64,000 bases of DNA from Thermoplasmatota archaeon (GTDB taxonomy: Archaea > Thermoplasmatota > Thermoplasmata > UBA10834), in the NCBI GenBank assembly GCA_963818745.1, contig CAWFTI010000001.1, positions 236,452-300,451 of the forward strand, read 5' to 3'. Below the pieces are notes generated by a model. It was not told the DNA's origin and did not search any database. It saw only the letters and a list, made by a program, of their open reading frames with translations. Below are positions 1-64,000 of this stretch, piece after piece. Both the position numbers and the translations under genes were made by a program. Every line of letters starts with the position of its first letter. The first letter of the stretch is position 1.

Positions 1-404
1 GGGAGAAGGACCTCATGAACAAGCTCTTCCAGGAGATACGCAAGCCGGACGGCGGGCTGTCGATCTACGGCGAGGAGCAGGTCAGGAACGCGCTCCTGAT
101 AGGCGCGGTCGACACGCTCATACTCTCGGAGGACATTAGGAGGCTGAAGCTGGACCTCACCTGCCCCTCGTGCGGCAGCAAGAAGGAGACCATCGCAAAG
201 GACTCGACCGAGGATGTGAAGTGCGACAAGTGCGGCTCGGTCATGAGGACCGACACCATCCAAGACCTCGTCGGAGAGATGCACAAGCTCGCAGACGACA
301 ACAACACGAAGGTCGAGTTCATATCCGGCGAGTCCGAGGAGGGGGGGCTCCTCACGAAGGCCTTCGGGGGCCTCGCGGGGATACTCAGGTTCAGGGTGAA
401 CTGA
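1..404 (+). CDS. prf1: peptide chain release factor aRF1, C-terminal part (5' end outside window)
   Basis: Frame stays open to position 1 (..EKDLMNKLFQEI..). eRF1 domain-3-like YGEEQVRNALLIGAVDTLILSED and tail GGLAGILRFRV, with a CPSCG..CDKCG zinc-ribbon mini-domain. Pelota (same fold) is not fully excluded. Confidence 0.7.
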   Translation, partial: EKDLMNKLFQEIRKPDGGLSIYGEEQVRNALLIGAVDTLILSEDIRRLKLDLTCPSCGSKKETIAKDSTEDVKCDKCGSVMRTDTIQDLVGEMHKLADDNNTKVEFISGESEEGGLLTKAFGGLAGILRFRVN

Positions 405-408
405 TCAC

Positions 409-2127
409 ATGACCGAGGACATGTTCGGCAAGTTCAGAACCGAGGTGGCGCATGCGCTCACGCTCGCGCTGAAGGAGCTGCACGCAGAGGCGCCCATCGT
501 CCTCGACAGGGCGCCCGAGGGCATGGGGGATCTGGCGTTCCCGTGCTTCCCGCTCTCGAAGAAGCTCAGGAAGGCCCCGGACGCCATCGCGAAGGACCTC
601 GCGTCCGCGATCAAGCCGTCCGGGATGATCGAGAAGGTCGAGACGAAGGGCGGATATGTCAACTTCCATGTCAAGTTCGAGCAGCTGGCTCAAGGAGCGA
701 TCGAAGAGGCTCTGGCCAAGAAGCAGAGGTTCGGGACCGGCGGTCCGAAGCCCGGCAGGATACTCCTCGAGCACACGAGCGCCAACCCGACGGGTCCCTT
801 GCATGTAGGCCGCGCGAGGAACCCGATCATCGGTGACACGGTCGCGCGCATACTGAGGCTCGCGGGGCACGATGTCACCACCGAGTTCTATGTCAACGAT
901 GTCGGCCGCCAGGTCGTGATGATGGCCTGGGGCGTGAAGCATCTCAAGCTGGAGGCCGAGCCCGAAAGGGACGCGGACCACTACAGATACGTGCTCTTCT
1001 ACCAGCAGGCGCACAAGAGGAGCGAAGAGGACCCCGAGGCGCTCAAGGAGATCGACTCGATGCTCCTGAAGCTGGAGCACGGGGACCCGGAGACGGTCGC
1101 GCTGGCCAGGGAGAGCTGCGAGAAGGTCCTGGCGGCCATCACGGCGAGCCTCGAGAGGATCAACATCAGGTTCGACGGGCGCACGTTCGAGTCCAAGTTC
1201 GTCCAGGACGGCAGCGTGGACAAGGTCATCGAGAAGCTGAAGAGGTCGGAGCACTGCCACGAGATCGACGGCGCGTACCACCTGGAGCTAGAGAGCTTCG
1301 GGATATCCGGCAGGGAGACCAAGTGGGTCTTCACGCGCGCGGACGGCACCTCGCTCTACACCACGAGGGACCTCGCGTATCACACGGACAAGTTCAGCAG
1401 GACGGACATCGCGATCAATGTGCTCGGCGAGGACCAGAAGCTGGGCATGCAGGAGCTCGCGGCGGCGCTCTCGATCATGGGTGTCGAGAAGAAGCCGGAG
1501 ATCGTGTACTATGCGTTCGTCTCGCTGCCCGAGGGCAGGATGTCCACCAGGAAGGGCATGGTCGTGTACCTGGACGATCTCATCGACGAGGCTGTCGAGA
1601 GGGCGTACGAGGAGGTCAAGGCCCGCAGGACGGACCTGACCGAGGAGCGCATGAGGGAGATCGCGAGGGTGGTCGGCCTCGGCTCCCTCAGGTACAACAT
1701 CATCAGGATACAGGCCGAGAAGCAGATAGTGTTCAAGTGGGAGGACGCGCTCAACTTCGAGGGGAGCAGCGCCCCGTTCGTACAGTACGCGCACGCGCGT
1801 GCGTGCTCCATACTCGCCAAGGCGGGGGCGCGCGCGGGGAGGTTCGACTCCAAGCACCTGGTCAACGACCACGAGCGCGCGCTCGCGAAGCTCATCGCGA
1901 GCTTCCCGTCGGTCCTCGCGGACTGCGCGGAGAACAGGCGCGCGCACACGCTGGCGGCGTTCGCGCAGGACCTCGCGGCCCAGTTCAACCAGTTCTACAG
2001 GTACGTGCCAGTGATAAGATCGGAGGGCGACGCCAGGGAGTCCCGCCTGGCCCTGGTCGAGGCGAGCATGTGGACGCTCAGGAACGCCCTCGACTGCCTC
2101 GGGATCGAGGCACCCGAGGAGATGTAA
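409..2127 (+). CDS. argS: arginine--tRNA ligase
   Basis: 572-aa ORF. HIGH-type SANPTGPLHVGRARN, MSTRKG (KMSK-type) loop, and an ArgRS-type anticodon-binding C-terminus ending in M. Confidence 0.95.
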   Translation: MTEDMFGKFRTEVAHALTLALKELHAEAPIVLDRAPEGMGDLAFPCFPLSKKLRKAPDAIAKDLASAIKPSGMIEKVETKGGYVNFHVKFEQLAQGAIEEALAKKQRFGTGGPKPGRILLEHTSANPTGPLHVGRARNPIIGDTVARILRLAGHDVTTEFYVNDVGRQVVMMAWGVKHLKLEAEPERDADHYRYVLFYQQAHKRSEEDPEALKEIDSMLLKLEHGDPETVALARESCEKVLAAITASLERINIRFDGRTFESKFVQDGSVDKVIEKLKRSEHCHEIDGAYHLELESFGISGRETKWVFTRADGTSLYTTRDLAYHTDKFSRTDIAINVLGEDQKLGMQELAAALSIMGVEKKPEIVYYAFVSLPEGRMSTRKGMVVYLDDLIDEAVERAYEEVKARRTDLTEERMREIARVVGLGSLRYNIIRIQAEKQIVFKWEDALNFEGSSAPFVQYAHARACSILAKAGARAGRFDSKHLVNDHERALAKLIASFPSVLADCAENRRAHTLAAFAQDLAAQFNQFYRYVPVIRSEGDARESRLALVEASMWTLRNALDCLGIEAPEEM

Positions 2128-2883
2128 TCAGGACCTCATGTTCCACTCGCGCTTCCCGTAGCGCTCGGACACCAATCGGGCGACCGTCTCCAGCTCCTTC
2201 GGCGTGAGCGCACCCTTCTCGAACCCCACATCGAACGTCCTGGCGAGCTCCCCGGCGAGCCTGTCCTTCACGGAGCCGATGTCCACGCTCTGCCCCTTGA
2301 GACCGGACAGGGTCGCGACGCGCTCCGACGGGCGCTTGCCCGGGGCCTTGCCCGACCTCGCGGGCCTCAGGAGCGCGTCCATCGCCCCGAGGTCCGTGTC
2401 CACTATCACGGTCCCGTGTTGGAGCACGGAGCCCTTCCTCCTGAGCTGGGCGCTCCCCGAGACCTTCTTCCCGCCGACCTCGACGTCGTTGACCGGCCTG
2501 TGCACGGCCTCCAGCCCGAACGAGCCTATGGCGCTCGCGATCGCCCCGCAGACCCTGCTGAACGATTCATCCCGTGGGCCCGGGATGTCGGACTCGCGCA
2601 CGACCAGGCCGTATATGAGCTGCCCCTGGTCGGTGTATATCGAGCTCCCGCCCGACATCCTCCTCACGATGCTGACGCCCCGTTTCCTGCACTCGTCGAG
2701 GTCGAGCGTCTCAGCGACCTTCTGGAAGTAGCCCACGGACACCGTGGGCACGGACCGCCGGTAGAAGTGGAGCGTGTTCGGGGATGCGCCCGCTATGTGC
2801 GATTCGAGCATGGCCTCGTCCAGGGCCGCGGAGACCGCGGGGGGTACGAGGTCGCTGTCTATCAGCCGCCATGTGCGTTGCAT
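2128..2883 (-). CDS. lplA: lipoate--protein ligase A, catalytic subunit (short, bipartite type)
   Basis: 251-aa ORF with a BPL/LplA/LipB catalytic domain (FYRRSVPTVSVGYFQ, RRMSGGSSIYTD, GKKVSGSAQ). It lacks the C-terminal accessory domain, as in Thermoplasma-type LplA. Confidence 0.85.
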   Translation of the reverse strand: MQRTWRLIDSDLVPPAVSAALDEAMLESHIAGASPNTLHFYRRSVPTVSVGYFQKVAETLDLDECRKRGVSIVRRMSGGSSIYTDQGQLIYGLVVRESDIPGPRDESFSRVCGAIASAIGSFGLEAVHRPVNDVEVGGKKVSGSAQLRRKGSVLQHGTVIVDTDLGAMDALLRPARSGKAPGKRPSERVATLSGLKGQSVDIGSVKDRLAGELARTFDVGFEKGALTPKELETVARLVSERYGKREWNMRS

Positions 2884-2950
2884 GTATGCTCAGCGTATGG
2901 AGAATGAAAAGGAGATTAAGAGGTTTGTCGGTGTTTTCGAAGTCTCGGGG

Positions 2951-5945
2951 CTACAGTTTCTCTTCGCTGCCGCCCTTCCTCTTCTCTTCCTTCTCGCGCC
3001 TCGGGCCCTTCTTCTCGCGCTTCGACCACCTGCCGCGCAGGTAGAACAGCAGCGGGACCAGGACGATCACGGCCACGACGCCGCCCCACAGGGCGATCTT
3101 CTTCCAGCCGGCCTCGTTGACATCGACCACATCGGTCGAGTCGTCCTCTTCCAGCTGGTTCGTGCTCGTCACGTTCACCCTGATGCTGTACGAGCCCTTC
3201 GCGTCCGGGGTCCACGGGAACTTGGCCTGCACGGTGCCGCCGATCTCGATCGTCGTCACGGAGGTCGTCCCGTTCAGGAGCTGGGTCCATGTGCCTATGA
3301 GCTCCTCGGTGCCGTCGGGGTGCTCGATGTAGAACGTCAGGGTCACGCCCGTCGCCGCCGCGCTGCCGCGGTTGGTCAGGTTGACCACGATGTACCCGGC
3401 CTGGCCCTCCTCGAAGGTCTCAGGGTCGAACGTTATCGCATCTATGCGCACGTCCGGCCTCGGTCCGGAGGCCACCGTGATCCGCTTCGTGTAGGACTTG
3501 TAGTTGTCCGACAGGTCCGTCACGTTGACCTTGACCGCGAAGTTGCCCGTCTTCTCGTAGGTGTGCGTCACGTTGTATAGGCCCGTGCCGTTCAGCCAGG
3601 AGTCGTCGCCCAGGTCGTCGCCGAAGTACCACGAGAACGTCATGTTCGCGTTGTCGTCGACATTGTCGACAGTGGCGTTCGCGTCGAAGTACAGCAGCTC
3701 CTTCTCGACCAGGCTCGAGCCCCAGGTCTCGTTCTTCACGGTGAAGGTCGCGGTCGGGCCCGTCGTGTCGTTCACCCTGACGGTCATGGTGGTGTTCTTC
3801 CAGTGGCCCACGACATCCGTCACGTTCAGGGTGAGATTGTATGTGCCCGCATCGGCGTATGAGAAGCTGATGTTCTGCTCGTCCTCGGTCCAGTAGACCC
3901 TGCCCGAGGAGTTGCCCTCGCCGTACGAGAACTCGATGAAGTCTATCATGCCCAGGCCGTCGCCGACCGCTACAGCGTCATCCTCGGACGATGTGGCGTT
4001 GAGGGTGATCAGCTCGCTCTCGTTCACCTCGAGGACATTGCTCTCGTTGACGTACCCTTCCTTGACGGTTATCACGGGCACCGGGTCCCTCGCGTCGCAG
4101 ACGACCTCTATCTCGGTCCAGTTGACCAGGCCGGAGACATCCACAACAGTCAGGTTGACCATCTTCGATGCGTCAGCGAGCAGGTAGGTGTGGTTCGCGA
4201 GCACTTCCTCGGTCGTGAACAGCGAGGTCTCATCGTCGAAGTCCCACTCGTATGTGAGCGGGTTGCCGTTCGGGTCGAAGGAGTCCTCGGCCGTGAAGTT
4301 GACCAATTCGCCGACCTTGACGAAGTACTTCGTCACGTTGACCCCGTCCTCCATGTACGCGTACACGTACTCGGACGAGTCCACCATGCCGGCTCCTGCG
4401 CTCGGCCTCTCGCCTTCCTCGAAGGTCATCGCGACCGCCACGGGCCCTCCGACGTATTCCGCCGGGTCAAGGCTGACCGTGAGGTATCCCGAGACGAACA
4501 CATGCGTGTTCGACGAGATGCTGTCGTTCCAGACCAGCTCGTGGCCGGTCGGGAGAGCGACAGAGTATGTGTGGTTCACCGACGGCGTGTCGTACCACGA
4601 GTACGCCGACAGCGGCGTAGTCCTTCGCGCCCACATCCAGCGTAGTGGCCGGTGTGTATGCGCACGAGTAGGAGTATGCGAAGCCGTCCGTGAGTTCGAC
4701 CGAACCCTCGACAGTCGCGAGCGAGAAGTCCAAGAGCGTCTCGGACGACTCGTAGACCGTCTCGTTGACCGTCAGGAGGCGGGATGTGGTCACGTACTGC
4801 GACCCGTAGTCCAGGACCATGATCTCGAAGTCCGAGGCCTCGAGCGCGTCGACCGCGCCGTCGACCGTCTCCGAGTTCATGTCGATCTGCATCCTCAGGC
4901 TGCCGACATCGCCGTACATCAGGCCCGCGAAGGAGTCGTCATAGGACCATTCGGTCGAGACGTCCATCGTCATCGAGTTGAAGTCGGAGCCGTATGTCAG
5001 CGCGACGTTCTCCAGCCTCTGGGTCTGGTTCTCCAGGACAAGGTCGTTCAGGATGTATGTGGTCCCGGTCGGGATGGAGACGGTGGTGATGTTGGACGCG
5101 AGGCCTGCGGCGTCGACGCACAGGACGAAGTCGTATGCGTCATCGACATACGCGTACAGCTCGTACGAGCTCCCGCCCATGTCGCTCTTCATGACCCTCT
5201 TGATGAACGGGAGGTCCGGGTTGAGGCTCACCAGGTACGCCACGGAGTCGTCCGCGAGCGTGCCCTCGGAGTCCCTCACGAGGCCCCTGACCAGCTTCGC
5301 CTTGTTCAGCTCGATGGTCATGGTGTCGTCCGCGGAGACGGTGACCCCCTGTGTGTAGGTCTCGTAGGTCGCCTTCTCGACGAACATGTGTATGTCCAAC
5401 CCGAGCGCGCCGACCGCGTACATGTCGACCAGGGCGTATCCGAGGCTGTTCGTCGTGGCCTCAGAGACCACTTCGCGCCTCGAGTCGTCGTAGAAGCCCA
5501 CGCGGGCCCCGGAGACTACCTGGCCCAGGTTGTTCTCGACGGTCACGTTCCACGTGTAGTCCTTGATCGGCAAGGGCTCGAGGATGCACGACCGTGACAC
5601 GTAGGGCGTCAGGTCGTCGTACCTAATCCCGCCCGAGATGGCGTTCAAATCGTCATAGTAGTCCGCAGCTGTCACATCGACCCTGTAGTATCCTGACGGA
5701 GCGTCAGCAACAACGTAGAGACCGGATGAATAGACGGCATCGAATACCTCCCCGGTGTGCACGTTGGTCAGGGCGACAGTGGCCGAGTCAACAGTGTATG
5801 CGTCGGTGTCAAGCACCTGTATGCTCAAGTCGGGCTGCGTCGCCGCACGGCTAGTGTTCGCCATGGGCAGTGCAGCCAGCGCGGACAGCGCCATGACCAG
5901 TACAAAAACGCTGGCGTATAGCTTGCTCAATGAGTCTCTATTCAT
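2951..5945 (-). CDS. large secreted PKD-repeat surface protein with C-terminal membrane anchor (one +1 frame break near 4.62 kb)
   Basis: ORF 4467..5945 carries a signal peptide (MNRDSLSKLYASVFVLVMALSALAALPMA). ORF 2951..4636 carries PKD-like repeats (LTYEWDFDD, MTFSWYFGDD), the TM helix WGGVVAVIVLVPLLFYL and a Lys/Glu tail. Continuity ..TLDVGAKDY|TPLSAYSWYD.. suggests one ~1000-aa protein. Confidence 0.7.
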
Positions 5946-6020
5946 TCGATTTCCCCTCCCTCTCCTAGGAGCGCTAACCCAACTCCAATGTGAGAAAGGT
6001 ACTCCGCCGAATAGATTGCC

Positions 6021-6031
6021 CCTTTATAAGC
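6021..6031 (-). promoter_or_regulatory. candidate TATA box for the surface-protein gene
   Basis: The minus strand reads GCTTATAAAGG about 80 nt upstream of ATG 5945. The purine-rich SD GGAGAGGGAGGGG sits just before the start. Confidence 0.3.
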
Positions 6032-6095
6032 TTTAGGTACGAGCGCGGGCGCCACGGAGGGGCCTGCCGGATATGCTGGATGTACGGAACAGGCC

Positions 6096-7253
6096 TCAGG
6101 TGACTATCTTGCGCACCTGCCGGGTCTCTATGGCCCTCCGGACCTCCACCGCCAGCCTCCTGCCGGTGCTCATGTTCGTCCGCCAGGTGGTGTTCCCGTA
6201 CGGGTGCCCGACCCACATGTGCACGTTGGTCCCCCCGCCGACCCTCGGCGCGACATCGTATATGTGGAACTTCAGGTCCTTGTCGACGCATGTCTGCAGG
6301 CAGAACGGCCCTATGATCCCGGGGGCGTAGTGCTCCTGGGTCGCCTTGACGTACTTCTCCGCGAGGTCGAACGCCCCCTCCAGGAGCGACTCGCGCATGG
6401 TCGCCGAGTTGTGCCCGCACACGGTGTACTCCGGGGTGGCCTGCGCGCCCTGCAGGGTCATCTGCTGGGGCGCCGGGAGCCTCACGTGCCCGTCCAGGGA
6501 TGTCTCGAACCTCCAGTCGACCCCTATCAGCTCTATCCGCTCCATCTTCGTCTCCAGGGGGGAGTAGAAGAAGTCGAGGTTGAACACCGGACCGATGATG
6601 TACTCCTCTATCCTCGCGTTCTTGAGGTCCTCCTCGGTGATGACGTTGTTGTAGATGAGCGACCGAGATTTCTCCCGGTACTCCTGGAACGATGCGGCGG
6701 TGAAGAACCCCCTCTCGAGCTTCTTGACCTTGTGGTGTAGCTTGACGATGACCAGCCTGTCGATGTCCTTGGGGTCCGAGATCTTCTTGGGGAAGGGCAG
6801 CCCGGCCTTCTCGAGTATCCAGTAGTAGTCCCTGTCCTGGCCCCGCTCCTCGCTCCTGAGCAGGCTCCTGGTGCCCACGAGCGGCACGGCGAAGTCGTCC
6901 TCGATCGCCTTGATGTCCACGTATGATGTGAATGACCTGTTGGGCACGAAGAGCACGTTCTCCGTCCTGAGGCGCTCCTGGAACTTCGGCTCCATCATCT
7001 CCTTGAACTTCTTCAGGGTCCAGCACTCGTCGACGACGCCCCTGACGACCTTGCCTTGGTCGTCCCTCTGGCATCTGAAGTACTTCGAATAGGTCTTGTC
7101 CCTCCCATCCTGGCATATGCCCAGGGTCCTGAAGCCCTCCTCGACTGCGCCGTCGCACACGTCGAGCGCGGAGTGAGATGCGACCATGCCGATCTTGGCC
7201 TTCTCGAGATCGTACCCTTCGGCTATGCCTATGATCCTGTCCCTGTCGATCAT
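6096..7253 (-). CDS. purP: 5-formaminoimidazole-4-carboxamide ribonucleotide (FAICAR) synthetase PurP
   Basis: 385-aa ATP-grasp ORF with a PurP-typical N-terminus (IGMVASHSALDVCDGAVEEGFRT) and C-terminus (PRVGGGTNVHMWVGHPYGN). This is an archaea-specific purine step. Confidence 0.85.
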   Translation of the reverse strand: MIDRDRIIGIAEGYDLEKAKIGMVASHSALDVCDGAVEEGFRTLGICQDGRDKTYSKYFRCQRDDQGKVVRGVVDECWTLKKFKEMMEPKFQERLRTENVLFVPNRSFTSYVDIKAIEDDFAVPLVGTRSLLRSEERGQDRDYYWILEKAGLPFPKKISDPKDIDRLVIVKLHHKVKKLERGFFTAASFQEYREKSRSLIYNNVITEEDLKNARIEEYIIGPVFNLDFFYSPLETKMERIELIGVDWRFETSLDGHVRLPAPQQMTLQGAQATPEYTVCGHNSATMRESLLEGAFDLAEKYVKATQEHYAPGIIGPFCLQTCVDKDLKFHIYDVAPRVGGGTNVHMWVGHPYGNTTWRTNMSTGRRLAVEVRRAIETRQVRKIVT

Positions 7254-7323
7254 CCGAAAACCTTCCCTCTAATCAAGCCAGTTCCGGTGCTTTTCCGGAG
7301 CATCGGGTTCTTGATTGATATAT

Positions 7324-8421
7324 CTACCTGACATGTGAGCCATCCTTACTCGGAGGCGTCAGCACCATCTCGTCCAAGCGTATCGCGAGCTGCGAGTAGG
7401 TGGTCTTGAACCCGAACTTCTCGTACATCGTCTTGGCCCTCGGGTAGCTAGTGTGCAGGTATGCGGACGGGACCCTGCCCGCCATCGCCGTCAGGGCGCA
7501 CCTCATGAGCTCGGACCCGAGACCTTCGCCCTGCCTCGCGGGCGTCACATAGATGTCGTAGATGAGCCCCGCGCCCCCCTCGAGCCTCACGATCACGAAC
7601 CCTCCGTCGATGAGGTGTATCGAGAACGACCTGTCCGAGGCGAACCTGCCGAGCCTGAGCCTGGTCTGCAGCGGGGATTCGTCGTAGTACTCCGACAGGA
7701 GCTTGATCGCGTCCTTCTTGTTCTCGCGGGACAGGGGCTTCGCCGAATGCTCGTACGCGACGGGCCTGTCGTTGACCATCCGGAACATGGTGATGGGGTC
7801 GTACTTGCGCACGAACCGCCCGAGGTCCATGGAGAACACGGCCCAGCTCTTCCTCGCGAGCGCCAGGAACCGCACGAGGCAGTCGGCCGCCTCGAACATC
7901 TCCTCGGCGTTCGCCGCGACCAGCATGCCCTGCCTGCGCTCGGGCTCGGACACGATCCTCGCGGTTTCGTTCTGGTCCGTGTAGAAGGCCCAGGCCTTCC
8001 TGGGGCCGATGTCCATGCAAATGCCGACCATGTGGTCCGTGCCGGTGACGTCTGGCCTCGACCCTCTCTCGTCGAGCAGGTCGTCGTCCATCGGGATGTC
8101 GTATGTGGAGACGATGTTGCACGTGCGGTGGGTGACCGGCTCCACCGCCCTCGACACGTCCCAGCCCTCCCTGGACAGGGTCCGCCTGAGCAGGTTCTTC
8201 CGGTTGTCCTTCACGAGGATCCTGGAGTACCCGGCGGACGCGAGCTCCCTGCTGAGGCGTGCGGAGTGCTCGCCCGCCAGCTTCAGGTTCCTGGGGGACT
8301 CGTTCAGGAACGCCCGCGCCACCCCTTCCCTGAGGGGCATGAGCTCCAGGGATACCGCTCCCCCGGGGGTCTTGACGAGCAAGACCCCTTCCTCGGCTGC
8401 GACCGCGGACCCTTCGTTCAC
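7324..8421 (-). CDS. GNAT-family N-acetyltransferase with uncharacterised N-terminal domain
   Basis: C-terminal GNAT core IYDIYVTPARQGEGLGSELMRCAL..YEKFGF. Start set to GTG 8421 to avoid overlapping the upstream gene; the ORF is formally open to 8481. Confidence 0.7.
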   Translation of the reverse strand: MNEGSAVAAEEGVLLVKTPGGAVSLELMPLREGVARAFLNESPRNLKLAGEHSARLSRELASAGYSRILVKDNRKNLLRRTLSREGWDVSRAVEPVTHRTCNIVSTYDIPMDDDLLDERGSRPDVTGTDHMVGICMDIGPRKAWAFYTDQNETARIVSEPERRQGMLVAANAEEMFEAADCLVRFLALARKSWAVFSMDLGRFVRKYDPITMFRMVNDRPVAYEHSAKPLSRENKKDAIKLLSEYYDESPLQTRLRLGRFASDRSFSIHLIDGGFVIVRLEGGAGLIYDIYVTPARQGEGLGSELMRCALTAMAGRVPSAYLHTSYPRAKTMYEKFGFKTTYSQLAIRLDEMVLTPPSKDGSHVR

Positions 8422-8441
8422 GCGCTGACCATCCGCTCGCC

Positions 8442-9161
8442 TCAGAAGAAGTAGAAGCCGACGCCGAAGTCCTTGGCGCACCTGCTCATGGCCTCGAGCC
8501 TGTTCAGGGTGCCCTCGATCCTCCGCACTATCATCTTGCCTTCCGCGGGGGACTTCTCACGTATGACCTTGATCTCCTTGAGGAGCTCGTCGGCGTCCTT
8601 GGAAGTGAACATCTTCTTCTGCTCCGCGGCCTCGTTGACCTTGGCCAGGAGCGACAGGCCGTACTTCTTCGACAGCTCGGGGACCGGCGAACCCGCAGGT
8701 CCGAAGTTGCCCACGCAGCCCTTCTTGTTGTCCCAGGACAGACCGCACTTCGCGCACGTGGCGTACATGTCTTCGAACTCCACGAGGTCCCAATCAGTCA
8801 CAGAGTCCTCCTTCTTCGCGGCTGCGAGCACCGCGGCCTTCTTGTCCGACGGAACCCTGTCCATCGCGACCCACCCGGTCTTGATCTCCCTCACGAACGG
8901 CGCGAGCGTCTTCTGGTCCGCCGGGTCCTTGATCTTCTCGAGCGAGAGCTCTTCGACCTCGACTGCCCTCAGCCTCGAGCGCTTGAATATCTCGTCCATC
9001 TTGACCTGGCCGAGCTTCTCGGCGGCCTTCTTCAGCTCGACCTTCTTGTCGACCTCGACGTACGGTTCCCACTGGCCCGCGCTCGGCAGGTGTACCCTTG
9101 CGACCGTCATCTTCTTCGTCTTGCACAGAGCCTTGTCGGACTCCAGCTCGGTTATTGCCAT
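8442..9161 (-). CDS. hypothetical Lys/Glu-rich protein
   Basis: ORF 8442..9278 trimmed to ATG 9161 (MAITELESDK). It has coding-like composition and one CAKCG..GC cysteine cluster. No family recognised. Confidence 0.5.
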   Translation of the reverse strand: MAITELESDKALCKTKKMTVARVHLPSAGQWEPYVEVDKKVELKKAAEKLGQVKMDEIFKRSRLRAVEVEELSLEKIKDPADQKTLAPFVREIKTGWVAMDRVPSDKKAAVLAAAKKEDSVTDWDLVEFEDMYATCAKCGLSWDNKKGCVGNFGPAGSPVPELSKKYGLSLLAKVNEAAEQKKMFTSKDADELLKEIKVIREKSPAEGKMIVRRIEGTLNRLEAMSRCAKDFGVGFYFF

Positions 9162-9414
9162 GTTCAAGCCCAAATGCTCACCTTCTGACAGGACATGGGA
9201 GAAAGGAGCGGGGAATAATAGTTTTCGGATAGGTGTACGTGCGCGCGTAGGACTGTGAGTGGACGTATACACCAACACGTTAGGACTCTCTCCACGACAA
9301 GGACGCAGTGTTAATCTAGTCCTCCCATATTTCAGACAGGCTAGTGATTACGGGCGCGCACGTGCCCGCACATGCGCATACTGTACAGGAGGGACGAAGT
9401 TGAGCAGAGCGAGC

Positions 9415-10857
9415 ATGAGCGTGCTCTCGAGGGACGACATCGAGAAGGTGCACGGGGCGGCCCTGAGGCTGCTCTCTGAGGTAGGTGTGCGGGTCGAGAG
9501 CCCATCCGTGGTCAGGCTGTTGGCGGATGCGGGCGCGAAGGCCGACCTCGACAAAGGGCTGGTGTTCCTGTCAGAACGGATGATCTCTGACGCGCTCAGG
9601 AGCGCGCCGAGGAAGGTCCGGATATGCTCCCGGGGTGGGACCGACCACGAGATACCCAACGAGGGGGTGCAGCTGATATCCACGGACGGGCAGCCGCCCG
9701 CGGTGTTCGACGTCTCTACGGGAGTCAAGAGACCGTCGAAGCTGAAGGACCTGATCGATCTCACGATCATAGCAGATGCCCTCCCCGAGGTCGATTTCAT
9801 CTGGCCTCCGGTCGTGGCGACGGACATGCCTTCGGACAGGTCGTCGTACTTCGAGTTCTTGGCGTCCATCGCCCACTCGTCGAAGCACATACAGCACGGT
9901 GCGGCCACTGCGGACGAGGCGACGTTCCAGATAGAGATCTGTTCCGCCATCCTCGGGTCGACGGACGAGCTGAGGAAGAGGCCGATATTCTCCGACGTCT
10001 GCACCCCGATCTCGCCTCTGAGGTACGATGCCGGGGAGGCCGAGGCCTTGGTGACGCTCGCAAGGGCCGGCATCCCCGTGGTGAACCTATCCATGGCCAT
10101 CGCGGGTTCCGTGACGCCTGTGTCTCTCGCCGGCTCGCTCGCGGTGATCAACGCGGAGAACCTGTGCGGGCTGACCATCGTTCAGACTGCTGGCAGGGGA
10201 GCGCCTTCGATATACTCCTCGTTCTCGGGAGTGACTGATCTGAAGTCCGGGGTGTTCCTCTGCGGGACCCCCGAGGGGATGCTCCTCGACACGGCCGCGA
10301 TAGAGATGGCGAGGCACTACGGCCTCCCGTCGTGCGCGGGCGGACCTTCGAACGCATCGAGGTCCCTGTCGGCGGAGGCGGGGTACGAGAGCGCGATGAC
10401 CTCGATGGCCTCCATCCTCACGGGCTCGGACCTCTTGGTCGGGCTCGGGGGGCTCGACAGGGCGGGCATGGTCTCCCCGGAGAAGCTCGTGATGGACTGC
10501 GAGGTCTGGAGATGGCTCGAGCGGCTCAGGAAGGGGATCGCAATCGACGACGACTCGCTCGGACTCGAGGCGGTCAAGCGCCAGGGCCCAGGCGGGACCT
10601 TCCTGTCGGACCCTCACACTTTGAAGTTCATGCGGAAGGACCTGATGATACCGCAGGTGACGGCGTACCACGCGCCCGGTGCCGCGGACCACACGAAGGA
10701 CGACCTGATCGAGTTCGCCAAAAGGCGCGTGAAGGACATCCTCGCCACGCACAAGCCTCCGCTGCTCGAGAAAGCTGCAGCGGACAGGGTCGGGGCGGTC
10801 GCGAAGAAGTACGGCATACTGCACAAGGATGGTTCGCAGATATTCCGGCACGCGTGA
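9415..10857 (+). CDS. MttB-superfamily (trimethylamine methyltransferase-like) protein, non-pyrrolysine type
   Basis: MttB/COG5598-like sequence throughout (SRDDIEKVHGAALRLLSEVGVRV, LVGLGGLDRAGMVSPEKLVMD). Start is ATG 9415, or TTG 9400 behind GGAGGG. There is no in-frame TAG. Confidence 0.8.
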   Translation: MSVLSRDDIEKVHGAALRLLSEVGVRVESPSVVRLLADAGAKADLDKGLVFLSERMISDALRSAPRKVRICSRGGTDHEIPNEGVQLISTDGQPPAVFDVSTGVKRPSKLKDLIDLTIIADALPEVDFIWPPVVATDMPSDRSSYFEFLASIAHSSKHIQHGAATADEATFQIEICSAILGSTDELRKRPIFSDVCTPISPLRYDAGEAEALVTLARAGIPVVNLSMAIAGSVTPVSLAGSLAVINAENLCGLTIVQTAGRGAPSIYSSFSGVTDLKSGVFLCGTPEGMLLDTAAIEMARHYGLPSCAGGPSNASRSLSAEAGYESAMTSMASILTGSDLLVGLGGLDRAGMVSPEKLVMDCEVWRWLERLRKGIAIDDDSLGLEAVKRQGPGGTFLSDPHTLKFMRKDLMIPQVTAYHAPGAADHTKDDLIEFAKRRVKDILATHKPPLLEKAAADRVGAVAKKYGILHKDGSQIFRHA

Positions 10858-10860
10858 CGG

Positions 10861-12562
10861 TCATACCCGTCTCTTGAAGAGCTTCTCCAGGTCCGTCGGG
10901 GACAGCACTATCATGGTGGGCCTGCCGTGCTCGCAGGTGTACGGGCTCTCCGTCCGCATCAGGTCCGCCAGGAGCTGCCTCATGCGCGAGTTCGAGAGCG
11001 GCTCACCCGCCCTGATGGATGTGTGGCACGCGACCCTCCAGATGACCTCGAGCCCCAGCTTCTTGGGCGAGGGCATGTGCGCCAGGTCGCCCAGTATGTT
11101 CCTCAGTGCGGCCTCCCCCTGGGCCACCCCGAGCACCGTGGGTATGGACCTGAGCGCGAACGCGCCCTTGCCGAACGGCTCCGAGACGAACCCGGCCTTC
11201 TCGAGCGTGTCCCTGTGCTCCTCCAGCACCCTCGCCTCGGCCGCGGTCAGGCTTATCACGAGCGGCGTCAGGAGCCTCTGGGAGACCTCCTTGCCGGTCT
11301 TGAGGGAGTTCAGGACGCTCTCGTAGACCACCCGCTCCGAGGCCGCGTGCTGGTCTATCAGCAGAAGGTTGCCCCTCGATTCGGCGAGGATGTACGTGTT
11401 CATGATCTGCGCCAGCGGGACCACTATCGGGTGCTCCTCCCCGCCCCGGCCCTCATCGACCGCGAGCGTGGCCTGCGCCCCCTCGACCGCGTCCCTCGGA
11501 TGTATGACCGCGCTGGGCTCGAAGGATTCCGAGAACCTAGTGAGGTCGAACCTGAAGCTCAGGTCGGGGGCTTCCAAGGACCCCTCGACACATCTCTGGA
11601 TGAGCGAGAGGACCGACTGTTCGTCAACGAACTTGACCTCACGCTTCGCCGGATGGATGTTGACATCGACCGACGAGCCGTCCACGAATATGCGGATGAC
11701 GCCCATGGGGTACCTGTCCTTCATGAGCCTCGAACCGTACCCTTTCACGACCGAGTGAACGACCTTCGGGCTCCTGACCGGCCTGTCGTTGACGAACACG
11801 TGAACGTCGGACGGGGCGGCCCTGGTATGTTCCAGCCTGGCCAGATGGGCCTCCACCCTGACCCCCTCGCCCTCCGCCTGACCCGGTCATGATGTTCTCC
11901 GCGACCTTCGCTCCGAACGCGTTCGCGAGCGAGCCGTTCATCCCCTCCGCCGCGGAGTGCACCATCTCGGTGACGCCGTCGGACCTGAACGAGAACGATA
12001 TGCCGGGCCTGCACAGGATGTAGTCGACCATGACCTCCCTGCAGTGCGCGAGCTCGACGGATCTGGACTTGAGGTGCTTCCTCCTCGCGGGCACGTTGAA
12101 GAACAGCTCCTCGACAGCCACCTCTGTCCCCGGAGGGCAGCCCGCGGGAGACACGGAATCTATCCGGCCTCCGGTGAGTCGGACCTCGGTCCCTTCGTCG
12201 GTCCCGTGCTCCCGGGTCCTCATCACGATCTTGGACACCGACGCGATCGAGGACAAGGCCTCCCCTCTGAACCCGTACGTGGAGAGCCTGTCGAGGTCGT
12301 CGATCGCGGCTATCTTGCTGGTCGCGTGCCTGTCGAAGGCCGCCCGCGCATCCTCCCTGGACATCCCGGCCCCGTCGTCCCTGACCTCGATCGACCGCCT
12401 CCCGCCGTCCTCGACGGAGACGGTCACGGCGGTCGCGCCGGCGTCGAGCGCGTTCTCGACGAGCTCCTTGACGACCGATGCGGGCCTCTCGACGACCTCT
12501 CCCGCTGCGATCTTGTTGATGGTGGCGTCGTCGAGGACGGTAATCCTGCCCGTGTCAATCAC
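10861..12562 (-). CDS. mutL: DNA mismatch repair protein MutL (one +1 frame break near 11.88-11.89 kb)
   Basis: N-terminal GHKL ATPase half is in the frame of 11639..12562 (VVKELVENALDAG, DDGAGM, TYGFRGEAL). The rest is in the frame of 10861..11856 (HVFVNDRPV, NIHPAKREVKF, C-terminal dimerisation region). Junction: ..AENIM|..GQAEGEGVRVEAHLA. Confidence 0.85.
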
Positions 12563-12906
12563 CTGACTGGCCGGTTATAGCGTTCGCTGGCTTAAACCCT
12601 GCACACTTGTCCCCCGTCGACACCTCGACTCCACATGATGGGGACTCGTCGCCTCACAACGACCCTGCACGACGACCACTCTCGAAGAGACCTTGAGACG
12701 GTCCGGGATGAGTTGAACACGGCATGGCCGCCTCGAATCTGCTCCGCGACGAGCAATGGCCAAATCTGTACAGGAGGCATCCTGCCTGACTTTAAGAACG
12801 ATTCGGGTTTCAAGCACCATGCAAACGCTCAAGAACGGGTCCCCAAATGAGTGTTCGAGTATGGAAGCGCACCGCGACACCATGCATCAAGGACCGAGTG
12901 ACTCGC

Positions 12907-15900
12907 ATGACAGATTCCAAGCCTGGAGTCTCCGCCATAAGGAGACTCATGGATTGTCCTATGGACCAGCTCTATTCGGAGCTAGGCTCAGGCCCGAGAG
13001 GACTCTCTGTCAATGAGGTCGAGGAAAGGCTAGTGGAGCACGGTCCGAACATACTCCCTGAAGCGAAGAAGACGCCTCTAGCACGCAAGGCAGTCGCACA
13101 GGTCAAGAACCTCTTCAATGTCCTTCTGATAGTAGCCGCTGGACTCTCGTTCATCACGGGCATCGGCTCGAACGACGCGAGCTCCATCCAGATGGGGTTC
13201 GCAATCCTTCTGGTCGTCGTGGTCAGCGCGGTCTTCAGCCTGTTCCAGGAATACAGGGCCGAGCAGGCAGTGGAAGTCCTGAGACAGCTCGTCCCAGTCA
13301 ATGTCAGGGCGGTCAGGGAGGGCAAGGTCGTCCAAACGCATGCGTTCGAAATCGTGCCTGGAGACGTCATATCCCTCGAGGAGGGGGACAAGGTACCTGC
13401 AGACGCGCGGTTGGTGTCAGCGTTCCAGTTCTCCGTGGACAACTCCATACTCACTGGCGAGGCAGAACCGCAAACCAGGTTCGTCGAGTGCAGATGTCCA
13501 GATGACACGCCGATCGAAGCCGCATCGAACTTGGTCTTCGCAGGGACAACCGTCGCCTCTGGATCGGGGACGGCCGTGGTGCTTGCGACAGGCAGCCAAA
13601 CGCGCTTCGGCCAGGTCGTCGGAATCGCCAGGAGCATCGAGGAACCGGAGAGTCCGCTTCAGAAGGAGATCAACCACACAGCGAGGCTGAACTTCATCCT
13701 GGCCATCGGCATCGGGATCCTGTTCCTATTCATCGCTCTCCAGTTCCTGCATCTCACCATGGCAGAGAGTCTGTTGTTCATGATCGGGGTGATGGTCTGC
13801 GTCGTCCCGGAAGGGCTCCAGATAACTCTCACCCTCTCGCTCGCGATCAGCAGTCTGGCCATGTCAAAACGCAATGTTGTCGTCAAGAGACTCTCATCGG
13901 TCGAGACCCTCGGTTCCACGACGGTCATCTGCACGGACAAGACCGGAACCATCACGGAAGGCCAGATGACGGTCCGCAAGGTGTGGGCCGGAGGGGTCGT
14001 CTACGACGTGTCAGGGGAAGGGTACGAGCCCGAGGGAGCCATACTCATCGGCGAGAAGGAGACCACGCCCTCCGGCAGGGACGACCTTCGCGCCCTTTGC
14101 GAGGTGGCCGCCCTCGACAACAAGGCCACCCTTGTGCCGCCGCTAGACAGCAGGAAGCAGAGATGGACTGCGGTAGGAGACTCCACCGACGCCGCCCTGC
14201 TCGTGCTGGCTGCCAAGGCCGGGATCGAGCCGAAGAAGGCGCTCGAGGAGATGCCCAGGGTCGGATTCATGCCGTTCGACTCGAACAGGAAGATGATGAC
14301 GAGCATACACAGAAAGGCGGACGGCACCGTCACAGCATACTCCAAGGGCGCTGGGGGGGCCATCATCCCACGCTGCATCTCCGCCATCTGGGGGAACCAG
14401 ATCGTCCCCATGACAGCCGAACTCGTGGCCAAGGTCCAAGCTGAGATGGACGCCATGGCGCGCGAAGCGTACCGGGTGATCGCTCTCGCAATCCGGCCGC
14501 TTCCAGGCGCAGAGATGAAGTACGATTCCGAATCGGTCGAGGCGAATCTCACCTTCGTCGGGTTGGTCGGCATCCTGGACCCTCCCCGGCGGGACGTTGC
14601 CCAGGCCGTCGCCAAGGCCAGGAACGCCGGCGTGAAGATCGTGATGATGACCGGCGACCACGAGCTGACGGCAAAGTCGATTGCCAGCAAGGTCGGAATC
14701 ATCACATCTGCGGACCACTTCGTGATGTCCTGCGAGAAGTTGGACGAGGTCTCTGACGAGGCACTGTCGGACATCCTCAACGCGCCTGAGCTAGTATTCG
14801 CTCGAGTGACTCCCGAGCAGAAGTTGAGGATAGTCCGCGCCCTTCAGAAGAAGGGGGAGGTCGTCGCCGTTACCGGAGACGGTGTCAACGACGCCCCGGC
14901 TCTGCTCGAGGCGGACATAGGCATCGCAATGGGCATTACGGGTACCGATGTGGCGCGCGAATCAGCTGACATGGTCCTGCTCGACGACAACTTCGCGTCC
15001 ATAGTCAACGGCGTCGAAGTCGGGCGTTCCGTCTTCGACAACCTAGGCAAGTTCATCGTGTATGTATTCAGCCACAACTGGGCCGAACTCATAACGTTCA
15101 TCGTGTTCGTCTTGTTGCAGACGCCTCTCCCGCTCGCTGTCGTCGGCGTCCTGACCATCGATCTCGTTCTGGAGATCCTCCCATCCATCGCCCTGACGAT
15201 GGAGCCACCTGAACCCGGAATCATGGACCGTCCACCCAGGACCAAGAAGACCCGCCTGTTCGGAGTGAAGACGCTCGCCCGGTCGTGCTACATCGGGTCC
15301 GTCACTGGCGTGGTGGCCGTCCTGTGGTGCTTCCAGGTGTGGAGTGATGCGGGTTGGGCCCTCGGGTCATCGACGGTCGAAGACACGGGCGCCTATCTCC
15401 GGGGGATGACCGTGGTGCTCGTCGGCATCATGGCAGGCCAGCTCGGCAACCTGTTTGCCACACGCACGAACGTCAGGTCCGCATTCTCCATGAGCCTCGC
15501 GCGCAACAAGTGGTTGCTCCCGAGCCTCGCGGCCGAGCTCGCGATCCTGCTGGCCATAGTCTACGTCCCATTCCTGCATCCAGTCTTCGGAACGAACGGG
15601 ATAGACCCCACCCTATGGGTCTACCTCTTCACTCTCGCGCCAGCGATACTGGTCATGGAGGAGGTCAGGAAGTACGTCGTGAGGACCGTGATTCTGCCCG
15701 CGCCGGCTGTCGCAGTCCATGCGCCGATCCCAGTCACCTTCTCGCGGGAGGTCAGACGTGCCCGTCAGAAGGAGGCCGTGAGGAAACCCTTCGTGGAGGT
15801 CGGCGCTCCCGTCGTGCTCCTCGGCCTTTCGGTGCAGGGCATCCGAGATGCGCTCCCCGTGGCGGTCGGCCTGGCCGAGCAATCGGGTTCGAGGATCGTT

Positions 15901-16638
15901 GTCGTTTCGGAGAGCGGTCTGTCAGATGTGCAGAAGGCCTTCCTGTCATCAGAATCCATGGTGCCAATCGAGTCCGTCCACGTCGACATAGGCGAGAAGG
16001 CCAAGCGGCTCAATGCCGTCGCGCGCGGCGTGGACCGTTTCGCGGAGCGCGTCGGCGCGGAGATGGTCGTCGTCTCGGTGAACAGGGAGGCATTCTCCGG
16101 ACGCAGGAAGTCAGCCGATTGGATCAAGGAGCTTTCCGGCAGGCGCCTGGTCCTGGTAAGCGGGCCGCAGACGACATCAACTAAGCCCGAGCGACCGCAC
16201 AGGCTCCTCATCCCCGTTCTGGAGGAGTTCCACGCCGAGCCGTTCGCCCTCGCGGGGGCTCTGACGGCATCGTCGAATATCCCAGACGTGGACGTCGTGG
16301 CAGCGAGGTTCATCGAAATGCCGCCGACGATCCCGCTCTATTCCACCTATCGTCCTGAGTCGCTGGTCGACATGACCAAGGAACTTTCGTTCCTCAAGGT
16401 GCTAGGCGGGCTGCCAATCCTCGACAGGTTGACCGCCAGAGTCGTCCTCGTCAGGAAAACGGCAAGGGACCTGATGGAGTTCGCGGAGAAGAGGAGAGTC
16501 GACCTGATCGTCCTGAGCGGATCCTGGTCGAGAGGCGGGATGGGCTTCATGAGCAAGAGGGAGAGGGTCGTCGCAGCCAAGTCGACTTGCAGGGTGGCCA
16601 TAATGATTCCTGCTGAAACCCATCCACGCCCCCGCTGA
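12907..16638 (+). CDS. cation-transporting P-type ATPase (type II-like) fused to a ~310-aa C-terminal tandem USP-like extension
   Basis: PEGL (TM4), ICTDKTGTIT, MTGDH and TGDGVNDAPAL motifs. After the last TM (about 15.70 kb) there are two USP-like alpha/beta modules (..EMVVVSVN.., ..VDLIVLSGSWSRGG..CRVAIM). Start is ATG 12907. Confidence 0.85.
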   Translation: MTDSKPGVSAIRRLMDCPMDQLYSELGSGPRGLSVNEVEERLVEHGPNILPEAKKTPLARKAVAQVKNLFNVLLIVAAGLSFITGIGSNDASSIQMGFAILLVVVVSAVFSLFQEYRAEQAVEVLRQLVPVNVRAVREGKVVQTHAFEIVPGDVISLEEGDKVPADARLVSAFQFSVDNSILTGEAEPQTRFVECRCPDDTPIEAASNLVFAGTTVASGSGTAVVLATGSQTRFGQVVGIARSIEEPESPLQKEINHTARLNFILAIGIGILFLFIALQFLHLTMAESLLFMIGVMVCVVPEGLQITLTLSLAISSLAMSKRNVVVKRLSSVETLGSTTVICTDKTGTITEGQMTVRKVWAGGVVYDVSGEGYEPEGAILIGEKETTPSGRDDLRALCEVAALDNKATLVPPLDSRKQRWTAVGDSTDAALLVLAAKAGIEPKKALEEMPRVGFMPFDSNRKMMTSIHRKADGTVTAYSKGAGGAIIPRCISAIWGNQIVPMTAELVAKVQAEMDAMAREAYRVIALAIRPLPGAEMKYDSESVEANLTFVGLVGILDPPRRDVAQAVAKARNAGVKIVMMTGDHELTAKSIASKVGIITSADHFVMSCEKLDEVSDEALSDILNAPELVFARVTPEQKLRIVRALQKKGEVVAVTGDGVNDAPALLEADIGIAMGITGTDVARESADMVLLDDNFASIVNGVEVGRSVFDNLGKFIVYVFSHNWAELITFIVFVLLQTPLPLAVVGVLTIDLVLEILPSIALTMEPPEPGIMDRPPRTKKTRLFGVKTLARSCYIGSVTGVVAVLWCFQVWSDAGWALGSSTVEDTGAYLRGMTVVLVGIMAGQLGNLFATRTNVRSAFSMSLARNKWLLPSLAAELAILLAIVYVPFLHPVFGTNGIDPTLWVYLFTLAPAILVMEEVRKYVVRTVILPAPAVAVHAPIPVTFSREVRRARQKEAVRKPFVEVGAPVVLLGLSVQGIRDALPVAVGLAEQSGSRIVVVSESGLSDVQKAFLSSESMVPIESVHVDIGEKAKRLNAVARGVDRFAERVGAEMVVVSVNREAFSGRRKSADWIKELSGRRLVLVSGPQTTSTKPERPHRLLIPVLEEFHAEPFALAGALTASSNIPDVDVVAARFIEMPPTIPLYSTYRPESLVDMTKELSFLKVLGGLPILDRLTARVVLVRKTARDLMEFAEKRRVDLIVLSGSWSRGGMGFMSKRERVVAAKSTCRVAIMIPAETHPRPR

Positions 16639-16707
16639 GCAGCCTGCGGCCATGAGAAGAATCACGCGGCGCCGCGAAGCACGGTTGTGACGCACGAACT
16701 CGTCACT

Positions 16708-19308
16708 TCATCGAAGCCGTTTCTTCAGCTCGATGAGTTTGAGGTACGCCTCCATCGGCGTGAGCTTGCCGAGGTCCATCTTCCTGAGCTCCTGCTCGAT
16801 CTGTCGACAGCTGGCCTCCTCCTTCGCGGACGAGCATGGGTCTGCTTGTGCGACCTTCTTCCCGGCCTTGACCTCGAGCACGTTCTCCTCCTCGATCCTG
16901 CTCAGGACCTCCTCGGCCCTCCCGATGACCTCGTGCGGTATCCCCGCGAGCTTCGCGACCTGTATCCCGTAGCTCTTGTTGGCCTTCCCCTGGACGACCT
17001 TCCTCAGGAACACGATGTCCGAGCCCTGCTCCTTGACGGCCATCGAGAGGTTCCTCACGCCTTCGAGGGACTCCGACAGCTCGGTCAGGTGATGGTAGTG
17101 CGTGGCGAACAGGGTCTTCGCGCCCACCTTCGAGTGGTCGTACAGGTACTCCGAGACCGCCCACGCGATCGCGAGCCCGTCGAACGTGCTCGTGCCCCTG
17201 CCGACCTCATCTAGAAGGATCAGGCTCCTCTTGGAGGCGCTGTTGAGTATGTTCGCGAGCTCGGTCATCTCGACCATGAAGGTCGACTGCCCGCGCGCGA
17301 GGTCGTCGAACGCGCCCACGCGCGTGAACACGCGGTCCACGACGCCTATCTTCGCCTCCGACGCCGGCACGAACGACCCTATCTGGGCCATGAGGACGAT
17401 GTCCGCGATCTGCCTCAGGTAGGTGGATTTCCCGGCCATGTTCGGGCCCGTGAGTATGATCAGCCTGTTCAGGTTCGTGTCCATGTATGTATCGTTCGGC
17501 ACGAACGCCCCCCGGAGCACGCGCTCCACCACTGGGTGCCGGCCGTCCTTGATCATGATCGAATCCGACCCGTCGACCGTCGGCCTGCAGTATCTGTGGA
17601 CGACCGCGACCTCCGCGAACGACCTCAGGACGTCTATCTCCGCAATCGCACGCGCGACGGACCTGATGGCGTCCCCGCGCTTCGCGACCTCGTCCCTGAC
17701 CCTCGCGAACGCCTCGTACTCCAGGGCGAACGACCGCTCCTGAGCGGTCAGGATGGTCCTCTCGCGCTCCTTCAGCTCGGGCGTGACGTACCTCTCTCCT
17801 CCCGCGACGGTCTGCCTGCGCTCGTAGTCGGGCGGGACGACCTTCACGTTCGACTTCGAGACCTCGATGTAGTATCCGAACACGCTGTTGAAGCCCAGCT
17901 TGAGGTTCTTGATGCCCGTCCTCTTCCGCTCGGTCTCCTCGAGCCCGGCGATCCAATCCCTGCCTTCCCTGGCAGTGCCCCTGAGCTCGTCCAGAGCCTT
18001 GTCGAAGCCGTCCCTGACCAGCCCGCCCTCCTTGAGCGCGACCGGGGGGTCGTCCACGATCGCTCGCTCGATGAGCGAGACCACATCGGACACATCGACG
18101 AGCCGCTCGGATATCCCCCTGGGCAGTTCAGAACCGAGCTTCGACAGGAGCGATCTGATATCCGGCACCGCGGCGAGGCAGCCCTTCACCGCGATCAGGT
18201 CCCTCGCGTTCGCGCTCCCGTGCATCACCTTCGCGATCAGCCGCTCGAGGTCCCTGACCTCGTCCAGGGACGACGCGAGCCCGCTCCTCGCGACGGTGTT
18301 CGACACCAGTTCTCCGACTGCGTCCAGCCGCCGCTCGATCGAGGGCACGTCCATGAGAGGCTCCATGAGCCACTTCTTCAGCAGCCTGGAGCCCATCGGC
18401 GTCAGCGTGCGGTCCAGGACGGACACGAGCGTGTTCTCCTGGGAGCCGTCCCTGACGTTCCTGAGGACCTCGAGGTTCCGGATCGTGGTCTGGTCGAGCA
18501 CGAGCTTGTCCGTGACGGAGAAGTACTTCGGGGCCGAGAGGAACTCGAGCCCGCGCTTCTGAGTCGATTCGATATAGCGCAGGATGGCGCCCGCGCTGGA
18601 CACGGCGAGAGGCTTGTCCGCCAGCCCGAGCCCGTCCAGGGACTGGAGCTTGAAATGCCTCCTGAGGAGGGACTCGGAGGCCTCCTTGAGGAAGGCGATG
18701 TCGTCGACCATGGTCAGGGTCGCGCCCGAGACAGAGAACTCGTCCATAAGATGTCCCGAACCGAACCCCTCCTGGTGGAGTATCTCCTTCGGGTTCCGCT
18801 GCGCGAACTCGGCGAGCACCTTGCCCTCGAGGTCCTCGCCGTCCAGCTGGGTCGTCACGAACTCGCCCGTCGATATGTCCGCGAACGAGAGGCCGAAGCT
18901 CCCGTTGGATTCCGAGATCGCCATCAGGTAGTTGTTCGCGCGGCTGTCCAGGGCGGAGCTCTCGAGGACCGTGCCCGGCGTGACTATCCTGACCACGTCC
19001 CTGTCGACGATGCCCTTTGCGAACTTCGGGTCCTCGAGCTGCTCGCATATCGCGACCTTGTACCCTTTGTTGAGCAGCTTGGGCAGATAGGAGTCGAGCG
19101 CGTGCCACGGGACGCCGCAGAGCGGTATCCTCTCCTTCTTGCCCTTGTCCCTCGAGGTGAGCGTGATGCCGAGCTCCTTCGAGCCCACGACGGCGTCCTC
19201 GCCGAACATCTCGTAGAAGTCGCCGAGCCTGAAGAGCAGGAGGCAGTCCCTGTGGCTCTCCTTGATCCTGAAGTACTGTTCCATCAGCGGAGTGGTCGCC
19301 CTAGCCAC
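16708..19308 (-). CDS. mutS: DNA mismatch repair protein MutS
   Basis: Uninterrupted 866-aa ORF. Mismatch-binding N-terminus (LMEQYFRIKESH..FRLGDFYEMF), Walker A GPNMAGKSTYLRQ, STFMVEM and LLDEVGRGTSTFDG. Confidence 0.95.
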   Translation of the reverse strand: MARATTPLMEQYFRIKESHRDCLLLFRLGDFYEMFGEDAVVGSKELGITLTSRDKGKKERIPLCGVPWHALDSYLPKLLNKGYKVAICEQLEDPKFAKGIVDRDVVRIVTPGTVLESSALDSRANNYLMAISESNGSFGLSFADISTGEFVTTQLDGEDLEGKVLAEFAQRNPKEILHQEGFGSGHLMDEFSVSGATLTMVDDIAFLKEASESLLRRHFKLQSLDGLGLADKPLAVSSAGAILRYIESTQKRGLEFLSAPKYFSVTDKLVLDQTTIRNLEVLRNVRDGSQENTLVSVLDRTLTPMGSRLLKKWLMEPLMDVPSIERRLDAVGELVSNTVARSGLASSLDEVRDLERLIAKVMHGSANARDLIAVKGCLAAVPDIRSLLSKLGSELPRGISERLVDVSDVVSLIERAIVDDPPVALKEGGLVRDGFDKALDELRGTAREGRDWIAGLEETERKRTGIKNLKLGFNSVFGYYIEVSKSNVKVVPPDYERRQTVAGGERYVTPELKERERTILTAQERSFALEYEAFARVRDEVAKRGDAIRSVARAIAEIDVLRSFAEVAVVHRYCRPTVDGSDSIMIKDGRHPVVERVLRGAFVPNDTYMDTNLNRLIILTGPNMAGKSTYLRQIADIVLMAQIGSFVPASEAKIGVVDRVFTRVGAFDDLARGQSTFMVEMTELANILNSASKRSLILLDEVGRGTSTFDGLAIAWAVSEYLYDHSKVGAKTLFATHYHHLTELSESLEGVRNLSMAVKEQGSDIVFLRKVVQGKANKSYGIQVAKLAGIPHEVIGRAEEVLSRIEEENVLEVKAGKKVAQADPCSSAKEEASCRQIEQELRKMDLGKLTPMEAYLKLIELKKRLR

Positions 19309-19450
19309 CGTCCTGCTCCCCCGACGGAAAAAGACGAGGTGTGATATTTCTACTTATGGTCAGGGTTTGTGCAGACCGGAGAACGGAGACACACTACCAC
19401 ACATTCATATCCGTCCAAGCCATTCGAGATTCAGTCGCGGGGATGCACGA

Positions 19451-19867
19451 TTGAGAGAGCAGTATCATCTTCTCGTATACACGGACGGCGCCTCACGAGG
19501 CAACCCAGGGCCTGCGGCCATCGGCTACTCCATCTACGACTCCTCGGGTGAGCTGGTGGAGCAGGACGCTAGGACCATCGGGAGGCACACCAACAACGAA
19601 GCGGAATACCAGGCCCTGATCTGGGCGATCGAGAGGGCGAAGGCGCACGCGCGCGGCCCCGTGAAGTTCCACTCGGACAGCGAGCTCATGGTGCACCAGG
19701 TCAACGGAGTATACAGGGCCTCGAACGAGAGGATGAGGAACCTCCTCGCCATGGTCCACAAGGAGACCGAGGGGATCGGCGGCTTCAAGATGGTGTACGC
19801 TCCCAGGGAGACCCCGAAGATACAGATTGTCGACGGGCTCGTGAACGAGGCGCTCGACAACGGATGA
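19451..19867 (+). CDS. rnhA: ribonuclease H (type 1)
   Basis: YTDGASRGNPGPAAIGY, NNEAEYQALIWAIE, FHSDSELMVHQVNG. Start set to in-frame TTG 19451 because the longer ORF would overlap the mutS start region. Confidence 0.75.
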   Translation: MREQYHLLVYTDGASRGNPGPAAIGYSIYDSSGELVEQDARTIGRHTNNEAEYQALIWAIERAKAHARGPVKFHSDSELMVHQVNGVYRASNERMRNLLAMVHKETEGIGGFKMVYAPRETPKIQIVDGLVNEALDNG

Positions 19868-19890
19868 CCGCGGGACGCGGAGGATGGGAC

Positions 19891-20067
19891 ATGTCCAAGC
19901 TAGAGGATTTCGGAGTGATAGAGGACCCGAACGCTCGGTTCAGGAAGTATGTGGCCTCGGCCGCCAAGGTGCCCCCGAAGGTCAGGGCCGCATGGTGGAA
20001 GGAGACCCTGAAGCGCGACCCCGAGATACTCAAGTTCTTCCAAGCGGACGACCTCAAGAAGAGATGA
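19891..20067 (+). CDS. small basic hypothetical protein (58 aa)
   Basis: ATG 19891 is preceded by GGAGGA at -13 to -8. Lys-rich, coding-like sequence MSKLEDFGVIEDPNARFRKY... No family recognised. Confidence 0.45.
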   Translation: MSKLEDFGVIEDPNARFRKYVASAAKVPPKVRAAWWKETLKRDPEILKFFQADDLKKR

Positions 20068-20081
20068 CCGAGGGTGTGAGG

Positions 20082-20176
20082 TAGCCCCGGGAGGATTCGA
20101 ACCTCCGTCGCAGGATCGCTCCTTGCGAGATACGCAATCCAGAGTCCCGCATGATTGACCACTACACTACGGGGCT
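20082..20176 (-). tRNA. tRNA-Gln (CUG) with 22-nt intron
   Basis: Cloverleaf folded by hand: acceptor AGCCCCG/CGGGGCT, T-arm GGAGG-TTCGAAT-CCTCC, anticodon stem CGGGA/TCCTG with loop CU-CUG-GA. The intron (about 20117..20138) sits at the canonical 37/38 position. No encoded CCA. Confidence 0.85.
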
Positions 20177-20207
20177 GTCTCGGCGGGAGTCGCTATTTCG
20201 GTCCGTG

Positions 20208-20218
20208 TATTTAAAAAG
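20208..20218 (-). promoter_or_regulatory. candidate TATA box for tRNA-Gln
   Basis: The minus strand reads CTTTTTAAATA about 32-42 nt upstream of the tRNA 5' end (20176). Confidence 0.45.
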
Positions 20219-20247
20219 TCACCGCGGACCAGGGGGCCGCCCTGGCC

Positions 20248-20889
20248 TCACTTGTTCAGCCTGTCGATGGCTCGGACCATCTGGTCGAACACGCCGTCGA
20301 TGCCCGCGGACCCGTCGATGTCGACGAGGTTCCCCTTCGCCTTGAAGTGGGCGATGAGTGGCTGGGTCTGCTCCTGGTAGACCTTCAGCCTCTTCCTGAC
20401 GGTCTCCTCCTTGTCGTCGTCGCGCTGTATCAGGGACGATCCGCACTTGTCGCAGACGCCGGTCTTCTTCGGGACGTTGAACTTCACGTGGTAGACCGCG
20501 GCGCACTTGGGGCAGATCCTTCTTCCAACGGCGCGCTCGACCAGGGCCTCCATGTCCACGACGATGTTCAGCACGAGGTCGATGCCCGTCATCTTGTCCA
20601 GCTCCTTGGCCTGCCCCATGGTCCTCGGGAAGCCGTCGAGCAGGTATCCGCCCTTGCAGTCGGGCTTGGACACGCGCTCCTTGATGAGCTGCACGATGAG
20701 GTCGTCCGGACCCAGCTTGCCGGTGTCGAGGTACGACTTGATCTTCACTCCGAGCGGGGTCTGCTTGGCCACCGCCTCCCTCAGCAGGTCGCCGGTGGCG
20801 ACCTGGGGTATCCCGTACTTCTTCGAGAGCTTCTGAGCCTGCGTGCCCTTGCCTGCGCTCGGCGGGCCGAATATGATCAGCTTCATCAT
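20248..20889 (-). CDS. adk: adenylate kinase
   Basis: P-loop GPPSAGKGTQ and a zinc lid CPKCAAVYH..CDKCG. Start at the ATGATG at 20889. Confidence 0.9.
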   Translation of the reverse strand: MMKLIIFGPPSAGKGTQAQKLSKKYGIPQVATGDLLREAVAKQTPLGVKIKSYLDTGKLGPDDLIVQLIKERVSKPDCKGGYLLDGFPRTMGQAKELDKMTGIDLVLNIVVDMEALVERAVGRRICPKCAAVYHVKFNVPKKTGVCDKCGSSLIQRDDDKEETVRKRLKVYQEQTQPLIAHFKAKGNLVDIDGSAGIDGVFDQMVRAIDRLNK

Positions 20890-20999
20890 CCTATGACCAG
20901 CCGAAGCATCTTGGAAGGCGTACTTATTGGTTCCCTTCGGCGGTCGCACAGTGGTGAAAGCTATTTTATGAAGTCAGGCCATTGTCGTTCTCGGTCGCA

Positions 21000-22472
21000 A
21001 TGAAGAAGGCAGTCATCGAGGAACTGAAGGGGATAGTGGGCGAGGAGCGCATGTCGACTAAGACCGCGGACCTCTATGTCTACGGCTTCGACGCCTCGAT
21101 ACACCACAAGACCCCGGACGTCGTCGTCAGACCTCTCAACACCCGCGAGGTCTCCGAGATCGTCAAGCTCGCGAACAGGACCCGCACGCCGATCGTCCCC
21201 CGGGGCGCGGGCACGGCGATGTGCGGCCACACGGTGCCTCTGAAGGGCGGCATCATCATCGACCTCACAGGGATGAACAAGATCAAGGAGATCAGGGTCG
21301 AGGACCTGTACTGCGTCGTCGAGCCCGGGGTCATCTACGACAAGCTCAACGCTGAACTGGGCAAGAAGGGCTTCTGGTTCCCCACGACGCCCGGGAGCGG
21401 AGAGGCGTGCACGATCGGCGGCATGGTCGTCACGAACGCCTCGGGCATGCGGGCGATCAAGTACGGCGCGACCAGGGACTACGTCCTCGGACTCGAGGTC
21501 GTCCTCCCGACGGGGGACATCATCCACACCGGCACGCGCACGCTCAAGAACTCCTCCGGCTACCAGCTCGACAGGCTCATGGTGGGCAGCGAGGGCACGC
21601 TCGGGATAGTCACCGAGGTCACCCTCAAGCTGGCCTTCAAGCCCAAGGCCTCGGCGATGACGCTCGCGGCCTTCAACTCGCTCCAGGACGCTGGCAGGTG
21701 CGTCTCATCCATCATCGCGAGGCCGCTGATGCCGTCCGCGATCGAGCTCATGGACTCCGTGTGCATCAAGGCGGTCAACAAGTGCATGAACGTCGGCCTC
21801 CCGGACGTCGAGGCGATATGCATGATAGAGGTGGACGGGCACCCGACGGCGGTCGACGAGGAGCTGAAGATAGTCGAGGAGATCGCCAGGCAGAGCGGGG
21901 CGGTCACGACGGAGGCCTCGAAGGACAAGAAGAGGATAGACTACTGGACATACGCCAGGAAGGCCATCATGCCCTCGCTGAGCAGGTACGGCGAGAAGTT
22001 CGTCTCGGTCGCGCTCGCGGACGACATGTCCGTCCCCATCTCGACGATACCGGAGGCGGTCGTCGCGTTCCAGAAGATCGCTGAGAGGAACGGGGTGATC
22101 ATCGGCACATACGGGCACTCCGCCGACGGCAACCTGCACACCAAGATGCTGGTCGAGCCCGGCTCGGACGACAGCTGGAGGAGGGGCGAGAAGGCGGTCG
22201 GGGAGATCTACGACAAGGTGCTCGAGCTCGGCGGGACGGTCACCGGGGAGCACGGGGTGTCGATCACGAAGGCGCCCTACATGAAGAAGGAGCGGGCGGA
22301 CTCCATCGCAGCGATGAAGGCGATCAAGAAGGCCCTCGACCCGAAGAACATCATGAACCCGGGGAAGATGTTCGACTGGGAGGGGAACATCATCGCCCAT
22401 CTCAGGTACCCTGCGTTCCTCGACAGCGCCGGCTGCATGCCGTCCTCAGAGCCACGCAAGGACGAACATTAG
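21000..22472 (+). CDS. FAD-binding oxidoreductase (GlcD / D-lactate dehydrogenase family)
   Basis: PCMH-type FAD domain (PIVPRGAGTAMCGHTVP, NASGMRAIKYGATRDYVLGLEVVLP) and C-terminal GTVTGEHGVS. Start is ATG 21000. Confidence 0.85.
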   Translation: MKKAVIEELKGIVGEERMSTKTADLYVYGFDASIHHKTPDVVVRPLNTREVSEIVKLANRTRTPIVPRGAGTAMCGHTVPLKGGIIIDLTGMNKIKEIRVEDLYCVVEPGVIYDKLNAELGKKGFWFPTTPGSGEACTIGGMVVTNASGMRAIKYGATRDYVLGLEVVLPTGDIIHTGTRTLKNSSGYQLDRLMVGSEGTLGIVTEVTLKLAFKPKASAMTLAAFNSLQDAGRCVSSIIARPLMPSAIELMDSVCIKAVNKCMNVGLPDVEAICMIEVDGHPTAVDEELKIVEEIARQSGAVTTEASKDKKRIDYWTYARKAIMPSLSRYGEKFVSVALADDMSVPISTIPEAVVAFQKIAERNGVIIGTYGHSADGNLHTKMLVEPGSDDSWRRGEKAVGEIYDKVLELGGTVTGEHGVSITKAPYMKKERADSIAAMKAIKKALDPKNIMNPGKMFDWEGNIIAHLRYPAFLDSAGCMPSSEPRKDEH

Positions 22473-23126
22473 CACGGCGGCGGCCATGGACGCGATGTAT
22501 ATCGGCTTGTTCCAGGCCCAGACCTTCGACCCGTCCAGCGGATAGATCGGGATCATGTTGAAGATCGCCAGGAACGTGCTGAAGAAGTAGAGGCTGTAGG
22601 CGACGTCCCCGACGAACGTCGGCAAGCCCTCGATGGTGAGCATGGCGAACGGAAGACAGAGGGTGGCGATCGCCAGGTTCGAGCCCGGGCCTGCGAGGCT
22701 TATCTTGCCGTTCTGCTCGCGAGTGACGTTCCCGGAGATGTAGACCGCTCCGGGAGCGGCGAACAGGAACCCGAAGATCGACAGCAGCAGGGCGATCGCG
22801 AGTCCCCTGTAGTCCGCCCTGAACTCCGCCCAGCAGCCGTACTTCTGGGCGAGGAACTTGTGCGCCATCTCGTGGATCAGGAAGCCCGCGAAGACCGAGA
22901 GGGCGGCCAAGCCCAGGAAATAGGGTATGCTAGCCGTGTCACCGTTGTAGAGCACTAGGGTGAACGCGACCGTGAGGGCTGCGACCGCGATGGCCAAGTG
23001 CCTCAGCTCGACCGCGCTGAAGAACGAGGGCCTCGGGGGCGAGGCGGTCACGCCGTACGGCGTGAGGGTGTAGCTGAACGAGTACTTCGGCTCGACGATG
23101 TCGTACTCCTTCTCGGGCCTTCGCAT
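22446..23126 (-). CDS. site-2 protease family (peptidase M50) membrane metalloprotease
   Basis: HEMAH zinc motif in a TM helix and NMIPIYPLDG; multiple TM segments. Only the last 226 codons of ORF 22446..23894 look coding (start ATG 23126). Confidence 0.8.
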   Translation of the reverse strand: MRRPEKEYDIVEPKYSFSYTLTPYGVTASPPRPSFFSAVELRHLAIAVAALTVAFTLVLYNGDTASIPYFLGLAALSVFAGFLIHEMAHKFLAQKYGCWAEFRADYRGLAIALLLSIFGFLFAAPGAVYISGNVTREQNGKISLAGPGSNLAIATLCLPFAMLTIEGLPTFVGDVAYSLYFFSTFLAIFNMIPIYPLDGSKVWAWNKPIYIASMAAAVLMFVLAWL

Positions 23127-23246
23127 GAGGGGTGATGATTTCGACCGGATAGTTATAGCTTCTGGGGGCTCTCCGAGGCGAGTGACCCGGGGCTCCAGAC
23201 CGCAGGGGGGATAGTTATTTACAGGGCCGCGGCATAGCTTCGGCCC

Positions 23247-25190
23247 GTGTATACCAGACCCGACAGCGCATCGAACCGCATGCACTGGTGCGACAGATGC
23301 AACGTGCCGTTGATCGGGAGGACCTGCGGCAGATGCGGCAGCAACGGCTTCGAGATCGAGCTGACGCCTCCAGGGGAGGTCAGGCTGGCGCTCGAAGGGG
23401 CGAAGAAGAGGCTCAGGTTCCTCTTCCTGAGGCAGTTCGGGGTGCAGCAGCTTCTGCCCGACATATTCATCCTGAACAAGAGCTCGGGGGAGGACCGCAC
23501 GGACGAGGTGATCATAGACGGGTACAGGGTGGCCCTGCTCACGTACGACCTCGAGAAGCGCGATTACTGGCTCACTCTCCGCATAGATGGTGCGCGCATG
23601 CTCGCGCGCATGGACCCGAAGAAGCTCATCAAGCTCAAGAAGGCCGAGGGCCACATGAAGGGCAAGTACCTCCCGCCGGACGCGATCGAATCGTTCGATC
23701 CCGGGATCAAGGCAGGGGACGAGGTCATCATACAGATGGGGAAGTTCGTCGGGTGCGGATCCGCGAAGGTCGACGCCGCGAGCCTGCGGTCGTCGGACAA
23801 GGGAGTGAAGGTCAGGGACTTCGTCCAGGCCGGCCTCATGGCGCACGCGAGGAAGGCGTGGGTCAAGGACTTGGTCAAGGCCAACGTACCTCATCTGAAC
23901 GCCAAGAAGGCGAAGGCGGAACTCGAGCTCAAGGAGGCGATGAAGTCCTTCCCGCTCCCCCTGAGCGTGTCGTTCAGCGGCGGAAAGGACAGCCTCGTCG
24001 TCATGGACATCGTGTCATCGGTCACGAAGGATTTCGCGACCATCTTCATCGACACGGGACTCGAGCATCCGGTGACCAGGAGGTATGTCAATGAGATGGC
24101 CGAGAAGAACGGCCTGAGGCTTCTGACCGCGGAGGCCGCCGACGCTTTCGACGACAACTTCGCATCCTTCGGTCCGCCTGCCAAGGACTTCAGGTGGTGC
24201 TGCAAGGTATGCAAGCTCGCGCCCCTCACAAGGCTGATCGAGGAGAAGTTCCCCAAGGGCACGCTCACGATCGAGGGGAACCGGAGGCTCGAGTCGTTCT
24301 CGAGAGCGCACACCGAGCTCGTCCACGAGAACCCGTTCGTGCCCGGACAGGTCATCGTCAACCCCATCAGGGACTGGTCGGCGCTGGACGTGTGGCTCTA
24401 CATCATCTGGAGGCAGCTCGATTACAATCCGCTGTACGACGAGGACATCGAGAGGGTCGGGTGCTGGATGTGCCCATCATCGCTCGCGAGCGAGGCCGTG
24501 GAGATATCGCGCATAAACCCCGAGCTGTCCCGGGCGTGGGATGCGAAGCTGCAGCAGTGGGCGGAGGAGAACTCGCTCCCGAAGGAGTTCGTGAAGCACG
24601 GGTTCTGGAGATGGAAGCAGCTCCCGCCCAAGATGCAGGCCCTCGCCCAGCGGCTCGGGATCGAGGCGAAGGTCAAGCGCGCGGACACGCTCGGCATCAG
24701 GGTGCTCAAAGGGGTGAGCCCGTGCGCGGCCGGAGGGTACTCGGTCGAGGCTGTCCTGCAGATGCCTGAATCGCGGGGCCTGAAGAGGGCCTCCGAACTG
24801 CTCAAGACCGTAGGCGACGTGGACCTGGTCGAGGATTTCGGGGTCGTGATGGTCCGCTCGGGCAAGGCGAGCGCGAAGGTCTTCGCGGGCGGGCAGATCG
24901 CGGCGGTGGCCGAGAGCCCGGCGGAGGCGTCCGCCTTCTTCGACAAGGTCGCGCGCGCGACTCTCAGGGCCAACCTGTGCGCCAGGTGCGGGATCTGTGT
25001 CAGGACATGCCAGACGGATGCGATCGTGCTCAAGGACGAGATATTCGTAGATGAAGCGAAATGCAACGCGTGCGGCAAATGCGCGGAGAGCTGCGTGGTC
25101 GCACACTACTTCGATAAGCTAGCCGGCGACGTCATGCAAGGCGCCGGTCAGAAGAAAAAGAAGAGGAAATCGGGCCCTAGTCCTCTCTGA
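23247..25190 (+). CDS. Zn-ribbon + PUA-like + PAPS-reductase/PP-loop + 2x[4Fe-4S] ferredoxin domain protein
   Basis: CDRC..CGRCG ribbon, PUA-like IKAGDEVIIQMGKFVGCGSAKV, PP-loop SFSGGKDS, and C-terminal CARCGICVRTC / CNACGKCAESC. Alternative start at ATG 23280. Confidence 0.7.
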   Translation: MYTRPDSASNRMHWCDRCNVPLIGRTCGRCGSNGFEIELTPPGEVRLALEGAKKRLRFLFLRQFGVQQLLPDIFILNKSSGEDRTDEVIIDGYRVALLTYDLEKRDYWLTLRIDGARMLARMDPKKLIKLKKAEGHMKGKYLPPDAIESFDPGIKAGDEVIIQMGKFVGCGSAKVDAASLRSSDKGVKVRDFVQAGLMAHARKAWVKDLVKANVPHLNAKKAKAELELKEAMKSFPLPLSVSFSGGKDSLVVMDIVSSVTKDFATIFIDTGLEHPVTRRYVNEMAEKNGLRLLTAEAADAFDDNFASFGPPAKDFRWCCKVCKLAPLTRLIEEKFPKGTLTIEGNRRLESFSRAHTELVHENPFVPGQVIVNPIRDWSALDVWLYIIWRQLDYNPLYDEDIERVGCWMCPSSLASEAVEISRINPELSRAWDAKLQQWAEENSLPKEFVKHGFWRWKQLPPKMQALAQRLGIEAKVKRADTLGIRVLKGVSPCAAGGYSVEAVLQMPESRGLKRASELLKTVGDVDLVEDFGVVMVRSGKASAKVFAGGQIAAVAESPAEASAFFDKVARATLRANLCARCGICVRTCQTDAIVLKDEIFVDEAKCNACGKCAESCVVAHYFDKLAGDVMQGAGQKKKKRKSGPSPL

Positions 25191-25450
25191 GCGACTTGGC
25201 GACCTTGATCGTCTCGTCCCTGGCCTTCCTGGCACCCTTCTTGCCGATATCTATCGCCGCCTTCACCAGGGGCTTCGTCTCCTTCAGTACCAGGTCCGTG
25301 ACCTCGACTCCTTTCTCGAGCGCCTTCCCCGTCGACCTTCGCGACCCTCCCGAAGTTCTTGTCCACGACGCTCTGGCTCGGGCCGTGGCCGCAGTGCGGG
25401 CACGCGCCCGCCTTTCCGATGTTTCTGCCGCAGCTGGAACACTTGACCAT
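25177..25450 (-). CDS. small Zn-ribbon protein (probable +1 frame break near 25.33 kb)
   Basis: ATG 25450 lies behind GGGAGGA; MVKCSSCGRNIGKAGACPHCG. After the GGGG run (25327..25330) the +1 frame gives the protein-like KALEKGVEVTDLVLKETKPLVKAAIDIGKKGARKARDETIKVAKSLRED*. The original frame becomes Gly/Arg-rich junk. Confidence 0.45.
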
Positions 25451-25545
25451 GTGCGAATCCTCCCTGTCCGATGCTATCATCGGCGGCCATATATAACCTA
25501 TCATGGGAGAGCTTATCAAGTCACTATGATTACGGACGGAAGCAC

Positions 25546-26278
25546 ATGGCAGACCTGTTAAGCATCGCGAGCGGCATCGCGGGGTTCGGGCCCGCGATGG
25601 CCCTGATGTTCTACACGCTCAGGGACTACACGTACCCCGCCGTCGAGAAGCCGTTCTTCAACGACAAGAAGATATTCGCGTTCTTCGCGCTCGGGATAGT
25701 CATCGGGATGCTGCTGTTCGCGTTCGAGTCCTGGGGTCAGACGATATCGTCGACGAAGACGCTCCTGGCGCTGATAGTAGGGTTCGCGGTCATGGAGGAG
25801 CTGCTGAAGCTCGTCGTGCTGAACTATCCCAAGTTCCAGAGGAAGGTGGACACCGCATTCTACGGCCTGTCGTTCGGGCTCGGGATATCCGCGACATTCA
25901 CCTTCGCGACGATCTACGCCAGCGCACTCAGCCTCGAGACCGTCAAGGCAGAGGACATGGTCGCGTTCTCGCTCCTGGGCGTGCAGCTCGTCCTGCTCCA
26001 CGGGTCGACCACGGCCCTGATAGGGATAGGCGTGGCCAGAGGGAACGTGAAGGCTTACTTCGTCGGAGGCGCTCCTGTTCCACCTCGGGTACAATGTCCT
26101 GATGATACCGTTCTTCATGTTCGAGATCGTGACGCCCCCGTTCAACCTGATAGGGCTGGCCGCGGCGTCGGCGGTGGTCATATATGCATACGTCAAGGTC
26201 CACAGGACCTCGCTGCCTGCGCTGGTCTGGGACGCGAAGCGTCTCTCGAAGAAGGCCGAGCCGGTCAAACGGACCTGA
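25546..26278 (+). CDS. PrsW-like intramembrane protease (one +1 frame break near 26.06 kb)
   Basis: Polytopic membrane protein with an EELLK motif. After the break the +1 frame continues EALLFHLGYNVLMIPFF.. (HxxxN motif) to TGA 26276..26278. Confidence 0.65.
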
Positions 26279-26717
26279 ACTTGCCGTTCGCCGTCTCGTA
26301 GATCAGGTTGTGCTCCTGCAGCCTCGCGACGATGTCCTCCGGGGAGTCCTTGCTCAGCAGCCCCGAGACCCTCCTGACGTCGTCGATGTCGAACTCGCCG
26401 TTCATCGCGGTGAGCTCCGACGCGATGACCCTCATCCTCTCGAGCGGGTCCTTGACCGACTTCGCCTTCTCGGCTATCGCGGCGTGAGGACCCTTCTTCC
26501 TGGACCGAGGCTCCTTCTTCAGCTTCTCCCCGCCCGCGATGAGCGCGTTCGCCTGTGCCACCGCGTCCGCGAGCTCCATGGGCGAGTCGGTGGAGTAGTG
26601 CAGCTTGACCCTGGAGAGCTCTATCTCCCTTCCACACTGGCATGTGGTCGTCTTCTTCTCGGCCTCGACACCCTTCGCCTTCCCGCAGGAAGGACAGACG
26701 ATCACACCGTACTTCAT
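26265..26717 (-). CDS. Zn-ribbon / winged-helix-like hypothetical protein (third gene of the GTPase operon)
   Basis: ATG 26717 lies behind GAGGTG. N-terminal CPSCG..CQCG ribbon, a basic linker and a helical C-terminal domain. It starts 27 nt after the stop of the V4R-DUF835 gene. Confidence 0.5.
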   Translation of the reverse strand: MKYGVIVCPSCGKAKGVEAEKKTTTCQCGREIELSRVKLHYSTDSPMELADAVAQANALIAGGEKLKKEPRSRKKGPHAAIAEKAKSVKDPLERMRVIASELTAMNGEFDIDDVRRVSGLLSKDSPEDIVARLQEHNLIYETANGKFRSV

Positions 26718-26743
26718 CGAACACACCTCTCTCGCAGCGGGCT

Positions 26744-27652
26744 CTAGAACGACCGCAGCTCTTTCTCCATCATCTTCAGTTCCGTCTCATGGACCGTCAG
26801 GGGGCTGATCGGCACGAGGAGCGTGGATTCGGTCACCGCGATCTTGTCGTTCAGGTGCTGGATGAGCTTCAGGACCTTCGGGAAGCCGTTCTGGGATATC
26901 AGGTACTCGATGCCCGACAGGAGCACGACGCAGCCCTGGTTCTCAGTGACAAACGTCTTCATATCGGAGTACAGGAGCGCGATGTTGGACGGGTCGCGGG
27001 AATACGGCCGCTCCTGGTCCATCGACAGCCACAGGAAAGGCATCGCCTTGATGTCCCATCTGTCCTTGACCTTCTCGGGGTACTCCCTGGTGACGCACAG
27101 GCACGGGATCCCGTGCTTCGCAGCGTCCACGAATATGTCGAAGGCCTGGTCGGGTATCTCTTCCTTTATGAGGTACGAGTACCCGCTCTCGAGGTTGTAC
27201 TTCCTCGCGGTCTCCAGATCCGCGTGCTTCGCAGCGCGGAGGTTGTCGACCACCTCGTAGACCTGCATCACGCATGCGAGGTACCCGTCGCTCGCGCACT
27301 CGACCTCCTCGACCTCGTACCTCTTGCCCGTGAGCTCGGACACGATGCCTGACAGGTAGCCCTTCGCGAACTCGCATGTCTTGCCGTCCTTGGCCTCTAT
27401 GGACTCCTCGAGGGTGACCATCATCTCGCTCTCCTCGACGGAGTCAATCCTGATCCTGCTCAGGCCAGCCTCCATCCAGATGGGCTCGATGATCGACTTG
27501 ACCTCGGACAGGCTCGCGCAGGACAGGGCGTAGCTCTCGACCAGCGCGCGGCCGCATCTCTGGCCGTACCTGTAGAGCATGGTCCTGGCGCGGTGGTCGC
27601 CCTCGACGATCTCGAGCTCCTCCCGCAGGTGCGAGAGCGCCACGCCGGGCAT
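26744..27652 (-). CDS. V4R domain + DUF835 domain protein
   Basis: N-terminal V4R-like module (..CEFAKGYLSGIVSELTG..ECASDGYLACV). C-terminal DUF835-like module (GYSYLIKEE..CLCVTREYPEKV..WLS..VLLSGIEYLISQNGF..). Start is ATG 27652, 21 nt after the GTPase stop. Confidence 0.7.
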   Translation of the reverse strand: MPGVALSHLREELEIVEGDHRARTMLYRYGQRCGRALVESYALSCASLSEVKSIIEPIWMEAGLSRIRIDSVEESEMMVTLEESIEAKDGKTCEFAKGYLSGIVSELTGKRYEVEEVECASDGYLACVMQVYEVVDNLRAAKHADLETARKYNLESGYSYLIKEEIPDQAFDIFVDAAKHGIPCLCVTREYPEKVKDRWDIKAMPFLWLSMDQERPYSRDPSNIALLYSDMKTFVTENQGCVVLLSGIEYLISQNGFPKVLKLIQHLNDKIAVTESTLLVPISPLTVHETELKMMEKELRSF

Positions 27653-27672
27653 GGCGAAGAAGTGTATCGTCT

Positions 27673-28185
27673 TCAGGCGGTCACCTCCAGTATCTTCCTG
27701 CTGATGGATCCGAAGGCGATCTCGACGTTCAGGCCGGTCTTCGCGCTCGTCTCGAGCACATCGCACTTGAGCGACGACGCGAGCGACACGACCTCGTCCA
27801 AGGGGAACCTCTTGTCCAGGTCGGACTTGTTCGCGAGGATGACGACAGGCATGTCACCGACGACTCCCCTGAAGCCGTTGACCCAGGACGAGAGCGATCT
27901 CATGGTCTCAGGGCGTGTGTAGTCACAGACGGCCAGGGCGCCTGTGGCGCCCTTGTAGTAGGCTGCGTGCAGGGACTCGTTCGTCTTCTGGCCGAGGATG
28001 TCCCATATCATGAGGTCGAGCTGGGCGTCGCCCACCGATATCGATTTCTTGGAGACCTTCGTCCCGAACGACATGATGTACTTGTCGTCGAAGGCGTCGT
28101 TCACGTACCTGCGCACGAGGCTGGTCTTCCCCACGGCGCCGTCGCCAAGAAGGCAGAGTTTGAGTATGTACTTTCGGGAAGGCAT
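27673..28185 (-). CDS. Ras/Rab-like small GTPase
   Basis: 170 aa with all G boxes: G1 GDGAVGKT, switch-I FGT, G3 WDILGQ (Gln retained), G4 NKSD, G5 ETSAK. Confidence 0.85.
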   Translation of the reverse strand: MPSRKYILKLCLLGDGAVGKTSLVRRYVNDAFDDKYIMSFGTKVSKKSISVGDAQLDLMIWDILGQKTNESLHAAYYKGATGALAVCDYTRPETMRSLSSWVNGFRGVVGDMPVVILANKSDLDKRFPLDEVVSLASSLKCDVLETSAKTGLNVEIAFGSISRKILEVTA

Positions 28186-28212
28186 CCAGAACGGTTGATG
28201 ATATTCCCCTGT

Positions 28213-28220
28213 CTATATAA
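28213..28220 (-). promoter_or_regulatory. candidate TATA box for the GTPase operon
   Basis: The minus strand reads TTATATAG about 28-35 nt upstream of ATG 28185, so the mRNA would be short-leadered or leaderless. Confidence 0.35.
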
Positions 28221-28322
28221 CGATTCAGACTTGGATGCCTTTCAATGAGAAGACGCTAGTCAGTGTCCGAGAAGGGGGAGAACCCGGCCGGAAATACGAC
28301 ACCTCGACAACCATTAAGAGTG

Positions 28323-28340
28323 TGCAAGTGCTTACTTGCA
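28323..28340. promoter_or_regulatory. perfect inverted repeat, candidate TetR operator
   Basis: TGCAAGT-gctt-ACTTGCA (7-bp arms, 4-bp spacer) ends 3 nt before the tetR-like ATG at 28344. Confidence 0.45.
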
Positions 28341-28343
28341 TCG

Positions 28344-28979
28344 ATGAGAGCGAAGGAGCAGACCCAGTCCGCGAACCAGAGCGATACCAGGCGGAGGATA
28401 CTCGAGGCTGGCCTCCGAGTCTTCGGGGAGAAGGGATTCACCGCAGCGACCACAAAGGACATTGCCAGGAGAGCCAAGGTCAACGAGGTCACGATATTCA
28501 GGCTGTTCAAGTCGAAGAAGGCCCTGTTCGCGGACGCCGTCGCGGAGGGTTCGCCTCTGGCGCAGATAAGGAAGGCGGTCTCGTTCGCGCCCGAGACCAC
28601 CCTTGACGACCTGATGGTCAAGAACGCAAAACTGGCCCTCTCCATGCTGAGGGCGAACAAGCACCTGTTCATGGTGATGTACGGAGACGCCTGGAGACAG
28701 CCCAAGGTCCGGGAGGTCATAAGCGACATGCTCGTGGACAAAGGGGTGGAATTCCTCGCTGAGTTCATGGAGGTCCAGATGGAGGCGGGCAGGATGCGCA
28801 GGATGGACCCGGTCATAGCCGCCAGGGCGTGGATGGGCACGATCCAGGCGCACTTCATAATGAAGGACATGCTGGGCTCGAAGAAGCTCGGGCAGATCGA
28901 CGAGGACAAGATGATCAAGGGCTTCGTTTCGATATTCCTCGATGGTATGAGGGGACATTCCGGAGGCGAGGGTGCATGA
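28344..28979 (+). CDS. TetR/AcrR-family transcriptional regulator
   Basis: N-terminal HTH RRRILEAGLRVFGEKGFTAATTKDIARRAKVNEVTIFRLFKSK. The stop overlaps the next start (ATGA). Confidence 0.85.
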   Translation: MRAKEQTQSANQSDTRRRILEAGLRVFGEKGFTAATTKDIARRAKVNEVTIFRLFKSKKALFADAVAEGSPLAQIRKAVSFAPETTLDDLMVKNAKLALSMLRANKHLFMVMYGDAWRQPKVREVISDMLVDKGVEFLAEFMEVQMEAGRMRRMDPVIAARAWMGTIQAHFIMKDMLGSKKLGQIDEDKMIKGFVSIFLDGMRGHSGGEGA

Positions 28980-29758
28980 CCGGGCGAGGACACGCAGGCG
29001 GCTTCGGGGACAAGCCGAAGAGCGGGCGGAAGGACGACGCGACGATCAGGATCGAGAAGCTGAGGAAGGTGTTCGGGGACCTCGTCGCGGTCGCGGGCCT
29101 CGACCTGCGCGTCGAGAAGGGCGTGCTGTACGGCATGATCGGCCCCAACGGCTCCGGGAAGACCACCACTATCAGGATGCTGGTCGGGCTCGCGAGGCCC
29201 ACCGGCGGGAAGGCGTGGGTGCTCGGCGAGGAGGTCCCCATGAGACGGGGCGTCGAGAGGATAGGATACATGCCCCAGGAGATGGCGATCTACACCGACC
29301 TGACGGTGCACGAGAACCTGGAGCTGTTCTCCCAGCTGTATTCCATGGACGACGCTGCCTTCCGCGAACGCGAGAAGGAGCTGCTCGGGATGATCGACCT
29401 CGGGGACCGCAGGGACAGCCTGGTCTCCCAGCTCAGCGGCGGGATGAGGCACAGGGTGTCGCTCGCCTGCGCCCTGGTCCACGACCCCGAGGTCGTCTTC
29501 CTCGACGAGCCGACCGTGGGCGTGGACCCCGAGCTGAGGGCCGGGTTCTGGAGGTACTTCGCCGACCTGAAGGACAGGGGCAAGACCATCGTCCTCACGA
29601 CGCACTACATGGACGAGGCGACCAGGTGCGACATCGTGGGCATGATGAGGCTCGGGGAGCTGATCGCGGAGGGGACCCCCGAACAGCTCATGGCCGGCGC
29701 ATCCGCCGGCAACCTCGAGGACGCGTTCATGCAGTACGCGAGGAGGTCGGGAAGATGA
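28976..29758 (+). CDS. ABC transporter ATP-binding protein (ABC-2/DrrA-like)
   Basis: Walker A GPNGSGKTT, signature LSGGMRHR, Walker B VVFLDEPT. ATGA overlaps at both ends. Confidence 0.9.
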   Translation: MTGRGHAGGFGDKPKSGRKDDATIRIEKLRKVFGDLVAVAGLDLRVEKGVLYGMIGPNGSGKTTTIRMLVGLARPTGGKAWVLGEEVPMRRGVERIGYMPQEMAIYTDLTVHENLELFSQLYSMDDAAFREREKELLGMIDLGDRRDSLVSQLSGGMRHRVSLACALVHDPEVVFLDEPTVGVDPELRAGFWRYFADLKDRGKTIVLTTHYMDEATRCDIVGMMRLGELIAEGTPEQLMAGASAGNLEDAFMQYARRSGR

Positions 29759-30915
29759 GGATCGACCGGACCCTGGCGATCTCCCGCAAGGTCCTGCGGT
29801 CGCTCAAGCACGACAGGAGGACCGCGGGCTTCCTCGTCCTCATGCCCCTGTTCATGATCGCGATATTCGGGTACGCCTTCGGCGGCAGCGTCAGGGAAGT
29901 GCCCGTGTACATAGTCAACCTCGACGAGGGGTTCAACGGCACGATGGTATCGGACATGGTCATCGACGACCTCCGATCGAGGGACGTCCTGAAGATCGTC
30001 GAGGTCCTCGGGCCTGAGGACCTGGCGGCGGATCCTATCGGGACTTCGGTCGACAAGGTGGAGAAGGCGGAGATATGGGCGGCGATAGTGTTCGACGAGA
30101 ACTTCTCGGCGGACGCGATGGCCGCGCTGGCGAGCCTGAGGGCGGGGCTGCCTGCAGTGCCCGCGAGCATACAGGTCCACATGGACGCGACGAACCCGAA
30201 CGTCGCCCAGGCGGTGACGGCCGAGCTCCTGAGAGCCGTCCAGACGGTCACGGTGGGAGAATGGCACCTCGTGCCCCCGATCGCGCTCGATCAGGACCTG
30301 GTGTACGGCGAGGGCGCGGAGTTCATCGACTTCTTCGCGCCCGGAGTGATGGGCCTCGCGGCCATGATGGTCACGTTCATGCTCTCGATAATATCGTTCG
30401 TGCACGAGCGCGCCACGGGCACGCTCGACAGGCTGCTCACCACGCCGGTGACCGAGGGTGAGATAGTCTGCGGGTACGCCGCGGCCCTCGGGCTGGTCGC
30501 GCTCATCCAGTCGACCATCATCCTGTCCGCGGCCGTGCTCCTGTTCCAGGTGCAGGTCGAGGGGAACATCCTGCTCGCCCTGATGATCATATTCCTCCTG
30601 GGCATAGGCAACCAGGGGCTCGGGTTCCTGCTGTCCTCGAACGCGAAGAACGAGTTCCAGGCGGTCCAGTTCATGCCCATCGTCCTGTTCCCGTCCATCC
30701 TGCTCGCGGGGGTGTTCTGGCCGCTCGAGGCCGTGCCCGACTTCCTGAGGCCGGTCTCGTACTTCATCCCCCTCACCTACGCGGTGGACGGCGCGAGGTC
30801 GGTCATGATCAGGGGCTGGGGTCTGGGAGAGGTCTGGTTCCAGGTGCTCGTGCTCATCCTCTTCGCAGCCATAATGCTCCTGCTCAGCGCTTACAGCCTC
30901 AAGAGGAGGAGGTGA
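29755..30915 (+). CDS. ABC-2 type transporter permease
   Basis: N-terminal TM, a large extracytoplasmic loop and then five or more TM helices, a typical ABC-2 layout. Translationally coupled to the ATPase gene. Confidence 0.8.
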   Translation: MRIDRTLAISRKVLRSLKHDRRTAGFLVLMPLFMIAIFGYAFGGSVREVPVYIVNLDEGFNGTMVSDMVIDDLRSRDVLKIVEVLGPEDLAADPIGTSVDKVEKAEIWAAIVFDENFSADAMAALASLRAGLPAVPASIQVHMDATNPNVAQAVTAELLRAVQTVTVGEWHLVPPIALDQDLVYGEGAEFIDFFAPGVMGLAAMMVTFMLSIISFVHERATGTLDRLLTTPVTEGEIVCGYAAALGLVALIQSTIILSAAVLLFQVQVEGNILLALMIIFLLGIGNQGLGFLLSSNAKNEFQAVQFMPIVLFPSILLAGVFWPLEAVPDFLRPVSYFIPLTYAVDGARSVMIRGWGLGEVWFQVLVLILFAAIMLLLSAYSLKRRR

Positions 30916-31742
30916 CGGTCGTGGCCGTGAACCCGAGGGTCGTGTTCGTCTCCGACGGAGAGGAGATAACCCACAGGCAGCTGGAGGCGCTGCTCGCGCT
31001 GCACGAGAAGGGCAGCATGAAGAAGGCGTCGGCGCTCATCGGCATCTCGACCCCTGTACTATACAAGTATATCCGTGAGGTCGAGGCGAAGACCGGCCTC
31101 GAGCTCGTCAGGTCCACGAGCAGGGGCAGCACGCTGACCCCGGACGGGAAGGAGCTCATCGGGAGGTTCAAGGCGTACGAGCTGAGGCTCAGGGACGACC
31201 GCATCCTGAGGGTCGCGGGCACGCTCGTGTCCGAGAGGTGCGTGCTCACGGCCGCGTCCGCGATATCGGAGAAAGGCGTCCGATGCAGGGTCACGATCTC
31301 GACCGACGAGGAGAACCTCGGGCTGGCCGACCGCCGATCCGTGGACTGCGTCGTCCTCGACGACGCGATGTACGCGATGGAGCGCGCGCCCGAGTCGGAA
31401 GGGACCGAGATCGGCTCCGACATCCTGATGCACAGGGACGCGGGCCCGGAGTACGCGAGGCTCGCGTTCGGGGCGCAGCGGCTCGGGTTCAGATACCTCG
31501 AGCAGAAGGGCGTCGCGCACTCGGTCGTCAGGGAGATATGGGAGCCCGCGCTGCTCGACCAGACGGACCTGAGCTACTTCGTCAACAGGAGCCTCGTGAG
31601 GCGGGGCGTGGTGTGCGCGACGGGAGCCAAGGAGCAGAAGTGGTCCGTGCACTCGGTGATCGGGCTCCCGTGCTCGGAGCACCCCGACCTGAGGGCGTTC
31701 ATGGCCGAGGCCAGGCGTGCAGGGCTTTACCGAAAAGGGTAA
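30912..31742 (+). CDS. LysR/ModE-type winged-helix regulator with C-terminal ligand-binding-like domain
   Basis: GTG 30912 lies behind AGGAGGAGG. HTH EKGSMKKASALIGISTPVLYKYIREVEAKTGLELV resembles the LysR/ModE N-domain. Confidence 0.6.
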   Translation: MTVVAVNPRVVFVSDGEEITHRQLEALLALHEKGSMKKASALIGISTPVLYKYIREVEAKTGLELVRSTSRGSTLTPDGKELIGRFKAYELRLRDDRILRVAGTLVSERCVLTAASAISEKGVRCRVTISTDEENLGLADRRSVDCVVLDDAMYAMERAPESEGTEIGSDILMHRDAGPEYARLAFGAQRLGFRYLEQKGVAHSVVREIWEPALLDQTDLSYFVNRSLVRRGVVCATGAKEQKWSVHSVIGLPCSEHPDLRAFMAEARRAGLYRKG

Positions 31743-31785
31743 CGCGTAAGCCTTTTCAGCAAAACGCTCTTATATCCGCCAGGCC

Positions 31786-32322
31786 GTGCGTCGTCCGGTG
31801 ATATTCCTGGTGGATGCCAAGGAACCGAACCCAGAGTTCACGAGAAAGGTCATAGAGGCGGGGGGCAAGACGGTCAACCTGTGCTTCCAATGCGGCACAT
31901 GCACGGGGAGCTGTCCGTCCGGAAGGCAGACTGCGTTCAGGGTCAGGAAGGTGGTCAGAAGGGCCCAGCTGGGCTTCGAGGAGGATGTGCTCCCCTCGGA
32001 GGACCTGTGGCTGTGCACCACCTGCTTCACATGCTACGAGAGATGCCCGAGGGGCGTCGAGATCGTGGACATCATCATGGCCCTCAGGAACATGGCCGTG
32101 AGGAAGGGCTACATGGCGGAGCCGCACAGGAAGGTCGCGGAGCTCATATCCAAGACCGGGCACCTCGTGTCCCTCAGGGACGAGGACAAGGCCCTCAGGA
32201 GCAAGCTCGGACTCCAGGCCACGCCGCCGACGGTGTTCTCCGACCCGAAGGCCTTGGAAGAGGTCAAGAAGATCGCGGCCGCATGCGGCTTCGACAAGCT
32301 CGTACAGACAGGAGGTAAGTAG
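31786..32322 (+). CDS. hdrC: heterodisulfide reductase subunit C-like protein
   Basis: Two ferredoxin-type clusters, CFQCGTCTGSCP and CTTCFTCYERCP. GTG 31786, or GTG 31798 if the mRNA is leaderless from the CTTATATCC box at 31769..31777. Confidence 0.8.
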   Translation: MRRPVIFLVDAKEPNPEFTRKVIEAGGKTVNLCFQCGTCTGSCPSGRQTAFRVRKVVRRAQLGFEEDVLPSEDLWLCTTCFTCYERCPRGVEIVDIIMALRNMAVRKGYMAEPHRKVAELISKTGHLVSLRDEDKALRSKLGLQATPPTVFSDPKALEEVKKIAAACGFDKLVQTGGK

Positions 32323-32324
32323 AC

Positions 32325-33179
32325 ATGGCAAAGTACGGATTCTTCCTGGGCTGCATCATGCCGCTCAGGTACCCAGGGATCGAGAGCTCGTCCAGGGAGG
32401 TCCTGGGATCGCTCGGGGTCGAGCTGGTGGACATGCAGGGCGCGAGCTGCTGCCCCGCTCCCGGGGTCATGAGGTCCTTCGACCAGACATACTGGATGTC
32501 CGTGGCCGCCAGGAACCTGGCGATCGCGGAGAAGATGGGCGTGGACATCGTGACCATATGCAACGGGTGCTTCGACACACTGTTCGAGGTCGCGCACAAG
32601 CTCAACCACGACCCCGAGCTGAGGAAGAAGATCAACAAGATACTGAAGGACGCCACGGGCATGGAGTACAACGGCACCGTGAACGTCAGGCACTTCGTGG
32701 AGCTGCTCTACAAGGACGTCGGCGTCGAGGCCGTCAGGGCCAAGGTGAAGGGCGGGAAGAACCTGAAGGCGGCGGTTCACTACGGCTGCCACTTCCTGAA
32801 GCCCAGCAACATCAAGAAGATCGACGACTCCGAGAGGCCCCATGTGTTCGACGACATCGTCGAGGCCGCGGGCATGACGAGCGTGCCGTACAAGGACAAG
32901 GGCACGTGCTGCGGCGCGGGCGGAGGCGTCAGGGCGAGGACCCCGGACGTGGCGCTCAAGATGACCAAGGAGAACCTGACCAACATGAAGAACGCGGGCG
33001 TCGATGTGATCGTCGACTGCTGCCCGTTCTGCCACCTGCAGTACGATGCCGGCCAGGTCGCCCTGAAGGGCGAGTTCGCGATACCCGTCCTGCACCTGTC
33101 GCAGCTGCTCGGGCTGGCGTTCGGCCTGCCGAAGGAGAAGCTCGGGCTCGAAGTGCACCAGACAAAGGTGAACCTGTAG
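32325..33179 (+). CDS. hdrB: heterodisulfide reductase subunit B-like protein
   Basis: Two CCG-type cysteine-rich domains (..GASCCPAPG.., ..GTCCGAGGG.., CCPFCHLQ). Confidence 0.85.
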   Translation: MAKYGFFLGCIMPLRYPGIESSSREVLGSLGVELVDMQGASCCPAPGVMRSFDQTYWMSVAARNLAIAEKMGVDIVTICNGCFDTLFEVAHKLNHDPELRKKINKILKDATGMEYNGTVNVRHFVELLYKDVGVEAVRAKVKGGKNLKAAVHYGCHFLKPSNIKKIDDSERPHVFDDIVEAAGMTSVPYKDKGTCCGAGGGVRARTPDVALKMTKENLTNMKNAGVDVIVDCCPFCHLQYDAGQVALKGEFAIPVLHLSQLLGLAFGLPKEKLGLEVHQTKVNL

Positions 33180-33198
33180 GAACGAAGGAGACCCGGAG

Positions 33199-33471
33199 AT
33201 GCACGTCGCAAAGCTGGTGGCCATAACCGAACTGAGGAACGTGCCTCCGGAGATCCGACCCTTCGTCGAGTTCAAGGCGGCGGTCGAGGACCGGAAGCTC
33301 GACGAGGACGAGCTCGTGGGCGTGCTCGTGATAGACACGACCACGAGCTACATCCCTGTTTTCCTCAAGGACCCCGCGCCCATGCACGAGCTCGAGAAGA
33401 TGCTCGCGGCGCAGGAAGCGCAGCTCTCGGCCGACGCGAAGGCGGCTCTCGCGAGGCATCTGAAGAAGTGA
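33199..33471 (+). CDS. hypothetical protein (90 aa)
   Basis: ATG lies behind GGAG and 19 nt after the hdrB stop. Coding-like composition; no family recognised. Confidence 0.5.
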   Translation: MHVAKLVAITELRNVPPEIRPFVEFKAAVEDRKLDEDELVGVLVIDTTTSYIPVFLKDPAPMHELEKMLAAQEAQLSADAKAALARHLKK

Positions 33472-33571
33472 TACGACGGGCGCGTCCGCCGGGCAAGTTT
33501 CATTACCGTCTGGCGCGTTCCGGGTCAGCAGGAAGAGCTCTCGTCCGACAACAGCACCGGAGGTTTCCAGG

Positions 33572-33712
33572 ATGACACAGAAGATGTACAAGTGCTTCGT
33601 CTGCGGGAAGATGTACAAGGACGAGCAGCGCGCCATCGACTGCCACAAGGCGCCCGTACAGCATGTGCTGAAGAGGGACGACCTCAAGAAGCCGAAGTTC
33701 CTCGGCAACTGA
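33572..33712 (+). CDS. 46-aa zinc-finger-like micro-protein (absent from the ORF track)
   Basis: Hand-translated: MTQKMYKCFVCGKMYKDEQRAIDCHKAPVQHVLKRDDLKKPKFLGN*. Strong SD GGAGGT at 33559..33564 lies 7 nt before ATG 33572. CxxC..C-H arrangement. Confidence 0.5.
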   Translation: MTQKMYKCFVCGKMYKDEQRAIDCHKAPVQHVLKRDDLKKPKFLGN

Positions 33713-33731
33713 GGCCATCCCTTCCGTCGCC

Positions 33732-35160
33732 ATGGATTCTCGATCGTCGGAGCGTGACAACATGACCATAGAGGAGCTGCACAGGGAGATCGACAGGGAC
33801 TGGACCAAGCACCTGAAGAAGACCCGGGACCTGCTCAGGATCCCGAGCGTCTCGATGACGGGCGAGGGCATCGAGGAGACGGCCGAGTAAGGTCTCCCAG
33901 ATGATCTCGGACCTCGGTGCGAAGCCAAAGCTGTTCAAGGCATCGAAGAAGAGCTTCCCGCTGGTCACGGGATACCTGGACGTCGGCTCGGACATCACCG
34001 GCCTGCTCTACGGCATGTACGATGTCATGCCCGTCGGAAACCTGGACGAATGGGACCACCCGCCGTTCGGTGCCAAGATCGTGAAGGACAAGCGCTTCGG
34101 CGAGATCCTCGTGAACAGGGGCGTGTCCAACTCGAAAGGGTCGCTCGCGGGCAGCCTCCTCGCCATCAAGACGATGGTGGACGAGGGCCAGATGCCCATG
34201 AACATACATTTCATGATCGAGGGCGAGGAGGAGAAGGGCGGACAGAGCCTCCCGAAATACGTGCACGCGAACAGGGAGAAGCTCTCCAAAGCGGATGTGG
34301 CCTGGACGCTCGACTACTGCGAGAACGCCAACGGCGTGCCCGTGATCCAGCTCGGGATGAAGGGATGCGTGTACTTCGAGCTCGAGGCGAAGGGGTCCGA
34401 GAACGGAGGACCCATGGAAGGGGAGATCCACAGCAGCGACGCGGTGTGGGTCCAGAGCCCCGCCTGGAGGCTCGTGCAGGGGCTGTCCACGCTTGTGGAC
34501 GACGACCAGAGGCCCGCAGTCGACGGGCTCTGGGACGATGTCGCTCCTCCGAGCGAGGCCGACCTGAGGTTGGTCAAGAAACTGGCCAAGAGGATCGACC
34601 TCGACGAATACGCGAAGGAGATCGGCATCAAGAAGTTCAAGTTCGAAGGCTCGAAGGAGGAGATGATCAAGCGCTACCTCTTCGAACCGTCGCTCAACAT
34701 CGACGGGATCGTCTCTGGCTACATCGAGGAGGGGACGAAAACGGTCCTCCCGCCGAAGGCCATGGCGAAGCTCGATGTCAGGCTCGTGCCGAACATGACG
34801 ATCGATGGGACCAGGAGGAAGGTCATGGACCACCTCAGGAAGAGAGGCTTCACAGAGATCACCATGAGGAACTTCGACGACTATCCGTGGTGCAAGGTCT
34901 CTCCGAACGACATTGCGTCAAGGGCGTGCATCGAGGCGATGAGGTACCACGGCAAGGACCCCGAGGTCTGGCCGATGACCGCGGGGTCCGCTCCGCTCTA
35001 CCTGTTCGACCAGGTCCTGGGAGTGCCCTGGTGCTACACCGGTCTCGGGCACAGCGGGCGACCGCACGCGCCGAACGAGTACGCGGTCGTGAAGGGCATG
35101 AAGGACTTCGAGAAGAGCGTCATGACGGTCATGTGGAAATACTGCGAGCTCAAGGGATGA
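33732..35160 (+). CDS. M20-family metallopeptidase/dipeptidase (one +1 frame break near 33.89 kb)
   Basis: The N-terminal ~50 codons (..LLRIPSVSMTGEGIEETAE*) stop at TAA 33888. The +1 frame continues ..KVSQMISDLGAKPKLF.., with M20 core motifs HFMIEGEEEKGG and GHSGRPHAPNE. Alternative start at ATG 33762. Confidence 0.8.
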
Positions 35161-35395
35161 CGGCTTCCCGGGAACGGTTCGAAAAGCAATCGGCACGAGG
35201 CGTTTCCGATATCCGAACATGCACTACTCTATTCGACTCGGACGATTGTTCTCCGCGAGCGCGCGCGCAGGAGACCCGAAGGCGATGCGCCGATGCGCGG
35301 TCGAGGCATTGGCTCGCCGCGGAGCAACACGCTTCCCAATGACCGATGAAGGCGCGAAATTGCGCACTGTTTTCGCATTGTCCAGACGCATATCA

Positions 35396-35403
35396 TTTAT
35401 ATA
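35396..35403 (+). promoter_or_regulatory. consensus archaeal TATA box upstream of the opp-like locus
   Basis: TTTATATA lies 81 nt upstream of the TTG 35484 start. GGGGGA SD at 35472..35477. Confidence 0.5.
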
Positions 35404-35483
35404 GCATGGAGTTTAATGCGGAGTCCAGTTGGCCGGGTGGAACCGGTCCACTGAGAGATGATTTGTCTAATGGGGGACTGTAG

Positions 35484-38400
35484 TTGAAGGAGAGTTGCTT
35501 CAAAGGAATAACTCGTGCGCTTGCATTGGCCATAGCAGCCGTGTTCATATTCTCCGGCGTTCCCGCCCTCATGGGCGTGCAGCCGGCGGTCGTGAATGCA
35601 TCCGCTGCAACGACGGACGACGTGCAGCTGGGTTGGCTCAATTTCGAAGTCCAGAACTGGAACCCGCTATGCATCGAGATGGTGGAAGACTATGTCGTCT
35701 GCTACCTCCTGTACAGCGGACTGTTCACTTATGACGAGAACTGGGGAGGCCCTGTGAACGACCTCGCAACGGGCTACTACCAGGTCATCAACGGGGACGG
35801 GTCGATGGACACATTCGTGAACATCACCGAGAACGCGTTCTTCAGGAACGCGGCCAACCCGAACGACAAGTCGTACAACCTGAAGGCCTCCGACGTCGTC
35901 TGGACCTACGAGACGGTCCAGGCAAACCCCGGTAAGACCTTCGACTGGTATCTACTGGACTGCACGGAGTTCGAGGCGACCGAGGAGTACCAGGTCAGGA
36001 TCCACACGGAATTCGTGAAGGCCACGCTGATTGACGACGTGGGCTCGATCCCGATTCTGTCCGAGGACTATTGGGTGGAGACACTTCAAGACCAACCCCA
36101 TGAAGTCCGTCAGCCCTGATCAGAGCTTCGGGACCGGCCCGTTCGTATTCAACAGCAGCCTGTCGAAGACCTGGTACAGGTTCGACAAGGGGCTCAACTA
36201 CTTCGGTGAACCCGATTACGCAGGCGACAGAACCGTCGACATCGACGCGATTGTATACAATGTCTACACTGACTCGAACGCGCTCGTCGTCGACATGAAC
36301 AACGGGGGCCTCGACGCCGTCACCCTGTCCGGTGACATAACGAACTACTTGGGCATGCTCGGCGTCGGCTCCGGCGTCAACATAATCAAGCAGGCCGTGC
36401 AGGAGCCCGGCATCTGCGATATCGCAATCAACGCGATCCCGACCACGTTCAGGACCAGCAACTACGGCACTGGCAACCCGATCCTGCTGGACCCGGTAGT
36501 CAGAGAGGCCATAATGATGACCCTGAACAAGAGCGGCATCGTGGAAGACTACCTGCATGGACTGGCGGTCCAGGCCGACTCCGTCGTCCAGCCCGGGTTC
36601 TGGCACTACACGCCTGAGAACCAGGTGCCCTTCGACCCGGATGGGGCGAGGGCCCTGCTGGAGGCGAACGGATACGTGACGAACGACGGACGGATGGCTT
36701 GAGGTGACCGAAGACTCGTACGCTTACACGAATTGCGGGGTCGCCGTGGGCACGCCGCTGACAGGCATAAGGTGCCAGGCGCCTGACACCGACCCGACAT
36801 ACTACGACATAACCATTGCATGGAGGGACTGGGCCGCGGAGGCCGGCATCGGCTTCGACTCGACCCAGGAATCCGAGGGATACATGACAACCACCTCCTG
36901 GTACCAGGCCGACTACGACATATGGGTCTGGCACTGGGGATGGGGGCCTGAGCCTCTCGGAGGCGCGCTGAGCTGCTGGGTCACCAGCGAGATAGAAGAG
37001 GGCGGGGACAACTGCCAGAAGCCCATGGGGCCCTGGTGGTACGGACCCGACAACTACACGGACGCGCCGTCGGCGTGGGGCCTGACCGGGCCGTACTCCG
37101 CGTTCGACCAGAACTTCTCAGTCGCGTCAGAGACCCTCGATGTCACGGAGAGGAAGGCCATCGTCGACAAGCTCCAGCAGTGGGTCTACGACTCATACTG
37201 TGAGAACCCGCCGTACTACGACCTCGGCCTGTACGGCTTTACCGACGTCAGGTTCTCTGGCTGGGGTGACTGGGAAGCCCACAACGGCAGGCCGATAACA
37301 TCCGACCTGCTCTGGACATGGTTCGACCTCGTCCCCGCTGCGAACAAGCCGCCGATATTCAACACGGGCTTGCTCAGCCTGTACGAGCCAAAGGTCAACA
37401 CCACGCAGACATTCTCCGTCACGATATCCGACCCTGAAGACGACCCGATACAGGTGAACTGGTCCGCAGGCGACGGCATCGGCAGCTACACGCAGGATGT
37501 CACCGGCACCACATCCGAGCCGACGACCATCACCTGGGATTACACATACCTGACGCCGACGACGGAGAGCCTCGAGGCGAAGGTCACGATCTGGGACCAC
37601 GAGCTCGAACCACGAAGTGGCGAGCACTGCGGTTGTCAATGTGGTTACCGAGCTCGACTACGGCCCGAACATCAAGGACCTGCTGGCCGACCCCTCGCCA
37701 CCGGCGTTGGTATATGTCGGGCAGTCTGTCGACTGGACGCTCGTTGCCAACGACACCGAGACTGGCGATGAAGCCGGGGAGTTCCTCAGGATAACCTGGG
37801 ACTGGGACGACGGGTCCATGGATGTTGTGGAAGCGATCCCCACCTCGGCCGGAGCCGATGTGACGGTCGAGATCTCGCACACGTGGGAGTTCGCAGTCGA
37901 GTACAATGTCACGGTCTATGTGTACGACATGACCTTTGACAACGAATTCCACAACGTGTCGGCCTGGATGCTCTACGATATCATCGAGAACACCGAGCCT
38001 TCGGCGCCGTCGGTCTCCGCCATCGCGGGCCTGCCGAATGTGCCGGTCCCGTGCGCGGCTGTCACCACGGACGCCGACCCGGACGTGCTCACATTCTGGT
38101 GGGACTGGGGCAACGACACCTTCACCAAGGACGTCAAGGACATGACCCTTACCCCGGGTGTGGCTGTGACATCTACGGTATACCACACATGGACCGCGGA
38201 GGGTAACTACGCGGTGACGGTCTCGGTGGACGACGGAGAGGGCCACAACGAGTCGACCGACGCAGTGGCCGCGATCTGGGAAGGACCAGTCGCGCCGACC
38301 GCCCTCGGCCTGGTGCAGGACCCGAGCCCCGGCATGGCCGGAGTCCTGGTGACGCTCAACCTGAGCGCCGCGGACGCCAACGAGGACGCGCTGACGTTCT

Positions 38401-39336
38401 ACCTGCTGTTCGGGGACGGCAACTCCACGACCGCCACGACGCCTGGAGGGACCTACGATCTGCAGTATGTCGAGGTGACACACACCTACGAGGTCGGAGA
38501 CACCTACACTGCCACGCTCTTCGTCAACGACACACTGAACAACGATGTCCCAGACTTTCGATGTGGTGATCGCCTCCAACGCGGCGCCGAGGATATCGAT
38601 CTCGTCGAGCTATGTCGCGGTCTTCAACGCAGTGTTCAGCGTCACGCCGATATCGGTGTCCGACGCGGACGACGACACGGTGACGGTCTGGTACGACTGG
38701 GGAGACGAGACACCGGTTACCATGGGCGAAGACGCCCCGACGTACACGGGCAACCACACATACATGACGGGTGGCACGGTCACTCTGGTGGCATATGCGG
38801 ACGATGGACAGGGCCACAACTCGACCGCCTCGGCGAGCGTCAATATCCAGGACGCGAACTCCAAGCCGTCGGCGTCTGTGGTCGTATTCCCGTCGAAGTC
38901 GACCTACGATACGGACGAGACGATCACCTTCACTGTCACATGCAGTGACGACGAAGGAGACACCGTCACCGTCAACATCAGCTTCGGGGACGGGGCCTAT
39001 GACACCGAGACGATAGCGACTGACCCTGATGTGGAGGAAAATGTGACCTTCACGCATGCGTATTCCGCGACAGGGACATACGACTGGACCGTGACGGTCA
39101 TGGACGACGTGTTGCACGCTGACATGAACTGGCAGGAGGCGCCCGGGACCATAGTGGTCGAGAAGATCTCCACCGGCATCAGCATGGCCCTCATCGGAGG
39201 CATAGTCGCCATCTTGGCGATAGTGATCATCGCCGCCCTGTACTTCCTGATGAAGAAGAGGAAGAAGTCGGACGGGGGGAGCGGAGGAGGCATGGAGGGC
39301 ATGGCGCCCCCGGAGCCACCGCCGCCAGCGACCTGA
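35484..39336 (+). pseudogene. family-5 (Opp/Dpp-type) solute-binding protein fused to six PKD-like repeats and a C-terminal TM anchor; four +1 frame breaks as sequenced
   Basis: Five consecutive ORFs (35484, 36031, 36704, 37617, 38545) sit in frames 0,1,2,0,1. N-terminal signal/TM; SBP_bac_5-like core (GTGPFVF, LLEANGY). PKD-like repeats: IQVNWSAGDG, LRITWDWDDGS, LTFWWDWGND, LTFYLLFGDGN, VTVWYDWGDE, VTVNISFGDGA. TM helix ALIGGIVAILAIVIIAALYFL. Confidence 0.75.
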
Positions 39337-39455
39337 GGAGACGTCAAACTCAAGAAAACCATTCCCAAACCCCTTACAAACCACCTCCTTTGTGAGACAG
39401 GGAGCGTTAGGCAGGTGCATCGGACTAGCCTACGGAATAGAACCATACGGACGGT

Positions 39456-40442
39456 GTGAAAGTGAGTTCGTTCAGGAAAGTGCTGGCGAAGAGGATATTC
39501 AATGCGTTCGTGACGATTCTGCTCATCATGCTCGTCAACTTCCTCCTCTTCAGGATCATGCCCGGGGACCCGGCGCAGCTTATGACCCCAAGGTCCCCAA
39601 CCACGTCCCCAGTGGCGTACGAGAAGAACGTCGAGATGATGGGGCTCGACCAGCCGCTCTACATCCAGCTGTACAAATACTTCGTCGGGACGTTCACGGG
39701 TGATTGGGGCATATCGTATCTAAACGAGAAACCTGTGCTTGAAGAAGTCGGCGGCGCGATCAAATGGACCGTGCTGCTCCTGGGCACCGCTAGCATACTC
39801 ACCTTCCTCGCCGGCATAATCCTGGGAAAGATTGCCGCCAGACGCAGGGGGAAGCCCGTAGATGTGATGATAACCGGGTTCGGCCTGTTCTTCTACGGCA
39901 TGCCGATATTCTGGTTCGGCATCATCCTGATGGTCATCTTCGCCGCCCAGCTGAACTGGTTCCCGTCATCCGGCTACATGAGCTCGGGGATGGTCCCTGA
40001 GCTGACTGTCGCAGCCGTCTCCGACATCATCTGGCACATGACGCTGCCGGTCATGACCCTGACGATAGGGTCCGTCGCCGGCATAGTGCTCATACAGAGG
40101 AACTCGCTCGTGGATGTGCTCACCGAGGAGTACATAGTCACCGCATATGCGAAAGGCCTGGACGAGCGACAGGTCATGAAGCGCCACGCCACCCCGAACG
40201 CGCGCCTGCCAGTCGTCACCACGCTTGCGATGGACACCGCGTTCATCCTGGGCGGCGCGTTCCAGATCGAGGTTGTCTTCAGCTACCAAGGGCTCGGGTA
40301 CATGACCATCGAGGCCATCGGCAAGCAGGACTATCCGCTGCTGGAGTGCATATTCCTCATAGGCGGGATCGCTGTGGTCATCGCCAATCTCTTGGCCGAC
40401 CTGATGCTGGTCAAGCTCGATCCGAGGGTGTCGATCACATAG
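39456..40442 (+). CDS. ABC transporter permease (OppB/DppB-like)
   Basis: GTG start. N-terminus RIFNAFVTILLIMLVNFLLFRIMPGDP and an EAA-type loop YAKGLDERQVMKRHATPNA. Confidence 0.85.
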   Translation: MKVSSFRKVLAKRIFNAFVTILLIMLVNFLLFRIMPGDPAQLMTPRSPTTSPVAYEKNVEMMGLDQPLYIQLYKYFVGTFTGDWGISYLNEKPVLEEVGGAIKWTVLLLGTASILTFLAGIILGKIAARRRGKPVDVMITGFGLFFYGMPIFWFGIILMVIFAAQLNWFPSSGYMSSGMVPELTVAAVSDIIWHMTLPVMTLTIGSVAGIVLIQRNSLVDVLTEEYIVTAYAKGLDERQVMKRHATPNARLPVVTTLAMDTAFILGGAFQIEVVFSYQGLGYMTIEAIGKQDYPLLECIFLIGGIAVVIANLLADLMLVKLDPRVSIT

Positions 40443-40454
40443 GGGGGATGGGAT

Positions 40455-41393
40455 ATGAAGTTCGAAAAGGCACTCGAAAACGGAGCAAAGAGACTGTTCG
40501 GATTCAACCCCGTCCTCGCAGACAAGATGGGGCTTTCGATGAGGAACTTCGGGAGGACCACGGACCTATTCCTCAAGACATGGATGGGCGTGATCGGCCT
40601 GCTGATCATCGTGTTCTTCCTCGGCGTGGTCGTCTTCGCGCAGATCGTGTACCCTGACCAGCAGGTGAGCAACCTGTCTGAGAGCCTGTGGTTCCCCTCC
40701 GAGGAGCATCCTCTAGGCACGGACAAGCTGGGCAGAGATGTCATGATAAGGTTGCTCCAGGGGACGAAGGCATCGCTCACGGTCGGGTTCGTCGCGATGG
40801 GGTTGTCCATGGGGCTCGGGACCCTCGTCGGGTTGGCCTCGGGCTACTGGGGCGGATGGAGGGACGAGGTCATCATGAGGGTCAACGATGTGTTCCTGTC
40901 CATCCCGTGGCTGGTGCTGATGATAGTCATCGCATCGCATCTTCCGGCACACGGGACCTCGATGTCGGTCATCATCGTCATCGGCGTCACCGGATGGTCC
41001 ACCACCGCGAGGATCGTCAGGTCGCAGGTGCTGTCCCTCAAAGCGAGGCAGTTCGTCGAGAGGGCGAAGGCCATCGGCTCCAGGCGACTGGCACATCATA
41101 AGGAAGCACATCTTCCCCAACGTCGTCCCGCTCATATTCGCGAACGCCATCCTGACCATCGCGATATCCATCCTGTCGGAGAGCACGCTCAGCTTCCTCG
41201 GGCTCGGGCCCGCAGGACGTCGAGACCTGGGGCAGGATCCTGGAGGACGCGTACAACGCGAACGCCGCCATGAACGGGCCCGTACCCGTTCATCATCATG
41301 CCCGGCCTGTGCATCGTGATCGTGGTGCTCGGGTTCACGTTCATCGGGTACGCGATGGACGAGGTCCTGAACCCGAAGCTGAGGAAGAGATAG
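40455..41393 (+). pseudogene. ABC transporter permease (OppC/DppC-like); three +1 frame breaks in the last 320 nt as sequenced
   Basis: Intact to ..FVERAKAIGS. It then continues by successive +1 shifts: DWHIIRKHIFPNVVPLIFANAILTIAISILSESTLSFLGLGP / QDVETWGRILEDAYNANAAMNG / YPFIIMPGLCIVIVVLGFTFIGYAMDEVLNPKLRKR*, ending at TAG 41391. Confidence 0.8.
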
Positions 41394-41447
41394 GCGGGCA
41401 CCAGATGCCCGAAAAACCCCTTATCCATTGTTTCTTATCCACAGCAA

Positions 41448-41458
41448 CCTTAAAATAC
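41448..41458 (+). promoter_or_regulatory. candidate TATA box for rps3ae
   Basis: CCTTAAAATAC lies about 50 nt upstream of ATG 41505. Confidence 0.35.
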
Positions 41459-41504
41459 GGAATGCCGTTATCGAGCCCTACCTAGCACTCATCAGAGGTA
41501 TCAG

Positions 41505-42263
41505 ATGGCACAGAAGGTAAGGGCGACGGCCAAGAAGGTCAAGGACAGGTGGCGGGCGAAGGAATGGTACAAGATATACGCCCCCGACATGTTCAGCAAG
41601 ATGCTGCTCGGCGAGACCCCTTCGGAAACCCCGGAGGGCGTCATGGACAGGATGACCGAGGCCACGGTGCAGGACCTCACCGGAGACTTCTCCAAGATGC
41701 ACATCAAGATCAAGTTCAGGGTCAACAAAGTCGTGGGCCTCGACGCCCACACGACGTTCGACGGGCACGACCTGACCAGCGACTATGTCAGGAGGCTGAC
41801 CCGAAGGAAGAGGACCAAGACCGACGCGGTCGTCGATGTCACGACCAAGGACGGCTGGGAGATCAGGGTGAAGCCCATGGCCGTGTCCGAGCAGAGGATA
41901 CAGGCCTCCCAGGAGACCGAGATCAGGCGCATCATGAAGGAGACGAGCAAGCAGGTCGCGGCCCAGGCCACGATAGGCGAGTTCGTCAGGATGCTCATCA
42001 TGGGGGAGCTCGCGAAGGCCGTCTCTGACGCGTCCAAGAGAGTAGTCCCTATCAAGAGGATCGAGATCCGCAGGAGCGAGGTCAAGATGGCCGGGAAGTT
42101 GCCCGATCCAAGCGAGGCGCCCATAATCGCCCCGCTGGAGAGCGAGCCCCAGCCTGAGGAGGCCGAAGAGGCTGCTCCCGCACCGACGGGCGAAGCGCCC
42201 GCGGAGGCCGCGCCCGCAGCCCCCGCGCCTGTGGCTCCTGCAGAGGACAAGGGCCCTGAGTGA
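41505..42263 (+). CDS. rps3ae: 30S ribosomal protein S3Ae (eS1) with Ala/Pro/Glu-rich C-terminal tail
   Basis: KVKDRWRAKEWYKIYAP.., GDFSKMHIKIKFRV.., SDYVRRLTRRKRTK. About 50 aa of low-complexity tail (EPQPEEAEEAAPAPTGEAPAEAAPAAPAP). Confidence 0.9.
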   Translation: MAQKVRATAKKVKDRWRAKEWYKIYAPDMFSKMLLGETPSETPEGVMDRMTEATVQDLTGDFSKMHIKIKFRVNKVVGLDAHTTFDGHDLTSDYVRRLTRRKRTKTDAVVDVTTKDGWEIRVKPMAVSEQRIQASQETEIRRIMKETSKQVAAQATIGEFVRMLIMGELAKAVSDASKRVVPIKRIEIRRSEVKMAGKLPDPSEAPIIAPLESEPQPEEAEEAAPAPTGEAPAEAAPAAPAPVAPAEDKGPE

Positions 42264-42311
42264 AAGGCACGGACATGCCTGTCCCAAGGCCTGCATCGGT
42301 TCATGCGCAAT

Positions 42312-42419
42312 GTCGGGGTGGCTCAGACTGGTGGAGCGTCGGACTCATAGGGAGTTCTTCTGACCAGATGCTCCTCGGACATCCGGAGGTCGCGGGTTCA
42401 AATCCCGTCCCCGACACCA
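42312..42419 (+). tRNA. tRNA (anticodon CAU: elongator Met or Ile2) with 31-nt intron and encoded CCA
   Basis: Acceptor GTCGGGG/CCCCGAC, D-arm GCTC-AGACTGGTG-GAGC, anticodon CAT at 42346..42348, intron 42350..42380 at position 37/38, T-arm GCGGG-TTCAAAT-CCCGT, A73 then CCA (42417..42419). Confidence 0.85.
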
Positions 42420-42456
42420 TTATCGGCGGAGAACGTATTCTGCGAACGCACCGGAC

Positions 42457-43695
42457 GTGAGGGCCATTAGGATCATCATATACACCGGCAAGGGCGGCGT
42501 AGGAAAGACCTCGGTCGCCGCCGCGACCGCGCTCAGGTGCGCCGAGCTGGGCCACCGGACCATCGTCATAAGCACGGACGCCGCGCACAGCCTGTCCGAC
42601 TCGCTGGAGGTGCCCCTCTCGGGCGTCATCCAGAACGTCTCGAAGAACCTGGACGGGCTCGAGGTCGACATGCAGCTCGAGCTCGAGACCCGCTGGAAGG
42701 AGATCCAATCGTACTTCTCCGACTTCCTCGCGTCGCAGGGCATGGACGGCATCTCGGCGAAGGAGATGGCCGTGTTCCCGGGCATGGAGCTCATGTCCGC
42801 GCTGTTCTATGTCGAGGAGTTCCACAAGGCGAAGACATACGATGTCGTCATCATGGACACCGCCCCGACCGCGGACACGCTCCGGCTGCTCGCCTTCCCC
42901 GACATCGCCAACTGGTACTTCGACCACCTGTTCCACATGGTGAAGAACGTCATCAAGATCGCGAGGGCGACCGTAGGCAAGTTCGTGTCCACCCCCCTGC
43001 CCTCGGACAGGTTCCTGGACGACCTCGAGGGCCTCAGGGAGAGGCTGCGGTACGTCAGGGACCTGCTGACGGACCCGGAGATCACCTCCGTGAGGCTCGT
43101 CGTGAACCCCGAGAAGATGGTGATCACCGAGACGCAGCGCGCGTACACGTACCTGTGCATGTACGGGTACACGGTCGAGAGCCTCGTCCTGAACAGGATC
43201 ATACCCGAGAAGGTCCACGACCCGTTCTTCGCGGAGAAGCTCGAAGAGCAGAGGACGCACCTGCAGACCATAGACGAGATGTTCAACCCCCTGAAGACCT
43301 TCAGGGCGGAGCTGATGCCCCGGGAGGTGCTGGGGACCAAGGCGCTGGAGATGCTCGCCGATCAGCTGTTCGGGAGCGAGGACCCCGCGAAGGTGCACTC
43401 CACGGAATCGCCCATGAGGATATACGGCGAGCAGGGCGCGAGCGTGCTCGCGGTGAAGCTGCCGTTCCCGATGGAGCAGAAACTAGAGCTATATACGCGC
43501 AAGGATGTTCTGACGTTGCAGCTAGGCGCGTTCAAGAGGTCCATCAGCCTCCCGCACGCCCTCACAGGGAAGAAGGTGCTGGGGGCGGAGATGGACGGCG
43601 CGTGGCTGAAGGTCAGGTTCGAGGGTGAGGAGATTGGCAAAGGGAAAGCGGGAAAGGGGCGCGGAAGAGGCAAGGCGCCTCGAAAGGCATCTTGA
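42457..43695 (+). CDS. ArsA/Get3-family ATPase with C-terminal HSP20-like domain
   Basis: GTG start. P-loop GKGGVGKTS, STDAAHSLSD, DTAPTADTLRLL. C-terminal beta-sandwich-like ..LAVKLPFPMEQKLELYTRKDVLTLQLGAFKRSISLP. Confidence 0.85.
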   Translation: MRAIRIIIYTGKGGVGKTSVAAATALRCAELGHRTIVISTDAAHSLSDSLEVPLSGVIQNVSKNLDGLEVDMQLELETRWKEIQSYFSDFLASQGMDGISAKEMAVFPGMELMSALFYVEEFHKAKTYDVVIMDTAPTADTLRLLAFPDIANWYFDHLFHMVKNVIKIARATVGKFVSTPLPSDRFLDDLEGLRERLRYVRDLLTDPEITSVRLVVNPEKMVITETQRAYTYLCMYGYTVESLVLNRIIPEKVHDPFFAEKLEEQRTHLQTIDEMFNPLKTFRAELMPREVLGTKALEMLADQLFGSEDPAKVHSTESPMRIYGEQGASVLAVKLPFPMEQKLELYTRKDVLTLQLGAFKRSISLPHALTGKKVLGAEMDGAWLKVRFEGEEIGKGKAGKGRGRGKAPRKAS

Positions 43696-43729
43696 GGAGA
43701 TAGCGTCGAAGGTCACCGGCAGGGAGACC

Positions 43730-43954
43730 ATGACTCATTTCGTGAACGCGGGCATGGAGGTCATCCAGGCCGCGAACGTCGCGCTCGAGCACATGGACGT
43801 GCCGGACGAGACGAAGCTGAGGATCCACAGGGCCGAGCGCGAGGTCCTGCTCGCGACCAGGAGCTTCATCGACGCGATCCTGCTCGAGGTCGAGAAGGAG
43901 ATCCCGAAGAAGACCGAGCTGAAGAAGGTAGAGATAATCCGAAAGTCGAAGTGA
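43730..43954 (+). CDS. small helical hypothetical protein (74 aa)
   Basis: ATG 43730 lies 35 nt after the ArsA-like stop. Amphipathic, coding-like sequence; no family recognised. Confidence 0.4.
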   Translation: MTHFVNAGMEVIQAANVALEHMDVPDETKLRIHRAEREVLLATRSFIDAILLEVEKEIPKKTELKKVEIIRKSK

Positions 43955-44043
43955 CTGGGCGAGCATATCGCCTAGGCACAGCTTTTTTACACGAAGCACA
44001 TTACCCATCAGAACCCTAGCGGAAACTAGGGAGGTCAGATCAT

Positions 44044-46322
44044 ATGACTAAGATGTTGGTCCCGTACCCTGACAAGTGCACTGGCTGCAGGTTCTGCGAG
44101 ATGGCCTGTTCGATATACCACGAAGGAAAGGTCAACCACGCCGACGCGCGGCTGCAGGTGCACAGGAAGAACATAAGGATAGACTTCCCGTCCGTGTGCA
44201 CGCACTGCGTGTCCTGCGGCGACGACTGCTGCGTCCTCCACTGCCCCGTCGAGGCGATCAAGAAGGAGGACGGACGCGTGTACGTGGACGAGGAGGAGTG
44301 CACCGCGTGCGGGACGTGCGTCGAGGTCTGCCCGTTCGGCGTCATGCGCATGGAGGAGAAGGCCTTCAACTGCGACCTGTGCGGCGGCGACCCCACATGC
44401 GTCAAGTTCTGCCCGATGAGCGCGATAGTGTACGAGGAGCCGAAGCCCGAGCAGTACGAGCAGGTGAAGAAGCTGCTCAGGGGAGGAGTGAAGATGAAGG
44501 GTTACACAGGCAAGATCCTCAAGGTGGACCTGACGACCGGGCACTCGCACGCGAGGACGCTCGACGAGAAGCACGCGAGGAAGTACCTGGGAGGCCAGGG
44601 GTTCGCGGTCGAGATCGTGTACCACGGTGTCCCGAAGGGCGCGGACGCGCTCTCCCCCGAGAACGTCCTGGCGATGGCCGGCGGCGTGTTCGACGGATTC
44701 CCGGTGCGCACGGGCGGCAAGACGGTGTTCGCATCGAAGTCCCCGGCCACGGGCACGCTCGCGGAGAGCATCATGGGCGGCTCGATCGGGGCCGAGCTCA
44801 GGCACGCGGGGTACGACGCGCTGGAGATCGTCGGGAAGGCGGACGGACCATCTTACATATTCATCGAGGACGAGAAGGTCGAGGTCAACGACGCATCCGA
44901 CCTCTGGGGCAAGGACACCAGGGAGGTCCCCGAGATGCTCAAGAAGAAGCACGGCTGGGACGTCAAGGTCGCGTGCATAGGCGTCGCAGGAGAGAAGCTC
45001 TCGAAGATGGCGTGCATAGACTGCGACGACAGGCAGGCCGGCAGGGCGGGCCTGGGCGCGGTCATGGGGTCCAAGAACCTGAAGGCCATCGTGATCAGGG
45101 GCACGAACGACCTCGAGCCCGCGGACCCGGGCAAGCTGCTCGAGATAGCCCTCAGGTACCAGAAGATCTGCGAGGCCGCTCCGTCGTTCATCGAGGACAC
45201 GAAGTACGGCACTGGCGAGTTCCTGGGCTGGGTCAACAAGGAGAAGGGCGTGTTCCCGACGAGGAACTGGCAGGAGAGCGTGTTCAAGGAGAGGGAGCAG
45301 ATCGACCCGTACTACTGGGCGCCGAAGTACGTCACGAAGAACAAGGCGTGCTTCGCCTGCACCAAGCCCTGCGGGAAGCTGTTCGAGGTCAAGGGCGGCA
45401 GGTTCGACGGCACTGCGCTCGACGGGATCGAGTACGAGACGCTCTACTCGCTCGGGGGCGCGTGCGGCAACGCCGACGTCGAGAGCGTCGCGAGGGCGAA
45501 CGAGCTCTGCGACCTCGTGGGCATCGACACCATCTCCGCGGGCGTGACGATAGGGTTCGCGATGGAGCTGTACCAGAGGGGCATCATCACGGAGAAGGAT
45601 GTCGGCTTCAAGCTCACCTGGGAGAACGCCCCGGACGCTGGTCCCGAAGATGTGCGGCATGATGGGCAGGCGGGAAGGGCTTCGGGGACGTGCTCGCGGA
45701 CGGCGTCAAGGTCGCGGCGCAGAGGATCGGCAAGGGGGCCGAGAGGTACGCCGTGCACACCAAGGGCATGGAGCCGCCCGCGTACGATGTCAGGGGCATG
45801 AAGGGCCACGGGCTGGCGTACATGACCTCCACCAGGGGCGCGTGCCACCTGAGGGCCGGGTTCTACGCACCCGAGCTGGTCGGCAAGTTCTGGAAGTGGG
45901 AGGGCATAGACAGGTTCAGCCCCGCGGGCAAGGGGGCCATGGTCGCCACGATGGAGAACTTCATGTGCGTCTACGACTCCGTCGGCCTGTGCAAGTTCTC
46001 GAGAGGGTTCTTCCTGATAGACAAGCTCAGGGAGGTCATCGAGGCCATCACCGGGCTCAAGTTCACCGAGGACGAGCTGCTCAAGATAGGCGAGAGGATA
46101 CACAACATGAAGGGCGACTTCAACGCCAGGGAGGGCGTCACGAGGAAGGACTGGCTCCTGCCTCCGAGGATCACCGAGGACCCGATCGTCGACGGACCCT
46201 CCAAGGGCAGCAGGATAACCGTCGAGGAGATGAACGTGATGCTCGACGACTACATGAAGGCCCGCAACTGGAGCAGCGAAGGGGTCCCGAGCCCGGAGAA
46301 GCTCAAGGAGCTCGACCTCTGA
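44044..46322 (+). CDS. polyferredoxin domain fused in frame to aldehyde:ferredoxin oxidoreductase (AOR family); two +1 frame breaks near 45.64 and 45.68 kb
   Basis: N-terminal ~150 aa carry multiple CxxCxxCxxxCP clusters. The AOR part starts at MKGYTGKILKVDL (ATG 44494, behind GGAGGAGTGA). Frames run 0 -> +1 (..LVPKMCGMMGRREG..) -> +2 (..FGDVLADGVKVAAQRIGKG..), ending at 46322. Confidence 0.85.
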
Positions 46323-46406
46323 GCGGTGTGAAACTCAACGGAAGAGGTCTCACGACCTCTTCAAACCGATTCCCTTTTCCATAATCCAATCTCAGGAGCG
46401 TGCGGG

Positions 46407-46759
46407 CTAGAGCACTCGCATGGTCTCCGCGAGCTCGTCCAGCTTCTTCTTGGCGAGCGCGACGTCCGCTCTGGTCGGCAGGACGGCGACGATGAGCGCC
46501 TTGCGGCCGGCCCCTATCACGATGAGCTTCGCGTCCTCGCTCTCGACGACGACGGTCTGCGGGGTCCCCACGCGCAGCTCGGAGTTGGCCGTGGAGGCCG
46601 CCCCCAGAAGGGTAGCGCACATGATCGCGAACGTCTCGGCCGAGACGCCCTCAGGCACATCGGAGGCGATGATGAGCCCGTCCCTGCTGATGATGGCGGA
46701 CGCGACCGCTCCGCAGCTCTGCCTGAGCGACCTTAAGGCGGGTTTCAGCTCCGTGTCAT
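46407..46759 (-). CDS. Roadblock/LC7 (MglB-like) domain protein; start unresolved, possibly fused to the upstream V4R ORF
   Basis: Roadblock-like ..LKPALRSLRQSCGAVASAIISRDGLIIASDVPEGVSAETFAIMCATLLGAA..AKLIVIGAGRKALIVAV. The frame is open from 46766 but has no in-frame start before GTG at 46667 (the V of DVPEG; the ORF-track ATG is at 46658). ATG 46759 (ATGA overlap) is out of frame. Confidence 0.7.
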
Positions 46760-47223
46760 TCCCCCCCTATCGGTTCAGTCTTGAAAACGCAGTGCTTGTC
46801 CCCTTTGCTGACGCACTCGATCTCCTCGCAGTGGAGCCGCCTGTGCGAGTTGGCCTCGAAGACCTTTCGGACGATGCCCCTGAGCCTGTGACAGGTCGGG
46901 ATGTCCGCCTGGGACGACTCGACCGAGCCTTCGGCCACTGCAGTGGATTCCTCGAAGACGATGTTGTCGACCCAACCTCTGGCCCTGAGGAGGTTGGCGC
47001 AAATCTCGAAGTACTTCTCAGGCTCCTGCAGGGCGATCTTTGAAATCTCCTCGCCCAGTATCATGCCCTCCCTGAAGAACAGGCCGTAGCAGGCCTGGGA
47101 CATGACGCCTTCGTAGAGCTTCCTGATCTCCTCGAACTCGGACTGCGAGAGCTTGACGAACTTCATGGGCTCGCTCTGTGGATTCATATCGAGCATATTT
47201 AAGGTTTGGTTCCCGGCAATCAC
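46756..47223 (-). CDS. V4R domain protein
   Basis: V4R-like ..YGLFFREGMILGEEIS..CHRLRGIVRKVFE..CVSKGDKHCVF. It ends ..PIGGE* right after a G7 run (46761..46767 on the + strand as C7). Confidence 0.7.
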   Translation of the reverse strand: MIAGNQTLNMLDMNPQSEPMKFVKLSQSEFEEIRKLYEGVMSQACYGLFFREGMILGEEISKIALQEPEKYFEICANLLRARGWVDNIVFEESTAVAEGSVESSQADIPTCHRLRGIVRKVFEANSHRRLHCEEIECVSKGDKHCVFKTEPIGGE

Positions 47224-47312
47224 GCCAGTCTGGGGATGCCAAGAACGAGGCCGACCCCCTGGGACGGTTGAAAGCCTTTTAATCGCGGTACCCTATTCCA
47301 GCACCAGATAGG

Positions 47313-47933
47313 ATGTTCTCGGAACAGGAAGGGGAATTGGCTGTCAGGATAGCCAGGGCGGTCGTCGAGGCGCACGTAAGGCGACAGAAGCCGCCGGCTT
47401 CCGAGGTACCGCAGAGGTTCGAAGAGAAATCTGGGGTGTTCGTCACGCTCACCACATACCCTTCGGACGACCTCAGGGGATGCATAGGCTACCCGGAACC
47501 CCTCCTCCCTCTGATCGAGGCCCTGAGGGATTCCGCAGTCAGCGCTTGCTCGAGGGATCCGAGATTCCCCCCGGTGCGCGCTGACGACCTTGGCAAGACC
47601 AGGGTGGAGGTCAGCCTCCTGACCCCGCCTCAGGAGATACAGCCGAAGAAGCGCACGGACCTCCCAGGCATGGTCAAGGTCGGCGACGACGGCCTCATAG
47701 TCCAGAAGGGATGGGCCAGGGGACTCCTGCTCCCTCAGGTGCCGGTCGAATGGAAGTGGGATGCCGAGGAATTCCTGTGCCAGACCTGCATCAAGGCCAT
47801 GCTACCCCCGGACAGCTGGCTCCAGAACGAGACGAAGATCTTCAAGTTCCAGGCAGAGGTGTTCTCGGAGGACAAGCCCGGCGGGAAGATCAGACGAAGG
47901 AAGCTCAGTGAAGACCATGGAAGTTGTCGTTGA
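47313..47933 (+). CDS. AMMECR1 domain protein
   Basis: SGVFVTLTTYPSDDLRGCIGYPEP.., DPRFPPV.., GLLLPQVP are signature AMMECR1 motifs. Confidence 0.85.
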   Translation: MFSEQEGELAVRIARAVVEAHVRRQKPPASEVPQRFEEKSGVFVTLTTYPSDDLRGCIGYPEPLLPLIEALRDSAVSACSRDPRFPPVRADDLGKTRVEVSLLTPPQEIQPKKRTDLPGMVKVGDDGLIVQKGWARGLLLPQVPVEWKWDAEEFLCQTCIKAMLPPDSWLQNETKIFKFQAEVFSEDKPGGKIRRRKLSEDHGSCR

Positions 47934-49182
47934 GGGTAACTGCTTCGTCTCTGGCAGGATCGAGAGATGCTGCGTAGGCATCGAGAACGGAAGGATCGTC
48001 AGGGTAGCGAGAGTCCTCGAAGGGGACCGCAAGTTCGACTTCGGCTCCAAGCTCATCATCCCGGGGGCGACCGACTGCCACGTCCATTTCAGGGACCCCG
48101 GCATGACTCAGAAGGAGGATTTCGCCTCTGGCTCGCTCGCAGCCGTGCACGGCGGCGTCACCTGCGTGTTCGACATGCCGAACACGAAGCCCGCCACGAC
48201 GACGATGGAGGCCCTCGAGGAGAAGAGGGGCATCGCGTCCGCGAAGAGCATGGTGGATTTCGGGCTGTTCGCGGGCATGCTGCCGGGGGTCGATGTCCAG
48301 GCGCTCGCCCCGAAATGCATAGGTTTCAAGATCTACATGGCCGGGACCACTGGCGGCTTGCTCGTTCCATCGCTCGAATCCGTGAAGAAGGAGATCGCAG
48401 CGGTCGCCGCGTCAGGGAAGGTGCTCGCGGTACACGCGGAGGACGAATCGCTCCGGAGGAAGGATCCTGAGAAGGACCTCGGGGACCACCTCAAGAACCG
48501 GGGCAACGAATGCGAGACGAGCGCGATCAGGAAGGTCCGGCAGGCGGCGTCCGCGTGCAAGCTCCATGTGTGCCATGTCTCGGCCAGGGAGTCTCTCCCG
48601 CTCCTTCCGAAGGGTGCGAACCTCACCACCGAGGTGTCCCCTCACCACCTCCTGCTGGACAGGGCCTCGAACCTGGGGACCAGGGGCAAGGTCAACCCGC
48701 CCCTGAGAAGGAGGGAGGACCGGCAGGCCATGTTCCAGGCGCTCAAGAACGGGGAGTTCGACATCGTCGCCTCCGACCATGCGCCCCACACGCTCGAGGA
48801 TAAGGATGAGGACTTCGAGTACGCCCCGACCGGCATGCCAGGCGTGGAGACGATGCTCCCGCTGATGCTGCAGCTCGTCAGGGACAGGCACATCGCCTTG
48901 GAAGACCTCGTGAAGCGGCTCTGCGAGAGGCCGGGCCAGATATTCGGGGTCCCGAAAGGGAGGATCGAGCCTGGGTACGACGCCGACCTCGTCGTGATAG
49001 ACCCGATGGAAGGGAGCGAGATAAGGGCGGACAGGCTGCACTCGAGATGCGGCTGGACGGCCTTCGAGGGGATGCAGGCGGTTTTCCCGAAGGCGGTCTT
49101 CCTCCGGGGCGAGATAGTCGTCGAGAACGGCTCGGTCGCAGGGGACCGGAGGGGAAGGGGAGTCATTGATGCGTCCAGATGA
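47917..49182 (+). CDS. pyrC: dihydroorotase (cyclic amidohydrolase family)
   Basis: ATG 47917 overlaps the end of the AMMECR1 gene. DCHVHFRDPG, VHAED, ASDHAPH metal-binding motifs. Confidence 0.8.
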   Translation: MEVVVEGNCFVSGRIERCCVGIENGRIVRVARVLEGDRKFDFGSKLIIPGATDCHVHFRDPGMTQKEDFASGSLAAVHGGVTCVFDMPNTKPATTTMEALEEKRGIASAKSMVDFGLFAGMLPGVDVQALAPKCIGFKIYMAGTTGGLLVPSLESVKKEIAAVAASGKVLAVHAEDESLRRKDPEKDLGDHLKNRGNECETSAIRKVRQAASACKLHVCHVSARESLPLLPKGANLTTEVSPHHLLLDRASNLGTRGKVNPPLRRREDRQAMFQALKNGEFDIVASDHAPHTLEDKDEDFEYAPTGMPGVETMLPLMLQLVRDRHIALEDLVKRLCERPGQIFGVPKGRIEPGYDADLVVIDPMEGSEIRADRLHSRCGWTAFEGMQAVFPKAVFLRGEIVVENGSVAGDRRGRGVIDASR

Positions 49183-58186: not shown

Positions 58187-59368
58187 ATGGTCGGCCTGTT
58201 CCGAAAGAAACCAACGAAAGATGGTTCCTCCGCTCGAAGGAAGCTGAAAGACTTCGAAGAAGAGGAGGAAGCTCTCGAGGCGGAAGAGGAGTCCGAAGAA
58301 GAGGTCTCGCCGCGCAAGGGCAAGGGAAAACCCGCCCGGGACGCGGACGAAGAGGTCGAAGACGAGGTTATCGGCGTAGACGAAGACAGCGCCGGACTGT
58401 CCAGCGTCAAGGAGATGAGCGAACTCCTTGGCCGTATGGATGAGGTCGCAGACAAGCTGGGAAGGCTCGATTCCGCGCTTACCATGGTGCGGAACGATAC
58501 AATCCAGGTCCGCGATCGCATGAACCAGACGGAGCAGGACGTCCGGAGGCTATTGTCCGTCTACGAGGTCGTCTCGGCGAAGTTCAACCCCTTCATCGAG
58601 ATCTCCGACAACGGCGCTTCCAAGCCCGGAGCGGCCGCCCCGGCCGCCCCTGGCAAGGGAGAGGAACTGAAGCTCCCCGAGATAGACCTCGGAGGAGACC
58701 TTCCAGAGTTCCGTCCGTTCCAGGATGGAGAGCCCGAGGAGCTGCCTTTCGTGCCAAGGAAACCCGCCGAACCTAAAGGAGGCGCCCCCCCGTGGGAGCC
58801 AGGGACGTCGACTGTGGTCATGGAAAGGGGACCAGCGGGGTCCTCGAGACAGAGAGCGCCACCAACGGACAAAGCATCCCAAGACGTGAACTACGAACGC
58901 GAGGTCCGGGCCGCGGCTAAGAGCAAGCACAACAAGAAGCCCTTGCTAGCCTACATCGCCCATGACTACCTCACGCTCGTGATGGTCATGCGCTGGATAG
59001 AGTTCCTGTTCGAGCGTGTAACGCGCGACAAGATCTCTCTAGTGCTTGACTACTACGTCGATGTCGGATGGATCAGCGAGGACGTGAAATCAGAGGTCAT
59101 GTCCTATGCCCGCGGCGAGATGCAGGACATCACGAAGTACATGGCGCCCGAGGAGACTCGGGAAGAGGTATTCCGCGATATGCCCGTACCAGCCGCCGCG
59201 CCCTACAAGAAGGTAGAGGACTGGCGTCTGTCCGCTGAAGACCACCTCAAGTCCTTGCTCTTCATACAGAAGATCGCAGGGCTTGAAGTCGACAAGGATC
59301 GACTGAACTCACTTGAACAGAACATATCGAAGTTCAAGGAGAGCCTGGAGGGCTTTCATGGGGTTTAG
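58187..59368 (+). CDS. arlCDE: ArlC/D/E (FlaC-FlaD/E) fusion protein with acidic N-terminal region
   Basis: Acidic low-complexity N-terminus, FlaC-like coiled coil (..LDSALTMVRNDTIQVRDRMNQTEQDVRRLLSVYEVVSAKFNPF) and a C-terminal FlaD/E domain. ATG 58187 (TTG 58175 possible). Confidence 0.75.
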   Translation: MVGLFRKKPTKDGSSARRKLKDFEEEEEALEAEEESEEEVSPRKGKGKPARDADEEVEDEVIGVDEDSAGLSSVKEMSELLGRMDEVADKLGRLDSALTMVRNDTIQVRDRMNQTEQDVRRLLSVYEVVSAKFNPFIEISDNGASKPGAAAPAAPGKGEELKLPEIDLGGDLPEFRPFQDGEPEELPFVPRKPAEPKGGAPPWEPGTSTVVMERGPAGSSRQRAPPTDKASQDVNYEREVRAAAKSKHNKKPLLAYIAHDYLTLVMVMRWIEFLFERVTRDKISLVLDYYVDVGWISEDVKSEVMSYARGEMQDITKYMAPEETREEVFRDMPVPAAAPYKKVEDWRLSAEDHLKSLLFIQKIAGLEVDKDRLNSLEQNISKFKESLEGFHGV

Positions 59369-60551
59369 TGTCTCGGCAACAATGGCGATATTCTTCGCCT
59401 CTTTTCTAATTCTTTTTTCTATTCTTTATTCTTCTGTAAACAGCGCTTTCGACGACATGCAGACTGCCTTCGACGAGAAATACGACGGTCTCCAGGCCAG
59501 GTCCGACACGAGTCTGAGTATCATCGACACGGCATACTACAGGGAGGACAACTCGCTCGTGATAGATGTCCTGAACACCGGAACGACTTCACTCGATGTG
59601 AACTGCACACAGCTTCTGGTGGATGGGGTCCTGACATCCTCAGCGACATTCCAGATACAAGGAGTGACGACCGAGATCTGGCAGCCGAACGAAGTGCTCA
59701 CCATCACTCTCACGAACCCAGACATAGGGTTCTCATCCGATGTGTACGTCCGGACGGACGGCTCCAACAACGCCCAGCTGACCTCTCCGACGAACATAAC
59801 CGCCGGCGAGAAGGTCTACATCGTGGACGGCACTGGCATCGATGTGTTCAGCCTCGACGGCACTTACGAATTCACGATCACAGACACTGTCAACACACCC
59901 ACCCCCGGGGACGTGAAGGTCTACGGGGACTACCTCTATGTGATGGACAACGCATCGCACGTGGACAGGTTCACGCTCGACGGAGTCTGGGTGGATAGTA
60001 TAGTATATGACGCGGTGAACACGCCGACGCCTAGATCCATCGCGGTCGACTCCAGCTACATCTACGTCGTGGACGACTACGACCACATAGACAGGTACAA
60101 CCGCGCTGCAGGCACGTTCGTGAACCAGTTGATACCCAACGGAGGCACGATGACCTCCCCGATGGACATGTCCGTTGGCGCGTACATATTCGTCATCGAC
60201 CGCGCGTCTGGCCTGTACCAAGTTGACCGGTACGCCCTCGACGGCACCGGCGGGACCATGATCGTGGGTTCTGCGAGGCTCGCGAATCCGACAGACATCT
60301 CCGCGAGCTCTGCAGGACTGCAGGACACCTACGTGTACATTGTCAACAACAGCCGCGAGATACTCGTGTTCGACGAGAGCGGCACATATCAGGGTTCAGT
60401 GGATGATGGATTGAGCAGCTCCGTCCGGGGCGTCGACGCCACCGGGAAGATATTCGTCCTGGACGGAGTGAACGGGCTCGTAACCGAGAACCTCGGCACG
60501 AGCATCAAGGTGGTGGCGGAGAACGGAGTCTCGAAGATAGACATGCTATAG
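59358..60551 (+). CDS. arlF: ArlF (FlaF)-like protein with inserted six-bladed NHL-like beta-propeller
   Basis: N-terminus MGFSVSATMAIFFASFLILF plus a FlaF-like beta domain, with the FlaF-like end IKVVAENGVSKIDML. Six repeats lie between them (KVYIVDGTGIDVFSLDG, YLYVMDNASHVDRFTLDG, YIYVVDDYDHIDRYN, YIFVIDRASGLYQVDRYALDG, YVYIVNNSREILVFDESG, KIFVLDGVNGLV). Confidence 0.7.
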   Translation: MGFSVSATMAIFFASFLILFSILYSSVNSAFDDMQTAFDEKYDGLQARSDTSLSIIDTAYYREDNSLVIDVLNTGTTSLDVNCTQLLVDGVLTSSATFQIQGVTTEIWQPNEVLTITLTNPDIGFSSDVYVRTDGSNNAQLTSPTNITAGEKVYIVDGTGIDVFSLDGTYEFTITDTVNTPTPGDVKVYGDYLYVMDNASHVDRFTLDGVWVDSIVYDAVNTPTPRSIAVDSSYIYVVDDYDHIDRYNRAAGTFVNQLIPNGGTMTSPMDMSVGAYIFVIDRASGLYQVDRYALDGTGGTMIVGSARLANPTDISASSAGLQDTYVYIVNNSREILVFDESGTYQGSVDDGLSSSVRGVDATGKIFVLDGVNGLVTENLGTSIKVVAENGVSKIDML

Positions 60552-60568
60552 AAGGGGGTATAAAACAC

Positions 60569-61006
60569 ATGGGCGCAAGCGGAGCATCGACGCAGCTGAT
60601 CTTCTTCATCTCCGCGATCATCGTGTCGTCGGTAGTGGTCGCAACAGCTTCGAGGAGCGTGTTCGACCTATCGAACGGCATCGACGACCGTAGCGAGATA
60701 GTGAAGGACCAGCTGTCCACGGAGATAGAGATAATAAACGACCCGACGGCCGTCCCGAACGACCCCGTGCTTATCTACGTGAAGAACGTTGGAAGGAGCA
60801 GCCTGAACCAGAACCTGACGACGGTCATGCTGGATGGCGTGGCAGTCTCGGGCGCGACGATGACCCTGACGGGTAGCCAGACATCGTACTGGGAGCCGAC
60901 GAGCGTGCTCACGGTATCGATCAACCAGAATCTGGCTTCCGGAGACCACACGGTCACGGTCACGACCGAGAACGGCGCGTCAGACCAGTTCGACTTCCGC
61001 ATATGA
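60569..61006 (+). CDS. arlG: ArlG (FlaG)
   Basis: 145 aa with an N-terminal hydrophobic segment QLIFFISAIIVSSVVVATA and a FlaG-like beta domain (VLIYVKNVGRSSL.., VTVTTENGASD). Position between arlF and arlH. Confidence 0.75.
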   Translation: MGASGASTQLIFFISAIIVSSVVVATASRSVFDLSNGIDDRSEIVKDQLSTEIEIINDPTAVPNDPVLIYVKNVGRSSLNQNLTTVMLDGVAVSGATMTLTGSQTSYWEPTSVLTVSINQNLASGDHTVTVTTENGASDQFDFRI

Positions 61007-61022
61007 GGAGGGCTGACCCTCC

Positions 61023-61721
61023 GTGGGCGACATATACAAGCTCCAGATCACAAGGGACGACCTGCACGACCAGCTGGGGCAGGGCATACCAGTGGGCACG
61101 ATCACGCTCATGGAGGGCGCGCAGGGCGCTGGGAAGAGCGCGGTCCTGCAGAGGATGGTCTTCGGGTTCCTCAACAACAAGCACAGCGTCACCTACATCT
61201 CCACCGAGCTCACCGTGAAGGACTTCGTCAGCCAGATGTATTCCCTCGACTATCCGATCGCGTCTCCGTTGCTCGAGGGGCGATTGCTGTTCATCCCGGT
61301 GTACCCCCTAGTTGGAAGGACGGCCGACAGGAAGGACTTCCTCGGGATGCTGATGAAGTCAAAGGAGCTGTACAGGAGCAATGTCATAATCATAGACACG
61401 TTTTCGAGCCTTGTCAGCAACAGCCTGGACAAGGATGAGAACAGCATCAGGATACTGACATTCTTCAAGAAGCTCGCGGGCATGGGCAAGAGCATCATCG
61501 TCTCCGTCGACACCGGGGAGATAAAGGGCGATGTGCTGATGCCGTTCCAGTCCGACAGCCACATATACCTGAGCCTGGTGGTCGCCCAGGTAGGCGGGGT
61601 CGTATCAAGGAGCATCATGGTGAAGAGATTCTCGAACACGAATTACAGGGTCGCCCCCATCATCGGATTCAGGATAGAACCGAACATAGGCATGGTGATT
61701 GAGATAACATCCGTCGTGTGA
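61023..61721 (+). CDS. arlH: ArlH (FlaH), KaiC/RecA-like ATP-binding protein
   Basis: GTG start. Walker A GAQGAGKS. RecA-like core ..VIIIDTFSSL... Position upstream of arlI. Confidence 0.85.
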   Translation: MGDIYKLQITRDDLHDQLGQGIPVGTITLMEGAQGAGKSAVLQRMVFGFLNNKHSVTYISTELTVKDFVSQMYSLDYPIASPLLEGRLLFIPVYPLVGRTADRKDFLGMLMKSKELYRSNVIIIDTFSSLVSNSLDKDENSIRILTFFKKLAGMGKSIIVSVDTGEIKGDVLMPFQSDSHIYLSLVVAQVGGVVSRSIMVKRFSNTNYRVAPIIGFRIEPNIGMVIEITSVV

Positions 61722-61730
61722 GGTGGATCG

Positions 61731-63366
61731 ATGCCTTTCAACATGGCCAAGGTCTTGCAGCGGAACCCGCACCTCAGCCTGTACCTTCAGGACTACGTCC
61801 AGAAGACGAAGCAGAACCCGAACTTCGTCGAGACGGTATCCAGGGACGCCGCGAAGGGTGGGGCCGCTGACATACTCTACCCTGTGGGCGACCCCATATT
61901 CATCCACCTGCACGGGTCGAAGGACAAGGGGTACAAGTACACCGTCGTGCAGCCGATACTGACCCCGGAGCTGGCGGAGAGCTACACGAAGGTCGTCAGC
62001 CGCATCTTCGTCAAAGCGGGGGGCGAGAAGATCCACACGAACGACAAGGAGTTCAACGATGTTCTCGACGCGCTCCTGGCGGACATAGTCAAGGTGACAG
62101 GCCGGGCGAGCCCTTCGAAGCTCGTCCAGATGTTCAAGCCAAGCCACAAGATCCACATCGCGGAGGACGACTACGGCATCGTCGAGTACTATGTCAAGAG
62201 GAACGTGCTGCAGAACGGGATCCTCGAGCCGGTCCTCAGAGACCCGTACATCGAGGACATCCACTGCGTCGGCCTCAGGGAGATCAACATCATCCACAAG
62301 GTCTTCGGGATGGTCGAGACGAACATCGTGTTCGACTCAGCGGCCGACCTCGACCGGTACGCCAAGGGCATGAGCGAGCGGATGGGCAGGCCCGCGTCCA
62401 TATCGAGACCGATCATCGACGGCGCGCTTCCCGGACGGCTCCCGTATCAACATCATCTACGCGGACGATGTGAGCGTCCAGGGACCGACATTCACCATCA
62501 GGAAGTTCGCGACCGAACCGATCTCGGCCCCGCAGCTGGCCAAGTGGAACACCTTCAGCGCCCAGGAGGCCGCATACCTGTGGCTGTGCCTCGAGAACGG
62601 CATGAGCGTGTTCGTCTGCGGCGAGACGGCGTCCGGCAAGACGACGACGCTGAACGCCATCTTCCCGTTCATAAGGTACGACCAGAAGATATTCTCCGCG
62701 GAGGACACCTTGGAGGTCCAGCCGCCCCAGGAGGTCTGGCAGCAGCTGTCCACCAGGGAGTTCGGCCCCGAGGAGAGCAGGGTCGACACATTCGCGCTGC
62801 TCAAAGCGGGCCTGAGGTCAAGGCCGAACTATGTGATCGTCGGTGAGATCAGAGGGAAGGAGGGGAACGTCGCCTTCCAGGCCATGCAGACTGGCATCCC
62901 TGTCATGGCGACCTTCCACGCCGCTTCCGTCAAGAGGATGATACAGAGGTTCACGGGCGACCCGATCAACGTGCCCATCACGAGCATGGACAACCTTAAC
63001 GTCGCGGTGTTCCAGGCAGGGGTCTACAGGGCCGGGAAGATGATCAGGCGCACCCTGTCCATCGAGGAGATCCTGGGATACAGCCATTCCATGGGAGGGG
63101 TGATGACCAGGGCGGTGTTCGTCTGGAACCCCGTCTCGGACGAACATCTGTTCAGGGGCATGAACAACTCCTTCATCCTCGAGGAGAAGATCGCGGTCAA
63201 GAGGGGGTACAAGGACAAGAGGGACATCTACAAGGAGCTGGCCGTGAGGACCAAGATCATCGAGAAGATGATGGAGACGAACCTCTTGGCATACAAGACC
63301 GCGAACGACGCCATCAAGGCGTTCCAGAAGGAGGGCGTGTCGGGACTGCCCTTCTCCGTGCAGTGA
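61731..63366 (+). CDS. arlI: ArlI (FlaI) archaellum assembly/motor ATPase (one +1 frame break near 62.43 kb)
   Basis: ATG lies behind GAGGTGG. N-domain ..YPVGDPIFIHL... After ..IIDGALP the +1 frame continues DGSRINIIYADDVSVQGPTFTIRKF.., Walker A GETASGKTTTLNA, GEIRGKE. Confidence 0.9.
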
Positions 63367-63579
63367 TTCTGACGACCTGCCGTTCCGACATCGCCGAGTG
63401 CATGCCAGTGATAGTCAGGCATGAGAATTGAGCGCCAACGCTTAATAGAGCAGCCCAGGGATGGCATACCGAGGCCACCGAGCATGCGCTCTGCCAGTAT
63501 GACCGCCCGACTGAGCGGCCTCACGAGAGTGTGAGAGCCTCACGCGATCCGCCCGACCGCGAGTGAAAGGGGTCTAGGG

Positions 63580-64000
63580 ATGCAGCAACCTGACGAAACG
63601 GGCCTGAAGAAGGCCATGCGGAAGAACCCGCACCTGATGACCTACGTCCAGGAGTTCGTCAGGTTGAACAAGTCCCCTCCCAAGTTCTACAAGGCCCTGA
63701 CCAGGGACATGGACACGCTCATAGAGATCAACATCGTCTACCCCATCGGCGACCCGCTGTTCGTCCACATATACTCCACCAAGAGCATCCCGATCAAGTA
63801 CACCTCGATCCAGCCTCCCCTGACCGAGGAACTCCTCCCGAGGTACAAGACCGTCATACAGCAGGTCTACAACAAGGCGGTCTACGAGAAGCCCCACGAG
63901 ACGGTCAAGCAGTTCGAGGAGAACCTGTTCAAGCTCATCGAAACCTCGACGACCATCGTCGCAGACGGGAAGTCGCCTAAGAAGAACCTGTTCGGGGACC
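63580..64000 (+). CDS. second ArlI/FlaI-like secretion ATPase paralogue, N-terminal part (runs off window; not in ORF track)
   Basis: Hand-translated from ATG 63580: MQQPDETGLKKAMRKNPHLMTYVQEFVRLNKSPPKFYKALTRD..IVYPIGDPLFVHIYSTKSIPIKYTSIQPPLTEELL... It is colinear with the ArlI N-terminus (..LQRNPHLSLYLQDYV..ILYPVGDPIFIHLHG..YKYTVVQPILTPELA). Confidence 0.75.
   Translation, partial: MQQPDETGLKKAMRKNPHLMTYVQEFVRLNKSPPKFYKALTRDMDTLIEINIVYPIGDPLFVHIYSTKSIPIKYTSIQPPLTEELLPRYKTVIQQVYNKAVYEKPHETVKQFEENLFKLIETSTTIVADGKSPKKNLFGD

Follow-up and report, generated by a model that had tools for sequence, protein, structure and literature searches.

Introduction

Programmed +1 frameshifting, as in bacterial prfB, antizyme and Euplotes, and quadruplet decoding resemble the genes analysed here in that an extra base must be skipped. 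In the programmed systems the shift happens at a defined slippery (shifty) site whose position is conserved among orthologues, whereas the extra bases reported here lie at hundreds of random sites, and this genome offers no motif, site conservation or special tRNA. Pseudogene-rich decaying genomes and mismatch-repair mutators are alike in another respect, because many conserved genes are interrupted, mutL included. However, decaying genomes carry nonsense codons, deletions, indels in both directions and a loss of codon bias downstream, and mismatch-repair mutators show homopolymer slippage, none of which marks this genome.

Residual indels in Nanopore-only metagenome-assembled genomes (MAGs) split genes genome-wide regardless of function, and they accompany contiguous assemblies with a low completeness score, as is the case here. 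The same signature occurs in a catalogue MAG of the same genus and is missing from near-identical short-read assemblies. The classic errors of Nanopore consensus sequences are indels in homopolymers, frequently deletions. Published accounts of such MAGs likewise stress homopolymer indels, whereas the errors here are non-homopolymeric, favour insertions by about 5-10:1 and come in short bursts; consensus errors of this non-homopolymeric, insertion-biased kind are not described in PMC12313526, PMC9262707 or PMC13087279. Previous studies showed that near-finished quality takes about 40x coverage when only Nanopore reads are assembled (Sereika et al. 2022, PMC9262707), and that only 56.8% of proteins were full-length in a metaFlye soil assembly according to an IDEEL-type truncation test (PMC13087279).

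The window, a stretch of 64,000 nucleotides from a Thermoplasmatota archaeon (GCA_963818745.1, CAWFTI010000001.1:236452-300451), belongs to a MAG of four contigs (the largest 762 kb) with a completeness of 68.8%. Judging from sequence comparison, we put a probability of about 93% on the reading that its frame breaks arose as consensus errors when a metagenome was assembled from long reads only, and that the genes of the organism are intact.

Mapping of the frame breaks

Breaks were mapped with a purpose-written protein-to-DNA aligner that allows frameshift moves, and ORFs of a same-genus genome (G001) served as queries in the window. The aligner is direction-neutral, because simulated errors were recovered almost equally (192/200 insertions called as +1, 191/200 deletions called as -1). 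Final genome counts combined this aligner with flank-identity filters and greedy selection; counting of HSP junctions, the first approach, was dropped, since it was confounded by gene boundaries and by the shadow ORFs of a high-GC genome.

The original prediction had listed about 21 breaks in the window, and frameshift-aware alignment to the G001 ORFs confirmed that 20 of them are present in the deposited sequence (19 of +1, one of which is probable, and one of -1/+2), the site at 46.76 kb being the one that fell. With that site removed and an unlisted one at about 44484 added, the final tally is again 21 breaks, 20 of them +1, and at about 0.3 per kb the window does not stand out from the genome. 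A homology-free GC3 frame plot switches phase at the same coordinates as the aligned breaks, and the shifted segments keep a GC3 of 0.8-0.9 in their own frame after every break. Adjoining pieces of broken genes match consecutive stretches of one Pfam model (AFOR_C, MutL), and the relatives G001, G002, G003 and G010 are in frame at the breaks of the window.

Broken genes in the window

A gene for a large surface protein on the minus strand, whose orthologue is a 985-aa G001 ORF, carries a +1 at 4604-4610 (aligned site 4607); ORFs of G001, G002, G003 and G010 all place it at about 4607-4613, and the GC3 phase shifts at 4634. Also on the minus strand, mutL is split by a +1 at 11875-11890 (aligned at 11878), found by alignment and by Pfam, with HATPase_c_3 upstream of the break and DNA_mis_repair (positions 30-118/119) and MutL_C downstream of it. 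A small Zn-ribbon-like ORF on the same strand has a +1 at 25330-25336 (aligned at 25333), and its orthologues are single ORFs in G002, G003 and G010. All further breaks lie on the plus strand. The gene of a PrsW-like membrane protease is broken by a +1 at 26060-26067 (aligned at 26062), where the window reads TAC TTC g TCG GAG and G002 reads TAC TTC TCC GAG, and an M20 peptidase gene by a +1 at 33886-33892 (aligned at 33888).

Four +1 breaks were aligned in the SBP_bac_5-PKD substrate-binding protein gene, at 36080-36090, 36689-36700, 37601-37612 and 38530-38550 (aligned sites 36087, 36697, 37604 and 38547); Pfam SBP_bac_5 positions 108-284 lie on the second piece, and the orthologues on two short-read contigs, L181 and L182, are unbroken. 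The oppC-like permease gene contains three +1 breaks, which in combination regain the frame. At 41078-41084 (aligned at 41082) the window has ggctccAggcgac and L181 has ggctcc-ggggat in the nucleotide alignment; at 41205-41212 (aligned at 41206) it has CTCG against CTC in G001 and CTG in L182; the third, at 41273-41277 (aligned at 41273), was placed by protein alignment and nucleotide comparison.

The break missed by the original prediction lies at 44481-44486 in a small 4Fe-4S ferredoxin gene and was found by nucleotide alignment with L181 and L182. This extra base at about 44484 destroys the TGA stop, so that the ferredoxin gene runs in frame into the aldehyde:ferredoxin oxidoreductase (AOR) gene, with CAGGGGAGGAGTGAAGATG at the junction in the window against CAGGGGGGAGTGAAGATG in both L181 and L182. 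AOR itself has a +1 at 45637-45641 (aligned at 45640), where L181 reads GAC CTG GTC, L182 GAC GCG GTC and the window GAC GCTG GTC; the window thus resembles a merger of the two alleles. A second +1 in AOR, at 45675-45678 (aligned at 45677), is GAAG in the window against GAG in L181, L182 and G001, and Pfam AFOR_C positions 5-163 and 183-385 fall on successive pieces of the gene.

The break that had been claimed at 46.76 kb in a V4R/Roadblock gene is an ordinary gene boundary on the minus strand (46752-46761). The V4R protein has the same GGE terminus as its G010 counterpart, with its TGA at 46756-46758, and is followed by a separate Roadblock/LC7 gene, which is a gene of its own in G001, G002, G003 and G010; where the relatives carry the ATG start, the window has ACG (46752-46754).

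In the archaellum region, the gene of a long archaellin-domain protein (arlB2; 588 aa in G001) has a +1 at about 56012, whose exact base is uncertain within 56010-56030, and Pfam Arch_flagellin lies on its first piece. The arlB3-like archaellin gene was aligned to two G001 archaellin paralogues, which gave a -1 (or +2) at 57657-57662 and +1 breaks at 57726-57732 and 57933-57946 (aligned at 57728 and 57940). The event at 57660 is the only one in the window that runs against the +1 direction, just as had been predicted for the break near 57.66 kb. Another +1 close to the C-terminus (58027-58055) lies outside the aligner calls and was placed from the frame position; it is probable near 58030-58050, as the C-terminal ASVVVLK and its stop lie in the next frame, and the G001 protein ends in TDIITLK. 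Finally, the archaellum ATPase gene arlI is broken by a +1 at 62428-62432 (aligned at 62430), with CTT c CCG GAC in the window against CTC CCG GAC in G001, and Pfam T2SSE on the downstream piece.

Genome-wide tally

Alignment of 1,109 genes (1.16 Mb) to a complete family relative detected 292 +1, 55 -1 and 32 +2 events, which are spread over all four contigs at about 0.33 per kb; the whole draft genome holds some 350 or more single extra bases. In genes at least 70% identical, +1 and -1 events number 173 and 17. The two directions are thus unequal genome-wide, and both the directional argument of the original prediction and its reading of the breaks as an insertion-biased consensus or assembly artefact are supported. 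At least one well-flanked event occurs in 223 of the 1,109 genes, and roughly a fifth to a third of the genes are split. By comparison, 40-47 kb of the clean genomes G003 and G010 hold 0-1 events.

Genes 60-100% identical to G010, including the 80-100% class, carry 0.26-0.36 events per kb, and genes below 50% identity 0.65 per kb, an excess that is partly alignment noise. Orthologues of RpoB, MCM, CDC48 and FBP aldolase/phosphatase are among the broken genes, and for those of RpoB, MCM and CDC48 the rate does not differ from that of the remaining genes. Because the breaks are genome-wide and include essential genes, those in the window are almost certainly assembly errors and not biology. Genuine in-frame stops number about 3 against about 380 frameshifts; 184 apparent in-frame stops had been counted, most of which were shadow frames or upstream extensions of stop-to-stop ORFs, and about 3 survived inspection.

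Independent assemblies

Over 8.3 kb, the window and L181, a short-read contig from JGI, are 97.1% identical in nucleotide sequence. Neither L181 nor L182 has the extra base at any of the six nucleotide-aligned sites (three in oppC, one in the ferredoxin gene and two in AOR), and none of the ten breaks that these contigs cover is present in them, the SBP-PKD genes being uninterrupted. Over 64 kb, G002, of the same genus, has 22 events of +1 and 5 of -1, at positions that differ from those of the present genome, and its mutL is intact (573 aa) despite the same +1-biased signature. This MAG is MFD00709.bin.2.183, and the MFD isolate name points to the Microflora Danica catalogue, which was assembled from Nanopore reads only with Flye --nano-hq and one round of Medaka (PMC12313526).

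Sequence context of the extra bases

Several sites in the window had been noted to sit in short G/C runs, an association that does not hold in general, because genome-wide the run lengths equal those of simulated random insertions. Among 202 isolated +1 sites, 61% are single bases and 1.5% lie in runs of at least 4; this distribution fits random-base insertion and differs from a duplication model, which rules out a homopolymer origin. The uniquely placed extra bases are nearly uniform (A16 C16 G13 T17), bases that duplicate a neighbour being excluded by construction. Contexts are diverse, no 3- to 6-mer is enriched at the sites after Bonferroni correction, and a methylation or slippery motif was ruled out on this ground. 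The codon-phase weights (0.328/0.336/0.336) equal those of simulated random insertion and show no phase preference. ARAGORN predicted 28 tRNAs, among which there is no expanded anticodon loop (8 nt, as for a four-base anticodon). An odd ARAGORN call, tRNA-??? with a two-base anticodon, is located at C1:436102.

Taken over the genome, the errors are direction-biased, motif-free, phase-blind, essentiality-blind, non-compensating and absent from near-identical assemblies.

Alternative explanations

Real recent mutation, either in a mutator lineage (for example through a broken mutL) or in early decay that would make about one third of the genes pseudogenes, would agree with the split in mutL itself at 11878 and with the clustering of the breaks, but we regard it as very improbable. 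A lineage without mismatch repair accumulates many transitions as well as slippage in homopolymers, towards insertion and deletion alike, whereas the sites here are non-homopolymeric. The insertion bias of 5-10:1, the scarcity of nonsense codons (about 3), the average break rate of RpoB and MCM, the full coding periodicity downstream of the breaks and the 97%-identical contig without all six nucleotide-aligned breaks also count against it. G002 shares the signature with an intact 573-aa mutL, and together with the nonsense-to-frameshift ratio this leaves mutator and decay strongly disfavoured; a mutator through broken mutL in particular was rejected in view of the G002 gene, the lack of homopolymer runs and the few stops. 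Archaellin paralogues are often dispensable, and a mixture is conceivable in which most breaks are artefacts and a smaller share marks true pseudogenes among strain-variable accessory genes, with the arlB3 archaellin paralogue and SBP-PKD as candidates. The higher event rate of fast-evolving genes (0.65 per kb below 50% identity) and arlB3, which holds the only -1/+2 of the window plus three +1 within 0.4 kb, point in this direction, and a few individual breaks, for example in arlB3, could be real. As a general account the mixture is nonetheless unlikely, because non-compensating +1 bursts also strike conserved genes (four events in the PurL orthologue at 83% identity, six in another gene at 80%), the SBP-PKD orthologues are intact in L181 and L182, and the raised rate in low-identity genes is partly alignment noise.

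The strong, uniform +1 direction on both strands, together with segments that are each open and codon-biased in their own frame, would also suit real extra bases that are circumvented during expression, whether through programmed +1 ribosomal frameshifting, through quadruplet decoding or through RNA editing that deletes a nucleotide. Such a bypass has hardly any chance of being correct, as the sites share no motif, codon or k-mer and no codon-phase preference, 0 of 28 tRNAs have an 8-nt anticodon loop, 55 events of -1 are also present, the sites are conserved neither within the genus nor in the 97%-identical contig, and the same signature stands at unrelated positions in the Nanopore-only G002. 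We give equally little credence to the idea that both this Thermoplasmata lineage and its congener G002 truly carry the extra bases in their DNA, so that the cell would tolerate or correct about 400-500 random +1 insertions, some of them in rpoB and MCM; candidate mechanisms would be nucleotide deletion from transcripts or, in a polyploid population, a very recent burst of insertion-biased mutation.

Consequences and probable origin of the errors

The frame breaks are not a real biological feature and serve only as a data-quality warning. Because of the splits, the completeness estimate (68.8% for four contigs) is distorted, and so are the gene calls, the counts of pseudogenes and the reconstructions of metabolism; apparent findings such as a lost mutL, a ferredoxin-AOR fusion or a degraded archaellum or opp locus are artefactual. 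Any use of this assembly, or of other long-read MAGs with comparably low coverage, G002 among them, requires frameshift-aware protein prediction or polishing; the residual errors are insertion-biased and non-homopolymeric, so homopolymer-directed polishing would miss them.

Under the preferred reading of consensus error, a spurious single base roughly every 3 kb would have persisted in a deposited MAG of low coverage and probably mixed strains. The technology was presumably Nanopore with Flye and Medaka, as for G002, an attribution made because of this same-genus MAG and the contiguity of the assembly. The Flye polisher, Medaka at low depth and strain mixing are candidate generating steps.

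Clustering had been advanced against a pure artefact. It is real, with a dispersion index of 4.8 in 20-kb bins over the whole genome and 41 gaps of at most 100 nt between events against 7.8 expected, but it is a genome-wide property of these events. Close pairs comprise 31 of +1/+1 against 4 of compensating +1/-1, which fits local bursts of poor consensus and argues against selection or decay. Such bursts may have arisen from consensus over strain-variable or thinly covered stretches. A strain-variable island contains or borders the densest cluster of the window (SBP-PKD, oppB and oppC); one metagenome contig matches the window at 97% identity beyond 40.8 kb, but across 35.2-40.8 kb it is about 70% identical or unalignable. 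At some sites the consensus appears to write two strain alleles side by side. Third-position allele merging was not supported as a general mechanism, given the flat codon phase and the only partly supportive transition adjacency (a transition partner is adjacent in 73% of cases, where random insertion gives 61.5% and a pure model 96%). Both known alleles are seen merged at two of the six nucleotide-aligned sites (45637 and 41205).

Frame Breaks in the Window

The assembly holding the window (G000) is archaeal, 1.57 Mb long in four contigs, with 62% G+C and an estimated completeness of only 68.8%; the window occupies 236452-300451 of its largest contig. The relatives are described in public records as uncultured Thermoplasmata MAGs. 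With third-codon-position G+C at ~0.9, composition directly reveals the coding frame, and a homology-free GC3 frame plot displayed a phase switch at essentially every coordinate where the original prediction had placed a frame break. Syntenic regions were compared in two genomes of the same genus (G001, G002) and two of the same family (G003 and the complete G010), using a protein-to-DNA aligner written for this analysis with explicit moves for one extra (+1), two extra (+2), and one missing (-1) base. In simulations with 200 insertions and 200 deletions, 96% of each were recovered with the correct sign; the aligner therefore has no directional bias.

Frameshift-aware alignment with G001 ORFs placed +1 events at 4607, 11878, 25333, 26062, 33888, 36087, 36697, 37604, 38547, 41082, 41206, 41273, 45640, 45677, ~56012, 57728, 57940, and 62430, and a single -1/+2 event at 57660. 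An additional +1 near 58030-58050 is indicated by the C-terminus, and a previously unlisted +1 at ~44484 abolishes the stop codon that would end a small ferredoxin gene, fusing it to AOR. Pfam searches bear out that neighbouring pieces hold consecutive parts of single domains: AFOR_C is divided into positions 5-163 and then 183-385, and the MutL pieces carry the ATPase domain, then DNA_mis_repair (30-118) and MutL_C. With one exception, the predicted breaks are confirmed as present in the deposited sequence. The break proposed at 46.76 kb is an ordinary gene boundary, where V4R terminates in GGE and a stop, just like its G010 counterpart, and all four relatives encode Roadblock separately. After these corrections the count stands at 21 breaks, and +1 events make up 20.

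At the start of this Roadblock/LC7 gene downstream of V4R (window 46752-46754, minus strand), the window has ACG where G001, G002, G003, and G010 have the ATG that begins M-E-L-K-P; no in-frame canonical start was found past the upstream stop. Possible readings of the ACG are an erroneous substitution, a genuine change of start codon, or coupling to V4R.

Genome-Wide Tally and Properties of the Extra Bases

When the ORFs of the complete 1.98-Mb G010 were aligned to the whole G000 assembly and events with well-conserved flanks were counted, the 1,109 non-overlapping alignments, which cover 1.16 Mb, yielded 292 +1, 55 -1, and 32 +2 events. The excess of +1 claimed for the window accordingly holds genome-wide, at 0.33 events per kb and on all four contigs; in genes at least 70% identical to G010, the ratio of +1 to -1 was 173:17. 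The window, at ~0.3 per kb, matches the genome average and is nothing special. In G003 and G010, the identical procedure turned up 0-1 events per 40-47 kb. Events were over-dispersed (dispersion index of 4.8 over 20-kb bins), with 41 gaps of at most 100 nt against 7.8 expected, and close pairs comprised 31 +1/+1 versus 4 frame-restoring +1/-1.

The most conserved genes were hit at the same rate as other genes. Removing bases one at a time and rescoring each version localised 202 isolated +1 events; the best site lay in a run of length 1 in 61% and of at least 4 in 1.5%. Simulated insertions of random bases at random places gave a matching distribution, and homopolymer extension a clearly different one. 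Uniquely placed extra bases, which by construction leave out those duplicating a neighbour, were A (16), C (16), G (13), and T (17), and codon-phase weights were flat (0.328/0.336/0.336).

Genome-wide, only three in-frame stops in conserved coding frames were convincing, all outside the window (C1:409621, C3:479159, and C3:356729), with TGA aligned to W, TAG to S, and TAG to L. Either substitution errors or infrequent genuine lesions probably account for them.

Independent Contigs and a Second Genome

Scanning JGI short-read metagenome contigs with the AOR piece yielded L181, which has 97.1% DNA identity to window 40838-49130, and L182, with 92.6% over 39.5-55.6 kb. The extra bases at 41082, ~41206, ~41276, 44484, ~45638, and 45675 are absent from both, and the oppC, AOR, ferredoxin, and SBP-PKD genes are unbroken in both contigs. 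Together with the genome-wide pattern, the missing extra bases in near-identical independent assemblies favour the assembly artefact suggested by the original prediction.

Left of 40.8 kb, L181 drops from 97% to ~70% identity or ceases to align, which places the SBP-PKD/oppB/oppC cluster partly inside a strain-variable island and partly on its border; the SBP-PKD/oppB region (35242-40838) was ~70% identical or unalignable by blastn. Exactly where the island meets the 97%-identical segment, window 40937-40965 differs from L181 within 30 nt by four separate one-base insertions and a one-base deletion (net +3, in frame), a pattern resembling a chimeric consensus formed where strains break apart.

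G002 (30 contigs, 67% complete) shows the same insertion-biased signature in events of its own, with 22 +1, 5 -1, and 1 +2 in 64 kb, at positions unlike those of the window. Its frameshifts hit argS and mutS, among other genes (G002:C21:1-80000). Wherever the comparison was possible, namely in AOR, arlI, M20, PrsW-like, and the Zn-ribbon ORF, G002 is unbroken at the window's breaks. The public record names it isolate MFD00709.bin.2.183, whose MFD label identifies it as a member of the Microflora Danica long-read catalogue. That catalogue used Nanopore reads only, assembled by Flye --meta --nano-hq with one Medaka round, and its authors note that MAGs of low coverage, which are often archaeal, contain errors associated with Nanopore (PMC12313526). 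Near-finished quality from Nanopore alone takes ~40x coverage (PMC9262707), and only 56.8% of proteins were full-length in a metaFlye soil assembly (PMC13087279).

Origin of the Breaks

We consider it highly probable (roughly 0.93) that the breaks are consensus errors, namely single bases inserted spuriously, in a long-read-only, probably low-coverage, strain-mixed MAG. The statistical properties of the events and the lack of the extra bases in near-identical independent contigs are shown by the data; the sequencing technology of G000 and the step generating the errors are what we infer here. Real mutational decay, or a mutL mutator, is contradicted by the non-homopolymer context, the bias towards insertion, and the near absence of nonsense codons: of 184 apparent in-frame stops ~3 are genuine, and nearly all the others come from shadow frames or from stop-to-stop ORFs that extend upstream of the gene. 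Essential genes are struck as well, the broken orthologues including RNA polymerase subunit B, MCM, CDC48, and FBP aldolase/phosphatase, and mutL in G002 is intact as one 573-aa ORF. Programmed +1 decoding is likewise contradicted: no 3- to 6-mer near the sites was enriched after correction, the sites lack conservation, and an ARAGORN scan reported no four-base anticodon in any tRNA. For accessory genes such as arlB3, a few breaks could nonetheless be real.

Regarding how consensus errors of this kind might form, two strain alleles may have been written side by side, which fits a couple of sites. The window's GAC-GCTG-GTC at 45637 corresponds to CTG in L181 and GCG in L182, and its CTCG at 41205 to CTC or CTG in relatives; judged from these sequences, both look like two merged alleles. 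As a genome-wide explanation, the mechanism has no more than partial support: transition-partner adjacency was 73%, compared with 61.5% for random insertion and 96% for a pure side-by-side model, and no third-position excess was seen. As consensus errors, the breaks represent no real biological feature, and their value is limited to a data-quality warning.

Two tRNA genes were also recorded. Outside the window, ARAGORN called a 'tRNA-???' of 97 nt, its anticodon two bases long, at C1:436102-436198, which may be an intron-containing archaeal tRNA or an indel-damaged tRNA gene. Within the window, the tRNA-Gln(CTG) at 20080-20176 (minus strand) is 97 nt long, a length suggesting that it carries an intron.

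What the first reader, a model, noticed from the sequence alone, without database searches (positions are those of the whole stretch)
59358..60551. ArlF (FlaF) homologue interrupted by a six-bladed NHL-like beta-propeller
Typical ArlF proteins are small: an N-terminal membrane segment plus one beta-sandwich. Here the N-terminal FlaF-like part (to about aa 130) and the FlaF-like C-terminal strand (IKVVAENGVSKIDML) are separated by ~245 aa. That insert contains six ~40-aa repeats with a propeller signature (h-Y-h-V-D...h-D-R/V-F/Y..DG). In Sulfolobus acidocaldarius, ArlF contacts the S-layer as a stator element. A propeller grafted onto it suggests a different or additional envelope or glycan anchor for the archaellum in this lineage.
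Basis: partly seen in the sequence, partly recalled or inferred. Interest (0 to 1): 0.65.

Follow-up and report, generated by a model that had tools for sequence, protein, structure and literature searches.

The report
Archaellum stator ArlF carrying inserted β-propeller
The archaeal swimming-motor anchor protein ArlF here has a six-bladed propeller domain spliced into one loop, a design conserved across many uncultured Thermoplasmatota, which probably gives the motor a different grip on the cell envelope.

Summary
ORF 59358..60551 (+, 397 aa) sits between arlCDE and arlG in a complete archaellum operon.

- **ArlF parts:** residues 1-120 and 379-397 together make a complete ArlF. With residues 121-378 removed, the NCBIfam ArlF model matches end to end at 115 bits (cut-off 110).
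- **Insert:** residues ~121-378 form a confidently predicted six-bladed NHL/YWTD-type β-propeller (pLDDT 91, pTM 0.84). The best Foldseek hits are the Brat and Mei-P26 NHL domains.
- **Not an artefact:** 60 close relatives, nearly all of 396-399 aa, have the same architecture. So do at least 21 further 50%-identity cluster representatives, down to ~21% identity. Every locus examined has the gene at the arlF position, including short-read assemblies. Named sources are almost all Thermoplasmatota MAGs, including order UBA10834 (Ca. Gimiplasmatales) and ex4484_6.
- **Function (inferred):** an enlarged envelope- or glycan-binding head on the ArlF/ArlG stator. Circumstantial support is listed in the full report.
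- **Prior description:** none found in the searchable literature.

Verdict: a real, new variant of a known protein, of moderate to high interest.

The parts
59358..60551 (+). arlF::propeller gene (397 aa plus stop)
   Evidence: GGAGG RBS upstream
59358..59507 (+). aa 1-50: N-terminal hydrophobic membrane helix continuing as a stalk helix (MGFSVSATMAIFF...)
   Evidence: AF2 helix 5-50; ArlF profile positions 1 onward; nearly invariant N-terminus
59508..59717 (+). aa 51-120: ArlF β-sandwich strands β1-β6
   Evidence: AF2 strands 53-61, 66-73, 85-88, 97-100, 107-108, 113-119; ArlF profile up to position 121; strand order matches S. acidocaldarius FlaF
59718..59777 (+). aa 121-140: entry linker with invariant R132 and strand 133-137, inferred to close blade 6 ('velcro')
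   Evidence: inferred by counting strands, because blade 6 has only three contiguous strands
59778..59894 (+). aa 141-179: propeller blade 1
59895..60020 (+). aa 180-221: propeller blade 2 (YLYVMD...HVDRF...DG)
60021..60149 (+). aa 222-264: propeller blade 3 (YIYVVD...HIDRY), ending in the conserved NGGTM loop
60150..60278 (+). aa 265-307: propeller blade 4
60279..60410 (+). aa 308-351: propeller blade 5
60411..60491 (+). aa 352-378: propeller blade 6 (three strands) and the exit linker NGLVxEN
60492..60548 (+). aa 379-397: ArlF strands β7-β8 (LGTSIKVVAENGVSKIDML), which complete the sandwich
   Evidence: The excision test restores ArlF profile positions 122-137 and lifts the score above cut-off; aligns with the ArlG C-terminus; K384, V386 and G390 are invariant
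60569..61006 (+). arlG, canonical 145 aa, the presumed filament-forming partner of ArlF
58175..59368 (+). arlC-arlD/E fusion gene immediately upstream
61023..61721 (+). arlH
61731..63366 (+). arlI, carrying a 1-nt frameshift near 62433 in this window
   Evidence: intact at 544 aa in close relatives

Best explanation
**Shown.** The gene encodes the only ArlF of this archaellum operon. A ~258-aa six-bladed NHL/YWTD-type β-propeller is inserted in the loop between β6 and β7 of the ArlF immunoglobulin-like sandwich. The membrane helix, β1-β6 and β7-β8 are all retained. The architecture is conserved at the arlF position in many Thermoplasmatota lineages.

**Inferred.**
- By homology with S. acidocaldarius ArlF, the N-terminal helix sits in the membrane and the rest lies outside the cell.
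- The retained β3/β4/β7/β8 sheet still mediates ArlF dimerisation and ArlG binding, so the protein still caps or joins the ArlG stator.
- The propeller's N- and C-termini meet in one blade. It projects from the end of the sandwich opposite the helix junction, which is most likely the membrane-distal end.
- There it serves as an enlarged binding head that fastens the stator to the outer envelope layer, either a glycoprotein coat or S-layer proteins or glycans. This would let the motor push against a fixed support.
- A candidate partner in the close clade is the sequon-rich ~1040-aa membrane-anchored surface protein encoded just after arlJ.
For: - **ArlF identity and true insertion:**
- **Operon position and sole arlF:**
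- **Propeller fold:**. Non-ArlF relatives of the insert are giant proteins carrying Pfam NHL or Ldl_recept_b repeats.
- **Conservation:** 60 proteins at 90% clustering. A further 21 or more 50%-cluster representatives of 377-420 aa, down to ~21% identity. 13 GTDB species representatives.
- **Insertion site:** the β6-β7 loop. β7 and β8 belong to the dimer-interface sheet in S. acidocaldarius FlaF, which binds S-layer protein (PMC4425475).
- **Surface-exposed binding role:** P0091 has a Laminin_G_3/ConA-like lectin domain nested in the propeller (E 4e-20). P0147 is an ArlF with fn3 and MAM-like additions. Sequons number 254 observed against 132 expected across 29 members.
- **Candidate partner:** a surface protein with BNR-like, CARDB and Ig-like parts and a C-terminal membrane anchor, carrying 24 sequons against 8 expected. 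It lies directly downstream of arlJ in the 13 of 15 close-clade loci that extend past arlJ.
Against: - There is no direct evidence for any binding partner.
- The envelope type of these uncultured lineages is unknown.
- The propeller surface is poorly conserved across the wide family; only fold-determining G and D positions persist. No common ligand site can therefore be named.
- The window protein itself shows no sequon enrichment (4 against 4.1 expected).
- The surface-protein neighbour is absent from the divergent loci L019 and L021.
The packing of β7-β8 into the sandwich and the membrane-distal orientation rest on sequence-profile and topology arguments.
- S-layer binding by ArlF has been shown experimentally only in S. 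acidocaldarius.
Confidence: 0.6

Rival explanations
1. The propeller is a structural spacer or oligomerisation module. It would build a collar or bushing around the filament base, or lengthen the stator to span a wider pseudoperiplasm, without binding the envelope specifically.
For: Length and fold are tightly conserved (377-420 aa) while the surface sequence is not, which fits a geometric role. Propellers often act as assembly platforms. The ArlF dimer-sheet strands are retained.
Against: Nested lectin-like and other adhesion-type domains in family members point to ligand binding rather than pure geometry. A stator must be fixed to something to resist torque (PMC8667602).
Confidence: 0.2
2. 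The propeller is an extracellular sensor domain, like the PknD β-propeller. It would bind a small ligand or environmental cue and modulate motor activity.
For: The family profile weakly matches the PknD sensor propeller and the Pizza proteins designed from it. Chemotaxis genes flank divergent operons.
Against: ArlF has one membrane helix and no cytoplasmic output domain. No conserved pocket residues persist across the family. Chemotactic input to archaella is known to go through the cytoplasmic ArlCDE (PMC8978795).
Confidence: 0.07
3. The propeller is an enzyme of the six-bladed SGL, lactonase or lyase type. It would remodel envelope glycans or proteins locally so that the filament can pass.
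For: Some non-ArlF relatives of the insert also match the SGL, arylesterase and Vgb_lyase families. The close clade has many conserved D, H and N residues.
Against: The conserved H-x-D-R and Y-x-x-D residues recur once per blade, like NHL fold determinants, and are lost in divergent members. The ArlF insert itself hits no enzyme family.
Confidence: 0.04
4. The architecture is an artefact: two genes fused by a frameshift or misassembly in an error-prone assembly.
For: Three other genes of the same operon are frameshifted in this window.
Against: The identical 397-aa ORF occurs in 13 members of its 90% cluster from JGI, ENA, NCBI and Logan, including short-read contigs. Relatives from 80% down to ~21% identity all have ArlF strands on both sides of the propeller. 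A simple fusion cannot produce a split ArlF domain.
Confidence: 0.01

Closest known systems
Canonical euryarchaeal ArlF (FlaF), NCBIfam NF052590, ~137-160 aa
   Same: It has the same N-terminal helix, the same β-sandwich (end-to-end profile match once the insert is removed), and the same gene position between arlCDE and arlG.
   Different: It carries a ~258-aa propeller in the β6-β7 loop. The full-length protein scores just under the curated cut-off (103.3 against 110). NCBI names it 'hypothetical protein'.
Sulfolobus acidocaldarius FlaF/ArlF (crystal structures, PMC4425475) and the ArlF-ArlG stator model (PMC8667602)
   Same: It is a monotopic membrane protein with an eight-strand Ig-like sandwich. 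β7-β8 belong to the sheet used for dimerisation. The proposed role is the same: anchoring the stator to the envelope.
   Different: The Sulfolobus protein binds the S-layer with the sandwich itself and has no extra domain. No sequence-level PDB hit was obtained. Binding and dimerisation are untested here.
NHL-repeat six-bladed β-propellers (Brat 1q7f/4zlr, Mei-P26 7nyq, Thin 6d69; PknD sensor 1rwi and the designed Pizza6)
   Same: It has six four-stranded blades of ~42 aa. These are the best Foldseek matches. The profile matches over all six blades, and the per-blade motif resembles the NHL consensus.
   Different: No Pfam PF01436 hit reaches threshold. The domain is inserted inside another domain rather than sitting at a terminus. 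Those proteins bind RNA or protein, or are sensors in unrelated contexts.
YWTD / LDL-receptor class B propellers (LRP2, LRP4, LRP6, LDLR)
   Same: These are the best sequence-profile hits (E 2e-10 to 3e-9 summed over repeated propellers). They share the six-bladed fold and are extracellular ligand-binding platforms.
   Different: Individual-domain E-values are weak (0.02-0.2). There is no EGF module, and the proteins are eukaryotic receptors.
Accessory periplasmic scaffolds added to bacterial flagellar stators (for example the Vibrio T- and H-rings) – a functional analogy from my own knowledge
   Same: Both show lineage-specific addition of extracytoplasmic domains that fix the stators of a rotary motility motor to the cell envelope.
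   Different: The proteins and the motor are unrelated. In bacteria these are separate proteins, not a domain inserted into the stator subunit. The analogy was not tested here.

Membership tests
ArlF (FlaF) archaellum stator protein | Match to the curated ArlF equivalog model (NF052590) above its cut-off of 110 bits | tested here: met
   The full length scores 103.3 bits over profile positions 1-121 only. With aa 121-378 excised it scores 115 bits over 1-137/137. ArlG scores only 35-39 bits.
ArlF (FlaF) archaellum stator protein | Gene located in an arl operon next to arlG, in the euryarchaeal order arlCDE-arlF-arlG-arlH-arlI-arlJ | tested here: met
   for the window; for relatives.
ArlF (FlaF) archaellum stator protein | N-terminal hydrophobic helix followed by an eight-strand Ig-like β-sandwich | tested here: inconclusive
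   AF2 gives helix 5-50, six strands before the insert and two after it, in the same order as S. acidocaldarius FlaF.
ArlF (FlaF) archaellum stator protein | Dimerisation, ArlG binding and envelope (S-layer) binding; required for rotation | not testable with these tools
   These are biochemical and genetic properties shown only for S. acidocaldarius (PMC4425475).
NHL-repeat β-propeller (Pfam PF01436; six-bladed propeller clan) | Six four-stranded blades of ~40 aa forming a closed propeller | tested here: met
   AF2 pLDDT 91.4 and pTM 0.84, with 24 strands. Foldseek top hits are NHL domains with TM 0.69-0.72 normalised to the target.
NHL-repeat β-propeller (Pfam PF01436; six-bladed propeller clan) | Significant match to the Pfam NHL repeat HMM | tested here: not met
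   No NHL hit even at E<=10; only LVIVD at E 0.07. The family profile does hit NHL-domain PDB chains (Thin 3e-5, Mei-P26 1e-3, Pizza6 2e-6).
YWTD / LDL-receptor class B propeller (PF00058) | Significant match to YWTD repeats or propellers | tested here: inconclusive
   LRP2, LRP4 and LRP6 are hit at 2e-10 to 5e-4, but single-domain E-values are 0.02-0.2. There is no Pfam Ldl_recept_b hit on the insert.

The most novel reading that the evidence does not exclude
The inserted propeller is a lineage-specific envelope anchor. It lets Thermoplasmatota that lack a conventional paracrystalline S-layer fix their archaellar stators, possibly by docking onto the sequon-rich ~1040-aa surface glycoprotein co-encoded after arlJ. 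This would parallel the accessory scaffolds that bacteria added to flagellar stators. It would answer the question left open for S-layer-less Thermoplasmatales, where canonical ArlFs showed no special motif (PMC12448462).
Probability: 0.35. Interest if true: 0.78.

Novelty: new variant of a known kind. Interest (0 to 1): 0.62.

Why it matters
How the archaellum stator (ArlF/ArlG) is fixed to the cell envelope is unresolved. This is especially so in archaea without an S-layer. A 2025 study looked for special ArlF features in S-layer-less Thermoplasmatales and found none (PMC12448462).

This finding shows that a broad set of other Thermoplasmatota solved something differently. Their only ArlF carries a whole ligand-binding-type propeller, sometimes with a nested lectin domain. 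That gives a concrete, expressible domain with which to look for the envelope partner.

It is also a clear case of a motility stator gaining modules during evolution. Finally, it explains why this protein is mis-annotated: it is named 'hypothetical protein' in NCBI records and falls below the ArlF cut-off.

Tried and rejected
- **Pfam on the insert alone:** no NHL or YWTD hit. The fold assignment therefore rests on the PDB profile search and the structure prediction.
- **Self-BLAST of the protein:** found no internal repeats. The blades are too divergent for pairwise detection.
- **Profile of the excised ArlF against PDB sequences:** no FlaF, FlaG or archaellin hit.
- **Structure prediction of the excised ArlF alignment:** No Foldseek test of the ArlF sandwich alone was possible.
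- **Tsai et al. 2019/2020 (PMC6952060):** not held.
- **Literature searches:** 'ArlF + beta-propeller', 'FlaF + archaea + NHL' and 'archaell + NHL repeat' each returned zero papers. 'FlaF + FlaG + archaellum + domain insertion' returned one unrelated paper.
- **Rfam on the window:** only two tRNAs, so there is no rRNA for taxonomy.
- **S-layer candidate within the window:** the ten largest upstream ORFs are mostly housekeeping or transport proteins, plus an HTH_20 regulator and one ORF with no family match.
- **Assembly-error explanation:** considered because three neighbouring genes are frameshifted, then rejected.
Full report
**1. What is at the coordinates**

ORF 59358..60551 (+) encodes 397 aa. 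The ATG at 59358 has a GGAGG about 8 nt upstream and overlaps the upstream gene's stop by 11 nt. All homologues start MGFSVSA, so the upstream TTG at 59313 is not the start.

The gene lies in a complete archaellum operon:

| Gene | Coordinates |
|---|---|
| arlB | 53596-54312 |
| arlD/E-like | 54343-54813 |
| long arlB | 55190-56909 |
| third arlB | 57417 to ~58050 |
| arlC-arlD/E fusion | 58175-59368 |
| this gene | 59358-60551 |
| arlG | 60569-61006 |
| arlH | 61023-61721 |
| arlI | 61731-63366 |
| second arlI paralogue | from 63571, runs off the window |

**2. It is ArlF, and the propeller is a true insertion**

- The full-length protein matches the NCBIfam ArlF equivalog only over residues 1-120, which are profile positions 1-121 of 137. 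The score is 103.3 bits against a cut-off of 110.
- I deleted residues 121-378 (or 126-378) in silico. The match then runs end to end (1-137/137) at 115 bits, above the cut-off. The N-terminal part alone gives 107.5 bits.
- The excised protein aligns 1-139 with the neighbouring canonical ArlG at 30% identity (E 3e-21) with one gap. The junction falls on ArlG's 'NLASGDH' loop, and 'IKVVAENGVS' aligns with 'VTVTTENGAS'.

**3. The insert is a six-bladed NHL/YWTD-type propeller**

- AlphaFold2 was run with a 29-sequence family alignment. It gave mean pLDDT 91.4 and pTM 0.84.
- The predicted elements are a helix at 5-50, sandwich strands at 53-119, 24 strands between 133 and 377, and two final strands at 382-386 and 392-396.
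- The 24 strands group as five blades of four contiguous strands plus a sixth blade of three. The isolated first strand, 133-137, preceded by invariant R132, is most simply the closing strand of blade 6. This is an inference from strand counting. It would bring the two ends of the insert together, as a loop insertion requires.
- Foldseek against the PDB ranks the NHL domains of Brat and Mei-P26 first (E about 1e-9, TM 0.69-0.72 normalised to the target). YWTD propellers of LDLR and LRP6 follow.
- The family profile hits LRP2 and LRP4 (2e-10 to 3e-9), Pizza6 over all six blades (query 140-376, 1.7e-6), and the Thin and Mei-P26 NHL domains.
- Each blade repeats x-[ST]-P-x-x-[IV]-x-V, Y-[IL]-Y-V-x-D, H-[IV]-D-R-[FY] and D-G. 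This is close to the NHL consensus seen in a typical NHL protein, P0178.
- Pfam's short NHL model does not reach threshold. A self-BLAST sees no repeats.
- Non-ArlF relatives of the insert are giant multi-propeller proteins carrying Pfam NHL or Ldl_recept_b repeats.

**4. It is not an artefact, and it is widespread**

- A first search found 60 proteins. Nearly all are 396-399 aa and full length, from 100% down to 35% identity.
- The window protein's own 90% cluster has 13 members from NCBI, ENA, JGI and Logan.
- Contigs carrying a member of that 90% cluster (P0065), including a MEGAHIT-style contig name (k141), hold the same 397-aa gene in the same operon.
- An exhaustive profile search of 1.84 billion cluster representatives found at least 21 further representatives of 377-420 aa aligned over the whole profile. 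They fall to about 21% identity to the window protein.
- Two of the divergent ones were located on contigs. Both sit between arlCDE and arlG in full operons flanked by chemotaxis genes.
- Thirteen GTDB species-representative genomes carry it, all uncultured Thermoplasmata or 'Methanobacteriota' MAGs. They include UBA10834 and UBA9653.
- Those two belong to order UBA10834 (bioRxiv 10.1101/2020.03.09.984617), which is Ca. Gimiplasmatales (PMC11264602).
- Divergent members come from Guaymas Basin Thermoplasmata MAGs and from 'Thermoplasmatales archaeon ex4484_6'. By its name, that MAG is the eponym of class EX4484-6, Ca. Penumbrarchaeia (PMC12220078). This link is an inference.
- One 2.5-kb contig is labelled Korarchaeota, which I would not trust.
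- The window organism is probably also a Gimiplasmatales-like Thermoplasmata. This is inferred from identical synteny, 54-59% identity and ~60% GC.

**5. Where the insert sits in the ArlF fold**

In S. acidocaldarius FlaF the strands are β1 to β8. One sheet is β1-β2-β6-β5. The other is β4-β3-β7-β8, which forms the functionally required dimer interface. The soluble domain binds S-layer protein (PMC4425475).

Mapping by strand order puts the insertion in the β6-β7 loop. β6 runs parallel to β1, so this loop lies at the end of the sandwich opposite the helix-β1 junction. That is most likely the membrane-distal end, but this is an inference because I could not access the model coordinates.

β7-β8 are retained, with invariant K384, V386 and G390. 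This suggests that the ArlF-ArlF and ArlF-ArlG contacts are kept.

**6. Function**

The current model has an ArlG filament spanning the pseudoperiplasm, capped by ArlF, which binds the S-layer (PMC8667602; PMC8978795). The simplest reading here is that the propeller is an enlarged envelope-binding head.

Circumstantial support:
- P0091 has a ConA-like lectin (Laminin_G_3) domain nested inside the propeller (E 4e-20). P0077 has another nested insert that matches no Pfam family. P0147 is a canonical ArlF extended by fn3 and MAM-like domains. ArlF therefore collects extracellular binding modules.
- N-glycosylation sequons are enriched about 1.9-fold over shuffles across 29 members, though not in the window protein itself.
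- In the 13 of 15 close-clade loci that extend past arlJ, the next gene encodes a ~1040-aa protein. It has an N-terminal BNR-like repeat region, CARDB, NPCBM_assoc and Ig-like domains, a C-terminal membrane anchor, and 24 sequons against 8 expected. This is a plausible envelope glycoprotein and a candidate partner. It lies outside the window and is absent from the divergent loci.

Against a shared ligand site, only fold-determining residues are conserved across the wide family. Rival roles (a collar or spacer, a sensor, an enzyme) cannot be excluded but have less support.

**7. Comparison with the literature**

No paper in the searchable library links ArlF or FlaF with a propeller or NHL domain. 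A 2025 study compared AlphaFold models of ArlF from S-layer-less Thermoplasmatales with those from S-layer-bearing archaea. It found only minor differences and left the anchoring question open (PMC12448462).

JGI annotates members as 'archaellum component FlaF'. NCBI annotates them as 'hypothetical protein'.

I therefore class this as a new variant of a known kind. Its membership in ArlF is established. The propeller is NHL/YWTD-like at fold level, but it is not a demonstrated member of Pfam NHL.

**8. Verdict**

The structural interpretation is supported. The functional interpretation is plausible but untested. Interest is 0.62.

Noticed in passing
window 55190-56909; 57417 to ~58050; 61731-63366: Three archaellum genes are frameshifted in this window. 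They are the long arlB (near the CCCCCGGG run at ~56020-56040), the third arlB (stop at ~57660) and arlI (an extra G at ~62433). All three are intact in contigs carrying a member of the same 90% ArlF cluster (572, 210 and 544 aa). Sequencing or assembly indel errors are therefore more likely than pseudogenes.
   Followed up: partly
window 55190-56909 (L006:5873-7591, L014:3988-5709): An unusually long archaellin of ~572 aa. The Pfam archaellin match covers only the N-terminal part, and a weak match covers the C-terminal part. An insert of about 350-400 aa between them contains three repeats of the type Y-x-Y-x-V-V-x-x-D-x-x-G-N. It is conserved in all close-clade loci (49-79% identity).
   Followed up: partly
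window 61731-63366 and 63571-64000 (runs off the end); L006:12376-14007 and 14211-15869: There are two tandem arlI (FlaI) paralogues between arlH and arlJ in the close clade. The second scores 712 bits on the NCBIfam FlaI equivalog (cut-off 550). Archaella are usually described as using a single ATPase.
   Followed up: partly
L006:17877-21005 and the equivalent position in L002-L005, L008-L011, L013, L016-L018 (outside the window): A ~1040-aa surface protein sits directly downstream of arlJ. It has an N-terminal hydrophobic segment, a BNR-like repeat region, CARDB, NPCBM_assoc and Ig-like domains, and a C-terminal TM segment with a basic tail. It carries 24 N-x-S/T sequons against 8 expected. 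It is a possible envelope or S-layer-like glycoprotein and a candidate partner of the ArlF propeller.
   Followed up: partly
P0091, P0077, P0147, P0105 (metagenomic proteins): Further ArlF/ArlG architectures exist. One has a propeller with a nested ConA-like lectin domain (627 aa), and one has another nested insert with no Pfam match (565 aa). One is a canonical ArlF with C-terminal fn3 and MAM-like domains (593 aa). One protein has four matches to the Pfam archaeal-flagellin domain in tandem (468 aa).
   Followed up: partly
window 58175-59368 and 54343-54813: An ArlC-ArlD/E fusion protein (397 aa, with an acidic low-complexity N-terminus) occurs together with a separate 156-aa ArlD/E-like gene placed among the archaellin genes.
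   Followed up: no
window 52903-53244: A small HTH_20 (ArsR-like) regulator gene lies just upstream of the first arlB. It is conserved at the same position in relatives (L002, L016, L017) and may be an archaellum operon regulator.
   Followed up: no
window 42312-42416 (+) and 20082-20176 (-): Two tRNA matches span 105 and 95 nt, longer than a standard tRNA. This suggests intron-containing archaeal tRNA genes.
   Followed up: no
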